Source: a virus. From it: 64,000 nt of DNA. Each line of letters opens with the position of its first letter. Position 1 is the first letter of the stretch. The position numbers and the translations under genes are program-made. Below, piece after piece: positions 1-64,000 of this stretch. The notes below the pieces were generated by a model. The model was not told the origin of the DNA. It was given only the letters and a program-made list of their open reading frames with translations, and made no database searches. The stretch lies in the IMG/VR virus record IMGVR_UViG_3300032241_002567, positions 64,001-128,000 of that record; one strand, 5' to 3'.

Positions 1-4
1 AGAT

Positions 5-541
5 TTGACTTTTCAACAGGGTATGTATTTAACAGTAAATAAGGAATGCTCTTGTAAAAATGAAGTGCAAATTGAGTTGAAACCAGCACATTTTCAATAT
101 TTTCAATTAAATCATACTATGGAAAAATATTTTGATGTATATAGTAGAAGTTTTGTATTTGATTATAAAGGACGAGAGTTTAAATTAACTATGCCAAATA
201 TTGGTATTCAAAAATCTTTTACTGAGTATATTACAGAAGAAGTAAACCAAAAGAAGGATCCTAATTTAAGTTTCTTAAAGATTATGCCTTTCTTACTTGG
301 TGAAAGAAATAATATTGATAAAAAAGAAATCAAAGATCTTTTAAAAACTTTTCAAGATTTGTCTGTGGATTCTTTTCAATTTTTAAATTCAGCAATTAAT
401 CATATGAAATTTGGAATTGAAAAATTAAGAAAAATTTGTAGTGCGTGTGGTAAAGAGGTCCACACAGATATGACATTTCCCAACGGAGCGTCAGGTATTT
501 TCGTTATTCATGATGCCTTTGAGAGATATCTTGAAGAATAA
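5..541 (+). CDS. Baseplate hub assembly protein (T4 gp26-like), probably 5'-truncated by the window edge
   Basis: C-terminal CxxC (CSAC) followed by FPNGASGIF; directly upstream of a gp51-like ORF, as in T4-like phages. Confidence 0.5.
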   Translation: MTFQQGMYLTVNKECSCKNEVQIELKPAHFQYFQLNHTMEKYFDVYSRSFVFDYKGREFKLTMPNIGIQKSFTEYITEEVNQKKDPNLSFLKIMPFLLGERNNIDKKEIKDLLKTFQDLSVDSFQFLNSAINHMKFGIEKLRKICSACGKEVHTDMTFPNGASGIFVIHDAFERYLEE

Positions 542-764
542 ATTATTACTTCAAGAAAATTTTCATACTAGCGAAACTTCTATGGACGATTGGGCTTTTT
601 GGCAATTTGAAGAAAATATTAAAATAGCTAATTCTATTATAGAGGAAAAAGAAAAAGCTAGAAAGAAAGATGAAGATGAACAAAGAAAGAATATGCCAAG
701 CATGCCAAGCATGAGCGGTATGAATAATAATATGTCTAACATGATGAATAAATTTAAAAAGTAA
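510..764 (+). CDS. Baseplate hub assembly chaperone (T4 gp51-like)
   Basis: LLQENFHTSETSMDDWAFWQFE pattern resembles small gp51-like proteins; Met/Asn-rich tail. Confidence 0.45.
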   Translation: MMPLRDILKNKLLLQENFHTSETSMDDWAFWQFEENIKIANSIIEEKEKARKKDEDEQRKNMPSMPSMSGMNNNMSNMMNKFKK

Positions 765-784
765 CCAAATTTGGTTACTTTTTT
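756..784. terminator. Palindromic intrinsic terminator
   Basis: aaaaagtaaccaaa/tttggttacttttt inverted repeat overlapping the stop codon of 510..764. Confidence 0.7.
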
Positions 785-1047
785 ATCTATAATAGATAGG
801 ATAAGGTTTTTAAAAGTTTATTTGCTAACTTAGCACTATATTTTAAGTCAATATGGATGTTTTTAATATCATTTTATTTTGTTGATAATATCATGCATCT
901 TGTTTATACACTCTTCTATTTCTGATAACATATTATATAAAAATATTTTATATTCATAAATTAAAAAAAGTTGATATGTAATATAAAATTTTTTATATAT
1001 AACTTATAACTAGAAATATCTAGTAATAAAAAATAATTATAAAAATT

Positions 1048-1662
1048 ATGCCATTACCACATTATAATAATTTAGATATCACAGGAGCGCCAGGTGGTCC
1101 AGGAACTACTCCGCAAGAACCTGTATTTTTAAACCTATTTGAGATTGGGTTTGTTTTACCGACAATTTTACAAAATCAAGGTCGTAGCACATTCTTATTA
1201 CTTGAACAAGCTACAAATGTAACTTTAAATTTAAGTCCTGAAATTGCACAAGCTTCACAACGTTTTAAATATTCAACAAGAGTATTCTTAAAAACTCCTG
1301 ATAAAACTGATACAGAATTTACAATAAAATTTAATGTGAATGTTAATAATTCTGGAGCTATGGAAGTTTGGAATACTTTAAAAGCTTGGTATGATTTGGC
1401 TTGGAACTCTCAAACTGGTGCATTACATTATAAAGCCGATACAATTGGAACTGTAATAGTAAACGAACATGATAAAAAAGGTTTAGTTTTAAGAAGAGTT
1501 CAATATGTTAATGCACAATTAGCTAGTTTATCTACGACAGATTTAAATTGGGAAACAAATGATATTTGGAGTTGTGAAGCTAAATTTGTGGCTGATTACT
1601 GGCTTGACGATTATATTGATAATGGTGTTACACTTACAAATCCTTATATATCTGGATATTAA
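1048..1662 (+). CDS. Tail tube protein (T4 gp19-like)
   Basis: About 200 aa; EPVFLNLFEI, LKAWYDL, YKAD and terminal FVADYW fit the gp19 tube family. Confidence 0.7.
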   Translation: MPLPHYNNLDITGAPGGPGTTPQEPVFLNLFEIGFVLPTILQNQGRSTFLLLEQATNVTLNLSPEIAQASQRFKYSTRVFLKTPDKTDTEFTIKFNVNVNNSGAMEVWNTLKAWYDLAWNSQTGALHYKADTIGTVIVNEHDKKGLVLRRVQYVNAQLASLSTTDLNWETNDIWSCEAKFVADYWLDDYIDNGVTLTNPYISGY

Positions 1663-1696
1663 AAAAAAGAAGAACTTAAATAAGTTCTTCTTTTTT
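1663..1696. terminator. Intrinsic terminator
   Basis: aaaaaagaagaactta-aa-taagttcttctttttt. Confidence 0.7.
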
Positions 1697-1755
1697 ATAT
1701 ATACTATAATTATTGGTATCTTTCTATTTAGAAATAACATTACATAACATTAAAT

Positions 1756-2364
1756 ATGCAACGTACAAAAGAACAAAGATTCTTAAAATATATACTTTTT
1801 AAAGAATCTTTTGATTTAGATAAATTGAAATTAAGTATTTTATCCGGAAATCCTGATAAAAAATTATTATATTCAAATCCAAAATATTTAAAACAAAGAA
1901 CTTATCCTGCAGTAGATTTAGAAAACCAACTTGGATTTAATGGCATCTCACAAGAATATAAAATGCCATTTGGTTTAACTAATATTGAAACAGAAAATAT
2001 TGCTATAATTTTTCAAAAAGATGAAGATGTTATTAAATTTTTATATTATCAAATGAAGAAATTAAATCCAGAACTTCCTGATGTATATAATACAGAAAAA
2101 ATGTATGATGTAATAGGTGGTGCTTTTTCTAAATATAATTCAGATGATATTAAAGATTATATTGAAAATTATATTGAAAATGAATATAAAATAGATAAAG
2201 AAAGTAGCACAATGGATTTAAGAAGATTATTTAATAGAAAAAATGATAAAATCGCCTATGATTTAATGTGGAATAAAATTGCAGATTTAGGACTTAAACC
2301 CAATTGGTTCCCTTCTATTAAAACTCTTAATTATATTTATCAAAAATTAAAGCAAACTATTTAG
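1756..2364 (+). CDS. Hypothetical protein with an offset capsid-tag-like motif (RFLKYILFKES)
   Basis: 202-aa ORF with phage-typical codon usage; no family recognised. Confidence 0.6.
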   Translation: MQRTKEQRFLKYILFKESFDLDKLKLSILSGNPDKKLLYSNPKYLKQRTYPAVDLENQLGFNGISQEYKMPFGLTNIETENIAIIFQKDEDVIKFLYYQMKKLNPELPDVYNTEKMYDVIGGAFSKYNSDDIKDYIENYIENEYKIDKESSTMDLRRLFNRKNDKIAYDLMWNKIADLGLKPNWFPSIKTLNYIYQKLKQTI

Positions 2365-2369
2365 AAAAA

Positions 2370-2530
2370 ACCCCCTTATTGTATTTAATATCATTCTTTT
2401 TACAATAATTATAAATTTTCCTCAACAACAATTGAAAAGAATAGTTAATTCTTTCATATTCAATCCGCTATTAATTTTTTCAACTAATTCATTTTTACTT
2501 CTTTTTGGACGATTTTGAATTATTAACTTA
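2370..2530 (-). pseudogene. Decayed HTH-like fragment, possibly an endonuclease remnant
   Basis: Minus strand reads QNRPKRSKNELVEKINSGLNMKELTILFNCC, then a stop/frameshift, then KIYNYCKKNDIKY. Confidence 0.3.
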
Positions 2531-2590
2531 CAAAACTTTTCGCTGTATGTTTCGTATAATATAAATTAAAATAATTCTGTCCCTATACAC

Positions 2591-3691
2591 ATGAGTAAAA
2601 TATTATTAATTGGTGATTGTCACCTAGGATTAGGCTTTCCCAATAAAACTGAACACTTTTTTAAAGTATCAAAAGATTATTTTGAGAATTTTTTATTTCC
2701 TATTATTGAAACAAAATTAACTAAGGATGACATAATCGTTCAATTAGGTGATCTATTTGATAATAGAAATATCGTTCCTATAAATATATTAAATTATGCG
2801 CAAAATATAATAGAAAGAATGTCTAAAATATGTCAAGTACATATTTTAATCGGTAATCATGATATTTATAATAAATCAGATAATAACATAAATTCCTTAA
2901 AACCCTTTAACTACATACCTAATGTATTTGTATATGAAACTCCAACAAAAATTTTATTTAATAATAAACAAATACTAATGATGCCTTGGATAGAAGATAA
3001 AAAAGAACAGATAAATATACTTAAAAAATATTCTGGTTGTGATTATCTTTTTTGTCATTCTGATTTAAATGGTGCTAAAATGCACTTAACTTCCGTGGCG
3101 CATAGAAACTCTGATAAAATCGATATTGAAGAATTTAGTGGATATGGTAAAGTCATGAGCGCACATATACATTTAGTACAAAAAAATAAAAATTTCACCT
3201 TTGTTGGCTCTATTCATGAGATGGATAGAAATGATATTGATAATCAAAAAGGTATATTTGTATTAGATACTAATAAGGAGACAGAAATATTTATTCCTAA
3301 TAATATTTCTCCAAAATTCAAAAAAGTTTATGTGAATAAGGAAGAAGATGTAGAATTATTAAATGAAGGAATGACAAAAGATTGGATTGATTTATTTGTA
3401 TCGAATAGTTTATTAGTAAATAATAGAAAGTTAAGAAGAAAAATGGAATCTATATTACAAACAGGTTCATTTGCTTCTGTAGAATATATTGATGATATTT
3501 CTTCTGATGAAGAAGCAAAAGAAGATGAATTAATTAATGAATCTTTATCTATTAATTTGGATTATAGTGAATATATAAAAAATTATATAAATTCAAATAC
3601 TTATGAATCTGATAAAATAAAAAGTGGTATTTTATCGGAATTTGAAACTATTATAGAAATTTACAAGGAATCTAAAAAGAAATTGGATTAA
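2591..3691 (+). CDS. SbcD/Mre11-family recombination nuclease (T4 gp47-like)
   Basis: Metallophosphoesterase motifs GDCHLG, LGDLFD, GNHD, CH, SAHIH. Confidence 0.9.
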   Translation: MSKILLIGDCHLGLGFPNKTEHFFKVSKDYFENFLFPIIETKLTKDDIIVQLGDLFDNRNIVPINILNYAQNIIERMSKICQVHILIGNHDIYNKSDNNINSLKPFNYIPNVFVYETPTKILFNNKQILMMPWIEDKKEQINILKKYSGCDYLFCHSDLNGAKMHLTSVAHRNSDKIDIEEFSGYGKVMSAHIHLVQKNKNFTFVGSIHEMDRNDIDNQKGIFVLDTNKETEIFIPNNISPKFKKVYVNKEEDVELLNEGMTKDWIDLFVSNSLLVNNRKLRRKMESILQTGSFASVEYIDDISSDEEAKEDELINESLSINLDYSEYIKNYINSNTYESDKIKSGILSEFETIIEIYKESKKKLD

Positions 3692-3716
3692 TTTAATATA
3701 TAAAATAAAAAATTTT

Positions 3717-3863
3717 ATGTTAAAAACTATAATTGGAATTGCATTATTAATATCTGTTGGTTCTGGGTTTGCTTTTCGCAAATTTTGGTCAAAAGGTTAC
3801 AATGCTATTATCCTTGGTGTAATAACACTTGCTTTAATTCTTGCTTTATTTTTTATTAAGTAA
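3717..3863 (+). CDS. Small two-TM membrane protein (48 aa), absent from the ORF track
   Basis: MLKTIIGIALLISVGSGFAFRKFWSKGYNAIILGVITLALILALFFIK; own TAATATATA promoter at 3694-3702. Confidence 0.7.
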   Translation: MLKTIIGIALLISVGSGFAFRKFWSKGYNAIILGVITLALILALFFIK

Positions 3864-4688
3864 TTAAATTATTATTTGTATCTGATTTGTATAAAATACC
3901 GCAATAATATCTGGTATTTTAACATCTATATCAGCAAATCTATCAATTTTACCAGTGATATAAAAGGCATCATATCCATCTGATATTAATTTTAGACGTA
4001 AATTATTAAAATAATTTACGTCTTTTGCATGTGAAATTCTGATTGCATCCCATTTATTGCTAGAAATTATATAAGGATTTTTATAAGTTAATTTTGCTGA
4101 AATTATTTTATTTCCGAAATACTGTGTATAATCTTTATCTTTTGTAAACCAAATACCCAATTTAGAAGTTGGTTTTGTTGTATCATTTGGTTCTTTAAAT
4201 TCTGAGAATTCGGCATCAGTTCCATGATACCAAACTTCTTCATTTAATTCTTCATTTAAAATTTGAAGTTTATCAGTTGTATCAAATAATTTATCTAATA
4301 ATTTTATTTTATCATTAACATCAAAAAATGTGGTTATATTATCTGTTAAAGTTTCTGTATTATTATTTTTAAAAAAATATAAATCATTATAATTTTTAAC
4401 ACCATTATAATTATACCCATCATAATATTTATTATTATTTTTAATAAAAGAATGATATGGAGCCATTAGCATTTCTGATTCAGGAAATAACCATTTTATA
4501 AAAATTGTTACATCATTACAATATCCGTCTATTAAAGATATTCTTGTTATTTTTAAATTTTTTTCGTAGGCTGCATATCTATAAGCATTATTAAGAAATA
4601 TTTGAAAATCTTTATTTGTTGGTAAATTTTTAAGTATTTTACTAATTTTATTATTAGAGAAATTTTCAAATAATTTTAGGTATTTCAT
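3864..4688 (-). CDS. Putative virion-packaged ADP-ribosyltransferase-like protein (ART-PolyVal-type C-terminal domain)
   Basis: N-terminal tag MKYLKLFENF; linker ILNEELNEE; then WYHGT..F..F, GIWFT, KNPY and GYDA motifs. Confidence 0.6.
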   Translation of the reverse strand: MKYLKLFENFSNNKISKILKNLPTNKDFQIFLNNAYRYAAYEKNLKITRISLIDGYCNDVTIFIKWLFPESEMLMAPYHSFIKNNNKYYDGYNYNGVKNYNDLYFFKNNNTETLTDNITTFFDVNDKIKLLDKLFDTTDKLQILNEELNEEVWYHGTDAEFSEFKEPNDTTKPTSKLGIWFTKDKDYTQYFGNKIISAKLTYKNPYIISSNKWDAIRISHAKDVNYFNNLRLKLISDGYDAFYITGKIDRFADIDVKIPDIIAVFYTNQIQIII

Positions 4689-4736
4689 ATTTTATATATT
4701 TATTCTAACAAATCTTATTTATTTAATATATAATAT

Positions 4737-7700
4737 ATGAATAATTTGTTATGGTTTAATTCTCAAGGAGATGCTCTCAATTTACCACCTGATCCTAATA
4801 CAGGGATTTATACAGGTACATTATTTTTTGAAGAAAATAGCTCCGATACATATAAGACGATTGGTTTATATCTTTTTGAATCAGTACCATCTGTATCTTT
4901 ACAATCTATAAATGGTGATTTAAGTACCCAAAAATTTCAATTATTTAATGAAAATCGTTTTACTATAACAGGTAATTCATTCTTCACACAAAGTGTTATA
5001 TCAATACAAGCATCTAATAATCGTCCAGATTTTTATTCAAAATGGATTTATGGAAATAATTTTGATACTATGTATCCAGTTGGTTCTTCTATTCAATTCA
5101 GCAAACCTGTTTTTGAATTTGTTAATCCTTTAGAAACTTACACGGTAACTAGTGTTCAAAAAGATGCTATAATGATTATAAGTTCAACTGATAATAAAAG
5201 TTTTACTACATTATATTCAAGTTTAACTTTTTCAAATGTTTATATAAGTGGTGTAAATACTATCGGTATTTATGATTATAGAAGAGGATTTATAGATGAA
5301 CTTTCTACTTGGAATGAGCAAAAGTTTTATAATTTAGTTTATAATGGTAAAAAACTAACAATAGTAAATTCAACAGCTAGTTCTGATACACTTATAAAAA
5401 GTAGCGATAATAATCAGATAGTAACTATTCAAAATAGCACTTTGCTTGATAGGAAGTATTGGAAATATAATATAAATGCGCTTAGTTATACACAAAGTAT
5501 AGATTTGAATGTTACATTAACTTTAACAGGTGATTTACCTTCTGTGTATAATGGTAGAATTACTTTAACTGGTAGTTCGGTTTATTTTAGTAATCCAATT
5601 CCTCAAACTATTTTTAAACCAGGAATTCAATTTACTATTGCAAATAGTCTTTATAATTCTAATGAAATTACAGTTGCTTCAATACCTAATTTTATAACAA
5701 CTAATGTTTTAACTTATTATGCAACTCAATCACAAACTATTTGGAATAATTTGATTTATCAATGTCTGCAATCTTATACATGGACAGCAACTTCAAGTAT
5801 AAATCCAGATAATAGTAATTATTGGACTAGTTCTATTACATATTTACCATCTCAAAATGCTTTAATTTATGAGGATATTTTAAATACTCAAGTACATTTA
5901 GTAAATAATGTTTTTAATTATATACAAGCTTATACACAAAGCAATGCTGTGACTATGGCATCATTTGCTCAAAATTATAGTTCTACTTTTGAGATTTTTG
6001 ATATTAATTTATACTATCAAAATAATCAGCTTAATTCAGATTTAATTTGGAGTTCGAATTATGCTCAGGTAGATTATAAAATAGGCACACAATCCATTAC
6101 TAATATAGATGTAGTTTCCGAATTTATATTTTCTACAAATGAAATTTTAACTCCACAAATTAATACTAATATTTCTGAAAATTTCAATTATTCAATAGTA
6201 ATTAGTTCAATTGATGAATTTGGAATTAGATTTAACATAAATGGTCAGATATATTCTGAAAATACTGAATGGGTTTATAATGGATTAGATGTTGATCAAA
6301 GGAAAACTATTGATTTGACACTTCGAAATTTTGTATTTAATAATTTTGCTACATTAGCATCATTAGGTGTAAATATAATTTTAGATTCTTATATCTATGA
6401 AGCAGAATTTGATTTTTATAAAGATACAATTTCATTTCAAACAATTTATCCTAATGTTCCATTTAATGTATCTGTAAAATTAGGTTCGTTAGCTAATTAT
6501 TATGTTAAAAATAAACAAATAATTTTTAATGATTTAGGAAGCTATTTAAGTATAAATATTAATAATAAAACTTATGGACAAGTTGTAACTTCAGCAACTT
6601 CAAGTTATTTTAGTCCTGATATAGCAACATCGTTAACAAAATGGGTTTCTAACAACTATTCTACTTTAAGAGGTTATGGTATAATTGTTTCTAATATAAG
6701 AAATATTTTATACTTAAATACGGTAGATGCTACAACAATATTAAATTTAAATATAACAACTAATAAATCTTCAACGCCTGGTATAAGTCAATGGGTAATA
6801 AAAGATTTTACACCCGGTAATTTTGGAATTTTAATTGCTGGTAATGAAGTTGTATTAGCAGCAACAAGTAGTCAAAGTTTTGAATTTTCTAATTTTGCCA
6901 CTGGCATGGTAATGTCAGTAAACAATACTCCATTTCCTTATAATAATCAAGAATATGGTCTTATATATGTAGATACTAATCAAGTTGGATTGAGCTATCA
7001 AGGTCCATTTTTTGCAGAAACTTTAAATGAATGTACTCTTTCGTCCTTTACAACTTTAGCTTTTTCACCTTTATGGTATGACGTTGAAACATGCCCTCCA
7101 GCTATATCTATTACAGGAAGTTCTGGTGCATATGACACTAATATGTATGGTAATGGGTTTCAAATAAATTATATTTTCACAAACAGTTATGATGTTTTAA
7201 CTTATGATTCTCAAAATTCAAATGTTAAAGATTTAATTTATTTGAATCAATATGATTCAATTTATATTGGAGGTGAAAATATAACAGTAGTAACAGCTGA
7301 TACATTATCTTACATTACTACTATTAATTTACCAACGTCTGGTATTATAAGATTAATTTATAATAGTTTTAACAATTATATTTATGCATTAACTAATACA
7401 AATATTTTAATTATTGATCCAGCTTCTAATTCTTATGTAACTACTATTAACATAATTCCATTTGATATTTTAGTTAATCAGTCAAATGGTGATGTTTACA
7501 TCACCGACGGTAGTAGTAGTTTGTCTATTTTTTATTCAAATAACTTTACACCAACGGCAAATGTTATAATAACATTATCCGGAGCAGGCAAAATTGAATA
7601 TAATATAGTTGACGAGTTTATTTATGTAATAGGAAATTCTTTATATCAAATTAATGCAACCTTTAGAACACTAGAGTCAACTATTGCGATATTAAATCCA

Positions 7701-10541
7701 GATAATAATTATATATTTACAGAACCAGAATATGGTTCAGTTTATATATGGGGTAATTTATCTGCTGGAATTAGTAATACACTTTTTAAATATTTGAATG
7801 GTATAATAACAAGTATTTCATTAACAAATTCAGGTAATAATAAATTAATTTATGATAATTTTACAGGAGATTTATTTTTGTCACAACAAACAGGAAATAA
7901 ATTTAGTAGAATAACTTCAAATGATGTAATAGTTTACACACAAGTTATAGATTATGGTGATTTTGTAATTAGTCAATTTGATGGAGATATTTATTTAATA
8001 TCAAATAGTGGATGTTTATATGTTATTGATTCTAATACTGGTTTTGTAAAGTATAATAATACAACTTCGCCATTTGGTGTAGTTTCATATAAATTAATAT
8101 ATGATCCTGAAAGGGAAAGTATAATTATAGGACAGTATTCTGGTAATTTAATGGAAATTCAAGTTGAATTAAATTCTTCTATAACTTTAGCTTTTAGTCA
8201 TTCAACTGTTCAATCTATAAATGATGGCTATTACGGCACATTAAATTCATCTTATGAGCCTATTAATGATATATGGCTGAAAACTAGACAATATTTAAGA
8301 GATCCAAGATATAATTATAGCAATTCGGGTGAATTACCAGCACAATTTGTTTATAAATTTATTGATGACCAAACTCCACAAATTTTTATGTATGACGTTT
8401 CGGGAAATCAATTATTAACAGGAACTTCATATTCTTATATTGGTCCTAAACCATTAGAAAATGCTGTTCTAAATTCCTCGCCAAATATGGATTTATCTTT
8501 AGTTAGCGATCCGACAGCTCAACAAACTATTTTCTCAGAAATTAAATATACATTAGATTATTTGGATTCATCAACAGATATTTCTTTATTACCAACTCCA
8601 TTAGAATTGTTTTTAGGTTATAATAATATAAATGAAGGTTATGATACAACTACATTAAAAATGTATATGAGATGGGATGTTTCTTTAACGATAAATTATA
8701 ACAGTATTTTATCCAATGACATCACATTTACAGATAAGGGAACTTCTTCAACATATCCAAATGGTTACGGTTACATTACATTCGATATAAATTCAACTGA
8801 ATCATTTTTATATAAAAGCGATGGAAGTGTTACAGGTTTACAAGCTGGGCAAAGTATTCAATTAAGTGTTACAGATGTAACTAATTTAAATAATAAATAT
8901 TTGTCTATGAATAATGGACAACAATTTATTATTGATTCAATTTCTAATAACCAAATAGTTGTAGAATATATTATAAATAGTTATGGTTATAAGTCATATT
9001 TAACTGATGAAAATACAATTATAACAAATTATCCACAATCAGGTGGTGAAACTTATTTACAAGTAACTTTTACAACAATAGATAGAGAAGTTGCTTCTAT
9101 GAAATTATATGGACAAACAGAAATAGAAGATGTAAGATATGCTATTGAATTATATAATTCCGGAGGACATGTTATAAATCCAGAGGATGCTTTTATTTTT
9201 AAAACTTATGATATAAATGAAGGTGGTGTTGATTGGAGATTTCTTAATAAGAAAAGAAAAGAAATGTTAATTGTTAGAAATCAAATATTTCCTTATGTTG
9301 GTTCTTATAGAGCTATAATAAATGCAATAAATTATTTTGGTTACAATGATTTAGTTTTAAATGAATACTATAGAAATATAAATATTAATTCTCCTAATTT
9401 TTATAAATTATTTAAGGTACAAATACCTGATATTTTCCAAAATAATACAGGTTTCACAGTTATGGATTATATAGCAGATACTATGCCTAATCCAAATTTT
9501 GAAGAAACTAATCTATTAAATTTAACCTTTCCTATTACAGATTTTTACGGTAATTGGATTCTTTTATATTCATTAGACGAAATAATAATTAAATTACAAG
9601 GTTTGAAAAATTGGTTAGAAGCACACGTTATACCAATTCAATTTAGAATTTTAGATATTTCAGGAGATGCTCATTTTCCAGCTCCGGTTTCAATAATTCA
9701 TAAACCATTTTCTAAAAAGACATTTAAAGTTTCACAAACTATGACTCCAATTGATTTTGATATGAATGAAGCATATTTGATGCCAGTAAATAGTGGTTCA
9801 ACTGTTTACAATGCTGTGATTGATTTTAAGTGTTCTAAAACTCAATTAGATAAAGTCCCAAACTACTTTACTATTTTAATAAGAACTTATAAAACATATA
9901 AAGAATGGGATCCATTTATCATCTATAGTATAGGAGACGAAGTTACATATTACGGAAAAATTTATGAATCTGCTATAAATAATAATAAATTAAATAATCC
10001 TACACAATACGATTATGTAAATCAATGGTATGCAACTACTGAATATTTTAATGGACAGTTAGTTAATTATAATAATCATATATATGAATATTTAGGAACA
10101 GAATCTTCTTTTATAGTTTTTGCAACACAATCTTCTTCCGGAACATATTCAATACCAACACCTTATCAAAGTTCATTATGGTTAGATATAAGTCAATGGA
10201 TTCAACAGGATTTAGTTCCAGTTCAAACTATATTTGAATATAGAAATGTGGATATTAATTCTCTAACTTATTCAGAGTCAACTTATAAACCTTTATTTTA
10301 TCCTAATAATCCACCAGAATTGTTAACTATACAAGTTTCTAAACCTTTCAATTTTAGTGTTGATTCTAATATAGATCCATTTATTACAATAGAAGTAACA
10401 TCAGATAATGGTTATGGATTAACCTATACTTATAAAAAGAATTATGAAATTAGAGGTCTAAACGATTTATCTTCAGGAATACAACCAACTGATTCAATAG
10501 GGCCTTTTACACCAATTAATCCAATCACTAATCATATATAA
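4737..10541 (+). CDS. Large baseplate/tail structural protein (1934 aa)
   Basis: Beta-rich; YVTN-like propeller repeats (YNSFNNYIYA, YDNFTGDLFL, YDPERESIII); CBM-like W...Y..G..V.Y motifs; baseplate-wedge-like GSYRAIINAINYFGY; late promoter at 4724-4732. Confidence 0.65.
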   Translation: MNNLLWFNSQGDALNLPPDPNTGIYTGTLFFEENSSDTYKTIGLYLFESVPSVSLQSINGDLSTQKFQLFNENRFTITGNSFFTQSVISIQASNNRPDFYSKWIYGNNFDTMYPVGSSIQFSKPVFEFVNPLETYTVTSVQKDAIMIISSTDNKSFTTLYSSLTFSNVYISGVNTIGIYDYRRGFIDELSTWNEQKFYNLVYNGKKLTIVNSTASSDTLIKSSDNNQIVTIQNSTLLDRKYWKYNINALSYTQSIDLNVTLTLTGDLPSVYNGRITLTGSSVYFSNPIPQTIFKPGIQFTIANSLYNSNEITVASIPNFITTNVLTYYATQSQTIWNNLIYQCLQSYTWTATSSINPDNSNYWTSSITYLPSQNALIYEDILNTQVHLVNNVFNYIQAYTQSNAVTMASFAQNYSSTFEIFDINLYYQNNQLNSDLIWSSNYAQVDYKIGTQSITNIDVVSEFIFSTNEILTPQINTNISENFNYSIVISSIDEFGIRFNINGQIYSENTEWVYNGLDVDQRKTIDLTLRNFVFNNFATLASLGVNIILDSYIYEAEFDFYKDTISFQTIYPNVPFNVSVKLGSLANYYVKNKQIIFNDLGSYLSININNKTYGQVVTSATSSYFSPDIATSLTKWVSNNYSTLRGYGIIVSNIRNILYLNTVDATTILNLNITTNKSSTPGISQWVIKDFTPGNFGILIAGNEVVLAATSSQSFEFSNFATGMVMSVNNTPFPYNNQEYGLIYVDTNQVGLSYQGPFFAETLNECTLSSFTTLAFSPLWYDVETCPPAISITGSSGAYDTNMYGNGFQINYIFTNSYDVLTYDSQNSNVKDLIYLNQYDSIYIGGENITVVTADTLSYITTINLPTSGIIRLIYNSFNNYIYALTNTNILIIDPASNSYVTTINIIPFDILVNQSNGDVYITDGSSSLSIFYSNNFTPTANVIITLSGAGKIEYNIVDEFIYVIGNSLYQINATFRTLESTIAILNPDNNYIFTEPEYGSVYIWGNLSAGISNTLFKYLNGIITSISLTNSGNNKLIYDNFTGDLFLSQQTGNKFSRITSNDVIVYTQVIDYGDFVISQFDGDIYLISNSGCLYVIDSNTGFVKYNNTTSPFGVVSYKLIYDPERESIIIGQYSGNLMEIQVELNSSITLAFSHSTVQSINDGYYGTLNSSYEPINDIWLKTRQYLRDPRYNYSNSGELPAQFVYKFIDDQTPQIFMYDVSGNQLLTGTSYSYIGPKPLENAVLNSSPNMDLSLVSDPTAQQTIFSEIKYTLDYLDSSTDISLLPTPLELFLGYNNINEGYDTTTLKMYMRWDVSLTINYNSILSNDITFTDKGTSSTYPNGYGYITFDINSTESFLYKSDGSVTGLQAGQSIQLSVTDVTNLNNKYLSMNNGQQFIIDSISNNQIVVEYIINSYGYKSYLTDENTIITNYPQSGGETYLQVTFTTIDREVASMKLYGQTEIEDVRYAIELYNSGGHVINPEDAFIFKTYDINEGGVDWRFLNKKRKEMLIVRNQIFPYVGSYRAIINAINYFGYNDLVLNEYYRNININSPNFYKLFKVQIPDIFQNNTGFTVMDYIADTMPNPNFEETNLLNLTFPITDFYGNWILLYSLDEIIIKLQGLKNWLEAHVIPIQFRILDISGDAHFPAPVSIIHKPFSKKTFKVSQTMTPIDFDMNEAYLMPVNSGSTVYNAVIDFKCSKTQLDKVPNYFTILIRTYKTYKEWDPFIIYSIGDEVTYYGKIYESAINNNKLNNPTQYDYVNQWYATTEYFNGQLVNYNNHIYEYLGTESSFIVFATQSSSGTYSIPTPYQSSLWLDISQWIQQDLVPVQTIFEYRNVDINSLTYSESTYKPLFYPNNPPELLTIQVSKPFNFSVDSNIDPFITIEVTSDNGYGLTYTYKKNYEIRGLNDLSSGIQPTDSIGPFTPINPITNHI

Positions 10542-10576
10542 TTAAAAAACCTCTCAAATTGAGAGGTTTTTTAATT
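10540..10576. terminator. Bidirectional terminator between convergent genes
   Basis: aattaaaaaacctctcaa-a-ttgagaggttttttaatt, 18-bp arms. Confidence 0.8.
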
Positions 10577-11328
10577 TAAGCCTTTTCTTCTTCTTTTTGT
10601 TCAGTTTCCTTCTTTTTAGAAGATTTTTTATTTTTTTCTTTTGATTTGTCAGCAGTTATTCCAAGAGCCGCCGCTTCTTTTCTACCCCATTCTTTACCTT
10701 CAATATAAACGCCTTCTTCAAATGTTGCAGCCCAATCTTGTATATCCTTATTCAAGGATTTGGCATTAGTATCATAATAAGATATTACTTTTGATATAAA
10801 ACCAATTTTTCTTAAAATTTCAGCAAACAAATAAGTATCAGATGTTAAACCTTTTGGTTTATATGTGGCTATTAGATGATAAATATATGTAATTTCAGTT
10901 GCATCCGCTGTATAAGTTTTTAACTCTGTATCATTTTTTGCGTCTTTATTAGTTTTAGATATTTCCCATTTACCCAACATATCAGTTAATTCTATAGCTA
11001 GAAATACTGTATTTACATCATATTCTAATTTAGAAATAAGAAGATTTGTTAAGAAATTATATTGCTTTCTATTTAAATAGAAAGTAAATTTCATACCTTT
11101 TAATTTTTGAACGTATTCTTTCCAAGCTGATTGCGCTGAATAATAAAGATTATCTTTCTCATGTTCACTTTTGCCTAAACCATGTTCGTTAGACATTAAA
11201 TTTTCCAACTGAGAGATTTTTGTGTCTAAAAAAATTTCATCCTCAAATGAAATGACTCTTAAATTTTGATTATTTTCAAATGTTGAAACTTCCGGTTTCA
11301 CTACATGTGTTTCAATTAAATTTTGCAT
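10576..11328 (-). CDS. Hypothetical protein
   Basis: 250-aa ORF with a Lys/Glu-rich tail. Confidence 0.7.
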   Translation of the reverse strand: MQNLIETHVVKPEVSTFENNQNLRVISFEDEIFLDTKISQLENLMSNEHGLGKSEHEKDNLYYSAQSAWKEYVQKLKGMKFTFYLNRKQYNFLTNLLISKLEYDVNTVFLAIELTDMLGKWEISKTNKDAKNDTELKTYTADATEITYIYHLIATYKPKGLTSDTYLFAEILRKIGFISKVISYYDTNAKSLNKDIQDWAATFEEGVYIEGKEWGRKEAAALGITADKSKEKNKKSSKKKETEQKEEEKA

Positions 11329-11372
11329 ATTTTTTTTATTTTTGTATTAACAATTTATTAATTTGTTTATTT

Positions 11373-11822
11373 TTAGCTTATAAAATCATTATCAAAATCT
11401 GTACTTACAGTCAATTCTTTTGATAAATCTGCTAATTGATTAGCTCTTGATATTTTTTCAATGCCCCATTTTTTGATTAATGAAGAAAATGTGCTAATAT
11501 CTGGTTTTATCAATTTAACTTTACCAGTTTCAATATTAAAAGATATTTTATCTATCTCTTGTTCAAAGAGAATATTTATAGATTCGTCATCAAATTTAAC
11601 CATTAATTCTTCATTTATAGAAACTAAAATATGTTTATTCAAAATATATTCATATTGATCTGATAATTTTGATATTTTACAAACTACTTTTTGAGATGAA
11701 TTTCCAATGAAATGAAATGATACATCATTTAATAATTTTTTCCTAACTATTTCCGAAAATGTATTAATTGTTTCTTCAGAAACTTCATAATACTTAACTA
11801 TGGCTTTTATTTCTTTACTCAT
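11373..11822 (-). CDS. Hypothetical protein, weakly like phage putative metallopeptidases (degenerate HE motif)
   Basis: ILFEQEIDKI...KLIKPDISTF; 149 aa. Confidence 0.5.
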   Translation of the reverse strand: MSKEIKAIVKYYEVSEETINTFSEIVRKKLLNDVSFHFIGNSSQKVVCKISKLSDQYEYILNKHILVSINEELMVKFDDESINILFEQEIDKISFNIETGKVKLIKPDISTFSSLIKKWGIEKISRANQLADLSKELTVSTDFDNDFIS

Positions 11823-11866
11823 AAATTTTTATTTTTTAATTATACTTATGATTTCTGAGAAGTTTA

Positions 11867-12301
11867 TTAATGTAATAGATATTTTATAATACAAGCAAGT
11901 AATAAACTTACAATAATATAAGGAATGCTTTTATAAAGATTCATATAAAGATTATTTGATTTAAATAGAGAAAATCCATAAATAATTAAATAACTATATT
12001 TATCAACCTTTTTAATATCATAAAAATCATATAATTCATTAAGTCCTTTTTGATTTAAAAATTTAGATAATTCATTAGTATAATCTTTAATAAAATTTTG
12101 TGATATAGAATTTATATCAGCTGTCCTCATACTAAAATTTTCACCAAAATTTTCTTCGGCTATATTAAGTACAGTGTACATTCTACTTGCTCTATCGATT
12201 CTTATTTTGAATTGAGCTTCCAGTTGAGTCTCAATTTCTTTAATCGTTTTCTTATAAAAGAAAAACAATTTAACTTTTTTCCAAAAAGATATATTTTTCA
12301 T
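11867..12301 (-). CDS. Hypothetical membrane-anchored protein
   Basis: C-terminal hydrophobic helix IPYIIVSLLLACIIKYLL; directly downstream of the tape-measure candidate. Confidence 0.65.
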   Translation of the reverse strand: MKNISFWKKVKLFFFYKKTIKEIETQLEAQFKIRIDRASRMYTVLNIAEENFGENFSMRTADINSISQNFIKDYTNELSKFLNQKGLNELYDFYDIKKVDKYSYLIIYGFSLFKSNNLYMNLYKSIPYIIVSLLLACIIKYLLH

Positions 12302-12332
12302 AAAAGTTTTTATTTCTATTTATTAAGAAAGT

Positions 12333-15221
12333 TTATCTTCCATGTGTTTTTCTTGACATTGTATCATGTTTTAATTCTGAAATAAGATTATCAAGTCCGG
12401 TTTTTAAACTTCTAATTGCTGCTGGTATTTGGTTAAGTGTAGCAAGATTATCGGTATTTGTTTTTATATTATTTAAAACTTCTAAAATTTCATTATTTTT
12501 ACCACCTTTTGTTGGCACATTAAGTGTTTTTGAAGCTGTTGTTTCACCACCTTCTTGTAACATATTAATAGTTTTAACAAATATTCCAGCTTTTTCTTCA
12601 AGAGCATCCATCATCTTTTCGAATTGATCAGAATCCATTAAAGACATTAAAACTATGCTACCAGACATCATGTTTAATGCATTTAATTTTTCTATATTAA
12701 TTTTATTCAATTCTGAATTGAGATTTTTTACACCTTTAGCTAATAAATTATAATCATCAGCTAATCGAGCAATCCCTGAAGATATACCCAATAATGAACC
12801 AAAATTAAAATCATCATCATATCCATTATCTTTTAAATATTTAATTATATCAACATAAGATTTTATGTTACCAGAAATACTTTCAACAAAATTTGATGGT
12901 ATTATTGTAGTAAAATTACCACCACTTAAAGATTCAGCTAAATCTACTATACCTCTACCAATTGCTTTTGGCATTCTTTCTAATGTATCAGTGCTAATAT
13001 CCTTTGCATTAACCATAGCATCAAGAGCGGGTTGGAAAGCAGATATTGCTTTACTTATTGAATCCGACCAATCTGATTTTGGTCCTCCTTTCCATATATC
13101 TCCTAGTTTTGGATCTCCGAGTAATTGTGCTGTAGAAACCAGAGCTTTTCCTATGCCATAAAACATATTTTCGATTTCTTCTGGTGTAATTTTATTAAAA
13201 AATCCACTTCTTTCTTTAAGCACATCAAATACAGGAGCAAAAGCACCAATTGCAGCGCCAACACCTGCAGACCAATCGGATGATGGATATGAACCTTTAA
13301 AGGTAACTTTATTTTCATTGAAAAATTCAGCAGCTTTTACTATTGCATTGCTAATTCCAACAATTATACCGTTATCGCCTGTAAAATCTTTTATATTTAA
13401 ACCGCCTTTAAATAATCCTAATATACCACCTTTATTTAAATTTTGAATTACGGGAGCAAAGGCTGATATTGCTAAACCCACACCTTCGGCCCATTTTTCC
13501 GTTGGACCATCTTTATAATTTCCATCTTTTAATTTTTTTGATACTTCAACTATTGAATCAGCAATAACAACCATTCCGATAGCACCGGCAGCTAAAATGC
13601 CAAGTCCCGCCCCAAAAGAACCAACTATAAATCCACCAAGCATCAACATATTTAAACCGAAAGCTGTAATAGAAAGTCCAACACCTTGTGCCCAATCTAA
13701 AGATGGATAATTTTTAAAATCAGCTTCTTCAAATATTTTAGCAACTCCCAAAATTGCCCCACTAATTAAAATGACACCTACAACACCTAATAAAAGAGCA
13801 CCAGCGCCAATTCCACTTGTCATTGCTGCTCCAATTAATATCATATTAAGTCCAAAAGCTAGTATTGATAATCCAGTTCCTATTGCCCAATCAATAGGTG
13901 GTTGATTGGTATAATTTCCCATTGCTATAAGATGTGAAGCACCAGCCATAGCTCCTGCAATTATTACGACTGCTAATCCTCCTAAAAATGCTTCTTCTGG
14001 TCCGACTCCCATTGATTTAAGTGCCCATATACCAAATCCAAGAGCAACTGTCATTACAGCTAAAGCTATTGATTGTAAAACTATATTAAATAATAATCCT
14101 TTATCAATATTAGCAACTTTTGTTAGTATCCATGAAGATGTCCAAATTGCACCTGCTAATAGGGGAATAATTAAAGTCATTAAAGCAACATCTTTAATGT
14201 TTGTATTTCTCACAGCATAAGATAAAACTATCAAAGGTAATGACATAGCTGTTAAGACTAATGCAATTTCAACAGCTGCTATAGATTTCTTTAAACTTAA
14301 AGGCACTATAAATTGTAAAGCTATTGAGGCACCAACCATCGCAATACTAAATGGTATTAATATTAGTGGTATTTTTATGATATCTTCAGATTTAATATTT
14401 TTTAAATTTTTAGCAATTGTGCCTATTGAATAACCAATTATAGCAAATGTTGCTGCAATAAAAATTGCAGTAAATCCTTTTCTAAAACTTAATGGAATTA
14501 TTGCTTGCATAACTACAGAAGCACCAGCAATAGATAAACCCATTACTAGCATTACAATTGGAATTTTAATTAAATCAACTAAATTAACATCCTTAACCCC
14601 CTTTGTTATTTTTTCTATACTAAATCCCATTAATGCAAATGTTCCTGAAATTAATATAGCTGTTAAACTCTGTGCAATACTTATTGGCACAATAGCACTC
14701 ATTATCCATGACGCAACTGTAATTGAAGATGCCATGGTGACTATTACAAAGAAAATATCTTTCATATCTTCCTTTTTAATCTTCATGTCCGCAATCAATT
14801 CAAAAGATTTAGCTATCAAAGGTAGTGCAATAGAAAGAGCAATTACAGATAAAAAATTAACTTGACCTATTAATTTAAAAGCCAAACCAATTGCTAAAAC
14901 ACCAGATGCTATCAGCAAAACTGTATTAACTCCATCTTTTATTTTGGATTTTTTATCACTCGCTGTTTCAAAAGTGCTTGGATTTTTCTTTTCTTTTGAA
15001 AGTCTTATTAAAGTCTCTTGATTTTTAAGAATTTGTGTAGTATCTTTTTTAATATCCTGAATGCCTTTGTTAATAGCGTCAATTTTCTTATCTAAATTAT
15101 TAATTTTTTGTATTAATTTACCAGCATCAGATTTCGCTCCTGTTTTATCTTTTACAGCCTCAGCAACTTTATCTAATGCTTTTGTTAGATCATTAAATGC
15201 TTCTAGTATTTTAGCGTCCAT
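12333..15221 (-). CDS. Tape-measure-like protein with many hydrophobic helices
   Basis: 962 aa, Ala/Gly/Ile-rich helical repeats, many TM-like segments, repeated P..DW..GVG.AI.AF motif; late promoter at 15227-15235. Confidence 0.55.
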   Translation of the reverse strand: MDAKILEAFNDLTKALDKVAEAVKDKTGAKSDAGKLIQKINNLDKKIDAINKGIQDIKKDTTQILKNQETLIRLSKEKKNPSTFETASDKKSKIKDGVNTVLLIASGVLAIGLAFKLIGQVNFLSVIALSIALPLIAKSFELIADMKIKKEDMKDIFFVIVTMASSITVASWIMSAIVPISIAQSLTAILISGTFALMGFSIEKITKGVKDVNLVDLIKIPIVMLVMGLSIAGASVVMQAIIPLSFRKGFTAIFIAATFAIIGYSIGTIAKNLKNIKSEDIIKIPLILIPFSIAMVGASIALQFIVPLSLKKSIAAVEIALVLTAMSLPLIVLSYAVRNTNIKDVALMTLIIPLLAGAIWTSSWILTKVANIDKGLLFNIVLQSIALAVMTVALGFGIWALKSMGVGPEEAFLGGLAVVIIAGAMAGASHLIAMGNYTNQPPIDWAIGTGLSILAFGLNMILIGAAMTSGIGAGALLLGVVGVILISGAILGVAKIFEEADFKNYPSLDWAQGVGLSITAFGLNMLMLGGFIVGSFGAGLGILAAGAIGMVVIADSIVEVSKKLKDGNYKDGPTEKWAEGVGLAISAFAPVIQNLNKGGILGLFKGGLNIKDFTGDNGIIVGISNAIVKAAEFFNENKVTFKGSYPSSDWSAGVGAAIGAFAPVFDVLKERSGFFNKITPEEIENMFYGIGKALVSTAQLLGDPKLGDIWKGGPKSDWSDSISKAISAFQPALDAMVNAKDISTDTLERMPKAIGRGIVDLAESLSGGNFTTIIPSNFVESISGNIKSYVDIIKYLKDNGYDDDFNFGSLLGISSGIARLADDYNLLAKGVKNLNSELNKINIEKLNALNMMSGSIVLMSLMDSDQFEKMMDALEEKAGIFVKTINMLQEGGETTASKTLNVPTKGGKNNEILEVLNNIKTNTDNLATLNQIPAAIRSLKTGLDNLISELKHDTMSRKTHGR

Positions 15222-15311
15222 ATTAGTATATATTAAATAAATAACTTCTTAGTGGTTTAAACATAACTTATTAAAATATTTTAATATATAAAGTATAAAA
15301 ATTAATCTGTA

Positions 15312-15746
15312 ATGATTAAAAAATGGTATAAATATTATGTTCTAAAAGAATCTGTAAAAGAGATAGAACTTAATAAAATTTTGGATAAAATATCCAAAGG
15401 CGAAAGTTTAACCATTAGAGAAGATAATTTTTTGAATCTTTATAATCAAACACAAGACGATGATTTAAATGATTATGCTTATCTTTCAAGAAATATAGCA
15501 ATATCTAAAGTTTCTGATTATTTAGAAAAAAAGAAAAAAATCTGGTGTGATTTGAACGATAGAGATGGTAAAATTGGAGATTTAATTATTAAAGTTTATA
15601 AATCAGAATACAAATTGATACTTAGGCACGGAGAATATATGATGAGTGATAATATGTTATACAACATAACTTATAATATTAAAAAGGATGAATATTCATT
15701 AACAACACAAGATGAATATTATGAAGAAATAAATGTAAATAAATGA
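15312..15746 (+). CDS. Hypothetical late protein
   Basis: TAATATATA at 15282-15290; LNKILDKIS..G.SLT..E..FL motif. Confidence 0.7.
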   Translation: MIKKWYKYYVLKESVKEIELNKILDKISKGESLTIREDNFLNLYNQTQDDDLNDYAYLSRNIAISKVSDYLEKKKKIWCDLNDRDGKIGDLIIKVYKSEYKLILRHGEYMMSDNMLYNITYNIKKDEYSLTTQDEYYEEINVNK

Positions 15747-16009
15747 AAATAAAGAAATTCCAACAATTTTTAGAATCTATCTCTGGCACAGAACTTATAG
15801 GCTCATTAGGTCCAGGTATTGGTAGTCAAAAATTGTCTAACACAATTACATCTAATGATACATCAGTTATTGCATCTGATATAACTGGGAAAATATATAC
15901 TTTTGATGATTATAATGATTTATATGAAGAATATTTAAAAAAAGGTGGCAAACCACTCAAAGATGGATTTATAAAATCTAATTTGGAAATTATTTTAACT
16001 AAACTATAA
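15743..16009 (+). CDS. Small putative virion internal protein
   Basis: N-terminal tag MKIKKFQQFLES; ATGA-coupled to the upstream late gene. Confidence 0.6.
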   Translation: MKIKKFQQFLESISGTELIGSLGPGIGSQKLSNTITSNDTSVIASDITGKIYTFDDYNDLYEEYLKKGGKPLKDGFIKSNLEIILTKL

Positions 16010-16025
16010 AACCATCAAAATAAAT

Positions 16026-16082
16026 AAACATCAAAATAAAAAAAAGCTTCCAATTTGGAAGCTTTTTTTTATTTTGATGTTT
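16026..16082. terminator. Long perfect palindromic bidirectional terminator
   Basis: 28-bp perfect arms (aaacatcaaaataaaaaaaagcttccaa) around a 1-nt centre. Confidence 0.85.
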
Positions 16083-19000
16083 TTATAGCGATTGAAATCC
16101 TCCCGCTTGAATTGCTCCTGTTTTAAGTACTGTAATATTATTTACAATAACTGACATTCCCTTAATCGGTTCTATATATGTGTCTAATACACCTATTTGA
16201 TTATCAATTAATGTAGTTGTATTATTCTCTGAATCACACTTGTTGAAGTAATTATATAAACCATTTTTATTAACAAATCCTGCACAAATAACATCAGCTC
16301 TTAATTTAATTTCAGCTCTAGTATCTTGTGTGTTAAATTGCCATTGATAATTTAATAACATATCAACTAAGGCATTTTCTAATTCAATAAGAACTTCTCT
16401 AACATGTAAAAAAGATAATGCTGATTTATAAAGTGTTAATGCTGTATTTTCTGTATCAATTATCCAACCTCTATTCTTTTTATAAATAATTGGATTCATT
16501 TGAGCACCGTTTAAATTATTTATATCAGTTGGTGAAAAATCCATTTCAACACCTGCAATTCCTTGTATTAATCCATTTTGCACGCCAGCCGCAATAGTCC
16601 AAGGAACAATTGAAGTTACATTTGTAGTAAATTTCCTCATATAAGTTGAAGCTACAAACATTGCTGGCGGAACACTTATCGGATTACCATTATCATTTAC
16701 AGTTAAATATGGAGTAAAATAACCTACACAAGTTGTACCTGCACCTTCACCAAAAGAATATAAGAAAGCTGGATTGTTATTTATATCTCCACCTTGTGCT
16801 ATTAATGCTGTATCTAAAACCTTAGTTCCATTTGATAGTGTGTTTGTAAAACTTGGTGAAGATGAATTTTTAAATTGTTTTAATGAAGGCATATTAATGA
16901 AACCTAAACAATTTAATCTACCACCACATATATCAACTAATTGTTGTTTTGAAAATTCTGTTAAACCAAGACCAAAAGAATCAACTAAATATCTAAAATC
17001 AATTGCATCTTTATTGATAAGAGCATTATATAAAGGTGTTCCTTTAGCAACTAAATTTAAAATATTATTTTGTGTTGCTTCTGTACCATCTGGAAGAGAA
17101 GCTTGACGAATTCTAAATCCTTGAAGTGGTATAGCTTTATAAGTAGTCACATAATTATCAAGAGATGAATATCTCATTGTTTGATAAGTAGTTGATGTAG
17201 GGCTTCCAACTGGGAATTTAAATATTGCCGCATCACATGTTATTAAGGATAATGTTGTATCTGCGCTATAAACTTTTTTAGAAATAATTCTTGTTAAATT
17301 TTTAGCTTGTTGTCCTACTTGTAAATCAGCAGAAGAATTATCTTGAAGTAAGAAATCTCCTACAGCTAAATTAGAATATCTACTAGAATTTATAAGTATT
17401 TGATTAGAAACTTGTGTATAACCACTAGGTACAACTATCTCAATTGTTTCTTGATAATTAGATTCATACGAATTAATATTAAATGTCCCATTAATTCCCC
17501 AATTATTAAATAATGAAGTATGATTACCTTGATAAGTATAAAGATCATTTCCAGTTATTTTAATTGTTAAATTATTATTTGAATTTATATTCATTGCTAA
17601 ATAATATTTAGTATCAGTGCTCCATATTCTATTAATATTATATAAAGTTTCAGATGTAACCGAATCAGAAACTAAATAAGTATAAGTATTTGATGTTGTA
17701 ATACCTAAAATAGTAGTATAATTATACCCTATAGGATGTGAACCATATGGATCTGTTTCAATTGTTAAGACTCCATTATTTAATACTGAATCTGGAACCA
17801 TTAGATTGAAATATGATACTCCTAAATTATTATTAAATGGATTACCACTTTGTGCACCCTGTATTGAGATAAAGTTTAAACCATTATAAACAGCTGATGA
17901 ACCAGTCAATCCAGATGTATTTATAAAATGTATTGTTGAGGCTGTATATGTTGCTGTTCCATTTGTTGAAAGAACATTTGCATAAAAATAATCACCTGTA
18001 TTAATTTCACCATTATAATAATCTTGATAAATAGTTGAATATTGTCCTGCTACACCATATGCACTTGCTCCAATTAGTGAATTGCTTGCTGGTAATGAAC
18101 TAGTAATAATTTCATTATCAGAAAGTATTAATTCATTATCACTTGCATAAATTAAAAATCCATTAGCACTATTAAATGTAGGTAAAACATAATTATAAAA
18201 TTGGGTACTTGTAAAGCCCATATTCGAAATAGTTATTGATTTGTTTAATGTATTATCAGTAACTGCACTTATAGACATATTAGCCATACTAAACTTTTGA
18301 TAAACACCTGTACTGTCAATAACAGTCATAATTGCTGCCTTTTCGATTTCAACGGATTCTAATAAAGTTCTTAAAGCATTGAATCTTTTAATTCTTCTAT
18401 ATTGTGTATAGTTTGATGTATCCGGAAATGCTGCTGAATTAGTAAAAGTTAATGTAATAGAATTTAATCCACTTGATGTAATAACATAATCTGTATTATA
18501 TTGCAAATCATTATAAGCAAAACTACCATTACTAGCTGAATTTGTACCAATTGTAATATTACTGTAACTTAGACCGACTATATTTCCACTATTTAAATTT
18601 AATTGCATATAACCTAAAACTATATCAGTAGTGGCTACTGTAGGATTTACACCAGGTGTTGTTGAAGTCACATTGGTAATTGCGCCGGTTGTATCTAATT
18701 TAATAGTGCTTATATAGGAATAAGTTCCTGAAGCTGATGCAAAATTTGTTGCTGGAACAGAAAACGTATAAACACCGCTATAAATATTCACTAAATTACC
18801 ACCAATAATTGCGTATGCTGATTGATTATTATAAACGTTATTTCCAGAGGCAACTGTGTAACTTACAGCAGCTGTAAGTGAACTAAAAGTTGAAGTATTA
18901 AAATAAACACCACTAACTCTTTCTTCTGCAAAAGTATTAGTTCTAATAGAACCACCATATCCATTATAAAAATCATAACTTGGTCCAGGATCTATTGAAT

Positions 19001-20063
19001 AAACATTACCTACTGTATCTAAATAAGTATTAGTATAACTATTTATAGTTACTAACTGTTGATTATAAGATAAAAAATCTATTGATTGCTGGTTTGAATC
19101 TAATAAACTATCGCTATTTATTAAGTTATTACCAAGTAAATCAATTGCTCCTGTTGGAAAATCTTGTTCTAATAAATCAGAATTAAAAGCGCAGAATAAA
19201 CCAGTAACTTGTGTGTCTTGATTTATAACATTTTCAATAAAAATATTTTGATTATTTTGATCTCTAAAATATGGAATAAAACTTAAACCTTGATAATATT
19301 TAAGTAAAGTAACATTTCTATCATTAATAAAATTTTGAACTTGTCCTTTTAATAAACCAGTTGAATCAAAATATTTAGACCAATTAGTATCAACTGATAG
19401 AGATTGATAATTTGACCAATCACCTGCTACTACTACTACATCTACCATGTAATCTGATACATAATCAGTTGGATAAACATATGACGGGATATTTGTAACT
19501 GAACCATACCATTGAGTCATAGTAACATCAAATCCAGTTGCGGTTGTTTTGAAAACAAATGCTGTTATATAAGATCCAGATACATTAGTAAAATTAAGAA
19601 GTCTTTTAGAATAATTTTCATTATTTGAAACTAATGATAAGAAAGAATCTGTGCTTAATTTCCAAAAACCAGTTGTGTCATAAAAAGCACTTAATGATCC
19701 AGTTTTAATAACATCATTAGAATTGTTAGTAGATGTTGATAAAGGTTCATATTGTATTTGATCTAAAATAGGATCTGTTTCTAGAAGGTTTAAAGCATAT
19801 ACTGGTGAAGATTGAATCATCTGAGCAATTGTTCTTTGAAAAAAAGAACCTTTTCTTTCTAATGTTCTATCAATACCACCGAAATAGTTTGTTAAATCTT
19901 GTGTTGTTTGAATAAGCACAGGAGTATTTATAGGACCAGTCTTAGAAACACCTATAACTAAATTTGTAATACCTTGAACTGTGTTACTAGATAATACGCT
20001 ATTGTCATATTCGTTTATAAAAATTCCTGGTCTTTTATAATTACTTATTATTACTGCTGGCAT
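16083..20063 (-). CDS. Contractile tail sheath protein (T4 gp18-like) with a large insertion
   Basis: N-terminal RPGIFINEYD..GPINTPVLI; C-terminal VPPA, PWTIAAG, MNPI, LHVREVL, CDSENNT..ID..IEPIKG. Confidence 0.9.
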   Translation of the reverse strand: MPAVIISNYKRPGIFINEYDNSVLSSNTVQGITNLVIGVSKTGPINTPVLIQTTQDLTNYFGGIDRTLERKGSFFQRTIAQMIQSSPVYALNLLETDPILDQIQYEPLSTSTNNSNDVIKTGSLSAFYDTTGFWKLSTDSFLSLVSNNENYSKRLLNFTNVSGSYITAFVFKTTATGFDVTMTQWYGSVTNIPSYVYPTDYVSDYMVDVVVVAGDWSNYQSLSVDTNWSKYFDSTGLLKGQVQNFINDRNVTLLKYYQGLSFIPYFRDQNNQNIFIENVINQDTQVTGLFCAFNSDLLEQDFPTGAIDLLGNNLINSDSLLDSNQQSIDFLSYNQQLVTINSYTNTYLDTVGNVYSIDPGPSYDFYNGYGGSIRTNTFAEERVSGVYFNTSTFSSLTAAVSYTVASGNNVYNNQSAYAIIGGNLVNIYSGVYTFSVPATNFASASGTYSYISTIKLDTTGAITNVTSTTPGVNPTVATTDIVLGYMQLNLNSGNIVGLSYSNITIGTNSASNGSFAYNDLQYNTDYVITSSGLNSITLTFTNSAAFPDTSNYTQYRRIKRFNALRTLLESVEIEKAAIMTVIDSTGVYQKFSMANMSISAVTDNTLNKSITISNMGFTSTQFYNYVLPTFNSANGFLIYASDNELILSDNEIITSSLPASNSLIGASAYGVAGQYSTIYQDYYNGEINTGDYFYANVLSTNGTATYTASTIHFINTSGLTGSSAVYNGLNFISIQGAQSGNPFNNNLGVSYFNLMVPDSVLNNGVLTIETDPYGSHPIGYNYTTILGITTSNTYTYLVSDSVTSETLYNINRIWSTDTKYYLAMNINSNNNLTIKITGNDLYTYQGNHTSLFNNWGINGTFNINSYESNYQETIEIVVPSGYTQVSNQILINSSRYSNLAVGDFLLQDNSSADLQVGQQAKNLTRIISKKVYSADTTLSLITCDAAIFKFPVGSPTSTTYQTMRYSSLDNYVTTYKAIPLQGFRIRQASLPDGTEATQNNILNLVAKGTPLYNALINKDAIDFRYLVDSFGLGLTEFSKQQLVDICGGRLNCLGFINMPSLKQFKNSSSPSFTNTLSNGTKVLDTALIAQGGDINNNPAFLYSFGEGAGTTCVGYFTPYLTVNDNGNPISVPPAMFVASTYMRKFTTNVTSIVPWTIAAGVQNGLIQGIAGVEMDFSPTDINNLNGAQMNPIIYKKNRGWIIDTENTALTLYKSALSFLHVREVLIELENALVDMLLNYQWQFNTQDTRAEIKLRADVICAGFVNKNGLYNYFNKCDSENNTTTLIDNQIGVLDTYIEPIKGMSVIVNNITVLKTGAIQAGGFQSL

Positions 20064-20090
20064 AATTGTATATTATTTTTATATTTATGT

Positions 20091-20099
20091 TATATATTA
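20091..20099 (-). promoter_or_regulatory. Late promoter TAATATATA (tail sheath)
   Basis: Exact copy of the motif found upstream of more than 20 genes here; preceded by aaaaatgattttaga, as at about 58358. Confidence 0.7.
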
Positions 20100-20140
20100 A
20101 TATCTAAAATCATTTTTTGTCGATTTTAATTTCCATTAGA

Positions 20141-20761
20141 TTATTGTTTTAGATTTTGAATCCTCTTCTTAGCCTCTTCTAATTCTTTTTTCTTTAAATC
20201 TAATTCTTTTTTAGCTTGTATCTTAAGATTAGCGGCATTAGAATTTGCATCTTTCATTTTATTTTCTTGATCTTTTATATCATTTTGTGCTGTTTGAATA
20301 TCATTTCTAGTAACTTGACTATCTCCTTGATTTTGTTGTAAATCTTTTTGTTTTTCTTCTAAATCTTTTTGTTTTTGTTGTAAAGTTTCCTCAGATTTTT
20401 TAACATTTCTTTCTTGTTCTAATTCTTCGGCATATTTAGCAAAAAGAGGATTAGATGGAGTATTAGGATCATCTTTTTGATCTGGATTTTTCCAAAGTAT
20501 TTGTCCTTTAGTTTTAGAAGTTGGGTGTTTAAGAAACTTTGCTGCTAATAATTTATTATATAAATCTTGTGCTATACCTGTTTCAGATGGTTTTTCATCA
20601 TCGATATAAGTATCGTATATTTGTTTTAATTTAGCTTTATATTTATCAAATTGCTTTTTATTCATTTCAGATTGATTAAAAAGAGTCATGTCTGCCTTTA
20701 TATCTAAAGGTACTTGCTCTTTATCTAAATCAAAATTTTCGTATGTTTTTAAATATTTCAT
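20141..20761 (-). CDS. Putative virion internal protein with a coiled coil
   Basis: Tag MKYLKTYENF; long Q/K/E coiled-coil C-terminus. Confidence 0.65.
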   Translation of the reverse strand: MKYLKTYENFDLDKEQVPLDIKADMTLFNQSEMNKKQFDKYKAKLKQIYDTYIDDEKPSETGIAQDLYNKLLAAKFLKHPTSKTKGQILWKNPDQKDDPNTPSNPLFAKYAEELEQERNVKKSEETLQQKQKDLEEKQKDLQQNQGDSQVTRNDIQTAQNDIKDQENKMKDANSNAANLKIQAKKELDLKKKELEEAKKRIQNLKQ

Positions 20762-23361
20762 TTTCCTGCTAATAAATTATAATATGTTTCATATGAAATA
20801 CCTTCAAAATCTTTTTTAAGTCTTGTAGGATCACTGAGTGTTTTACCAACAACAGATTCATCGCCAAATTCAGAACCTTTCATCAATTTAGCTAATGGTG
20901 CTCTAAGTTGTGTTTTTCTACCAATCCCTTTATCAGCACCAATAATAGTTGGCATAATGATTTCTTCTTCTATTTGGTCTGATAAATTTTTTTGATTCGT
21001 TGCTTTTTTTATACTTTTGAATTTAAATTTATTACCGTCTGATATAGGTTTTTCCATTTTAATTAATCCCATAAAGACATCACAATTAGCTTTGATTGGC
21101 TCATTGAAATAACTTTTTTCTAGTTGTGATCCACCATAGTAAGCCCATATAAGACTTTCATTAAGCTTAGTGTATTTTACTAGTATATTGTTTTCTTGTT
21201 TTTCTATTACTTCACAAACTAATGTTGGATGTTTTGTTTTGATTATTTTTTTACCACTATTATCTTCTACTTCTTTTGAAGAAGTATATGTTATAGCAAA
21301 AAAGTTTCCTTTATCTAATTGATTATATGATAAACTTTTAGTTTCTTGCCAAAACAATTTATCACTAGTTTTAGTTTCATTTTCTAAATCTTTTTTATCA
21401 TCAGAATATTTAGTTTCAATATCTTTCATATCTAGTCCAAAATATTTACTTATTAAAGTTGCTCTATTTTTTTCGTAAGATTTTAAAGTATTTTCATTAA
21501 TCATATCTCTAATAAATTGCCCTAATGGATTGCCTGTAACAATTTTTTTACCCAATGTTGTTTTCATTTGCCCCCCACTTAATAACTTTTGATATCTAGG
21601 ATTTTCTAATAAAGCAGAAATTTGATCAGTAAATTTATCATATATTTTAATATTTACCCAAGGGCCATATCCAGGGCCAGCATTTTCACTAGGCACCGGC
21701 GCACTTTCTCTACTAGAACCAATATATTTATATTCACTATAAGTTTGCATAGAAATTTTTCCATTAGGTCTATTTGAAGGTATAGTATTATGTTTATATA
21801 AACGATAGGCTTGACCAAATAAATTAGCAATAGAAATTATACTTTCTCTTGCATCTTTATTTTGTTTCATTTCTTCTTTCATTTTATTGGTATTTGCTGG
21901 CATTTCAACACTATTTTCAACTTTTTCTGCAATTTCATTTGCTTTTTTTAGTTCAACTTTCCATTTATTTTCTTCACCTTCAGAAAAATATTTTTCCCAA
22001 ATTGTTTTAACGTTTTTTTCTTCACTTTCTTCGGTTTCATTTTCTTCTATCGATTCAACTTCTTCTTTTGATATATTTTCTTCTTCTGGTGATGGGGGAA
22101 GTGTAGCAATTTCCTCAAAAATTAAAGATTCTTTTTTAAGTGAGGAAATATTATATTCTTTTAACATAGATTCATATAAATTTATTATATTATCTATGTT
22201 AAGATATTTTTTATCTTTTAATGAATAAAATATTTGTAACATTGAAGCTATATCTTTTGAAATTTTATCAATATTTAAAGATTCGGTTACTGAAAAGCCT
22301 TTTATTTCATTAAAATTTTCTATAATAGAATAACCTAATTTTTTCAACTCATCTGAATTCTGATTATTTACCAATGTTCTTATTTCATTTAAATTTGATT
22401 TTAAATTTAAGTTAAAGACTCTTAATAGATTTTCATATGTTTTATCAGTTTGAATATGTACTGGTAAATTACTTTCTTTTATAAAATTAAAATATTTTAA
22501 TTGTAAAAAATTTTCTTGTAATAAGCCATTTTTAACAATTAAAACTTTTTTTGTCTTTGGATCAGTATAATCAATATTTATAACTGGTTCTAATTTTACA
22601 TTTTTTGGATCAATAGTAAATATTGTTTTTGGGTATGTTATATATTGCAATTTTAAACCATTTGTATCTATATCTAAAATTTTAACAAATCCAATTTTAT
22701 TGTCCTTTGATGTATATTTATAAATTTTTCCCTTTTCAAATTTAGATTCTTCTTGTTTTTTTGGTTCATTTTGTATTTCATTGCCAAATATTAATAATTC
22801 TTTCAAAAATGATAAAACAGAATCATCAAAATTATCTTCTATTTGTTCTTCTTGTTTTGGAATTTTCATTTTTTCAAGTTCTTCTTTGAATTTTTCTAAT
22901 TTATCAATTAAATCTTGTTTATTTCCTCCTTCGAAACTATCATCAGGAAGTTTATTTATGAAATCTATGCAACCTGATATTAAACCATTTTCACCATTTT
23001 CTTTATCTAAAAGAAATTTAATTTTTTCTTCATCTGTTCGCTCACCAGCTACTATATTATAAATTTCTCTTAAAATTTCTTTGACTAATAAATCATTAGC
23101 AGCATTTTTTTCATCTGAAAAAGCAACTGCTATATTTTCTAATTCTTTTTCAATTGATTTAACTACTCCATCAATTTTAGTTAAATTATACCCAATTTTT
23201 AATTTTCTAATAGCTGAATTAATAAATCTACCTAATAAAGATCCACCAAAAGTAATATTATTTGTTAATGAAGATTCATTTATTTTAAATTCTTCTTTTG
23301 TTTCAACTTTTATATCGTTAATTGTGGATAAAAATCCATTCCTATTGTATAAATATTTCAT
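20758..23361 (-). CDS. Large putative internal head/ejection protein (867 aa)
   Basis: Late promoter at 23384-23392; starts MKYL; several [LIV]xE sites (INE, LQE, IKE, VTE); internal tag-like LKYFNFIKES. Confidence 0.6.
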   Translation of the reverse strand: MKYLYNRNGFLSTINDIKVETKEEFKINESSLTNNITFGGSLLGRFINSAIRKLKIGYNLTKIDGVVKSIEKELENIAVAFSDEKNAANDLLVKEILREIYNIVAGERTDEEKIKFLLDKENGENGLISGCIDFINKLPDDSFEGGNKQDLIDKLEKFKEELEKMKIPKQEEQIEDNFDDSVLSFLKELLIFGNEIQNEPKKQEESKFEKGKIYKYTSKDNKIGFVKILDIDTNGLKLQYITYPKTIFTIDPKNVKLEPVINIDYTDPKTKKVLIVKNGLLQENFLQLKYFNFIKESNLPVHIQTDKTYENLLRVFNLNLKSNLNEIRTLVNNQNSDELKKLGYSIIENFNEIKGFSVTESLNIDKISKDIASMLQIFYSLKDKKYLNIDNIINLYESMLKEYNISSLKKESLIFEEIATLPPSPEEENISKEEVESIEENETEESEEKNVKTIWEKYFSEGEENKWKVELKKANEIAEKVENSVEMPANTNKMKEEMKQNKDARESIISIANLFGQAYRLYKHNTIPSNRPNGKISMQTYSEYKYIGSSRESAPVPSENAGPGYGPWVNIKIYDKFTDQISALLENPRYQKLLSGGQMKTTLGKKIVTGNPLGQFIRDMINENTLKSYEKNRATLISKYFGLDMKDIETKYSDDKKDLENETKTSDKLFWQETKSLSYNQLDKGNFFAITYTSSKEVEDNSGKKIIKTKHPTLVCEVIEKQENNILVKYTKLNESLIWAYYGGSQLEKSYFNEPIKANCDVFMGLIKMEKPISDGNKFKFKSIKKATNQKNLSDQIEEEIIMPTIIGADKGIGRKTQLRAPLAKLMKGSEFGDESVVGKTLSDPTRLKKDFEGISYETYYNLLAGK

Positions 23362-23496
23362 GAAAAAATATAATATTTTTAAGTATATATTAAACCTCTA
23401 AATCCTATTATAAAAAATTATAAAAAAACCTAATTTGAGGCATAAAATCTAATTTTTTTTGAAATATATAATGTATTAATTTAATAAATTAATTTT

Positions 23497-23781
23497 ATGA
23501 GATTCAAGGAATTAAAGGTAGGTGAAAAGATTTTAACAAATTCTATGAATATAGAAGAAGAACTTACCAAACACAATATGCAGTGGTTAATTAACTCTGA
23601 AATAGAGAATGCTGTAGTGGAAATCAAAAACAATACATTAATCTGGAAAAATGGGACTTTTTTTGCTGGCAATTGGTATTATGGTATATGGCAAGATGGC
23701 AATTTTCACGGAACATGGGAAAATGGTATATGGGAAAATGGTCACTTTGACGGTAAATGGAAGTCTGGGATTAAAAACTAA
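23497..23781 (+). CDS. Small protein with G-x-[WF]-x-x repeats
   Basis: WKNGTFFAGNWYYGIWQDGNFHGTWENGIWENGHFDGKW, beta-helix-like pentapeptide repeat. Confidence 0.7.
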   Translation: MRFKELKVGEKILTNSMNIEEELTKHNMQWLINSEIENAVVEIKNNTLIWKNGTFFAGNWYYGIWQDGNFHGTWENGIWENGHFDGKWKSGIKN

Positions 23782-23815
23782 TCCAGAAATGGATATAAAA
23801 AATAAATTTTCTTTT

Positions 23816-24274
23816 ATGAAAAAGAAAAGGGTTTTAACGAAAGTAAAAGAAATAACTGAAGTTATTTATGCATCAAGTAGAGTTAGAGTAAGTAAAGAAT
23901 TAAACGGCGAATTATTTTTTGAAATTGAAAATGAAATTACATCAGATTTATCAGAGGCAATAGCAATAGCATTACATAAGGGAATTATAGATAAAGAATT
24001 TTGGAAAATAACATTTAATATTGATATAAATAATATATCTCCTGATAAAGCTTTATACTGGCTTTCAGGCGGTGACATAGAATGGATTTCTAAAAACCAT
24101 TATAACTTTAATTGGTCAGAAGTTTATTTAGCTTACCAGGAAGAATTTGGACTAAGTATCATAGATATTATATCTAATTCATATAATTTTGAAGAAATTA
24201 AAAAAGAATTTTTAAATAAATTAAATCTTTCTATCTTATATGAATTCGCACTTGAAAATAATTTTGTTAAATAA
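23816..24274 (+). CDS. Hypothetical protein; true start probably 23816 or 23789 rather than 23651
   Basis: The 23651 start overlaps the upstream gene out of frame; in-frame ATGs follow its stop. Confidence 0.6.
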   Translation: MKKKRVLTKVKEITEVIYASSRVRVSKELNGELFFEIENEITSDLSEAIAIALHKGIIDKEFWKITFNIDINNISPDKALYWLSGGDIEWISKNHYNFNWSEVYLAYQEEFGLSIIDIISNSYNFEEIKKEFLNKLNLSILYEFALENNFVK

Positions 24275-24310
24275 TTAAAAAGGAAGGCATATTAATGCCT
24301 TCCTTTTTAA
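24275..24310. terminator. Intrinsic terminator
   Basis: ttaaaaaggaaggcat-atta-atgccttcctttttaa. Confidence 0.8.
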
Positions 24311-24320
24311 TATATACACT

Positions 24321-24590
24321 ATGGAAAATAAATCAATTTGCTCAAATCCATGGTGTAAAGCACCTTATTCATATGAAGGAGATATTGCTCCTGGTCAATG
24401 TCCTAAATGTATAAGTTTTGATAAAGACTTATCAGGTGGAGTTACTTGGGTTACGAAAAATTATACAGAACCAAGAGACGATGGTAGAGTACACGAAATT
24501 ATGATAAATATGGATGGAATGAGTAAATCAAATTATAGTGGAAATGGAAGACCTTTATTGGGTTTAATTAAAAAATTTTTAGGAAAATGA
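24321..24590 (+). CDS. Small zinc-ribbon protein
   Basis: CSNPWC...CPKC; late promoter at 24308-24316. Confidence 0.65.
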   Translation: MENKSICSNPWCKAPYSYEGDIAPGQCPKCISFDKDLSGGVTWVTKNYTEPRDDGRVHEIMINMDGMSKSNYSGNGRPLLGLIKKFLGK

Positions 24591-25429
24591 TAGGACACAT
24601 TTTTGATATTGATACATTAATTAGTGTTGATTCACATCCTTGGATTGTTGATAAAAATAATCCAAATAATCCGTTAATGAAAATTTCTAAAACAGATTAT
24701 AATTTATTTAAAAATGGAGTTTATAAAAAGCAAGGAAATAAAATCGAATATAATGGAAAAACATATTGGCTTCCAAGTGATGTGTTTGAAAAATTAAAAG
24801 TTATTGCTAAAAAAAATAAAATTGGATTGAATGACTTTGCTATATCTTTAAAAGAATTTTTAAATGAAGATATGGCTGATGAATTAAATTTTGAAATAAA
24901 TTGGGAATCTATTAAACATTTAAAAAATAAAAACGAAGATATTTATATAGTTTGCTCTAATAATACTGAAAAATATTATGGAAAAATTTTAAAGAAATTA
25001 ATGGAAAAATTAAAATGGGAAGGAATAGATGTTAAGAAATTTTATTATATTAATGAAACATTTTACAATATTAATACCGATGAAATAATTTTTAAAAAGG
25101 CATTAATTAATTTACAACATTTAATAGGATATGAAATTCAAAAAGAAAAGTTTATAGATAAAGAAGTTACAAAATATTCAAAATTAAATTTTTATGATAA
25201 TGACTTTGACACATTAAAAATGATAGATGAAATTAATTCATATTTAAGGTTTATATTATCTAAATCAGATGTTGGAATCAAACAAGTTGTAAAAGAAGGA
25301 ATTGACTATGATAAACCAGAATTTGTAGTAAATAAAATAACAGGAAATAAATATAATAATATTATAACAAAATCAGTTAAAATTAATAATTCTTATCTAA
25401 TGAAATTTGAAAATTTTAAATGGAAATAA
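24587..25429 (+). CDS. HAD-fold-like protein
   Basis: N-terminal HIFDIDTL, VCS, late FYDND; ends in YLMKFENFKWK. Confidence 0.5.
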   Translation: MIGHIFDIDTLISVDSHPWIVDKNNPNNPLMKISKTDYNLFKNGVYKKQGNKIEYNGKTYWLPSDVFEKLKVIAKKNKIGLNDFAISLKEFLNEDMADELNFEINWESIKHLKNKNEDIYIVCSNNTEKYYGKILKKLMEKLKWEGIDVKKFYYINETFYNINTDEIIFKKALINLQHLIGYEIQKEKFIDKEVTKYSKLNFYDNDFDTLKMIDEINSYLRFILSKSDVGIKQVVKEGIDYDKPEFVVNKITGNKYNNIITKSVKINNSYLMKFENFKWK

Positions 25430-25461
25430 AAAAAGCGGTTTTAAACCGCTTTTTTTATTTC
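25423..25461. terminator. Bidirectional terminator
   Basis: gaaataaaaaaagcggttt-t-aaaccgctttttttatttc, 19-bp arms including both stop codons. Confidence 0.8.
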
Positions 25462-25820
25462 TTTTTCTTCCTTGCTTTAGCTTTTTTTGCCTGTGCCCAT
25501 AATTTAGCATCCGCCTTTCTTGCTCCGCCAGCACCAGTTATAAACGAATTGACTCTTCCGGTTGCCCAAGCTTCCTGAGGTGTACCAGGACGATGTCCGG
25601 AATTCCAAGCGGCTCTTCCTTTTTTATATACTTTTTTTAGAATAGAAGAAGGTATACCACTTGCCTTTGATTTATTTGCTATCATTTTTGCGGCTTTTGA
25701 ATTTGGATTATCAACCGAACCTGATTCTGAGCCTTCTAAAATAATATCTTCTATTAAATAGAAATAATCTTTAAAATCAATATCTTCGCAAAAATTTTCA
25801 AAAGTTTTAATATTTACCAT
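25455..25820 (-). CDS. DUF5824-like protein, C-terminal half
   Basis: SGIP..ILKKVY.KG.AAW.SGHRPG..Q.AWA..RVNSF...AD..LW; tag MVNIKTFENF. Confidence 0.7.
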   Translation of the reverse strand: MVNIKTFENFCEDIDFKDYFYLIEDIILEGSESGSVDNPNSKAAKMIANKSKASGIPSSILKKVYKKGRAAWNSGHRPGTPQEAWATGRVNSFITGAGGARKADAKLWAQAKKAKARKKKK

Positions 25821-25894
25821 AAATAAGTTATTTACTTATATATTTTGAATAAAATCATAACACCAGGAACGTGCCCACTATTAATATATAATAT

Positions 25895-26938
25895 ATGAAA
25901 CATAAACATCATATTATACCAAAACACATGGGAGGTTCGAATGAAAACGAAAATTTAATTGAATTGACGATTGAAGAACATGCTGAGGCGCATAAAATTT
26001 TATATGAAAAATATGGCAAATTAGAAGACTTTTTAGCTTGGCGAGGTCTATTAGGTCAGATAAGTAAAGAAGAAATAATTTCAGAAATTTCAAAACAGAA
26101 TGGCAAAATTAATGGTAAATTTTGTTTTGAAAATAAATTAGGTATATTTTCTTTAACAGACAAAGAGAAAAAACTAAAAAATTATAAAGGCGGAAAAATA
26201 AGTGGTCTAAAAAATGCCAAATCAGGGCATTGTGCTAAAATTGCCAATTTGGGTGGTAAAGCATCTTCTGGTATGAAATTTTGGTTTAATCCAAAAACTA
26301 ATAAAGAAACCAGGTCTTTTGAATGTCCGGGAAAAGAATGGATACCTGGTATTAAAATGGAACGAATAAATATAGAAAATTTAAAAAAACACTCTAATAA
26401 TGTTAAAGGAAAATTTTGGATTCACAATCCAGATACAAATGAGTCTAAAATGATATCATCAATAGATGAAATGCCTGAAGAGTTTATTTATGGTAGAAAA
26501 ATTGAAATTAAAAATACCATTGAATTAATAAATGTTGGTTTTAATTTTAAATCAGAATTACCAAAAATAAAGTCAGAATTTAAAGATATTAGATTTGATA
26601 ATTCATACAAAAGATGGATATTTGAATTTGAATTAAATAATAAAAAACATAAAATTACACACATAGATTATTATGGACTTTTATGGAGTAGAGATTGTAT
26701 TATTAATTATTATAAATTAGATAAGATAAAATCAAAAAAAATAGAAGATTCATTATCTAAAGAAGAAATTTCAGAATTGCTTAAAGATTTTAAAGAATAT
26801 TTAAAAATTAAAAATATTTTGGCAAAAAAACTAAAAAAATCAAAAAAAGATGCATATTTTAAAAAATTATTAGAATATGAAAAAAATTATGATATTGTAT
26901 TAGAAAAAATTCAAATTTATGATAAAAAAGAGGATTAA
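25895..26938 (+). CDS. Free-standing HNH homing endonuclease
   Basis: HKHHIIPKHMGGSN...NL..LT..EH..AH; two WxNP.T.E repeats (DNA-binding module); own late promoter at 25882-25890. Confidence 0.85.
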   Translation: MKHKHHIIPKHMGGSNENENLIELTIEEHAEAHKILYEKYGKLEDFLAWRGLLGQISKEEIISEISKQNGKINGKFCFENKLGIFSLTDKEKKLKNYKGGKISGLKNAKSGHCAKIANLGGKASSGMKFWFNPKTNKETRSFECPGKEWIPGIKMERINIENLKKHSNNVKGKFWIHNPDTNESKMISSIDEMPEEFIYGRKIEIKNTIELINVGFNFKSELPKIKSEFKDIRFDNSYKRWIFEFELNNKKHKITHIDYYGLLWSRDCIINYYKLDKIKSKKIEDSLSKEEISELLKDFKEYLKIKNILAKKLKKSKKDAYFKKLLEYEKNYDIVLEKIQIYDKKED

Positions 26939-26939
26939 A

Positions 26940-27209
26940 TTAATCCTCTTTTTTATCAAACATTCTTTGATAAGCTTTGGTTGCTGCGGATTTTTTAGTT
27001 TTTACTCTTTTGCCTTTACCACCTTTTCCAGAAGTATAATCAGCATCCCAGTCTTTTTTATATTCTTTTTTACCACGAAATCTATCAATTTCTTTTTTCA
27101 TAGCACCAGGATTTTTTGTCAAATATTTACCTGGTATTTTATGACCTTTATAATATTCAGATTTCTTTTTTTCAAGTAAAAATTCTTCAAAAGTAAAAAT
27201 ATTTTCCAT
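26940..27209 (-). CDS. DUF5824-like protein, N-terminal half (basic)
   Basis: IPGKY...D...KTKKS..TK.Y..MF; tag MENIFTFEEFLLE; late promoter at 27214-27222. Confidence 0.6.
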   Translation of the reverse strand: MENIFTFEEFLLEKKKSEYYKGHKIPGKYLTKNPGAMKKEIDRFRGKKEYKKDWDADYTSGKGGKGKRVKTKKSAATKAYQRMFDKKED

Positions 27210-27219
27210 TAACTATATA

Positions 27220-27831
27220 TTATGGTTTATTTTTCAAATATTTTGATATTGCATCATTAAGATTTCTAGAATCCATTACTATATTATCTTTTGTTTCTTC
27301 GTCTTCAAATTCTTCTTCAACCATTTGATTTTGAACTTCATTTAATCCAAAATCTTTTCTCATTTCTTTCCAGAATTTTTCTAAATCTGTTTTAACTGAT
27401 GTATTAAATTTAATATTATCTCTCATCTGTGCCATAGTTTGATTTACAACTTCATGCATCCTTGCATTATTTTCACCATTATCAACTTGTCTTAATTGTG
27501 ATATTAATGTTTTTCTTGTCATCTTAATTAAGAATAAAGTTTCGGCATAGTTTTGAGCGTCTTCTTCTATTTTATTTTTGATATACTGGTGTTCTTTCAT
27601 CTTGGGCGCATCACCTAAATAAAGATCTAATAAGGAATTTAATACATTATCTGCACGATTTTTTGACTCTGATAAATCATTTTCGTAATTATAAATTTCA
27701 ATCTCACCTAATTCTGGCAAATCATCTAATTTAGCGAGATACATATTAACATCTAAATCTTTATTTTCTTCTTGAATTTTGTTAAATTCTTCTTGAAGAT
27801 TATTTATTTTTTCATTTTTCTTATCCGCCAT
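27220..27831 (-). CDS. Putative terminase small subunit (T4 gp16-like)
   Basis: Helical protein; ARMHEVVNQ resembles the gp16 PRAYEV motif; divergent from TerL. Confidence 0.5.
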   Translation of the reverse strand: MADKKNEKINNLQEEFNKIQEENKDLDVNMYLAKLDDLPELGEIEIYNYENDLSESKNRADNVLNSLLDLYLGDAPKMKEHQYIKNKIEEDAQNYAETLFLIKMTRKTLISQLRQVDNGENNARMHEVVNQTMAQMRDNIKFNTSVKTDLEKFWKEMRKDFGLNEVQNQMVEEEFEDEETKDNIVMDSRNLNDAISKYLKNKP

Positions 27832-27849
27832 AGGAATTCAATTTTTTAT

Positions 27850-27860
27850 TATATATATTA
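27850..27860. promoter_or_regulatory. Shared, potentially bidirectional late promoter of TerS/TerL
   Basis: tatatatatta is the only promoter-like element in the 45-bp divergent spacer. Confidence 0.55.
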
Positions 27861-27876
27861 AAAAATTACATTTCTT

Positions 27877-30800
27877 ATGACAATAGCCAAAAAGCAACAA
27901 CAACAAGAAGAAAACAAGAAATTTATATTTACAACCAAAAATGTATCAGAAATTTCTGAACAAATGAGCGATGGTGTTATTATTAAAAGATACATGAATC
28001 CATGGTTTAAAGGTGAAGTTGGAGTTCGAAGATCTGGTATATCTTTTGGTATAACTCAAGATGAAGTGCAAGAATATATTAGATGTATGGATGACGTACA
28101 ATATTTTGCAGAAAAATATTGTCAAATCAAAAGAGAAGATGGTTCTATTGGACCAATTAAATTAAGAGATTATCAAAAAGGTATATTAGATCTTTATAAA
28201 AATCCAAGAGTTATATTATGCGCCAGTCGTCAAAGTGGTAAGGCATTACGTGACAATTCCTATGTGTGGACCATTTATGGTAAGAAATTTATTTCTGATT
28301 TAAAAGTGGGAGAAAAAATATTTGGGGATGATGGTAAATTAACTACAGTCACCGGAGTATTTCCACAGGGCAAAAAACAGCTTTATAAAATAACATTCTC
28401 GGATAATACATCAGTTGAATGTTGTGGTGAACATCTTTGGGGATTATATAACCATGAAAGAATTTATAAAGTTATGCAATTAAATGATTTTAAAGATAAC
28501 TATTTAACTAAAAGAGGGGATAGTAAATTTTACACAAAAGTAGCACCTTGTGTTGAATATGAAACGAAAGAGTTGAAAATAGATCCTTATTTTTTAGGGT
28601 TATTAATTGGTGATGGTGGTATTTCAAATAAAGGAAATTATATAACATCAATAGATGAATCAATTATAAATTATTGTAGAGAAGAGGTAAAAAATTATAA
28701 TTGTGAATTAGTTTTATCAGATAGATGTACATATAGAATAACCACTTTAACTAAAGGTAAAAACAATATATTAACTGGGTTATTAGATGAATTTAATTTA
28801 AAAGTTAAATCATACGAAAAACATATTCCAAATATTTATTTAACTTCGGATAAATCACAAAGAATTCAATTATTACAAGGTTTAATGGATACTGATGGTT
28901 GCGTTGATTCAAAAAAAGGTGGTGTTGAATTTTGCACCACTTCCAAACAATTATCTATTGATTTTGTTGAATTATGCAATTCTCTTGGTATAAAAACATC
29001 AGCAACTACAAGACAAACTTCATTTACCTATAAAGGTGAAAAAAAATTAGGTAGATTGTCATATCTTATAAAAATGTATGTTAATAACACCGATTTTAAT
29101 ATCTTTAAATTAGAGAGAAAAAATGTCAATGTTAGAAAAGATAAAAAATTTAATTTGGCAACATATAGAGGTATTGAAAAAATTGAAAAAATTGAAATTG
29201 ATAATTGTACATGCATTTCAGTGGACAATAAAAGTAAATTATTTTTAACAAATAATTTTATACCAACACATAATACAATCAATGCGGCAATCTCAATTTT
29301 GCATTTTATTACTTTTAATAATGATAAAAATGTCATGATTGTGGCAAATCTTCGTGATACTACTATCGAAATTGTAGATAAGATAAAATCTATTTATGTT
29401 AATTTACCTTTCTTTTTAAAAGTAGGTATTAAAAACTGGAATCAAAAATCTATGGTTTGCGAAAATGGATGTAAAATTAGAACAGCTGCGAGAAGTAAAG
29501 CTCCTGCGATTGGTTTTACAATTGACTTCCTTTATTTGGACGAATTTGCGCATATTCCATCGAATATTATTGAGCCTTATTATACAGCAGTTTATCCTAT
29601 CGTATCAGCGGTTAATAATTCTAAGATAGTTATAACATCAACCCCAAAGGGTATGAATTTATTTTATAAATTATTAATAGATTCAGAAAGAGATGAATTA
29701 GATCCTTTAAAAACTAATTTTAAATCAAAAAGAATATATTGGTATGAAGTAGAAGGAAGATTTGTCACATATTTTCGTTTATTTGATAATAAATTATTTG
29801 AATATGGTTTAACAAAAGAAGATGTTTTTGAACAGGTTAAAGCAGCATTTCCACAAACTAAAGTTGAAATGAAATGGATAGCTGATTTAGAAAAACATGT
29901 AATTCATATTTATAATAAACATGAAGGTATCATTACACCGTCAGAAGATGTCAAAAAATTCATGGTTGAAAAAGACGATAAACAAATATTTATTCAACAA
30001 CTTGCATATGTAACTACTTGGCAAGAAGAAACAATAAAAGAAATTGGTGGCGAAGATGCCTTTAACCAAGAATATGGATTGAGATTTGTTGATGGCTCGC
30101 GTTCGTTGTTGAGCGAGGCATTAATCGATGATTTATTAAAAAATAAAAAACCTTATATACATTATCCTTCTTATGAATTTGATAGAAAATTGAAGTTTAA
30201 TTATGAAGATTTAAAGTTTGTTGATGATACTTCAATATTTTCTCCACTTGATAGGAAAAAAATGAAAATTATTTTATCAGTAGATATATCAGAAGGATTA
30301 GGACAAGATTATTCAGTAATTAATATGTTTAGAATTACACCAAAACCAATCGAAACAATTGAAAATTATAAAAGGGAATATAAATATTTATCTGACTTTT
30401 TTCATTTACAACAATTTGGTATATATAGATCAAACCTTGTATCTGTAAGACAATTGGCGGAATTGTTTTATGTATTATCTTTTGAGTATTTTGATCCAGA
30501 AAATGTTAAAGCAGTAGTAGAATATAATACTTATGGAGGACAATTTTTAGCGGAAATGCCACATCTATTTGATGGTAATAATAATTACGGTTCTGGAATA
30601 TTTTTCCGTTATAAACATAGAATAGACTCAGAAGAAGAAAAAATAGGTTTAAGAATTACTAGTAATAAAGAATTTTTAGTTAAGGATTATCAGGAACATA
30701 TGAATAAAAGAAATTTTGAAATTAATAATGCAACAAATATAAATGAAATAACCACATTTATAAAACATGTATTGCCTTCTGGAAATATAAGATATGCGGC

Positions 30801-31071
30801 TGATACTGGTAATGATGATACAGTAATGACTATTGTAAATGCATCAAGTGTTTTTTCAAAATTTATATTTAGAGAAATGGTAGAATCCGCAGCAGTCGAA
30901 TTAGTTGATGCTAATACAATTAAATATTTTAATGATATTTTAAAAAATCAAGAGTATCCTGATTATGATAAGGCGGATTATTCTGCTCTAAATAATATAA
31001 CTAGACAAAGAAAATTTGTAAATCAATACGGTAATAAAAATACTTATGGTGGACAAAATAATTGGTTTTAA
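27877..31071 (+). CDS. terL: Terminase large subunit (T4 gp17-like) containing an intein
   Basis: LRDYQ, Walker A SRQSGK/T, Walker B LYLDEFAH, ITSTPKG, FNQEY, RNase H-like VDISEGLGQDYS and NDDTVM. Confidence 0.95.
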   Translation: MTIAKKQQQQEENKKFIFTTKNVSEISEQMSDGVIIKRYMNPWFKGEVGVRRSGISFGITQDEVQEYIRCMDDVQYFAEKYCQIKREDGSIGPIKLRDYQKGILDLYKNPRVILCASRQSGKALRDNSYVWTIYGKKFISDLKVGEKIFGDDGKLTTVTGVFPQGKKQLYKITFSDNTSVECCGEHLWGLYNHERIYKVMQLNDFKDNYLTKRGDSKFYTKVAPCVEYETKELKIDPYFLGLLIGDGGISNKGNYITSIDESIINYCREEVKNYNCELVLSDRCTYRITTLTKGKNNILTGLLDEFNLKVKSYEKHIPNIYLTSDKSQRIQLLQGLMDTDGCVDSKKGGVEFCTTSKQLSIDFVELCNSLGIKTSATTRQTSFTYKGEKKLGRLSYLIKMYVNNTDFNIFKLERKNVNVRKDKKFNLATYRGIEKIEKIEIDNCTCISVDNKSKLFLTNNFIPTHNTINAAISILHFITFNNDKNVMIVANLRDTTIEIVDKIKSIYVNLPFFLKVGIKNWNQKSMVCENGCKIRTAARSKAPAIGFTIDFLYLDEFAHIPSNIIEPYYTAVYPIVSAVNNSKIVITSTPKGMNLFYKLLIDSERDELDPLKTNFKSKRIYWYEVEGRFVTYFRLFDNKLFEYGLTKEDVFEQVKAAFPQTKVEMKWIADLEKHVIHIYNKHEGIITPSEDVKKFMVEKDDKQIFIQQLAYVTTWQEETIKEIGGEDAFNQEYGLRFVDGSRSLLSEALIDDLLKNKKPYIHYPSYEFDRKLKFNYEDLKFVDDTSIFSPLDRKKMKIILSVDISEGLGQDYSVINMFRITPKPIETIENYKREYKYLSDFFHLQQFGIYRSNLVSVRQLAELFYVLSFEYFDPENVKAVVEYNTYGGQFLAEMPHLFDGNNNYGSGIFFRYKHRIDSEEEKIGLRITSNKEFLVKDYQEHMNKRNFEINNATNINEITTFIKHVLPSGNIRYAADTGNDDTVMTIVNASSVFSKFIFREMVESAAVELVDANTIKYFNDILKNQEYPDYDKADYSALNNITRQRKFVNQYGNKNTYGGQNNWF
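28243..29274 (+). mobile_element. Class 3 intein with LAGLIDADG endonuclease (344 aa) in the TerL Walker A motif
   Basis: Starts with Ala (GK/ALRDNS), ends PTHN/T; WCT triad EHLW, CTCISV, PTHN; LAGLIDADG motifs FLGLLIGDG and LQGLMDTDG. Confidence 0.9.
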
Positions 31072-31350
31072 TTATAATTCTTCTAAAGTCGTAGTTAAAC
31101 CACAAGCGGATAATTTTTCATTTATTACATACATTTTATCTTTTGAGCCTCTTTTAACATCACATTTACCTTTAAAGTGTATTAAAAAAGTGCATTGTTC
31201 CGCTTGCTGTAATTCATGTCCAGCGTATTTCATAAGACAATCTATTACATAGTCAAAACTATGCACGTCATCATTCCAAACAATGACGGCGTAAACACCA
31301 CCTATTATTTCATCTAATTCTGAGGTTTCTAATTCTTTAGTTTGAGGCAT
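31072..31350 (-). CDS. clpS: ATP-dependent Clp protease adaptor ClpS
   Basis: VIVWNDDVHSFDYVIDCL...QAEQC..LIH.KGKC.VK.G (Bacteroidota-type). Confidence 0.9.
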   Translation of the reverse strand: MPQTKELETSELDEIIGGVYAVIVWNDDVHSFDYVIDCLMKYAGHELQQAEQCTFLIHFKGKCDVKRGSKDKMYVINEKLSACGLTTTLEEL

Positions 31351-31762
31351 TTTCTAATTTTTTAATTTCTTCGTTTAATAAATTAGCAAGTTCGTAATTT
31401 TCTTTATTAATAGCATTTTGCATTTCTTTTTCTAAATCTTTTTTGGATTTATTTTTATTTTTGATTTTATGTTCATTTTTTATATTTAATAAAATAAAAT
31501 CACGAAATATTTCAGATTCGTAAGATTTTACAAAACTAATTTGATTACCTTCAACATTTTGATAAAACCATATTTTTTTAGATATAGGGTCATTATTAAA
31601 AATTGTAATGGTTATTACTTGATCTTTATATTTTTCTCCTCCTATACTAGTATAGAATCCATTAGGTGTATAAATATTAATTTTATCACCACTATAAAGT
31701 TTTTTCAAATTTTTAGTCTTTCTTATTTCTTTCAAAGAAAAAATTTTTTTTAAAAATTTCAT
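31337..31762 (-). CDS. Protein with a C-terminal UVR (UvrB/UvrC) motif
   Basis: LEKEMQNAINKENYELANLLNEEIKKLE. Confidence 0.7.
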   Translation of the reverse strand: MKFLKKIFSLKEIRKTKNLKKLYSGDKINIYTPNGFYTSIGGEKYKDQVITITIFNNDPISKKIWFYQNVEGNQISFVKSYESEIFRDFILLNIKNEHKIKNKNKSKKDLEKEMQNAINKENYELANLLNEEIKKLENASN

Positions 31763-31763
31763 A

Positions 31764-32291
31764 TTAGTAAATTTGAATTTTATTAATTACATCAATAATT
31801 GAAATCTTTGTATTTATATTTTTTTCAACTAAGGATGCCCATTCTGTAAATTTAACCAAATGTTCTTGTCTATCATCGTAAATGATTAAATCTGTGGCAT
31901 TTAAATTTTTACGAATAATTTGTTCAAATAATCTAGTTTTGAACTTGAATGTTTCACCACCCCAGTTACAAAAAACATCATGGAATCTTAAATCATGAAA
32001 ATCCAAAATTGCTTGCACTTCTTTTTTCAATTTATCCATACGTCCAGTGGCGATAAATACATAGTTTTCTTCATCAGAAATTGCTTCTAAATATTTATTG
32101 TATGTCCATATATTAATGGCAGGGTAAAAAATGCTAGTATCAAGTGATTCTTTTTTAGACCACCATCCAGTTGGATGTGGAAAGATTTCACCTTTTTCTT
32201 TTAGCCATATCTTTCTGCCTTCTTCTGGCTCCATTGTATGAATTAATGTTTTATCAAAATCAAAACATATTAATTTTTTATATACTGACAT
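31764..32291 (-). CDS. HAD-family phosphatase (Swiss-army-knife RNA-repair-like HAD)
   Basis: FDFDKTL, GWW, ATGR, FK, IYDDR..H. Confidence 0.8.
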   Translation of the reverse strand: MSVYKKLICFDFDKTLIHTMEPEEGRKIWLKEKGEIFPHPTGWWSKKESLDTSIFYPAINIWTYNKYLEAISDEENYVFIATGRMDKLKKEVQAILDFHDLRFHDVFCNWGGETFKFKTRLFEQIIRKNLNATDLIIYDDRQEHLVKFTEWASLVEKNINTKISIIDVINKIQIY

Positions 32292-32307
32292 TTTAAGATT
32301 ATTTTTA

Positions 32308-32315
32308 CAAAATTA
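32308..32315 (-). promoter_or_regulatory. Bacteroidota sigma-A-type -7 element (TAATTTTG)
   Basis: TAnnTTTG 16 nt upstream of the HAD-UVR-ClpS operon; no clear -33 element. Confidence 0.45.
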
Positions 32316-32384
32316 CAAAAAAATAAGTAAATAAAAAAATATTTTTACAAAGAAATCATTTTAGAATATATAAAAATAAAAATT

Positions 32385-32804
32385 ATGGCAATAAAAATTA
32401 AATTAATATTAATTACAATATTACTTTGTTTAAGTGGTTATTTAATTATGAATTATATCTCCGCGGAGAAAAATAGGCAAAATTTTTTAATCGAAAATAA
32501 ACAATTAAATAATAGAATTGATTCTTTTCAGAAGGAAAATTTTCAATTAGCAACAAAAATTAATGATTTACAAATTAGATATAATCTATTAGAAAAAAAA
32601 TCTATTACAGATTCATTAATTGCAGATAGTTTATCTGGTGAATATAATAATCTTTCTATAATAGCTGAAAATTCAAATAAAAAAGCTAATTATTATATGC
32701 GTAAATTTATTAATATAGAAAATAAAATTAATTTGTTGGAAACCAATAAAGTCTACAAAAAAAATGATAGCCTTTTAATATCATTATCAAAAAAAATAAA
32801 TTAA
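32385..32804 (+). CDS. Membrane-anchored coiled-coil protein (i-spanin-like candidate)
   Basis: N-terminal TM helix followed by a long coiled coil. Confidence 0.5.
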   Translation: MAIKIKLILITILLCLSGYLIMNYISAEKNRQNFLIENKQLNNRIDSFQKENFQLATKINDLQIRYNLLEKKSITDSLIADSLSGEYNNLSIIAENSNKKANYYMRKFINIENKINLLETNKVYKKNDSLLISLSKKIN

Positions 32805-32806
32805 AT

Positions 32807-33337
32807 ATGAAAAAAATAATAATAACACTATTACTATCCATTTTATCTTTGGTAGCGTTTTCGCAAAACTTGTCCACATATTCAATAGATTCTAGTTCGT
32901 TAATACCTAAATATTTATTGTCCGGTAAAGATACAGTAGGTATTGTTATAACTATGAAACAGGCTCAAAAAATCGATATTGATTATGACCTTCTATATTT
33001 ATATAGAAGTATAAATACTGATTGTGATTCAACTATAGCCACTTTAAATCAGAGTATTATAGATTATAGAAATCTAGATAGCATTTCAAATCTTAGATTT
33101 AAAGATTATGATACTTTGATAAATATTAAGGATCAACAAATATCAGATTTAACAAATCAAATTAATCTTAAAAATTCACAATTGATAATTAAGGATAGTA
33201 TTATTTCTGAAAAAGATAATTTAATTAATTTAAATAAAAATGAGGTTAATAAATTTAAAAAACAAAGGAATAGGGCAATTGGTATTTTATGCGGAATAAG
33301 TGCCATACTTTTATCTATTTTAGCAGGACACATTTGA
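32807..33337 (+). CDS. Secreted/membrane coiled-coil protein (spanin-like partner candidate)
   Basis: Signal peptide (AFS/Q), coiled coil, C-terminal TM helix. Confidence 0.45.
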   Translation: MKKIIITLLLSILSLVAFSQNLSTYSIDSSSLIPKYLLSGKDTVGIVITMKQAQKIDIDYDLLYLYRSINTDCDSTIATLNQSIIDYRNLDSISNLRFKDYDTLINIKDQQISDLTNQINLKNSQLIIKDSIISEKDNLINLNKNEVNKFKKQRNRAIGILCGISAILLSILAGHI

Positions 33338-33389
33338 TAAAATCCGCTTTTAATTTATAATATATAATATACAAAAATATATTCTTATA

Positions 33390-33905
33390 ATGAAACATAT
33401 TAGAAAATTTGAAGGTTTTAGAAACAATAAACCAGAAGCTCAAGAAACAGTAAATGAAACTGTATTCCAGGTTGAAAATACTTATAGAGTAAATATAATT
33501 GCTGACGTAGAAGCAAAACTTTTATCCGCTTATGCAAAAAAAGTTAAGCAAAACATGAATAAAGAAATTACCGATTTAATGGGCAATGCTATGTTAGCAG
33601 AAGAACTTGTTAAATGGGTTTTAATAAACGGTTTAGATGTGGAAAAAATACCAGCTTCAGCAATTATAGGCGGAGCACAGGGTCAAGGTCAGTCACAAGG
33701 TCAGTCACAAGGTCAGTCACAAGGTCAAGCACAAGTTCAGTCTCAATCACAAGATCAAGCACAAAGTCAACCCCAAGCTCAAGTTCAATCTCAACCTCAA
33801 GTTCAAGTTCAATCTCAACCTCAGGGTCAAGTGCAAACACAGAGTCAATCACAAGATATGGAAGAAGTACAATCTCAAAAAGGTAACGAAGAATTACCAG
33901 TTTAA
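33390..33905 (+). CDS. Putative virion internal protein with a Gln-rich tail
   Basis: Tag MKHIRKFEGF, then VNE; promoter at 33358-33366. Confidence 0.7.
   Translation: MKHIRKFEGFRNNKPEAQETVNETVFQVENTYRVNIIADVEAKLLSAYAKKVKQNMNKEITDLMGNAMLAEELVKWVLINGLDVEKIPASAIIGGAQGQGQSQGQSQGQSQGQAQVQSQSQDQAQSQPQAQVQSQPQVQVQSQPQGQVQTQSQSQDMEEVQSQKGNEELPV
33678..33853 (+). repeat. Gln-dipeptide low-complexity repeat (12-bp ggtcagtcacaa x3 and derivatives)
   Basis: QGQGQSQGQSQGQSQGQAQVQSQ... Confidence 0.85.
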
Positions 33906-33978
33906 TATTTGAATTTTAAATAAAAAAGTCGCTTAATTGAGCGACTTTTTTATTTAAAATTCAAATATTAAACTGGTA
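33895..33978. terminator. Perfect 39-bp-arm palindrome and bidirectional terminator extending into both flanking CDS
   Basis: taccagtttaatatttgaattttaaataaaaaagtcgct-taattg-exact reverse complement. Confidence 0.9.
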
Positions 33979-35095
33979 CATTTACTGGTACTAAAATAGT
34001 TTGTATAATTCTATCAATAATTTCATATGGATCACCATTAGAAGCAGGACGTCTATCTTCTAAATAACCTGGTGTTATAACATCTTCAATTGAAGAAGGT
34101 ATTCTAATAGACGCAGTTCTATCACCTATACCATATCTATATTCATTAATAGAACAAGTTTCATTAGCACCAGTTAAACGATGTTCATTATTTATGCCAT
34201 AAACTGCGATATGTTCGGTGATTTTAGTTCCTAATTTTTCACAAGCTTCTATAACTAACGACTTTTTATTTTTTAAATCGGTTCTCATAGTTTTAGTTGA
34301 GAAATTGACATGCATACCTGAACCATTCCAATCATTTCCTTTAATAGGCTTTGGATCTAACACTATATAATAGTTATACTTTTCAGATAATCTTTCTAAT
34401 ATATATCTCGAAACCCATAACTGGTCAGCACCTTCTTTAGCTGGCACTGGTCCAATTTGGTATTCCCATTGACCCAAAGCTACTTCAGCATTTATACCAG
34501 AAATTTTTAATTCAGCATATTCACATAATTCAGCATGTTCTTCAACAAATGCTCTACCTGCAACATTTCTGCCACCAACTGCACAATAATATGGTCCTTG
34601 TGGTCTTGCTGGTGTGGTAATTTTTTCACTGTATGGATTGTTTACTGGCCATCCTAATGGTTTATTTGTATTACAATCATAAATAAAATATTCCTGTTCC
34701 AATCCATACATAGTTTCATCATCATATTTATCTAATGTTTCAACCATTTTTGCTCTTTTATTTGTTGAGTGAGGTGTCATGTCGGTATTATATACTTCCG
34801 ACATAACGATGAAGCCATTTTCTTTAAATGGATTTTTGAATATATTAACTGGTTTAAGTAATAATTCTGATTTAGAAGTTTCTGCTTGATCTGTTGAAGA
34901 GCCATCAAAGTTCCATAAAGGAAGTGTTTCTGGATTTTTTTTCCAATCTTGAAATAATGATTTTAATGAAATTGCATCTATTTTTAGTGTATTAATATCC
35001 AATTTTTTTTCGATAATTTTTGTTTTTGAACGGATTTGTTGTGGATATGAACCATCAAGCCAAATATATTCTAAATAAATGTTTTTGTTTACCAT
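33968..35095 (-). CDS. glnII: Glutamine synthetase type II
   Basis: EYIWLDG, RSKT, WNFDGSST.QA, GPYYC, GINAEV..GQWEYQ, WNGSGMH.NFST, RLTG, YLEDRRPASN.DPY. Confidence 0.93.
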   Translation of the reverse strand: MVNKNIYLEYIWLDGSYPQQIRSKTKIIEKKLDINTLKIDAISLKSLFQDWKKNPETLPLWNFDGSSTDQAETSKSELLLKPVNIFKNPFKENGFIVMSEVYNTDMTPHSTNKRAKMVETLDKYDDETMYGLEQEYFIYDCNTNKPLGWPVNNPYSEKITTPARPQGPYYCAVGGRNVAGRAFVEEHAELCEYAELKISGINAEVALGQWEYQIGPVPAKEGADQLWVSRYILERLSEKYNYYIVLDPKPIKGNDWNGSGMHVNFSTKTMRTDLKNKKSLVIEACEKLGTKITEHIAVYGINNEHRLTGANETCSINEYRYGIGDRTASIRIPSSIEDVITPGYLEDRRPASNGDPYEIIDRIIQTILVPVNVPV

Positions 35096-35211
35096 AATGT
35101 AATTTTTTTATTTTTATTTTATATATCCAAAATAAAAAATGTTGTTTTGATGTAAAATAATTACACAACAAATGTAATTATTTTACATATAAAATAAAAA
35201 TAAATAGAAAT

Positions 35212-35496
35212 ATGAAAACAATAAATATAAGTGATGAATTACATACAAGATTAAAAGATGCTGCTGAATTTTGCGGTGTATCTATACAAACTTTAGTGAC
35301 AGAAATGTTAGAAAGAGATTTTAAAAATGCAATAACAGTTAAAGAAATTACCATTGATGATACTGGTGATTTAAAATCATATCATGATCAAATACAAAGC
35401 TATCTTAAAATTAAAAATTTAAATGAAGGAGATTTTAAACTAACATTAACTAGTGAATTATTTAAAAAACCTAAAATAAAAATATATCATAGATAA
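35212..35496 (+). CDS. Ribbon-helix-helix DNA-binding protein
   Basis: MKTINISDELHTRLKDAAEFCGVSIQTLVTEML; divergent from the GS gene. Confidence 0.7.
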   Translation: MKTINISDELHTRLKDAAEFCGVSIQTLVTEMLERDFKNAITVKEITIDDTGDLKSYHDQIQSYLKIKNLNEGDFKLTLTSELFKKPKIKIYHR

Positions 35497-35507
35497 AAAA
35501 AATTGCC

Positions 35508-36119
35508 CTATTTTATAGGGCAATTTTTTGCTGAATAAATAAACTTTTCATTTTTTAATATTTTTAATCCAAGTGCTTTAGCTGTTGTCATGACATCTAA
35601 TATACATTCATTTTCTGCTCCACCAACTATTACAATTTCTTCTCCTTTTATAGATTTAAATAAATCATATAATTTAATAGGAGAATGAAACCATTTATGA
35701 TTATTGCCTATATAAACTATTATAGTTCCTTCAGTTGTTTTAAAATATTCGCCTCTTTGTATATTAGAACCTTTAGATTTTATTTCGTTATAAGTTTTTT
35801 CGGATAAGATATTTTTATAAAAATCGACATCAACATCATAATTATATCTTTTTTCGATTAAATCAACTTGATTTTTAAACCTATATAAATCATTTTTATT
35901 TTCTATGTCCGGTTGTTCATCATACAAAAAATCTTTATCAGGATTTTTTCCTTCGTGGTGATTATCAAATATTTGATAAACTTTATCAAAATCGTTACAA
36001 TATTCATTAAGTTGTGCCAAATAATTATCATTAAAATATTTTTTAAATGACTTTTGCACATCAACAATAATTAAAATTCTATCTTTAGAAAAATTCTCAA
36101 ATAATTTAATATATTTCAT
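35508..36119 (-). CDS. Isochorismatase/cysteine-hydrolase family protein with a capsid-tag-like N-terminus
   Basis: ILIIVDVQ (Asp), IEK (Lys), VGGAENECI (Cys) triad; tag MKYIKLFENF; promoter at 36124-36132. Confidence 0.75.
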   Translation of the reverse strand: MKYIKLFENFSKDRILIIVDVQKSFKKYFNDNYLAQLNEYCNDFDKVYQIFDNHHEGKNPDKDFLYDEQPDIENKNDLYRFKNQVDLIEKRYNYDVDVDFYKNILSEKTYNEIKSKGSNIQRGEYFKTTEGTIIVYIGNNHKWFHSPIKLYDLFKSIKGEEIVIVGGAENECILDVMTTAKALGLKILKNEKFIYSAKNCPIK

Positions 36120-36149
36120 TATTTATATATTAAATAAAAATCCATTACT

Positions 36150-36533
36150 TTAAGTAATGGATTTTCCAAATTGAGCATATACCTCATAATCACTCAGTTT
36201 GAAATAAATAAACATCATATCATAAAAATTAACATTATCTTGTGTGAAAACTACATTTAGTGTATAATTCATATTACTTAATTCTGGTATATATAATCCT
36301 ATCTGGTTATTAAGTTGCGTCTCAACATACGAAGAAGAAACTGCTGTCTGATTTACTAACAATTCCAAATCTCCCCCAAAAGAAGGATCAGCCATTACAT
36401 CTCCCTTATTAGTAAATAATATCATTTTATATTTTTGTAAAATAACTCTAATAACGTCATCTTCGATGACCTGATTGGCAGTATATGAAGGATCAGTTTG
36501 GTCTATTATATAGAAATCTGTGAAATTAAACAT
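36150..36533 (-). CDS. Baseplate wedge subunit (T4 gp25-like)
   Basis: ILFTNKGDVMADPSFGGDL...I..YIPEL. Confidence 0.8.
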   Translation of the reverse strand: MFNFTDFYIIDQTDPSYTANQVIEDDVIRVILQKYKMILFTNKGDVMADPSFGGDLELLVNQTAVSSSYVETQLNNQIGLYIPELSNMNYTLNVVFTQDNVNFYDMMFIYFKLSDYEVYAQFGKSIT

Positions 36534-36693
36534 AGATTATATATTAAATAAAAACTTCTGCTTTATAAATTAATAATTTATTATTACATAACTGGAACAA
36601 ACCTATTTTGTAGTTTGCTTAAGACAAACAATTTTAATTTTTTCACAGGTTATAATTTCCATAATTTATATTATATTAAATATATAAACTCTA

Positions 36694-37671
36694 CTACATA
36701 AAAACTTCTCTTATTCTCGATAATATCGTTATACCTAATATAATTGGATCTGTATTTGTTTCTAATAATCTAGTGTGATCGGTTATGATAGCACTAATTT
36801 TAAAAAGTTTTTCAATTAAATTAGGTTGATTTTCAATTATGTAATCTATAAAAGGTCTGCCCAATAAAACAATCATTTCATCAACTCCTTCCGCTGTAAA
36901 TGTTTCTATTATGTAATGATAAATTTCATCAAAAGTCTTATTATTACCTAACGCTATTTTATATAATTCTTCTTTTTTCTTAATATCTATATTTGGTGAT
37001 GTTAAAATTTCTCCATTTCTTCTAAAATGATCTAACGCAATAAGAGTTTGTCTGAAATCTGGAAAATTTTTATTTATGATTTTTGCCAGATCTTCTTTTG
37101 AAATTTGAAACTCTTCTGCTGGTGCAATAACTTCTTGTATTCTTATATAAAACAAAGTCTTTAATAATTTTTCTTCTATATTATCTTGGCAATCAAAATT
37201 AACTAATGAAAATCTTGATAAAATTCCTTTAGAAACTTTATTTATATGATTTGTTACTAGAATGAATCTTACATTTTTAGCAGAATATTCTTCAATATAA
37301 GCCTTTAAAGCATCTTGATATTGTTTAGAAGTTCTTTCAAATTCGTCTAAAAAAACATATTTAATTGTGTCAGATTTAATATCAATAGACATATCTAACC
37401 CCATATATACCTTAGAACAAAAGTCGTCAATTTTAGTTCTAAGATCATCTATTGATGTATAGAATGATGAATTTAATTCTAATTTTGGTGAATTTTTTGT
37501 ATATTTACCAATAAGTATTCTTGCTAATGTTGTTTTGCCTGTGCCAAAATGTCCATATAAAATAACATTATCATTTAATCCTTTTTCAAATATTTTTTTT
37601 ATTCTTGGCAAAAGAACCATATCTTCTATTGTTTTAGGTCTCCATTTTTCAGATAGTAGTAGTTGTTTCAT
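36694..37671 (-). CDS. Sliding-clamp loader ATPase subunit (T4 gp44/RFC-like)
   Basis: EKWRPKTI, Walker A GHFGTGKTT, LDEFE, ILSRF, FPDFR. Confidence 0.92.
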   Translation of the reverse strand: MKQLLLSEKWRPKTIEDMVLLPRIKKIFEKGLNDNVILYGHFGTGKTTLARILIGKYTKNSPKLELNSSFYTSIDDLRTKIDDFCSKVYMGLDMSIDIKSDTIKYVFLDEFERTSKQYQDALKAYIEEYSAKNVRFILVTNHINKVSKGILSRFSLVNFDCQDNIEEKLLKTLFYIRIQEVIAPAEEFQISKEDLAKIINKNFPDFRQTLIALDHFRRNGEILTSPNIDIKKKEELYKIALGNNKTFDEIYHYIIETFTAEGVDEMIVLLGRPFIDYIIENQPNLIEKLFKISAIITDHTRLLETNTDPIILGITILSRIREVFM

Positions 37672-37726
37672 AGAAAATTTATATTTAAATCAGAAGAAGT
37701 TTAAAAAATATTATATATAATAGTAT

Positions 37727-38548
37727 ATGATTGGTGATAAAAAAAATTATGACGATGTATTTTTAAGAAACTTAACAATAGCAGTTTTAGATACATTAGA
37801 AGGAGAAGTTTATTGGTATTATGAATTTTCAAGCGGTACGAAACAAGTTACAGTTCCATTTTATTATTCACTTACTGGTGATGAAAAATTTGTAATTGAT
37901 ACATTTGTTGATGATGTTGTTTCTGATAATAGACTAACCGAATTAAATACAGATAAAATACCGAGAGGTGTTTTGACAATGACAGGCTTTGATATATTAA
38001 CTGATCAAATGGATAATCCAAATGTTTGGATTAATACTAAATTTGAAGACACAGACGAAATAAAAACTATACAAGCAAGAATACGACCTTTTCCAATTTC
38101 TGCTAAGTATGAATTAGTTATTTTTTTAAATAGCGAAAATGATTATTTTAAATGTGCTGCTTCTTTAATGGATACTATAGGTATATATCGATATATGACA
38201 TTTGAATTTAATGAGTTTATAATAAATGCTGTAATACAATTACCCGAAACTAATCAATTTGAAAATACAAGAGATAAAAGTTTCACCACAAAGAATGAAA
38301 TCAAATTAACATGTACATTTGATGTTTATACATTTTATCCAGCTTATAGGCAACCACAAAGAACAGGTATAAGAGCAATTGAAACACAAAATACTTGGTC
38401 AAACGCATATACATATGATAAATTTATAGATAATACACAAAATATTATTTCTCCAAAAAGGACAAAATGGTATTCAAATATTGATAGATCATCGGGAAAC
38501 CCTGGTACAAGCACTAGTATAGATAGCACAAACCCAAATAGTTTATAA
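37727..38548 (+). CDS. Tail terminator/sheath stabilizer (T4 gp15-like)
   Basis: VPFYY..G.EKF, IPRG, PFP...YEL.I. Confidence 0.6.
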   Translation: MIGDKKNYDDVFLRNLTIAVLDTLEGEVYWYYEFSSGTKQVTVPFYYSLTGDEKFVIDTFVDDVVSDNRLTELNTDKIPRGVLTMTGFDILTDQMDNPNVWINTKFEDTDEIKTIQARIRPFPISAKYELVIFLNSENDYFKCAASLMDTIGIYRYMTFEFNEFIINAVIQLPETNQFENTRDKSFTTKNEIKLTCTFDVYTFYPAYRQPQRTGIRAIETQNTWSNAYTYDKFIDNTQNIISPKRTKWYSNIDRSSGNPGTSTSIDSTNPNSL

Positions 38549-38615
38549 AAAAAACTGCAAAAACAGACTTTTGAAACGTAATATATACTTTAAACTATAA
38601 AAAATATTTTTAATT

Positions 38616-39896
38616 ATGAAGGATCTCAAATTAGAGCTTTTTAACTTTAAGAAAAACTTATCATATGATCAGAATGATGTTTTTAACATTGTGGAAAGTC
38701 ACTTAAATGCTTGCAATGTGGCTTCCGAGAAGCAAATAATTTTATCTTTGAATGAAAAGCTTAAAACATATACTTATGATTCTGATGTTAAAGGACTTTT
38801 AGAATCATTAAATAATGATATGGAGCAATATCAATTATTATATGAATTGAAAAATTTATATAATGTTTTAAATTCTAAAAATCAAGGAGAAATGTATAGA
38901 CAACCTATTAATGTTGTTTTACAAACTATAAATTTAGATTCTGATCAAGATAGAATGTCAAAAGTTCTTAATGAGCTAGCAATTTATGATTGGGTTCCTG
39001 AAATAAAATTATTTGTTCATAATTTAACTAAATCACCAGAGCAAAAAACAAACTTATTATCTGGTGGTAAATCTGAATCAGTTTATACTCTAGTTGATAG
39101 AGTTGAAGAAGGTTATATTTGTTTAGTTAAAGACTCATGGTTTTTACTTTCTGAAAACAATATAGAAAAAACATTATTAGAAACTCATGTTACTGATAAT
39201 GATCATTTAAAGGTTTTAAGAAATTTACAAGCAGCTATGAATTATGCAAGAGTTTGTGAAGATAGAATTAATTTTAGAATTTCTGAAAATTTAACAATAG
39301 GTTTATCAGTTGCTAAAAAAGGTGTTATATACATAAATGATGATGAAATGAAAGAGACTACATTAGAATCTCTATTCTCATCTCCAATTATACCAATAGT
39401 AAATAAGAATTTTTATACACTTTTAGTTGAAACAGCTAATAATTTAAATAAATTTGTTGAATTAGATGTTGTTAAAAGAGTAAATAATTTAATTAATCCT
39501 TATTTAGAATGTTTTGCTTTTAATTATAAAAATGCTACATATTTATATAGATGTGATGAAAGATATGGTAATTCATTTTTTAAATATGAATCGGCTCTTG
39601 AATTAGTAAATGAAGTAAAAAATGAATTAAATTATGATTTAACTTTCTTTTATGAAAATAAATTAGATAAGGAAATGATTGTTAAAAGGAAACTGGAAGA
39701 TAAAGAAAGAGAAATTTCTATTAAATTAGAAGATATAGATTTTAATATTTCTAAATTAGAAGCTTCAATAAAATATATTGGCGAATCAGAAGTTTTATCA
39801 ACAGCTATGAATAATTTAACTGCAAGAAAAGAAGTATTGAATAGTGAACTTCTAGCAATTAAGGAACTACAATATAAAGAAAGAATAAAACTATAA
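38616..39896 (+). CDS. Late hypothetical protein, possibly prohead core or structural
   Basis: Promoter at 38579-38587; helical; repeated LNE/LLE sites. Confidence 0.6.
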   Translation: MKDLKLELFNFKKNLSYDQNDVFNIVESHLNACNVASEKQIILSLNEKLKTYTYDSDVKGLLESLNNDMEQYQLLYELKNLYNVLNSKNQGEMYRQPINVVLQTINLDSDQDRMSKVLNELAIYDWVPEIKLFVHNLTKSPEQKTNLLSGGKSESVYTLVDRVEEGYICLVKDSWFLLSENNIEKTLLETHVTDNDHLKVLRNLQAAMNYARVCEDRINFRISENLTIGLSVAKKGVIYINDDEMKETTLESLFSSPIIPIVNKNFYTLLVETANNLNKFVELDVVKRVNNLINPYLECFAFNYKNATYLYRCDERYGNSFFKYESALELVNEVKNELNYDLTFFYENKLDKEMIVKRKLEDKEREISIKLEDIDFNISKLEASIKYIGESEVLSTAMNNLTARKEVLNSELLAIKELQYKERIKL

Positions 39897-39914
39897 ATTT
39901 AGTTTGATAATATT

Positions 39915-39949
39915 AAAATAAAAGCTCCATATTTTGGGGCTTTTATTTT
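39915..39949. terminator. Intrinsic terminator
   Basis: aaaataaaagctcca-tattt-tggggcttttatttt. Confidence 0.7.
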
Positions 39950-39970
39950 TAATATATAAAATAAAAAATT

Positions 39971-40567
39971 ATGATACATCTTAAAGATTTTAATTCTTAT
40001 GAAAATATAAGTGAAAATCTAAAATATCATATAGATAATGATTTATCTATTCTGGAAAATGTTTTTAGACCTGGTTCTGATTCATTTTTTTCTTTACTAA
40101 AAGAAGCAAGAGATTTATATGAAAATGGTTATGTTTCTTTTTCTGATTTAGATAAAGAATTATTTGAAACAACAGATATTGGTAAATTTGCTGAATTTGA
40201 AGGCAAATTAGTAGCGCTTGATTTCCCTTTCGAAAATGATGCCATTAAGGAAGAAGTTGAAGGAATTAATGAAAAGGCTAAATCTAAAAAAAGTCATCCA
40301 CAATTAAATCACCCAACTAGAAGTTCAGGTCCAAAAAAATACCAAGTCTATGTTAAAAATCCTAAAACTGGTAATATTAAGAAAATTAATTTTGGTGATT
40401 TAAAGGGTGGATTAACAACTAAAATTAATAATCCTGCTGCAAGAAAATCATTTGTAGCTAGACATAAATGTAGCACTAAAAAGGATAAAATGACGGCGGG
40501 GTTTTGGAGCTGTAGGATCCCGCGGTATAAAAATTTATATTCAGGCTCTTACAGCGGGTTTTGGTAG
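39971..40567 (+). CDS. Putative virion internal protein; acidic N-domain and basic C-domain
   Basis: Tag-like MIHLKDFNSYENISE; an INE site separates the domains; C-domain YVKNPKTGNIKKINFGD...ARKSF.ARH.C...AGFWSC. Confidence 0.7.
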   Translation: MIHLKDFNSYENISENLKYHIDNDLSILENVFRPGSDSFFSLLKEARDLYENGYVSFSDLDKELFETTDIGKFAEFEGKLVALDFPFENDAIKEEVEGINEKAKSKKSHPQLNHPTRSSGPKKYQVYVKNPKTGNIKKINFGDLKGGLTTKINNPAARKSFVARHKCSTKKDKMTAGFWSCRIPRYKNLYSGSYSGFW

Positions 40568-40590
40568 AGAAGGGAGGGTAAAACATTTAA

Positions 40591-41040
40591 TATTTTGAGA
40601 TAATAAAAGATTATACATTTCAAAAAGTATATAAATTTGAGTTAGATGATATTGATTATATCAGTATATTTGAGGGCAAAGATGATATTTGGTTTTTTGA
40701 ATATAAATTATATAACGGCTCATATATGGAAGTAAATAAAAATCCATATAAAATATTATCTTCTGTAGTAAATATTGTTAAAGACTTTATTAATAAAAAC
40801 AATCCTAATGTTATTATAATGAAACCTAAACTGGCATCAGGTGAAATTTTTATTGAAGGTGAATTAAATAAAAGAGGTAGAACATTTCTACAACTTTATA
40901 AACATTTTACAGATTTAAAATATTGCATTTTACAAAGTTCGGAATTACGACAAACCGTATTGTTTTTATATAAAAGCGATTTTAATATAAATGATTTAAT
41001 AAAGTCGAATTTCGAATCCTTTTCGAGATTAAAATATTAA
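40591..41040 (+). CDS. Hypothetical protein with a damaged 5' end (frame open from 40591, first ATG at 40726)
   Basis: 45 in-frame sense codons precede the ATG (YFEIIKDYTFQKVYKFELDD...); out-of-frame KHL immediately upstream. Confidence 0.5.
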   Translation, partial: YFEIIKDYTFQKVYKFELDDIDYISIFEGKDDIWFFEYKLYNGSYMEVNKNPYKILSSVVNIVKDFINKNNPNVIIMKPKLASGEIFIEGELNKRGRTFLQLYKHFTDLKYCILQSSELRQTVLFLYKSDFNINDLIKSNFESFSRLKY

Positions 41041-41072
41041 AATTTAATATATACTAAAAATAATTTATAAAA

Positions 41073-41462
41073 ATGAAATTAAAAAATTTTTTACAATTTA
41101 ACGAAAACATGGATATGGATCATGAGATGCATCGTAATGACGAAAATACTCATTACATGTTTTTTGAAAATCTCAGAACTATCAAAAGATTAGTTGATGA
41201 GCTATTAACCTTAGACGAAACAGAAGTAGATGAAATATTAGAAAGCGGACATGACTGGGCTGCTGATCATATTGCAGTTGCTAAGGTAGATATAGAACAA
41301 GTTTTTGACTTCTTAGTAAATAACACAGAAGAAGACATGGATTTTGAACATGAAGAAGATATGGATAATATGATGCATGAAACACCAGAAGAAACTGATA
41401 TGGAAGACATGGAGGATTATTCATCAGATGGAGAAGAATACGGAGAAGATGAAGAAGAATAA
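41073..41462 (+). CDS. Acidic putative virion internal protein
   Basis: Tag MKLKNFLQFNE; YMFFENL..IK...GHDWA.DHI; promoter at 41045-41053. Confidence 0.7.
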   Translation: MKLKNFLQFNENMDMDHEMHRNDENTHYMFFENLRTIKRLVDELLTLDETEVDEILESGHDWAADHIAVAKVDIEQVFDFLVNNTEEDMDFEHEEDMDNMMHETPEETDMEDMEDYSSDGEEYGEDEEE

Positions 41463-41727
41463 TTATAAATTTCCATTTGAAGAAAAAATTGAAGAAGGAT
41501 TTTATATTCGCAAATTTGATTCCGAAACTGATAAAGAAAATTTTGTATGGCATCGTGATAAAGAAGATAGAATTATAAAATGCACACATGAAACTAATTG
41601 GATGTTTCAAATAGATAATGAACTACCAATAAAATTTGATAAAACTATTTTTATAGAAAAAATGGTTTGGCATCGAGTGATCAAGGGAGATGGAGATTTA
41701 CAACTTAAAATAAAAAAGCTAATTTAA
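41449..41727 (+). CDS. Small cupin-like protein (start probably 41449)
   Basis: VWHRD.E.R...W.FQ.DN..P...I.I....WHRVIKG.G.L. Confidence 0.6.
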   Translation: MKKNNYKFPFEEKIEEGFYIRKFDSETDKENFVWHRDKEDRIIKCTHETNWMFQIDNELPIKFDKTIFIEKMVWHRVIKGDGDLQLKIKKLI

Positions 41728-41795
41728 TAAATTGGCTTTTTTATTTAAACCTCAATATAATAATTTTATATAAACCAAAAAATAATTTAGTAATA

Positions 41796-42167
41796 ATGAA
41801 TTATCTCCACAACAAAGACTTATATATTGAAATTGTAGTAAGCAAAGCACAAGGAAAACTTACAAAAAATGCTAAATTAATGTTAGAGTTATTAGCCAAA
41901 AAAACTATTAAAAAAATGCGTTATTGGTCTAATGACGACAAAATGGATTGTTATCAAGGCGGACTTTTAGATATGTTTGCTAATTGGTATAACTTCAATG
42001 AAGAAAAATCCGATGGCAACGCATTCGCATATTTCACAGAAATATTCAAGAGAGGTCTTGCTAAATCTTTCAATGAATTATACAAAAAGAAAGGTGACCC
42101 AACACACTCAGTTAAATTGATTAGTTTAGAAGGGTCCAATGACGGACAAGGATTACACTCAATATAA
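41796..42167 (+). CDS. Late-transcription sigma factor (T4 gp55-like)
   Basis: YLHNKDL...NFNEEKS.GNAFAYFTEI matches the gp55 region-2 pattern; no region 4. Confidence 0.8.
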   Translation: MNYLHNKDLYIEIVVSKAQGKLTKNAKLMLELLAKKTIKKMRYWSNDDKMDCYQGGLLDMFANWYNFNEEKSDGNAFAYFTEIFKRGLAKSFNELYKKKGDPTHSVKLISLEGSNDGQGLHSI

Positions 42168-42216
42168 GATTAATTTTATTGCTAAAACTCTTTTTAATTT
42201 TTTCTATATATAGTAT

Positions 42217-44070
42217 ATGATAAAAGAATTAGAAGTAGTTATTAATGGACATAGGACTAATTATGACTATTATAAAAAATTGGGGTATGACATCAATTAT
42301 AGAAAGCCCTGTTTAATTAAGGTAAAAGATTTATTACCTGGAAGTGTAATAAAAATTACATGCATTTGTGATAACTGCGGCGCAGAAAACAAAAATGTTT
42401 TCAAAGATTATTATCTTTATACTGAAGGATTAACAAAAGAATATCTTTGTAATAAATGTAATAAACAAAAGGCAAAAGAAACATGTATAAAAAAATATGG
42501 TGTTGAAAATCCTATGAAATCGACTTTAATTAAAGATAAATTGAAACAATCTTTAATTGATAAATATGGAGTAGATCATTATTCGAAAACCGAAGAATAT
42601 AAATTAAAATTTAAAGAAACAAATTTAAAGAAATTTGGAACTGAAACTCCTTTACAAAATTCAGAAATAAAAGAAAAAATAAAGCAAACTAATTTAGATA
42701 GATATGGAGTGGAATATCCACAACAATCAGAAGAGATAAGAAAAAAATCTGATGAAACTAATTTAGAAAAGTGGGGATTCAAAAAATATTCTCAAACACA
42801 GGAGTGTAAAAATAAAATTATCAAAAATCAATTTCAAAAATGGGGCACTTACTATTCCAATACTGATGAATACAAACAAAAACTCAAACAAACAAACTTA
42901 GAAAAATGGGGATTTGAATATTATTCACAAACTTCGGAATATAAGGAAAAAAATAAAAAAACTAGCTTAGAAAGGTGGGGAGTTGAGCATTACTCAAAAA
43001 CCGATGAATTTAAAGATTTTGTTAAAATTAAAAGAGAATCTTTAACTAAATTAAGATATGAAAATTTGATTGGTAATGAATATAGTATAATCTCTTATGA
43101 GAATAGATTATTTTCACTTTTTCATAAAAAGTGCGAAAGAGAATCTCAAATAAACCGCGATGCTTTATATGCAAGATTAAATTTAGAAATTTGTCTATGC
43201 ACGGAGTGTTATCCTATTGATATTCAACAATCTTTTATGGAAATTGAAATGCAAGACTTTTTAAATAATTTAAATTTAACTTATGAAGTTAAAAATAAAA
43301 AAATTTTAAATGGTTTGGAATTAGATATTTATTTTCCTGAATATAATTTGGCCATTGAAATGAATGGAACCTATTGGCATTCGGAAATTTATGTTGATTC
43401 AGAGTATCATTTAAATAAAACTTTGCTTTGCAAAGAGAAGGGAATACAACTTTTGCATATCTGGGAAGATGATTGGAAATATAAAAGAAGCATAATCAAA
43501 TCAATCATATTAAATAAATTAGGTTTAATTAAATCCAAAATTTTCGCAAGAAAATGCCAAATTAAACTTGTCGAATCTAAACAAGCAAGAGAGTTTTTAG
43601 ACATTAACCATATTCAAGGATTTTCACCCTCACAAATAAAATTAGGTTTATTCTATGAGAATAAACTGGTAAGTTTAATGACATTTGGTTGGCGATATAC
43701 TAATGGTAAAAAAGAATATGAGTTAATAAGATTTTGTAATAAATTAAATTTAAATGTTATTGGTGCTGCTTCTAAATTATTTTCGTATTTTCTGAAGAAT
43801 AATCAAATAAATGAAATTATATCTTATGCCGATATTTCATTATTTAATGGTGCTATATATAAAAAGTTAGGTTTTGAAAAGATACACTTATCAGAACCGA
43901 ATTATTTTTGGGTAATAAGTGGTGTTAGAAAACACAGATTTAACTATAATAAGAAAAGATTAATAAAAGAAGGTTTTGATTCAAATAAAACTGAAGTTGA
44001 GATAATGCATGAGCGTGGTTATTATCGTGTTTTTTCTTGTGGTCAAGAAAAATGGATATATAAAATCTAA
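42217..44070 (+). CDS. Putative homing endonuclease (Zn ribbon, T.LEK[YW]G repeats, PD-(D/E)XK/Vsr-like and Hef-like domains)
   Basis: CDNC/CNKC; about 8 KYGV/KWG repeats; ELDIY.PE..LAIE.NG.YWH; IWEDDW; ARKC; ELIRFC. Confidence 0.8.
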   Translation: MIKELEVVINGHRTNYDYYKKLGYDINYRKPCLIKVKDLLPGSVIKITCICDNCGAENKNVFKDYYLYTEGLTKEYLCNKCNKQKAKETCIKKYGVENPMKSTLIKDKLKQSLIDKYGVDHYSKTEEYKLKFKETNLKKFGTETPLQNSEIKEKIKQTNLDRYGVEYPQQSEEIRKKSDETNLEKWGFKKYSQTQECKNKIIKNQFQKWGTYYSNTDEYKQKLKQTNLEKWGFEYYSQTSEYKEKNKKTSLERWGVEHYSKTDEFKDFVKIKRESLTKLRYENLIGNEYSIISYENRLFSLFHKKCERESQINRDALYARLNLEICLCTECYPIDIQQSFMEIEMQDFLNNLNLTYEVKNKKILNGLELDIYFPEYNLAIEMNGTYWHSEIYVDSEYHLNKTLLCKEKGIQLLHIWEDDWKYKRSIIKSIILNKLGLIKSKIFARKCQIKLVESKQAREFLDINHIQGFSPSQIKLGLFYENKLVSLMTFGWRYTNGKKEYELIRFCNKLNLNVIGAASKLFSYFLKNNQINEIISYADISLFNGAIYKKLGFEKIHLSEPNYFWVISGVRKHRFNYNKKRLIKEGFDSNKTEVEIMHERGYYRVFSCGQEKWIYKI

Positions 44071-44081
44071 ATATAGTAAAT

Positions 44082-44540
44082 ATGAAAACTTGGGAATTGA
44101 TAAGAGATTTTGATATTAAAGACTTCAAATATGAGAAATCTGATGATAAAATTTTAATTTATCCTGGTGAAAAATATATTGAATTAATTAATAAATTTAA
44201 TAATGAAGAAAATTTAAATATATCTATTGATTTTTTTACTATTTTTGTAAAGGATAATATTTTATGTGATTTTGAAAAAGGAATACATTTTATATTAAAA
44301 CGATTCTTAACATATAAGTTATATAAATTGGTTATAGAAAATGAAAAATATTTGATTATAAATCAAAATATTTTTTCTTATCCTACTATGCGGGAATTAC
44401 ATTCTCATTATGAATGCTCTGAAAGCGAAGATATTAAAAGCATTTATACTCAAAATTTTGTATTATATTACATAGATTTAGGTGATAATCAAATAGAAAT
44501 TCTTAAAAATCAATTAAATTTATTGGAAATTAATATATAA
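44082..44540 (+). CDS. Degenerate paralog of the downstream GNAT-like protein
   Basis: DFEKGI...TYKLYKLV..NEKYL aligns with DFEYGI...GYKLYKLV..HEKWI of 44545..45219. Confidence 0.55.
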   Translation: MKTWELIRDFDIKDFKYEKSDDKILIYPGEKYIELINKFNNEENLNISIDFFTIFVKDNILCDFEKGIHFILKRFLTYKLYKLVIENEKYLIINQNIFSYPTMRELHSHYECSESEDIKSIYTQNFVLYYIDLGDNQIEILKNQLNLLEINI

Positions 44541-44544
44541 TTAT

Positions 44545-45219
44545 ATGAGATTTTTAAAATTATTTGAAGAATTCGCTATTAAAGAATTGCATACACTTAT
44601 AGATAATAATCTATCATATATTAAAATACCTGATGCTAATAAACCAATTTCAACTTCGAATAAAAAATATAATGAAATAATTAATTTAATCAAAAATTAT
44701 AATATATCTAATTTTGATTACTATAAACATGAATTTGAAGATATTGAAATAACTCCTGATAATAATTTTAAAAAATTATTATCTAATTTAAATAAATATT
44801 TATCAACGGAGGATATAATTGATGTTAATCAGAAATTTCAATGTAGCATTACTAGTATTTTTAATAATCAATTTGACTTTGAATATGGAATTCCAAAACC
44901 TATAAGGAAATTAGGTTTAGGATACAAGTTATATAAATTAGTATTATTTCATGAAAAATGGATTTTATCAGACTTTCGGGTAAGTAAACCTGCAAAAAAA
45001 ATTTGGTATCATCTTATGCTAGATAAAGATTTATTGTGTTTTACATCAAATTATTACTCAGGTGTCATACTTAAAACTATTGATAATTCGTTAATAAAAT
45101 CTATTTTAGATAAACTTAAACCTAAATATCAGGATCATAATATAGAATATATTTTTGATGATTATTTGAAAGATAAAATCATGGAAATATATGGTGATTT
45201 ATATTTTTATAAAAGATAA
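44545..45219 (+). CDS. GNAT-like acetyltransferase with a capsid-tag-like N-terminus
   Basis: Tag MRFLKLFEEFAIKE; acetyl-CoA motif IRKLGLGYKLY; SD...S..AKKIW..L; promoter at 44531-44539. Confidence 0.6.
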   Translation: MRFLKLFEEFAIKELHTLIDNNLSYIKIPDANKPISTSNKKYNEIINLIKNYNISNFDYYKHEFEDIEITPDNNFKKLLSNLNKYLSTEDIIDVNQKFQCSITSIFNNQFDFEYGIPKPIRKLGLGYKLYKLVLFHEKWILSDFRVSKPAKKIWYHLMLDKDLLCFTSNYYSGVILKTIDNSLIKSILDKLKPKYQDHNIEYIFDDYLKDKIMEIYGDLYFYKR

Positions 45220-45325
45220 ATTCTAACTTTTTTAATAATTCCTGATTTTTTGCTATAAGTTTTAATCTTTTAACTTGATTAGAACGGTTAGTTTTATAAG
45301 GTTTAGATTTTCTTGCTTTTGCCAT
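45179..45325 (-). CDS. Small basic protein (48 aa), absent from the ORF track
   Basis: MAKARKSKPYKTNRSNQVKRLKLIAKNQELLKKLE...; preceded by AATATATA. Confidence 0.5.
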   Translation of the reverse strand: MAKARKSKPYKTNRSNQVKRLKLIAKNQELLKKLEFIFYKNINHHIFP

Positions 45326-45394
45326 ATTAATTTTATATATTTTTTAAAAATTTGTTAATTTTAAAATTTCTTCTTATTTTTATGAAAAAAATTT

Positions 45395-45688
45395 ATGAAA
45401 AAAGTTTTTTTACAATATTGGGAAGAGTCCGAAAGAGGATGGGGTGTTAGACCTGACGGATGTTCTATACATCTATCTTTAGAAGAACATAAAAAATATG
45501 TAAATTCTATTTATAATGAAAGGAAAACACACACGCAGGTTCCATATGAATATGATAGACCAGTTGGTGAGCCATTATTAATTATGATAAAGGATGACTT
45601 ATATGAAAATATAAAAAATGGTTCACTAAGATTGATGGAATACGAAATGAATAATTTAATAAAATTAGAAGAAATAATTATATTATGA
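45395..45688 (+). CDS. Hypothetical protein
   Basis: WEESERGWGVRPDG.S.H motif, 97 aa. Confidence 0.7.
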   Translation: MKKVFLQYWEESERGWGVRPDGCSIHLSLEEHKKYVNSIYNERKTHTQVPYEYDRPVGEPLLIMIKDDLYENIKNGSLRLMEYEMNNLIKLEEIIIL

Positions 45689-45990
45689 GATTTTTAGCAC
45701 CACTTTTTATATGGATGAAATATTACCATATAACAAAAAATAGAGATATTTATAAAGGAGATATTTTCAATTTACCAAAATTATCTACTTTATTTTATAT
45801 TACCAGATTATTATATCCTATTTGGTTAATAATTGGTTTATTCACAGGAAAAATAATATTTATTTTATTAGCTATATTAGGTTTAATAAAATATTTTATT
45901 TATCCTGTGATAAAAGGTAAACCATATAGAATATATGAATTAATAGAATCGGTTATTTGTTGCACTTTATATATAATATTATTATTTTAA
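45685..45990 (+). CDS. Small membrane protein
   Basis: Three hydrophobic segments; ATGA-coupled. Confidence 0.65.
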   Translation: MRFLAPLFIWMKYYHITKNRDIYKGDIFNLPKLSTLFYITRLLYPIWLIIGLFTGKIIFILLAILGLIKYFIYPVIKGKPYRIYELIESVICCTLYIILLF

Positions 45991-45991
45991 T

Positions 45992-46246
45992 ATGTCTTTA
46001 CCAAATTATAGTAAATGCTGTCAAAAGGTACAAGTTGTTTGCATAAATAACGATAATAAACCTTCCATTTTAACTGTTGGTAAAATATATGATGCAATTG
46101 ATATGGAAACACAAACACATGTTACTAAATCAAAGGAATATAATTTAACTTCAGATGACGGATTCAGAGATAATCATTCAAAACATTTGTTTATAACATT
46201 ATCTGAATTTAGAGAAGAAAGAATAAATAAAATTTTAGAAGATTAA
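45992..46246 (+). CDS. Hypothetical SH3-like small protein
   Basis: VVCI...LTVGKIY...; C-terminal REERINKIL. Confidence 0.65.
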   Translation: MSLPNYSKCCQKVQVVCINNDNKPSILTVGKIYDAIDMETQTHVTKSKEYNLTSDDGFRDNHSKHLFITLSEFREERINKILED

Positions 46247-46764
46247 CTTTTCTTCTTCCCAGGATTTAAATATCTATCAGTTATTATGGTAAATTCAAAT
46301 CCTTTCTTTTTACACCATTCAATGCAATATTTCCACTTATCTAAATTTTTCGAATATTCTTTTAGAGAATATTCGAAATTTTTTAATTGTTTTGCAGTTG
46401 GATTTGCTTGTAATTTTGGTGGTTGAGTTTCATGTTCTGGTTTTATTTCAGCTACAACTTTTGCGATTGAGCCATCAGCTTTTTTTATTTCATAATAAAA
46501 ATCCGGAAAGTAAGTATGCTCTGTTAAAGTCATTTCTAATAACTTATTATTCCAAGCATTTTTAGTATATGGTATTTTTATAAGTTCAGTATTCCAATAA
46601 ATAATATTTTCATTATTATCTAAATAAATCATAAATTTTTGTTCAAGACTTGAACGATAAAATAATCCACCCTGATTATTTAATTTAATACATTTATTTT
46701 TATTTTTAGGAATAAATAACCCTTGCTTATATTTACTAGATTTGTTTGGGGCTGAATTTAACAT
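46243..46764 (-). CDS. Head completion nuclease (T4 gp4-like, TnsA-type)
   Basis: YKQG.F.PKN..K, YRSSLE..FM..LD, IPY, YFPDF, EIKP, N..KW. Confidence 0.88.
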   Translation of the reverse strand: MLNSAPNKSSKYKQGLFIPKNKNKCIKLNNQGGLFYRSSLEQKFMIYLDNNENIIYWNTELIKIPYTKNAWNNKLLEMTLTEHTYFPDFYYEIKKADGSIAKVVAEIKPEHETQPPKLQANPTAKQLKNFEYSLKEYSKNLDKWKYCIEWCKKKGFEFTIITDRYLNPGKKKS

Positions 46765-46806
46765 ATTATAAAATTAATTTCCGATATATATTAAATATAT
46801 AATACT

Positions 46807-47487
46807 ATGGGAGATTTAATCAAAATAGTTAAGCATGAATATCCTAATTTAGCAGAGAGCTATAAAGAAAATACTATGTTTTTTTATGATGCTTATCAAA
46901 AAAATTCTGCAGATGTAACTAATATAAATGTTGGTAAAATGCAATTAGGAGCATTTTATTTCCTTCAATATCAAGATGATTCAAATTGGATGCAATACTC
47001 ACCAATTTTTACAGTAGATTTTAGAAAATTTGGTGATATGATTATAATTCTCGCTGTCAATTTAAATTTTATACCTTTACAAGTCAGAGTTACAATTTTT
47101 GATAAATATATCACCGAAAAAGATTTAGAATCTAATACTTTATTTGATACGAATTATGAAAGTGTTTATAAATCATTTTTACAATATGGTTACGAATATG
47201 CAATAGTTGAATATAATATGAAACAAATTAAATTCGTACATAAAATTAAAAATTCTTTAATTCCAAAATTTTTATATTCTGGATTTCCAAAGAACAAATA
47301 TGACCCAATAAAACTATATAGCATTTGGAAAACAAAACTCAAAACCAGAGATAAAAGACATCAAGAAATGATGAACGCAGATATAAAAGATTTTTATGAT
47401 ACAGAGAATGAAATATTAAACGATTATAAAGCGCTGGAAAGCCATATTGATAGAATAAGAAAAAGTTATGGAAAATATGGAAAATAA
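46807..47487 (+). CDS. DNA end protector-like protein (T4 gp2-like)
   Basis: G.FYF..Y, SPIF, AVNLNFIP..R; divergent from the gp4 homolog. Confidence 0.5.
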   Translation: MGDLIKIVKHEYPNLAESYKENTMFFYDAYQKNSADVTNINVGKMQLGAFYFLQYQDDSNWMQYSPIFTVDFRKFGDMIIILAVNLNFIPLQVRVTIFDKYITEKDLESNTLFDTNYESVYKSFLQYGYEYAIVEYNMKQIKFVHKIKNSLIPKFLYSGFPKNKYDPIKLYSIWKTKLKTRDKRHQEMMNADIKDFYDTENEILNDYKALESHIDRIRKSYGKYGK

Positions 47488-48418
47488 TATTTTTGGATTA
47501 AATACTAATTTAGATGATTCAGAATTAGTTTTAATATCAGTGCCTTGGGAAACAACAGTTTCTTACAGAAAAGGCACATCTAATGGGCCTAAATTTATTC
47601 TACAAGCTTCACCACAAGTAGACATGTTTGATCCAGATTTTCACAATTCTAATAATAGTTTTTATATGCTTCCTATAAATGAAGATATGAGATTATTTTC
47701 GTTGGAATTACAAAATTTTACAGAGACAAATAAAAATATAGTAAATGAAGGTTGTCAAAAAATGGTTAATTGGGTGTATGAAGAAACAAAAAAATATTTA
47801 CCACTAAAAAAAATTGGATTAATAGGTGGTGAACACAGTATATCTTTGGGTTATATAAAGGCTCTGTCAGAATTACATAATTTTGGCATATTACAGATAG
47901 ATTCTCATTGTGATTTAAGAAATTCTTATAATGGTTTAATATACTCTCACGCTTCTATTATGCATAATGTTTTAAAAATTAAAGAGGTTACTAAATTAGT
48001 TCAAGTTGGTATAAGAGATTATTCTAAATCTGAATTTGAAACGATTCAAAATTCCGATGGAAGAATTATTACTTTTTTTGATAATGATATAAAAGATACT
48101 ATTTATAAAGGGGCAAATTGGCATTCAATATGTCAAGAAATAATAGATTGCCTTCCTTATAAAGTTTATATAAGTTTTGATATAGATGGTTTAGATCCAA
48201 AATTATGCCCTGATACCGGAACACCAGTTCCTGGTGGATTTGACATGTATCAAATTTTTTATTTATTAAAATTATTAAAAGAATCGGGTAAAAGAATTAT
48301 TGGATTTGATTTAAATGAAGTTAGCAATGGAAATTATTCGGATGATACGATCAATTCAATAACTGGTGCTCGTGTTTTATATAAATTATGCAATTTATTA
48401 TGCAATTCAGACAAATAA
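47468..48418 (+). CDS. speB: Agmatinase (ureohydrolase/arginase family)
   Basis: GGEHS, DSHCD, SHAS, GIR, SFDIDGLDP, TGTPVPGG, DLNEV. Confidence 0.88.
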   Translation: MENMENNIFGLNTNLDDSELVLISVPWETTVSYRKGTSNGPKFILQASPQVDMFDPDFHNSNNSFYMLPINEDMRLFSLELQNFTETNKNIVNEGCQKMVNWVYEETKKYLPLKKIGLIGGEHSISLGYIKALSELHNFGILQIDSHCDLRNSYNGLIYSHASIMHNVLKIKEVTKLVQVGIRDYSKSEFETIQNSDGRIITFFDNDIKDTIYKGANWHSICQEIIDCLPYKVYISFDIDGLDPKLCPDTGTPVPGGFDMYQIFYLLKLLKESGKRIIGFDLNEVSNGNYSDDTINSITGARVLYKLCNLLCNSDK

Positions 48419-48810
48419 AATTAGAAGATATAGATTATATAATTGAAATTTTTAAACAAAAATCTTTACTTTGTGCAGATGGAAAATATGTTAGTAAAGA
48501 TTGGATAGAATGTTTTATTAACAACGGATTTGCATTTTGTTTAGAAGAACAAAATGAGATAAAATCTGCTCTAATTGCAGAAACTATTTTAATGAATGGT
48601 GTTTTATTATGGATGATTGCTGTTAAAGAAGAATTGAAGGGACAAGGTTATGGGCAAAAACTTTTAACTTTTTTTGAATGTCAAATGAAAGAATCAGGAA
48701 AAAAATGGATTTTTCTTAATTCTACTCCTGATTCTAAATCATTTTACAGAAAAAATGGCTTCTCCACTACTGATTTTAGTTTAGTATTTGAACATATTAA
48801 AGAATTGTAG
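48388..48810 (+). CDS. GNAT acetyltransferase
   Basis: IAV..E.KGQGYGQKLL...FYRKNGF. Confidence 0.85.
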   Translation: MQFIMQFRQIKLEDIDYIIEIFKQKSLLCADGKYVSKDWIECFINNGFAFCLEEQNEIKSALIAETILMNGVLLWMIAVKEELKGQGYGQKLLTFFECQMKESGKKWIFLNSTPDSKSFYRKNGFSTTDFSLVFEHIKEL

Positions 48811-50065
48811 TTTTACTTATCGGTCTTTCGAAAGATTTTACACTTATACCATTTTTGATTGCAGTTAAAATTCCAGCAGCTTCAAAATAATTATTGGCTC
48901 TAAAAAAATGTCCAAATTTCCAAGGAAGTTTGTCTAAATCATTTTTCATCATATTTCTATTGTCATTGATAGCAATAACAATTATATCCTGTTCTAACGC
49001 CGCTAAAAGCGGTAATCCTATGCATCTATCCGGAGTAATTAAAACATGTATATCTCTATTAGTAAATATTCCAGGTTCTATAATATAATCAACTATTTTT
49101 GGAGCTTTATGCATACCTTTTATAGTGCAAAATAATTCAGTTTTAGACATTACTTCCGGAGATTTAACCGGGTCTACAACTTTATTACCTTGAAATTGAA
49201 ATATATCATTATTATCAAATAACATAGGTGAGTGTGCTACATTTACTTTTAATAATTTGGAAAGTGAGTGTGTAATTATACTTTCAATTCCACCCCAAGG
49301 ATTTACATCTATTTTATTTTCAAAATAAGCAACTGTTATATCATATTCACCATCTATTTTTGTATGTAAAATAAAAGAATCGTATTCTTTAATATATTTC
49401 TTCATAACATTAATTAAACGTTCAAAATATTCAATAGAACCTACTGCTATGCTATTATCATTATAAAATGATTTATATTCTGGTATATCTTCTAATCTCA
49501 AAACATCAATCTCACAACCTAATGTAACTCTTGCAGATGATGCTGCATTTACTGCTAATGCTTCCACCTCTTTATCATTTTTATCATATAGCATTAAAAT
49601 TCTATTAGATAAAACAGGTTGTAATCCTATATTTCCTAATATAAAATCATTTAAAACACTACCTTCTAAATAATAAGTATTAGATGTCATTTCATTTATA
49701 TCAGCAGCATTTACAACATTAGGATGTGTAAATAAATTATCAACTACATTTCCTATTAATCTTGCAGCAACATTTCCATCCCCAGAATCTCCACCAATTT
49801 CTGAACCTATCCCAGTAGGAATTATCATCATTGCGTTAAAATTTAAATTATTTGTTGTTTTTCTTGGATTAAATTTGAATATATTATTAGGAACGATATT
49901 GTCTATATTTTGTATCTCGGCATATTCACATTCTATATTTGAATAGTTATTTACTATAGCAAATCTTGTAACGAATTTATTTTCATATAATTCTTTAAGT
50001 TTTTGGATATTACCTCTTTTTTGCAGAGTAAAATCAAAAATTGATTGGTTTTGGATAATGTTCAT
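48797..50065 (-). CDS. DUF3326-family protein
   Basis: IPTGIG.EIGG..GD...ARL....D.L.THPNVVN, YLEG, PWGG.E...H, AHSP, NY.EAAG. Confidence 0.8.
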   Translation of the reverse strand: MNIIQNQSIFDFTLQKRGNIQKLKELYENKFVTRFAIVNNYSNIECEYAEIQNIDNIVPNNIFKFNPRKTTNNLNFNAMMIIPTGIGSEIGGDSGDGNVAARLIGNVVDNLFTHPNVVNAADINEMTSNTYYLEGSVLNDFILGNIGLQPVLSNRILMLYDKNDKEVEALAVNAASSARVTLGCEIDVLRLEDIPEYKSFYNDNSIAVGSIEYFERLINVMKKYIKEYDSFILHTKIDGEYDITVAYFENKIDVNPWGGIESIITHSLSKLLKVNVAHSPMLFDNNDIFQFQGNKVVDPVKSPEVMSKTELFCTIKGMHKAPKIVDYIIEPGIFTNRDIHVLITPDRCIGLPLLAALEQDIIVIAINDNRNMMKNDLDKLPWKFGHFFRANNYFEAAGILTAIKNGISVKSFERPISKTTIL

Positions 50066-50106
50066 TTGTTACGAATTTTTTTAATATATATAAAAAAATT
50101 GTTATT

Positions 50107-50967
50107 ATGTTGTTAAATTACGAAGACCATAAAAATCTTAAAGATATTGAAAAATTACTCAAAAAACCAGTTAATGGCGGAAAAGATAATGAAAGAAGTA
50201 TTTTAAATAAATTAAAATCTTTAAGATATAAAGAGTTAGATAATAAAATAATTACTAAAATATTAAATCATTTTGTCGAATCTGACGAAGATTTTATAAA
50301 TGATCCAAAATGGGGTCTCAATGCTGAATATACATTTGATGCAAGTAAATTTTTAATTAATTTAAAAAAATCTAAATTATCTTTTATGGATTTTTTTACA
50401 AGGAAATTAAATCAAAAATTGCATATTCAAATCGGTGAAAATGCTAAAAAATGTAATATGATTATACCTAATGAGTGCTATATAGAATCAATAGGTAATT
50501 TTAATAAGGAAGGCAGACCTGAAAATAAAATTTTAAGATTAAAAAAATCTTCTGGTAAATACGCCACAGAAGATTTGAAAAAACTTAATATTGATGTAGA
50601 AGGTTATAATTATATAAATATGAAACTTTTAGTTACATTTTATCATAGAATTCATTGTCCAATATCTGGTAAAATAACTCAAATGATTCCTATTGAAGGT
50701 AAAGATGATTTTTTTGGTAAAAATACACTATGGATTATTAAATTTGAAACTGAAAAGAGTCCAGTTTATTTAATGCTTGTTGGAGAATCTACTATACAGG
50801 ATTTTGATTTTCTAAAGGAAAAAGAAGATAATGTAAATATTTATGATTATTTAGGATATTTTAATTGGGGTTCACAAACGGTTATATTATATAATCCGAA
50901 AGATTTTTCTGAGTTAGAAATAGAAGCTAAGAAAAAATACTTTGTGGGAGATTGTATATTTAAATAG
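50107..50967 (+). CDS. psd: Phosphatidylserine decarboxylase-family (pyruvoyl) proenzyme
   Basis: FMDFFTRKL, YHRIHCPISG, LVG, autocleavage motif GYFNWG/SQTVIL. Confidence 0.75.
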   Translation: MLLNYEDHKNLKDIEKLLKKPVNGGKDNERSILNKLKSLRYKELDNKIITKILNHFVESDEDFINDPKWGLNAEYTFDASKFLINLKKSKLSFMDFFTRKLNQKLHIQIGENAKKCNMIIPNECYIESIGNFNKEGRPENKILRLKKSSGKYATEDLKKLNIDVEGYNYINMKLLVTFYHRIHCPISGKITQMIPIEGKDDFFGKNTLWIIKFETEKSPVYLMLVGESTIQDFDFLKEKEDNVNIYDYLGYFNWGSQTVILYNPKDFSELEIEAKKKYFVGDCIFK

Positions 50968-51021
50968 GAAGATTATAACTTTAGATATATAATTAAAAAT
51001 AATTAAAAATAATTAAAATTT

Positions 51022-52806
51022 ATGGCTAGTTATAATCCAATAAATCAAGGTCAAGGCAATGTTAATATTGCATCTATGGCTGGTGAAAATAAAGGTATAT
51101 TTAATAGATTACTTAGAAACTTGTCTAACTTTGGAATGAAGTATGATGATATGATAATAAGAAACACAGTGGGTATATCAATGAACGAGGACCCATTATC
51201 ACAGAAAAATAATTCTATGTATGATTTTTTTAGTCAGAGAGCAATTGCACAAGTTTTAAACAAAAAAGCAATACCATACTTAGATAAATCTTATTCAGAT
51301 AAAAGAAGAATTCTTAGAGAATATTCTATTAAGGATGAAATTAGAGATTATATCTCAATAATATCTGATGAAGCAATCATTTTTAACGGACAAGACTTTT
51401 GTTCCCCAGTTCCTCTATCAAATAGTTATTCTAGTGAAATAAGAAATAAATATCAAGAATTTTTTGAAAAAATCTATAATAGGTATAGTTTTTCTGATAC
51501 AATTACAGCATGGAATTTAATGAAAGATTTTTTAATTGATGGTTTTATAGCTTTCGAAATTGTATGGGACGATAAAAAACAAAATATTATTTCTTTTAAC
51601 AGATTAAGACCTGATACATTGGTTCCTTCTTATGAGCCAACTATTGGAAATTTATGGATACAATATCCAGAAGATCCGCAATTAAGAAGAATATTCTTAG
51701 ATTCTCAATTAATTTTAATTTCTTACACAACACAGAATGATTTTTCCGAAACTTCCTATGTCGAAGGTTTAATTAAACCTTATAATCAATTAAAGATAAT
51801 TGAGCAAACTAGAATAATGTATAATATTATTAATGCAACAGTTTATCAAAAATTTACAATACCAACTAAAGGTTTATCGAGACAAAAAGCTGAAGAGCAA
51901 ATTGGACAATTAATAGCTAATTATTCTGAACATGTTGAATGGGACGATTCATTAGGCACATTATTAATAAATGGTAGTAAACATTTACCTTACAATAAAC
52001 AACTTTGGTTTCCTGATGGCGATCAAGGAACTCCACAATTTGAGTTGGTTTCTCCTACCGGTAATGATTTAAATGAAGAAGGTGTTTTAAAATATTTTGC
52101 TAATAATTTAAAAAGAGCCTCAAAGATTCCTATGCCACGATTTGATTTTGCAGCAGGTGGTGGAAATATTTTTACTTTAGATGCAGCTGACGTAAATGTA
52201 GAAGAAAATAAATTTGCTAATTTTATTAATAGGTTAAGAGCTAATTTTAAAGAATTAATTACAAAACCTTTAAAATTACAAATGTGTATGGAATTTCCTG
52301 AATTAAAAGATGATGAAGTATTTTTAAACAATATAGATATAGCTTTTAGTTCAAATCAAACTATAGAAGAATGGAAAAGAATTAAAACTTATACAAAAAA
52401 AATAGAAGCAGCAACGAATGTTCAGAATCTTAAAAAAGAAGATGGAACTTCCTATTTTCATATTGATTTTATTGTTAATAATATTTTAAAATTAACACAA
52501 CAAGAAATAGAAGAAAATCAAGCTTATTGGATTAAATCTAAAAGCACTGGTGTAGCAGTTCCTGGAACACAAGGAGCAGCCCCCGGTAGCGAATTAGGTG
52601 GAATTCCTGGTGGTGAATTAGGTGGATCTCCTGGTGGTGAATTAGGTGGATCTCCTGGTGGCGAATTAGGTGGGACAACTCCGCAAGGTGGACAATCTGG
52701 TGCAGAAACCACACCATCTGAAGGTGGCCAATCAGGAGCACAAACTAAACCACCAGCACAAGGCGGTGCACAAGCGGGAGGAGGAACCCCAGAATTTGAA
52801 TTCTAA
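51022..52806 (+). CDS. Portal protein (T4 gp20-like)
   Basis: FLIDG, SYVE..IKPYNQL.IIE..RI.Y, I.T.GLS..KAE, YF...L..A.KIP..R, E.KF..FI.RLR..F. Confidence 0.92.
   Translation: MASYNPINQGQGNVNIASMAGENKGIFNRLLRNLSNFGMKYDDMIIRNTVGISMNEDPLSQKNNSMYDFFSQRAIAQVLNKKAIPYLDKSYSDKRRILREYSIKDEIRDYISIISDEAIIFNGQDFCSPVPLSNSYSSEIRNKYQEFFEKIYNRYSFSDTITAWNLMKDFLIDGFIAFEIVWDDKKQNIISFNRLRPDTLVPSYEPTIGNLWIQYPEDPQLRRIFLDSQLILISYTTQNDFSETSYVEGLIKPYNQLKIIEQTRIMYNIINATVYQKFTIPTKGLSRQKAEEQIGQLIANYSEHVEWDDSLGTLLINGSKHLPYNKQLWFPDGDQGTPQFELVSPTGNDLNEEGVLKYFANNLKRASKIPMPRFDFAAGGGNIFTLDAADVNVEENKFANFINRLRANFKELITKPLKLQMCMEFPELKDDEVFLNNIDIAFSSNQTIEEWKRIKTYTKKIEAATNVQNLKKEDGTSYFHIDFIVNNILKLTQQEIEENQAYWIKSKSTGVAVPGTQGAAPGSELGGIPGGELGGSPGGELGGSPGGELGGTTPQGGQSGAETTPSEGGQSGAQTKPPAQGGAQAGGGTPEFEF
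52582..52675 (+). repeat. 24-bp tandem repeat (PGGELGGS x4) in the portal C-terminal tail
   Basis: cctggtggtgaattaggtggatct units. Confidence 0.85.
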
Positions 52807-52869
52807 AAGATTGAATAAATTAAAAAACCTTAACTAAATGTTAAGGTTTTTTAATTTATTCAATCTTTT
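52805..52869. terminator. Perfect 30-bp-arm palindromic bidirectional terminator
   Basis: aaaagattgaataaattaaaaaaccttaac-taaat-exact reverse complement. Confidence 0.88.
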
Positions 52870-53239
52870 TCTTTTTCGGATTATCTACACCATATTTTTC
52901 AATTAAAGTATTTTGTATTTTATCTTTAATTTCTTGATTTTGTATAGGGTAATCAACACCATAATTTTTATTTAATGATCTTCTTCTTTTGTGTTCTGAG
53001 CATTTCCTGCAATTATATTCTCCCCAATTATTATCATATTTTATATAATTTTTATACATTACTTCTTTTTCTTTACCACAAAAATCACATTTACACAAAA
53101 TTTTATAATGACTTCCAGTAGATAATAAACCTGGTGGTATAACTATTGTATCACCTATACTAACACTATATCCACATTCTTCATAATGTTCATAATTAGA
53201 TTCACTTATTTTTACAGTGACTTCTTTTGTAAGTATCAT
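52856..53239 (-). CDS. Nuclease-less relative of the 42217 endonuclease (Zn ribbon plus two YGV repeats)
   Basis: CDFC/CRKC, KNYGVDYP, EKYGVDNP; similar to the N-terminus of 42217..44070. Confidence 0.7.
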   Translation of the reverse strand: MILTKEVTVKISESNYEHYEECGYSVSIGDTIVIPPGLLSTGSHYKILCKCDFCGKEKEVMYKNYIKYDNNWGEYNCRKCSEHKRRRSLNKNYGVDYPIQNQEIKDKIQNTLIEKYGVDNPKKKKIE

Positions 53240-53261
53240 TTTAAATATTTATTTTTATATA

Positions 53262-53606
53262 TTATAATACCACACCTCGACTTATATTATTTATAGGATA
53301 AATATTTAAACCTAAATTATTTCCATCAATAAAAAATTCTTTTAGATAGGAACTATTCTCACCTAAACTATTTATTATACTTTTCATATGATTACCTATT
53401 TTTGTATCAACAAACTCAATTATTGCCCACATTTCTTCATTAATAATGATTAATTCTTTTACTTTATGAGATACATCATTTAAACGATTAAATCTGTAGT
53501 TATGAATTTCATCTTGACAACCAGTTAATTTATCATCTTTTATTTTTTCTAAAAAATATTTGAGATGTTCATCTTCTATTATTGGAAAAATTTTAATTTT
53601 ATACAT
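53262..53606 (-). CDS. Degenerate prohead-protease (gp21-like) paralog
   Basis: LNDVSHKVKE...IEFVDTKIG..MKSII resembles LQRASHIVKE...IQLLSTFWG.EARAL of the adjacent protease. Confidence 0.5.
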   Translation of the reverse strand: MYKIKIFPIIEDEHLKYFLEKIKDDKLTGCQDEIHNYRFNRLNDVSHKVKELIIINEEMWAIIEFVDTKIGNHMKSIINSLGENSSYLKEFFIDGNNLGLNIYPINNISRGVVL

Positions 53607-53763
53607 ATAAATTTTATATTGAATATTTAAATAAGTTTATAAAAAATCCACATAATTTCATTATTTATTGATATTTGCAATAATGGCGACTATAAACAAT
53701 CCGTCGTTTTTAAATTAGATATAAACCAAGTGATATATATACTATAAAAATAAATTATAACAA

Positions 53764-55905
53764 ATGAAACCAGTAATGATTATTGAAAACAATAATAATC
53801 CATTAAGTTTAAACGAAGATGTTTTTAATTCTGGTGGTAAAAAGTCTTATTTACTTGGTGGTATATTCACGGAATTCGATATTAAAAATCGCAATGAAAG
53901 AGTTTATACTGCTCCTAAATTTTTACCATGTCTAGAAGAATTAAATAATAGAATCTCTAATATGGGTGTATATGGAGAATTTGACCATCCAGATGTATTT
54001 GATACTTCTTTACAAAGAGCTTCACATATAGTTAAAGAAGCTACTTTTAATAGAGAGGCGAATAGAGTTGAAGGTAAAATTCAACTGTTATCGACATTCT
54101 GGGGAAAGGAAGCAAGAGCATTGGTAGAAGATCAATGCCCTATTTTCGTTTCTTCAAGAGCCGCTGGTGTAACCGAAAATGATGGAACTGTTACACTTAA
54201 AAAATTATTCACTTATGATATAGTCGCTGATCCTGGATTTGGCTCAGCTAAAATGAATTCTATAAATGAATCTTTAAAATTACCAACAAATACTAACTAT
54301 AGGATATACGAAATGTCCGATGAGTCAAAAATTAACGATATATTCAATATGAACAACAATGATTTTGTTACAAGAGAACAACTATCAAGCTATTCAGATT
54401 TCTTAATCAAAGAGATTAATAAAACTAAGAAATCAGTAAATGAAGCTTTAAAGAAAGGTAATATAGAACCTAAAAAATTAGAACAACTTATGGAATACCA
54501 AGAAGTTTTAAATCAAACTAATGCTCAAATGGTTAAGTACTTAGATTATTTAGCTGAAACAGTTCAAGTAGTAGTTAATGAAAATAAAAGTTTAAAAGAA
54601 ACTGCGGATAAACTTATCGCACATAATGATTATTTAACTGAAAATCTTGAAAAAAATATAAACTATGTTGAATATTTAGCTGAGAATGTTGATAAATCAA
54701 TTGGATATCAAGAATATTTAGCTGAGAATTTAGACAAAGCTATTGGATATCAAGAATATTTAGCTGAAAATTTGGATAAATCAATTGGTTATCAAGAGTA
54801 TATTGCTGAAAATTTGGATAAAGCAATTGCTTATGGTGAATATATTGCTGAAAATTTAGACAAATCTATTGCTTATGGCGAATATATTGCTGAAAATGTT
54901 GATAATGCTATTGCGTATTCTGAATATTTAGCGGAACATGTTGAAGGAAATATTGCATATTCTGAATATATAGCAGAACATTTAGATGATAATATCGCAT
55001 ATGGTGAATATATTGCTGAGAATCTTGATAAAGCTATTTCATATTCAGGTATGATTTCTGAAAAATTAAATGGTAATAAAGTTAATGAATCTACAACAAT
55101 TATACCAACTCTTGAGGAATGGGGATTTGAAAATGAAATCACAGAAGAAGAACCTATTGCAGCCGAAATTGAAGAAGTAATAGAAGAAATACCATCAGAA
55201 GAAACATCATCAGAAGAAATTACTTCGGATGAAATTGAAACTAATATAGTTTCAGAAGTTCCTAGTGAAGAAATTATTACTGAAATACCTTCAGAAGAAG
55301 ATACTGTAGTTTTTGAAATTCCATCTTCTGAATTTACAAGTGAAATTCCAAGTGAAATATCAATAGAAACTCCTACATTTACTGGCGAATCTGATACTGA
55401 ATTATCTTTGCAGATAGATAATTTAATTGCTGAAGCTAAGAAAAGAAAAGTAGTTGAATCAAATGATTTACATTTCTTGAAATTTTTAAATAAAGCGCAA
55501 ATTGATAGTTATTACAGTTTAACTAATGAGGAACAAGAAGTTGTTAAATTACACATTAACGGTAAATCTTATTTTAATAATACCGATGTTTTAAAATTAG
55601 TACAAGAAGCTTTATCTGTAAAAGCAGAGACTATGGAAGAAAAAATTGTAAGATTAATTCCAGAATCATTAAAAAATTCTTGGGAAACTTTGAATGAAAG
55701 TGCAAAGAAATCTATTTTATCACAAGCTAAATTAGGTTATGATTTAACTACGGAATCATCAATTGAACACTTCTGGTATACTAGAAATTTAAAGAAAAAT
55801 GAATCTACCAAGACATTGGTAAATCATGATTCTTTAATTCAAGAAGATAAACTTTCTGAGAAAGATGTAAATGCAATTTTAGAAAGAATTAAAAGTTTGA
55901 AATAA
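53764..55905 (+). CDS. Prohead protease (gp21-like) fused to a scaffold/core protein (gp22-like)
   Basis: NRNERVY, GEFDHP (His), ASH, VSSRA.G (Ser), YDIVADP; then a coiled coil, 14-aa repeats and an acidic region; lies between portal and MCP. Confidence 0.88.
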   Translation: MKPVMIIENNNNPLSLNEDVFNSGGKKSYLLGGIFTEFDIKNRNERVYTAPKFLPCLEELNNRISNMGVYGEFDHPDVFDTSLQRASHIVKEATFNREANRVEGKIQLLSTFWGKEARALVEDQCPIFVSSRAAGVTENDGTVTLKKLFTYDIVADPGFGSAKMNSINESLKLPTNTNYRIYEMSDESKINDIFNMNNNDFVTREQLSSYSDFLIKEINKTKKSVNEALKKGNIEPKKLEQLMEYQEVLNQTNAQMVKYLDYLAETVQVVVNENKSLKETADKLIAHNDYLTENLEKNINYVEYLAENVDKSIGYQEYLAENLDKAIGYQEYLAENLDKSIGYQEYIAENLDKAIAYGEYIAENLDKSIAYGEYIAENVDNAIAYSEYLAEHVEGNIAYSEYIAEHLDDNIAYGEYIAENLDKAISYSGMISEKLNGNKVNESTTIIPTLEEWGFENEITEEEPIAAEIEEVIEEIPSEETSSEEITSDEIETNIVSEVPSEEIITEIPSEEDTVVFEIPSSEFTSEIPSEISIETPTFTGESDTELSLQIDNLIAEAKKRKVVESNDLHFLKFLNKAQIDSYYSLTNEEQEVVKLHINGKSYFNNTDVLKLVQEALSVKAETMEEKIVRLIPESLKNSWETLNESAKKSILSQAKLGYDLTTESSIEHFWYTRNLKKNESTKTLVNHDSLIQEDKLSEKDVNAILERIKSLK
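54613..55074 (+). repeat. Eleven 42-bp / 14-aa tandem repeats (xIxYxEY[LI]AENLDK)
   Basis: Runs from LIAHNDYLTENLEK to AISYSGMISEKLNG. Confidence 0.9.
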
Positions 55906-55922
55906 TTAATAATTAAATCTAT

Positions 55923-55956
55923 AAATAATCCTCCCTTTTTAAGGGAGGATTATTTG
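55923..55956. terminator. Intrinsic terminator between scaffold and MCP
   Basis: aaataatcctccctt-ttt-aagggaggattattt. Confidence 0.75.
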
Positions 55957-56081
55957 TTTTATATATATTATTAACACAGCAATGTGTATATAATAAAGTA
56001 AAAACGATAAAAAATCCAACCTTGAAAAAATAAGGGTTTTGAGAGTTATATATACTTTATAAAAAAAAAAATAAAAATATT

Positions 56082-57854
56082 ATGAATCACATTCGTATAG
56101 ACAAACAAAAAGCTATTAACAAATGGGCTCCTGTATTGGAGAACATGGGTGTTAAAGATGCTGATAGAATTGATTGGATGGCGGAATATGCTGAGTATCA
56201 TGCTATAAACGAAAATGCGTATGCAAACGTTTCTAACGTAGCTGGTTTAGGTACTATCACTGCACCACAAGCATCATTATTACCAGGTACTACAATCGGT
56301 ACTAACTGGTCAGCAAATAGCGGTACAAATGGTTCTGGTGATTTAGGTCAAAACTTATTACCAGTTGCTATGAAAATTGCTGCTCAAACAATAGGTTTAG
56401 ATCTAGTTGCTGTAAAACCAACTCCAGGTCCTAAAATGGATTTACTTTATATTGATTTTCAATATGATGATACAAATACAGGTAATTCTGATGAAAGACC
56501 AACTGTATTTAAATTAGATTTCTCTATTTCAGGAGCTGCTGGTTTATCTACTTTACAAGGTACTATTTCAACTGACTTAACAGCTACATCAATAATTCAA
56601 TCTGTTGGTGGATTAACTAAAACTGATGGTACACCAGCTAGAATCTTTACCAAGATTAATAATAATCCTGGCACATTCTCTAATGGTTTATTTTACACTA
56701 CAACAGACCCTAATACTGCTGGTGCAAATCTTTCTGGTATAGTTGAATTTTTAGGATATTCAAGAATTGATGGATATCCAATGTTCAGAGCATTTAAACA
56801 ATCAAACACTGCTCAAACATTATCATATCCTTATGTTAATACTAACACATCTGCTGGTACAGTATGGGGCTTCGATCCAACAAGAAATACTTTTGGACCA
56901 ACAAACTCTATGATTTCACAAATTTCACAAGTATTTGGAGTATCTGGTATGACATTTGGTATATCTCTAATCTCAGCATTAGAAGATCATATTCCAGGTT
57001 ATGTATCTAACTTTAATGCTGGTGGTAGATATCCAATGGATCGTGCACAAGAAGAAAACATCTACGCTGGTCAAATCGGTCCAAAGATTTCTTCCAAATC
57101 AATCGCTGTTGGTACAATTGAAGTTTCTTCTGCTTTAAGAAGAACAGAAATTGAAGATATTAAAGCTAATACAGGCATGGATATCGTCCAAAAAATGGAA
57201 TCAATACTTGTTAATGAATTATCTCAAACAATTTCTAAACAAATCGTAGGTAAAATATTTGAAATGGGTGGTATTAATAGACAATCAGCTCCTCTTTATG
57301 CTGGTAATACTTCTTATAACTCAATTTCAGGTGCTACAATATTTGACTTAGATACAGCATATGTTCAAGCTGGTCCAGGTGGTGAAACTACTCACGCTGT
57401 TCAGCGTAAATTAATCACTAAAATGGTTCACGCTTCTAACTATATCGCAACAGAAGGACGTGTTGGTCCTGCTCAATTTGCAGTAACAAATGGTGCTCTT
57501 GCAGCTTCTTTAATGGATATTGCTGGTTATACAATCAATCCTCTTAAATCTAAATTAAATAGCTCAGGACAACTTTACCCAGTAGGACAAATCGGTGATA
57601 TTCAAGTATATGTTGATCCATATATGAAATACAATGATAACAGAATTGTTATTGGTAGAAAGAATAATCCAGATCAACCAGGTATTATATTTGTTCCTTA
57701 CTTAATGGCACAATCAATTAGCATCATCTCTGAAGCAACATTTGCTCCAAGAATGCTTTTAAGAAGCCGTTATGCAGTAGCAGAAGTGGGTTGGTATCCA
57801 CAAAAACAATTTATGACTATAATAGTTAATGATGCTTCACAATATCTTAACTAA
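56082..57854 (+). CDS. Major capsid protein (T4 gp23-like)
   Basis: KWAPVLE, propeptide ending AINE, IG.DLV.V.P, L.NEL...I, G.I....VYVDPY, G...PY, F.P.....SRY. Confidence 0.93.
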   Translation: MNHIRIDKQKAINKWAPVLENMGVKDADRIDWMAEYAEYHAINENAYANVSNVAGLGTITAPQASLLPGTTIGTNWSANSGTNGSGDLGQNLLPVAMKIAAQTIGLDLVAVKPTPGPKMDLLYIDFQYDDTNTGNSDERPTVFKLDFSISGAAGLSTLQGTISTDLTATSIIQSVGGLTKTDGTPARIFTKINNNPGTFSNGLFYTTTDPNTAGANLSGIVEFLGYSRIDGYPMFRAFKQSNTAQTLSYPYVNTNTSAGTVWGFDPTRNTFGPTNSMISQISQVFGVSGMTFGISLISALEDHIPGYVSNFNAGGRYPMDRAQEENIYAGQIGPKISSKSIAVGTIEVSSALRRTEIEDIKANTGMDIVQKMESILVNELSQTISKQIVGKIFEMGGINRQSAPLYAGNTSYNSISGATIFDLDTAYVQAGPGGETTHAVQRKLITKMVHASNYIATEGRVGPAQFAVTNGALAASLMDIAGYTINPLKSKLNSSGQLYPVGQIGDIQVYVDPYMKYNDNRIVIGRKNNPDQPGIIFVPYLMAQSISIISEATFAPRMLLRSRYAVAEVGWYPQKQFMTIIVNDASQYLN

Positions 57855-57866
57855 TAACCATAATTT

Positions 57867-57902
57867 AATAAAAAAAGTCCTCTTTAGAGGACTTTTTTTA
57901 TT
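57867..57902. terminator. Intrinsic terminator after MCP
   Basis: aataaaaaaagtcctct-tt-agaggactttttttatt. Confidence 0.8.
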
Positions 57903-57937
57903 TCTTTATTTTAATATATAAAATAAACTATTTTATT

Positions 57938-58351
57938 ATGTCAATACCTCTTTATTTGATAAATTCAATGACGTATTCAGGCGGAACAGTTTCTATAAAT
58001 GCAAACTGGTCTAATTTTCTTGTTGGTGTAACTACAAGTAATGTACCTTTAATAAGTATAAGTGGATTTTGGACTGGTGCAACATTATCATATACAAGCT
58101 CATTTGGATTAAATATGACTTATTCGTTTTCTCTAAGTTTATCAGCCTCTACTACTTATAATTTAACATTTTCGTATCTAAAATCTCCTTATTTGAATTA
58201 TCCATTAGATAATCCACAATATATAGCCGTAACAGGTGGTTCAATAAACAATGGTGGAATTCCTTATAATACTGGAATATATAATCCAGGTGGTTTGCAA
58301 ACACTTTATCAAGTTAATAGGGTTATATCAAATTACAGATTAAATACTTAA
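57938..58351 (+). CDS. Ser/Thr-rich beta protein, possible capsid decoration
   Basis: Late promoter at 57912-57920; follows MCP; N-terminus similar to 58410. Confidence 0.5.
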   Translation: MSIPLYLINSMTYSGGTVSINANWSNFLVGVTTSNVPLISISGFWTGATLSYTSSFGLNMTYSFSLSLSASTTYNLTFSYLKSPYLNYPLDNPQYIAVTGGSINNGGIPYNTGIYNPGGLQTLYQVNRVISNYRLNT

Positions 58352-58409
58352 ATAATAAAAAATGATTTTTAGAATATAATATATAATATAACAAAATAAC
58401 AAAATAACT

Positions 58410-59108
58410 ATGTCAAGACCATATTTTAATATTGATAATTTAACCTACGCTGGACCTACATTAAGTCTATCATTAACTTATTTTAAGTTAAGAAACTCTG
58501 CTGTTGCTGGTGCAACATTTTCAATAGATGGATTTTCCAATTCTATTGTTGTAACAATTACAAATAGTAACGCTTATCAAGGATTATATGATTCAAATGG
58601 AGTGTTACATGCAGATTCTGCACCTTTTGATACTTTCAATTTAACAGTAGGTTCATTAGGCACTTCTTCAACCACATCTTATACACAACCTACATTAATC
58701 TATAATTATAGTGGAACAGTTTCAGCAACAACTAATTTTACAGTTCAATTACAAGGTGTGACAGTCATAAATGCAACTTCATCAGCATCTTTAGCACCAA
58801 CTGCATCAAATTTTCTAGCTGCAATAATTGGAAGTAGTAGTGCCACTAATTTTACAGGAGCAGCCGCTAATTTTACAGTAGCAGCAAATGGTAATTCTCT
58901 TATATTTACAGCTCCTTTAAATACTGGAAATATTTATAATGGTTTAACTATAAGCAACAATATTACACAAGGTGGATCTTCATTCGCAACCGCATCAGCA
59001 AATGGTATAACATTTTCAGGTGGTTTCAATAACTATAAAGTTGTTTTGAATTATTTACCTCTTGGACCAATTAATGGTTCTAACGAAACTTATTCATTTA
59101 GTAATTAA
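58410..59108 (+). CDS. Ser/Thr/Ala-rich beta protein, possible capsid decoration or fibre
   Basis: Late promoter at 58377-58385; LIFTAP...G...NG...FSGG motif. Confidence 0.5.
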   Translation: MSRPYFNIDNLTYAGPTLSLSLTYFKLRNSAVAGATFSIDGFSNSIVVTITNSNAYQGLYDSNGVLHADSAPFDTFNLTVGSLGTSSTTSYTQPTLIYNYSGTVSATTNFTVQLQGVTVINATSSASLAPTASNFLAAIIGSSSATNFTGAAANFTVAANGNSLIFTAPLNTGNIYNGLTISNNITQGGSSFATASANGITFSGGFNNYKVVLNYLPLGPINGSNETYSFSN

Positions 59109-59138
59109 TTTAAAAATAATAATAAAAAATGGAAGCAG

Positions 59139-59906
59139 TTATTGCTTCCATTTTTTATTATACCAAAATGTTCTGTTATTCGAATCTTTTAATGATTCTC
59201 CTTTTTGATAAAAAACCCAATCTTCAAATTCTTTTGAGTCAGTAATGAATGGATTTTTCCAATCTTTTAATTGACCGCCATTTAAATTATAAGCTTTTAA
59301 TGGTATTTCTTTACATAAATCTAAAATATCTGGACTTTGGTTTATAACAGTTTTAGCATCTAAAAAAGGATTTTCATCAAGATAATAAAGTATTGTTGAA
59401 CGTAAATAATTACCAATCCCATTAAAATATTCTTGCTCTAACAAAGCTTCATAGATAGGTTTTTTAAAAATTGCTTTATCTAAATTATTTAAAATATTTT
59501 GTTTAAATAATTCATGTTCTTTTACAACATCTGGGCCTCTTTTTATCCCTTTAAATGGTTTACCAACAGAATATTTTGGTCCTAAAAATCCACCATATAA
59601 AGATAGTGACATACCAGTATTATCATCAAATTTCAATCTTGTAAATTTTACATCATTCCATTTATTAGTTTGAATATATTTTAAACTACCACTCATACCC
59701 ATAAAAATATGTATGGGTATTTTATCATCTAATTTTATTATAAGTTCCTTACCGTTTGTATCAGCATTAATAGTAAAATTAGAATAATTTGTATCTAATT
59801 GTGGTTTATTTCCTTTTTCAACATGGAAAAGTTTTTCAAAAATTTTTTCTTGTGAATTAGCATTGATATAATCAGCACTAATTTTAACTTCGGCCCATTC
59901 TGGCAT
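59139..59906 (-). CDS. nei: Fpg/Nei-family DNA glycosylase, NEIL1-like (zincless finger)
   Basis: N-terminal PE, GKEL, MGMSG, H2TH region PIYEALLEQEYFNGIGNYLRS.ILY, C-terminal D.N.RTFWY without a Cys4 finger. Confidence 0.88.
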   Translation of the reverse strand: MPEWAEVKISADYINANSQEKIFEKLFHVEKGNKPQLDTNYSNFTINADTNGKELIIKLDDKIPIHIFMGMSGSLKYIQTNKWNDVKFTRLKFDDNTGMSLSLYGGFLGPKYSVGKPFKGIKRGPDVVKEHELFKQNILNNLDKAIFKKPIYEALLEQEYFNGIGNYLRSTILYYLDENPFLDAKTVINQSPDILDLCKEIPLKAYNLNGGQLKDWKNPFITDSKEFEDWVFYQKGESLKDSNNRTFWYNKKWKQ

Positions 59907-59907
59907 A

Positions 59908-60213
59908 TTATTTTAATATTTCTTTTATTTTTAAATCACGAATAAATGTTTTAGCAATAACCGATAAAATCTCGTGCATTTCTTTTGTATCTGTATAAAA
60001 TATTATATTATTATTAGTATTAAAAAGATAAACTTGCTGTCTACCAGTGCCCATTAGTCTATCATTATGGAAATACTTATCATAGATTTTTTCATATGAA
60101 TAATAACGAATTACATATTTGAAACGAGGTTTGAGACTTTCAAATTCAATCTTTTTAATTTTTCTAACAATTATTTTACCGTTATTTTCTATTATATTAA
60201 TCTTTAATATCAT
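59908..60213 (-). CDS. Hypothetical protein
   Basis: 101 aa; C-terminal IRDLKIKEIL. Confidence 0.6.
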   Translation of the reverse strand: MILKINIIENNGKIIVRKIKKIEFESLKPRFKYVIRYYSYEKIYDKYFHNDRLMGTGRQQVYLFNTNNNIIFYTDTKEMHEILSVIAKTFIRDLKIKEILK

Positions 60214-60836
60214 TTTGTAATTTTATTTTTGACATCGGTATAATGTCCTTCTTTATAGAAGACTTTTTTACCATTAAATTCAAATTCATCAGGTGATGTA
60301 AAATAATTTACTTTAATATCATTATATTTGATAATATCATGCTCTTCTAATGGTTTTCTTGATTCGGAACTTAATAAGTTAAAAGTTTTAATTATTTTAA
60401 AGATATATTCTGAATGATTTAAATTTAAATCATTCAGATATCCAATAGTTAAATGAAATCCAAAATATGGTTCTTTACTTAATCCCATTTCTTCTCTTAT
60501 GCTTTCAGCTTGTGGACTATGCACTCTTAACCACCAATGTTTAATGTTGGTTCTTGGTTCTATTTCGTAGAAAAAAGTTATTTCTTTACCATTATATTTA
60601 CGAGCAATTTTATCAAATTTTTCTTGACTAATTTTATCAGAAATTATAGTCACATGAGTTCCCCTTAGAGTTTTCACAAACTTTAAATTAAATCTTTGAG
60701 AAAGAAACCATGCATAATACTTATCTAAGTCACAGTTAAGCATAATCATAGCAACTTTTTTCCAATTTTGTTTTTCATGTTTTTTTGTTTTATTTTCTGG
60801 CTGAAAAACTAATTTACCTTTACACTCTATGACCAT
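60210..60836 (-). CDS. 2H phosphoesterase superfamily protein
   Basis: Two HxT motifs, THVTII and FHLTIG, about 65 aa apart. Confidence 0.7.
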   Translation of the reverse strand: MVIECKGKLVFQPENKTKKHEKQNWKKVAMIMLNCDLDKYYAWFLSQRFNLKFVKTLRGTHVTIISDKISQEKFDKIARKYNGKEITFFYEIEPRTNIKHWWLRVHSPQAESIREEMGLSKEPYFGFHLTIGYLNDLNLNHSEYIFKIIKTFNLLSSESRKPLEEHDIIKYNDIKVNYFTSPDEFEFNGKKVFYKEGHYTDVKNKITK

Positions 60837-60858
60837 TTTGGATACAATTTTCGTTAAA

Positions 60859-60899
60859 CAAAGTTAAACAAAGTTAATCAGAAAAACAAAAAAATCAAA
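60859..60899 (-). promoter_or_regulatory. Tandem Bacteroidota sigma-A promoters (TTTG-N19/20-TAACTTTG)
   Basis: TAACTTTG at 60859-66 and 60869-76, with TTTG at 60887-90 and 60896-99. Confidence 0.65.
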
Positions 60900-60936
60900 T
60901 ATATAAAAATAATATATAAGAAAAATAAGTTATTTT

Positions 60937-61125
60937 ATGGGAAACGAATTTTTAATCAAAAATACTAATAACCTTTCAAAAGATGATTTGACTATGTTAA
61001 GAGAGAAATTTATCTCTGAATATTCAAGAAAGAAAGGATGGGATAAAAACCATTTGACACCAGAGCAATTATTAGAAATCGTGCAACAAAAAGCATACTC
61101 AAATCCTGGAATTATTAAAAGTTAA
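60937..61125 (+). CDS. Small hypothetical late protein
   Basis: Promoter at 60910-60918; terminator at about 61127-61153. Confidence 0.65.
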   Translation: MGNEFLIKNTNNLSKDDLTMLREKFISEYSRKKGWDKNHLTPEQLLEIVQQKAYSNPGIIKS

Positions 61126-61194
61126 ATAAAACCCATCATAAGGTGGGTTTTTTAAAACCTTTTAATTTTTATTAATATAAAAAATAAAAATTAA

Positions 61195-61962
61195 ATGGAA
61201 TTACAAAATATACCAAAAATTACTTATGTAATTGCTTATCAACATAAACCAGATAGGCTTATGAATCTTCGTAGAGTTTTAGAATGGTTGGCTCCTTTTG
61301 GTGGAATGAATGTTATTATAGTTGAGCAAGATAAAAAATCTAAAATTTCTGATCTTAATTTAAGGGCAAAACATATTTTTATTAAATCAGATCTACCTTT
61401 TAACAAAGCATGGGCATTTAATGTTTCTTTAAAGTATTGTACTACACCAATTATTATTTATGGTGATTCAGATTTAATTATGAATCCACAGTCATTCCTA
61501 CAAGCTGTGCAAACATTAGAAAATTATGATTTTGTAAATCCTTATAATTCGGTAATTGACCTATCACCACAAGAATCTATGATGGATTTAAATTCTATCT
61601 TACAAATAAACAGAATAGGACGAGGTGAAGCAGAAGATGATATACAAAAAGTTCCTATCTGTGGTGGTATAATTATGTTTAAAAAGGATAAGTTATATGA
61701 AATTGGTGGATGGAACGAAAGTTTTTATGGATGGGGAGCAGAGGACGACTTTGAATCTTTAAAGGTTAAAACTTTTTTAAAATGGATTACATTGCCAAAT
61801 AAATGCTATCACTTTTATCACGAAAAGTCAAAAATAGATATGAAATTATATCAAAGAAATTTAGAAATTTTAAACCATTTTAATAAATGCACAAAAGAAC
61901 AAATGCAGAATCATATTAACATGACAATTAATAAAATCGGGCAAGTTAATCTACATAGTTAA
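61195..61962 (+). CDS. Glycosyltransferase (GT2 / galactosyltransferase C-terminal type)
   Basis: IIVEQ, FNKAWAFN, DSD, GGWNESFYGWGAEDD, HFYH. Confidence 0.88.
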   Translation: MELQNIPKITYVIAYQHKPDRLMNLRRVLEWLAPFGGMNVIIVEQDKKSKISDLNLRAKHIFIKSDLPFNKAWAFNVSLKYCTTPIIIYGDSDLIMNPQSFLQAVQTLENYDFVNPYNSVIDLSPQESMMDLNSILQINRIGRGEAEDDIQKVPICGGIIMFKKDKLYEIGGWNESFYGWGAEDDFESLKVKTFLKWITLPNKCYHFYHEKSKIDMKLYQRNLEILNHFNKCTKEQMQNHINMTINKIGQVNLHS

Positions 61963-62215
61963 TTCCTTATTTAACAAAATATCGATTTCTTTTATTTTAA
62001 AATATGGTATCCTTATTAAACGAATATTGTTTTTTTGACAATATTCGTTTTTTATTTTATCGTTATTTTGTCTATATTCAAAGCCAATAATTCCACCAAA
62101 ATATTCAACTGGTTCAAAGTGTTGAATGCCATCAAATTCAATAATGGTGTTTATATCCTCTATATAAAAATCGAATGGTAATTTTTCTTTATTTCTACAA
62201 TCATCAAATGTATCA
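61950..62215 (-). pseudogene. 3' remnant of a DUF559/Vsr-like endonuclease
   Basis: TFDDCRNKKKLPFDFYI...IIEFDGIQHF..V.YFGG...DKIKNEYC..NNI.LIRIPY; no in-frame start. Confidence 0.75.
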
Positions 62216-62567
62216 GCTTTAAAAAATTCTAAATTAGTAATTTCTTCAACTCCAAATGGTGAAGGTAATTTATTTCATAAATTATATTTAGATTCTAAAA
62301 GAGAAGAAGGTGATAAAGAAAAAAAATTCATTTAAATTAATTGAAACACCATATTCAGTTATACCAAATAGAGATGAAAAATGGATTGAAGAAATTATAA
62401 AAAGTTGGGGTGGTAATAGAGATATATTTGAGCAGGAATATAATTTGAAATTTTTAACTAAAAATAATTTAGAAAAAGATATAGAAAAAGTAAAAATTGA
62501 TAATAATAAAATTATGACTAAATTAAACGATATAGAAAAATTATTATTACAAATACTCAATAAATAA
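62207..62567 (+). pseudogene. 5'-truncated, frameshifted fragment of a second terminase-ATPase-like gene
   Basis: VSALKNSKLVISSTPNGEGNLFHKLYLDS, frameshift in the A8 run at 62319-26, then KNSFK...W.EE.IK..GG...FEQEY.L.F; collinear with TerL. Confidence 0.75.
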
Positions 62568-62593
62568 AAAAGCACCTTAAAGGTGCTTTTTTA
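62565..62593. terminator. Bidirectional terminator
   Basis: taaaaaagcacctt-a-aaggtgctttttta. Confidence 0.75.
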
Positions 62594-63040
62594 ATCAATT
62601 TTAAATTTTAAATCATATAAATATTTTAATAAACCATCAAAATCTTCACATAAATTTGAACGGCTACTATTCATAACATAAAGTGTTGCCCCCCATTTAC
62701 CATCATTAAAAGAGAATATATCTAGATAATTATTTACTAAAACTCTTCCTTCATCAATAACTTTATAAATCTCAACTTTGATATAATCCGCATAAGTTTC
62801 GGGTTCTTCAATTAATTTTTTTTCGTTATGATCTAACCTATATTGCTTGCTCTGTGTCATTATTTTTTGAATAGAAGATTCTTTATTATTGTTGATAAAA
62901 ATATTTCTTAATAAGAGTATCTTATCTTCTGTTGGATTAATTACATCCTTTTCAGTATATTCATAACTACCCATTATACGATAAGGTAAAATAGGCATAT
63001 TATAATCATTTAATCCATAATTCTTATTGACAAATTGCAT
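62591..63040 (-). CDS. Hypothetical protein
   Basis: 149-aa ORF coupled to the upstream gene. Confidence 0.6.
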   Translation of the reverse strand: MQFVNKNYGLNDYNMPILPYRIMGSYEYTEKDVINPTEDKILLLRNIFINNNKESSIQKIMTQSKQYRLDHNEKKLIEEPETYADYIKVEIYKVIDEGRVLVNNYLDIFSFNDGKWGATLYVMNSSRSNLCEDFDGLLKYLYDLKFKID

Positions 63041-63609
63041 TAGTAATTAACTCTTAATTTTTCATATTTCATTAATAATTTATACATTTTTTCATATTCA
63101 GAATCTAAATCAGTAATTATTCTTTGACTCCACATATTATTATTGAAATATTCAACAACCATTCCTTCTTTTAAATGTTCCTTTTTCTTTGGAAAATAGT
63201 ATCTTTTTTGTTCAGTTAAAGTAAATGTTATTCCTTCATGTATGAAGACTCTTTTATCCATACTATTATCATAGTATTTAACTTCCATAGGAAATTTTTC
63301 TCCATTCCATAACATTCTTGTTAGGATTTTATCTCCTTTATATTTTAAAATAATTTCATTAAAACGAAATTGATTAATTAATAAATTAGCTTCTTTTTCT
63401 AAGACTTGATTATTTTCTGGTGTAAAAGCTATATAATATTTCTCATAAACCGCATTTTGCAATCCCCATATAGGCACAATTGTATAATTCATAGAATATA
63501 ATAGATTTAAAAACATATTATTTCTATGACTATTTTCCTTTTCGGATAGTCCATCAATTTCAGGTGTGGCAATTATATATGATAAATTAGAATCATTTAA
63601 ATTAATCAT
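63040..63609 (-). CDS. Hypothetical late protein
   Basis: Promoter at 63614-63622; 189 aa. Confidence 0.65.
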   Translation of the reverse strand: MINLNDSNLSYIIATPEIDGLSEKENSHRNNMFLNLLYSMNYTIVPIWGLQNAVYEKYYIAFTPENNQVLEKEANLLINQFRFNEIILKYKGDKILTRMLWNGEKFPMEVKYYDNSMDKRVFIHEGITFTLTEQKRYYFPKKKEHLKEGMVVEYFNNNMWSQRIITDLDSEYEKMYKLLMKYEKLRVNY

Positions 63610-63637
63610 ATACTATATATTAAAAATAATTATTTAA

Positions 63638-64000
63638 CTAAAAATTATATTCTCTATCTATAAAATTAAATTCCTCCAAAAGCATAGAATCCATAAGATA
63701 TTGCACTTGTTGTTTATATTGGTCTTGAACTATGATACTATCATGAATTGTTACAATATTAATATCTGGATTGATTAACAAAATAGTTTTAATTACTTTA
63801 TTAAAGATAAAATTTGATTCTAGATTTTGTAATTTATGTGAAATTATACGGTAATCATCATATATTTTTTTATATTCAACAATAAAATTATATATTTTTG
63901 GGAATAATTTTGCGAATGGATTTTCTTTTTTACTATTATTTCTACCAAATAATGTAATATAAACTAATTCTTTACATTCTTTTTTATTTTTAATATTTGA
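63638..64000 (-). CDS. C-terminal part of a family-A polymerase-like protein (5' end outside the window)
   Basis: Open frame from the window edge: K......LFG, F..LFP, LQNLES, motif-C-like VTIHDSII. Confidence 0.55.
   Translation of the reverse strand, partial: SNIKNKKECKELVYITLFGRNNSKKENPFAKLFPKIYNFIVEYKKIYDDYRIISHKLQNLESNFIFNKVIKTILLINPDINIVTIHDSIIVQDQYKQQVQYLMDSMLLEEFNFIDREYNF

Follow-up and report, generated by a model that had tools for sequence, protein, structure and literature searches.

The stretch of DNA analyzed here, from an uncultured huge phage related to T4 (the window; 64,000 nt of a 143,836-bp contig whose 166 ORFs were all scanned), encodes ten unrelated proteins that begin with one of two short shared N-terminal peptides, together with the portal, protease-scaffold and major capsid proteins of a head module (Table 1). 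Type A (n = 8) has the consensus M-[KR]-[YH]-[LI]-K-x-[FY]-E-x-[FY], and type B (n = 2) has the general form M-x-K-K-[FYW]-x-x-[FY]-[LI]-x-E; both leaders are 10–11 residues long. An earlier sequence-only reading of the window had described one tag on about ten proteins. Every N-terminus that it listed was found in place, and a single tag holds for the eight type-A proteins, but the leaders at 15743 and 41073 do not fit type A and belong to type B, as the two best contig matches to the type-B profile (0.22 expected at ≥10 bits). The weaker copies that it had placed at 1756, 15312 and 23361 fall below score with both profiles.

Table 1. Tagged proteins and head-assembly features of the window.
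Feature	Coordinates	Strand	Evidence or remarks
Type A, MKYLKLFENF, 274 aa	3864..4688	-	C-terminal ART-PolyVal ADP-ribosyltransferase domain, PF18760, 3e-09; AATATATA at -12
Type B (T4 IP-CTS-like), MKIKKFQQFLES, 88 aa	15743..16009	+	12.5 bits
Type A, MKYLKTYENF, 206 aa, no known family	20141..20761	-	
Type A, MVNIKTFENF, 121 aa	25455..25820	-	DUF5824 domain, PF19141, 9e-14
Type A-like, MENIFTFEEF then LLE, small basic protein, 89 aa	26940..27209	-	9.9 bits
Type A, MKHIRKFEGF, 171 aa	33390..33905	+	Conserved, together with its tag, in LR756502, LR745206 and many IMG/VR contigs
Type A, MKYIKLFENF, nicotinamidase/isochorismatase-like cysteine hydrolase, 203 aa	35508..36119	-	Fold and orthologues
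Type A-like, MIHLKDFNSYENISE, 198 aa	39971..40567	+	phrog_7595; 10.0 bits
Type B (T4 IP-CTS-like), MKLKNFLQFNEN, 129 aa	41073..41462	+	11.2 bits
Type A, MRFLKLFEEF, GNAT-like, 224 aa	44545..45219	+	Atlas features 0.93 to viral GNAT clusters; lead level
gp20-type portal protein	51022..52806	+	PF07230 (Portal_T4), 6e-54
gp21-like prohead protease (residues 1 to ~210) fused to scaffold-like extension	53764..55905	+	phrog_207, 1.5e-30; Peptidase_S77 weak; hhalign to T4 gp21
~10 tandem 42-bp (14-aa) repeats encoding xIxYxEY[LI]AEN[LV]DK, dense [LI]-A-E sites	54627..55044	+	Inside scaffold part
gp23-type major capsid protein, gp23-like N-terminal propeptide motif NKWxPxLE	56082..57854	+	PF07068, 7.5e-28

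The tagged set includes the domains that had been proposed for it, namely ART-PolyVal, DUF5824, a nicotinamidase/isochorismatase-like fold and, at lead level, a GNAT-like protein. A Pfam search with the isochorismatase-like protein returned no match. Its structural model (mean pLDDT 79.8) finds its best PDB folds among nicotinamidases and cysteine hydrolases (E ~1e-2, probability 0.99, TM 0.45–0.5), and D20, K90 and C172, a candidate Asp-Lys-Cys catalytic triad, are invariant in seven orthologues. Tag residues 1–9 of the model have pLDDT <50 and are predicted to be unstructured. When this protein and the tagged ART were compared by tblastn with 50,697 GenBank phages, the matches were to uncultured 630–735-kb phages only, or there were none.

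The type-A peptide recurs throughout the contig and its relatives. The strict pattern [ILV][KR].[FY]E.[FY] at residue 4 is present in 9 of 166 contig ORFs, where ~0.03 N-terminal matches are expected, and occurs once among ~44,000 internal positions; shuffling of the AT-rich N-termini, which the sequence-only reading had named as a control, gave a mean of 0.07 matches. A PSSM trained on the complete relative LR756502 (cut-off 8 bits) recovers type A in 12 of 166 contig ORFs (0.02 expected); in LR756502 itself, 68 of the 963 ORFs carry it (≤0.1 expected). The back-translated MKYLKLFENF pattern occurs in 64 stretches of IMG/VR, with at least 14 copies in each of two contigs, and an exact search of 596 Gb of GTDB bacterial genomes gave 0 matches. 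Chance and AT-richness were rejected on the shuffles, the PSSM expectation and this bacterial-genome search, and the type-A tag is specific to phages. A literature search on the tag strings found no paper.

Past residue 12, the bodies of the tagged proteins show no mutual similarity (best E 0.2), and hidden paralogy was rejected on this ground. The information content is limited to residues 1–11; position 4 (L or I in 99%) and position 7 (F or Y in 99%) are among the most conserved. The linker between tag and domain differs by up to 16 residues across orthologues, and the NUDIX domain of one tagged protein begins at residue 15. The tag is a free N-terminus preceding unrelated domains (ART, DUF5824, nicotinamidase/isochorismatase-like, GNAT-like). 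Many of the tagged proteins are acidic. Most are soluble, a strong TM segment being found in 3 of 68 tagged as against 94 of 895 untagged proteins.

Each conserved tag residue is encoded by several synonymous codons, and selection on the tag acts at the protein level because codon choice within it equals genome-wide usage. A conserved RNA or DNA element was rejected, since the nucleotide sequence of the tag is not conserved and its codons vary synonymously. The claim of a portable tag of ~10 residues on unrelated proteins is borne out, with the addition that the constraint lies on amino acids. The same observations bear on the idea that cassettes were shuffled by recombination at a common promoter-plus-start module and took the shared 5′ end along as a by-product that has no function of its own. 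Tagged genes do often lie in tandem paralogue arrays and variable regions, and many have a promoter-like element immediately upstream, but the nucleotide sequence varies, orthologues hold the tag under amino-acid constraint while the adjoining linker diverges in length and sequence, and the tag is kept among genomes 30–45% different in protein body. We regard such a by-product as most improbable.

The sequence-only reading had put all of the tagged genes behind a late promoter, either directly or through coupling. This promoter-like element, AATATATA, is present no more than 50 nt before the start in 9 of 14 tagged ORFs, as against 43 of 152 untagged ones (OR 4.6, p = 0.012). The enrichment stands, but the label "late" is not established: the core TATATA is found in front of 82 of 166 genes, and TerL, portal, protease, MCP and clamp loader have looser variants upstream, which makes this a general phage promoter-like element. 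As had also been claimed, known shell, tail and replication proteins lack the tag, which was confirmed for sheath, TerL, portal, MCP and clamp loader. The tagged gene at 20141..20761 starts with a 4-nt overlap of the end of an upstream 867-aa gene, which suggests that its translation is coupled to that gene.

Could the tag instead be an expression feature, an optimal initiation or early-elongation sequence for short-leader phage transcripts without a sorting role? The ATATATA core lies a median of 26 nt before the ATG, so that leaders are very short, and the start MK[YH] is built from AT-rich codons, with a slight preference at some positions for codons that end in A. Set against this, synonymous codons occur at genome-wide frequencies, conservation falls on the aromatic and acidic residues at 7, 8 and 10 rather than on nucleotides, and the exact pattern is missing from the bacterial genomes searched, AT-rich bacteria included. 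Moreover, the proteins needed most abundantly (MCP, sheath, portal) lack the tag, whereas it is present on coupled genes that have no promoter themselves. An expression feature is accordingly an improbable account.

A connection to T4 comes from the second leader class. A two-class mixture fitted to the N-termini of LR756501, a 735-kb relative, yielded type B as MIKK[FY]xx[FY][IL]xE in 92 of 1011 ORFs, and LR756502 has 23 type-B matches against 0.6 expected. The type-B motif, learned blind from LR756501, was then applied to 265 T4 ORFs, among which it ranked ipIII second, ipII third and ipI fifth (hypergeometric 3e-6). The other top ranks went to gp61.1 (first) and 57B (fourth), neither of which is annotated as a virion protein in the T4 record; therefore, an N-terminal match alone is no proof of packaging. 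The packaged T4 Alt went unrecognized by the type-B profile (rank 87). With type A, no T4 N-terminus exceeds 2.1 bits, and the T4 internal proteins (IPs) rank 63–64 of 265 with the full PSSM and 22–23 with residue classes over the targeting half. The resemblance to the T4 IP capsid-targeting sequence (CTS) that had been seen in the tag therefore holds for type B but not for type A. Among the LR756501 orthologues of type-A proteins, three have N-termini that can be compared; two of these, including the isochorismatase-like protein, carry type-B leaders. The two types would be equivalent, judging from orthologues that carry A in one lineage and B in another; these swaps are the sole link joining type A to type B.

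The proposal that this phage has the T4-type head machinery with which the T4 CTS works is supported by the gene content. The head module reads as T4-type, with a gp20 portal, a gp21-like protease plus scaffold and a gp23 shell. The protease was assigned to its family from PHROG, Pfam and hhalign, the last aligning its His and Ser motifs with those of T4 gp21 (GE[FL]xHP and VSSR). A phmmer search against PDB sequences returned only a designed coiled coil, and the AlphaFold2 model of the protease domain (pLDDT 41) was too poor for a fold search. The protease's own start, MKPVMIIE-8, resembles LLIE-9 of T4 gp21. In the scaffold part, with its ~10 Y[LI]AEN repeats, [LI]xE occurs 5.2 times per 100 aa as against 1.44 in the proteome, and a protease specificity for [LI]-x-E is inferred from these repeats only. 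Tagged proteins are presumed to dock on this fusion protein and to be clipped by it. A complex prediction of the full protease-scaffold with the tagged isochorismatase-like protein scored 0.00, which is uninformative on binding either way. When the MCP propeptide was aligned with T4 gp23, the T4 LTE|AE site was not conserved; a conserved INE at residue 43 is a candidate site only.

Candidate cleavage sites are present in part of the tags. L-F-E stands at residues 6–8 in three of the eight type-A window tags, and in two others an LLE or ISE follows further on. F-L-E and F-N-E occur in the two type-B leaders of the window. Overall, 55% of tagged proteins, against a background of 36%, have [LI]-x-E within 30 residues. 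The gp21-like cut at [LI]-x-E that had been proposed is thus plausible for some tags, but many lack the site (3 of 8 have it at E8).

In T4, IPI, IPII and IPIII share the CTS MKTYQEFIAE (PMC9026906; PMC3012670; PMC8442874). The first 10 residues of IPIII are sufficient for packaging, with residues 4 and 7 serving targeting and residues 8 and 10 clipping, and Alt, an injected ADP-ribosyltransferase, is likewise packaged (PMC9026906; PMC8442874). The ten tagged window proteins are probably head-loaded cargo, because one shared peptide matches this head-loading signal. We give a probability of roughly 0.5 to the reading that type-A and type-B tags are T4-CTS-type head-loading address peptides, with a variable linker leading into soluble proteins that are otherwise unrelated. 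Each leader would dock its protein onto a prohead core made of the gp21-like protease fused to the repeat-rich scaffold, and the gp23-type shell would then close round core and cargo. Where a leader has an [LI]-x-E site, the protease would probably remove it, and the cargo would remain in the head and enter the next host along with the DNA. One window cargo is an ART, as is T4 Alt, and the conserved type-A positions 4 and 7 are the T4 targeting positions. Counted against head loading are the dissimilarity of type A to the T4 CTS, the high type-B ranks of T4 gp61.1 and 57B, the failure to recognize Alt, the restriction of [LI]-x-E to some tags, a cargo share of ~9% of a proteome, for which no precedent is known, and the acidity of many tagged proteins where T4 IPs are basic. 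Also counted against it, about six tagged proteins of LR756502 run from the tag straight into a hydrophobic segment, and a PQ-loop domain is present in one tagged protein.

These last proteins also suit a recognition peptide for another destination or process, since in some of them the segment is signal-like; the tag might address a different site in the virion or its assembly, a phage chaperone, a compartment inside the cell, or regulated turnover. Protein-level conservation and modularity fit any recognition peptide, capsid or not; T4 gp61.1 and 57B start as the IPs do but carry no annotation as virion proteins; and ~9% of genes are tagged, far over any known capsid cargo set. The phage also encodes a ClpS homologue (PF02617, 1.4e-16) and a UVR-motif protein at 31072–31762, but no ClpS N-degron (N-terminal F/Y/L/W) would be exposed barring an unknown cut, and the N-degron reading was rejected since no step exposing an N-terminal F/Y/L is evident. 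No result points to another compartment in this lineage, head targeting is the sole function that experiments have defined for a leader of this kind within the T4 superfamily, and type B matches the T4 IP leader while orthologues exchange A and B. Another destination is rather unlikely, though it carries some weight.

A wider form of the head-loading reading is more tentative, falling somewhat short of even odds: megaphages of this T4-related lineage may place roughly one in ten of their proteins in the head via two interchangeable CTS-type tags, which would be the largest known virion-delivered arsenal, with members readable from sequence. The proposed cargo comprises dozens of separate enzymes (ART, NUDIX, nicotinamidase-like, SET, GNAT, HNH, lysozyme) and small proteins. 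If the tag does load the head, the proteins that uncultured huge phages inject could be read off their sequences (~90 per genome in the complete relatives), the host-modifying enzymes among structural genes behind a phage promoter would be explained, and the 10-residue T4 signal would prove to be ancient and diversifying throughout the T4 superfamily. Because a leader learned blind from a 735-kb phage picks out the T4 IPs, there is a concrete bridge to bench tests. If the tag acts otherwise, roughly one protein in ten carries a recognition code that has yet to be described.

The closest known system is the T4 internal-protein capsid-targeting sequence, reportedly the subject of work by Mullaney and Black in 1996. 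The likenesses are a leader of ~10 residues on otherwise unrelated proteins, head machinery of the gp20, gp21 and gp23 type, a position 4 that is hydrophobic and a position 7 that is aromatic and followed by an acidic residue, and the blind ranking, in which the type-B leader of the relatives and two window ORFs picks the T4 IPs. However, the dominant type A is not similar in sequence and often lacks [LI]-x-E, the tag is on ~7–10% of the proteome rather than three or four proteins, the cargo is mostly enzymes and acidic proteins rather than small basic ones, and protease and scaffold are fused. Packaging is established for the T4 CTS and predicted for the present tag. In phiKZ and SPN3US, the propeptides of ejection or inner-body proteins are mostly >100 residues, share no short consensus, and are cut at [SAG]-x-E by gp175 and gp245, respectively (PMC5694885). 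Those too are giant phages with gp21-related proteases, in which many proteins are head-loaded and cut after Glu, but the tag described here is short and has a shared consensus. Encapsulin cargo-loading peptides are likewise short and portable and send diverse enzymes into an HK97-fold shell; they are usually C-terminal and bind the shell protein itself, with no DNA, protease, scaffold or delivery into another cell, whereas the present tag is N-terminal. Finally, in the polyvalent proteins of phages and conjugative elements, reportedly treated by Iyer et al. in 2017, effector domains, ART among them, are believed to accompany the DNA into a new host, many domains being fused in one giant polypeptide. 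One window cargo has an ART-PolyVal domain, but unlike in polyvalent proteins, each effector here has a small gene to itself and an address tag of its own.

Since its portal matches 2,369 T4-superfamily records, the source phage is, on homology grounds, a distant T4-superfamily megaphage. The window covers bases 64001-128000 of an IMG/VR contig (143,836 bp, GC ~25%, ~26% complete by CheckV). Of 50,697 GenBank phage records, only the uncultured 630-735-kb phages LR756502, LR745206, LR756504 and LR756501/3 are related to the contig at the DNA and protein level.

Phage features in the window and their positions
Feature	Position	Strand	Detail
Tail sheath	16083-20063		
Large terminase	27877-31071	+	1064 aa
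gp44-like clamp loader	36694-37671		
gp20-type portal	51022-52806		Portal_T4, 6e-54
Head protease	53764-55905		
Tandem repeats inside protease gene	54627-55044	+	~10 x 42 bp = 14 residues, xIxYxEY[LI]AEN[LV]DK
gp23-type capsid protein	56082-57854		PF07068, 7.5e-28

The large terminase is of unusual length, and its PHROG terminase matches fall in two parts (residues 50-600 and the C-terminus), a split suggestive of an extra domain or an inserted element. At 31072-31762 (minus strand) the phage also encodes a 92-aa homologue of the ClpS adaptor (PF02617, 1.4e-16) and, immediately behind it, a 141-aa protein whose C-terminal part carries a UVR motif; the position of the ClpS homologue is kept in LR756502 and LR745206. 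Two genes that lie amid the structural and tagged ones, at 33968-35095 and 48797-50065 (both minus strand), are glutamine-synthetase-like and DUF3326.

The sequence-only reading had listed ten unrelated ORFs with near-identical starts, and all ten N-termini are found where it placed them. A position-specific scoring matrix for this tag (type A), trained on LR756502 alone, recovers 12 of the 166 ORFs called on the whole contig at ≥8 bits, where 0.02 are expected. The window contains eight of these, all from the original ten (starts at 4688, 20761, 25820, 27209, 33390, 36119, 39971 and 44545), while the other two, 15743 and 41073, do not fit the matrix. The supposed weaker copies at 1756, 15312 and 23361 do not fit it either. 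In the ORF at 1756-2364 (plus strand) a tag-like sequence, RFLKYILFKESF, occupies residues 8-19 instead of the N-terminus, and the annotated ATG may be other than the real or ancestral one. The strict pattern [ILV][KR].[FY]E.[FY] from residue 4 begins 9 of the 166 ORFs, against ~0.03 expected by chance, and occurs once internally in ~44,000 residues. When residues 2-16 are shuffled, such starts number 0.07 on average and never more than 2. An artefact of AT-rich coding is rejected, as bacterial and archaeal genomes totalling 596 Gb contain no match to the back-translated exact decapeptide MKYLKLFENF, and no N-terminus of T4, which is also AT-rich, exceeds 2.1 bits with the type-A matrix.

Among viruses the tag is recurrent. 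In the complete relative LR756502, 20 of the 963 ORFs bear strict tags and 68 score ≥10 bits; strict tags number 13 in LR745206 and are absent from LR756501. Back-translated MKYLKLFENF is found in 64 stretches of IMG/VR, with at least 14 copies in each of two contigs, and at these loci 121 ORFs begin with the strict motif. The bodies behind it are very different (isochorismatase-like, SET-like, HAD-like, P-loop, LRR-like paralogue arrays and small acidic proteins). On our contig, too, the tagged proteins show no mutual similarity once the first 12 residues are removed (best E 0.2), as the earlier reading had held. That the common start is a by-product of shuffling is very unlikely. Tandem arrays of tagged paralogues occur at seven loci in IMGVR_UViG_3300020048_000015 and _006428; these have the form MKYLKLFENF-x-SEID-x-IC-x(2)-Y-x-I-x-NYTINPDGSIDVDG, match LRR_4 weakly and share a conserved junction with overlapping stop and start codons.

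The information content of the tag is limited to residues 1-10, or 11, with the consensus M-[KR]-[YH]-[LI]-K-x-[FY]-[E>N,K]-x-[FY] followed by an unconserved, somewhat acidic stretch. Positions 4 (L/I) and 7 (F/Y) are ~99% conserved. The conserved residues are each encoded by more than one codon, synonymous or conservative (TAT/TAC, TTA/CTA/ATT/ATA, AAA/AGA/AGG, GAA/GAG, TTT/TTC), and codons at tag positions in the 68 tagged LR756502 genes track genome-wide usage. Selection on the tag is thus, as judged from codons, at the level of the peptide. The same synonymous codon use at genome-wide frequencies rules out an RNA or DNA element as the conserved unit. A phage promoter-like element does accompany the tag: 9 of 14 tagged ORFs have AATATATA in the 50 nt upstream, as do 43 of 152 untagged ones (OR 4.6, p = 0.012), and the tagged ORFs lacking a copy of their own are coupled to a gene with one. 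The element is general and only putatively late; its TATATA core is found ahead of 82 of 166 genes, compared with 6% of coding windows, and variants lie upstream of the terminase, portal, protease and capsid protein genes as well as the clamp loader. Given the free codon choice, an expression optimum is an improbable reason for the shared start.

The tagged protein at 35508-36119 is closest in its body to nicotinamidase/isochorismatase-type cysteine hydrolases (E ~1e-2, probability 0.99, TM 0.45-0.5), with which its invariant D20/K90/C172 agree. Across seven orthologues the tag keeps M1, K5, F7 and E8 unchanged, and the linker up to the first strand differs by ≤16 residues. An AlphaFold2 model (mean pLDDT 79.8) gives residues 1-9 a pLDDT below 50. 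Other candidate cargo in the window comprises one ART-PolyVal protein, one DUF5824 protein and, as a lead, a GNAT-like protein; elsewhere on the contig, a tagged NUDIX protein has its domain starting at residue 15. Among the 77 tagged proteins of the contig and LR756502, Pfam also finds lysozyme, SET, HNH, GNAT, PQ-loop and DUF6576 domains, and the rest have no family. The tag might instead, with lower probability, be a signal for another destination or recognition process. In ~6 tagged LR756502 proteins a hydrophobic segment lies immediately C-terminal to the tag, while strong transmembrane segments are rarer in tagged (3/68) than in untagged proteins (94/895), a difference that is not significant. 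Four LR756502 ORFs (56658, 383506, 544849 and 580926) form a tagged group, MKNIK.Y.DF.NEE[VI].W[KR]..., with a signal- or anchor-like hydrophobic segment right behind the tag, and one protein of this group has a PQ-loop domain.

The resemblance to T4 internal proteins (M-K-..-F7) claimed earlier is weak for type A by itself, since the type-A matrix does not recognize the T4 capsid-targeting sequence (CTS) and ranks ipII and ipIII 63-64 of 265 ORFs. Scoring by residue classes over positions 2-7 raises them to 22-23 and places ipI second. The resemblance holds for a second leader. An unsupervised two-class mixture of residues 2-13 in the 1,011 ORFs of the whole 735-kb LR756501, which lacks type A, yields a class of 92 ORFs (type B) with the consensus M-I-K-K-[FY]-x-x-[FY]-[IL]-x-E, e.g., MIKTFDEFINE; shuffling N-termini within each protein gives no comparable class. 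Applied to the 265 T4 ORFs with a one-residue shift allowed, this matrix, built with no T4 input, ranks gp61.1 first, ipIII second, ipII third, 57B fourth and ipI fifth. All three internal proteins fall in the top five by chance with a probability of 3e-6, or ~3e-4 if ipII and ipIII are counted once because their leaders are identical. Alt and the other T4 core proteins are not recognized. The top-ranked gp61.1 (NC_000866.4, 18966-19130) is a 54-aa hypothetical protein that adjoins the primase gene, starts MKTFKEFIKED and has no virion annotation in the T4 record.

Type B is found in 23 LR756502 ORFs at ≥10 bits (0.6 expected), and its best two matches on the contig are 15743 (12.5 bits) and 41073 (11.2 bits; 0.22 expected). 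N-termini were comparable in three LR756501 orthologues of type-A proteins, and two of these have a type-B leader (9.2 and 14.2 bits), one being the counterpart of the isochorismatase-like protein. A type-B subtype, MIKKFKLFES..., is near type A minus one residue. On these results types A and B look like interchangeable forms of one device, one form being a CTS of the T4 internal-protein type.

The head protease gene encodes 713 aa, a fusion of protease and scaffold-like part. Residues 26-136 align with residues 35-146 of T4 gp21 (hhalign E 1.6e-4) with NRNxR[VL]Y, GE[FL]xHP and VSSR all in register; phrog_207 matches at 1.5e-30, and Peptidase_S77 below Pfam's cutoff. The protein starts MKPVMIIE-8, comparable with LLIE-9 of gp21. 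Its scaffold-like part runs from a coiled coil through the tandem repeats and an acidic tract to a conserved C-terminal domain, and its density of [LI]-x-E sites is 5.2 per 100 residues, compared with 1.44 for the proteome. The T4 prohead core is cut into small peptides at [LI]-x-E (PMC9026906), and this part looks as would be expected of such a core. The repeat segment YQEY[IL]AE is nearly identical to residues 4-10 of the T4 CTS (YQEFIAE). The capsid protein shares the gp23 propeptide motif NKWxPxLE at its N-terminus, and the T4 cleavage site between LTE and AE is not conserved in the alignment with gp23. Small ORFs upstream of the window (genome 43604-48801) resemble the N-arm of the capsid protein (blastp 1e-5 to 1e-20) and have a homologue in LR756502 at 315773-316270.

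The most economical reading, to which we give a probability of about one half, has either leader docking its protein on the protease-scaffold core, so that the docked cargo ends up enclosed by the shell. Clipping would occur only in leaders with an [LI]-x-E site; among type-A tags in the window, L-F-E stands at positions 6-8 in 4688, 36119 and 44545, and LLE or ISE follows later in 27209 and 39971. We go no higher because type A is tied to T4 only indirectly, similar starts occur on T4 proteins without virion annotation in the T4 record, a cargo of one tenth of the proteome would be unprecedented, and a few tagged proteins seem to be membrane-bound. CTS-like leaders in T-even phages, like the T4 CTS itself, are already known; our literature search found no paper with the tag strings and none linking huge phages to capsid targeting.

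In T4, the first 10 residues of IPIII (leader MKTYQEFIAE) are enough for foreign proteins to be packaged in the head, with residues 4 and 7 important for targeting and 8 and 10 for clipping (PMC9026906, PMC8442874); published T4 work also shows that targeting does not need clipping. Both targeting positions are almost invariant in type A. Furthermore, T4 packages and injects an ADP-ribosyltransferase, Alt (PMC9026906, PMC8442874), and one candidate cargo protein in the window is likewise an ART.
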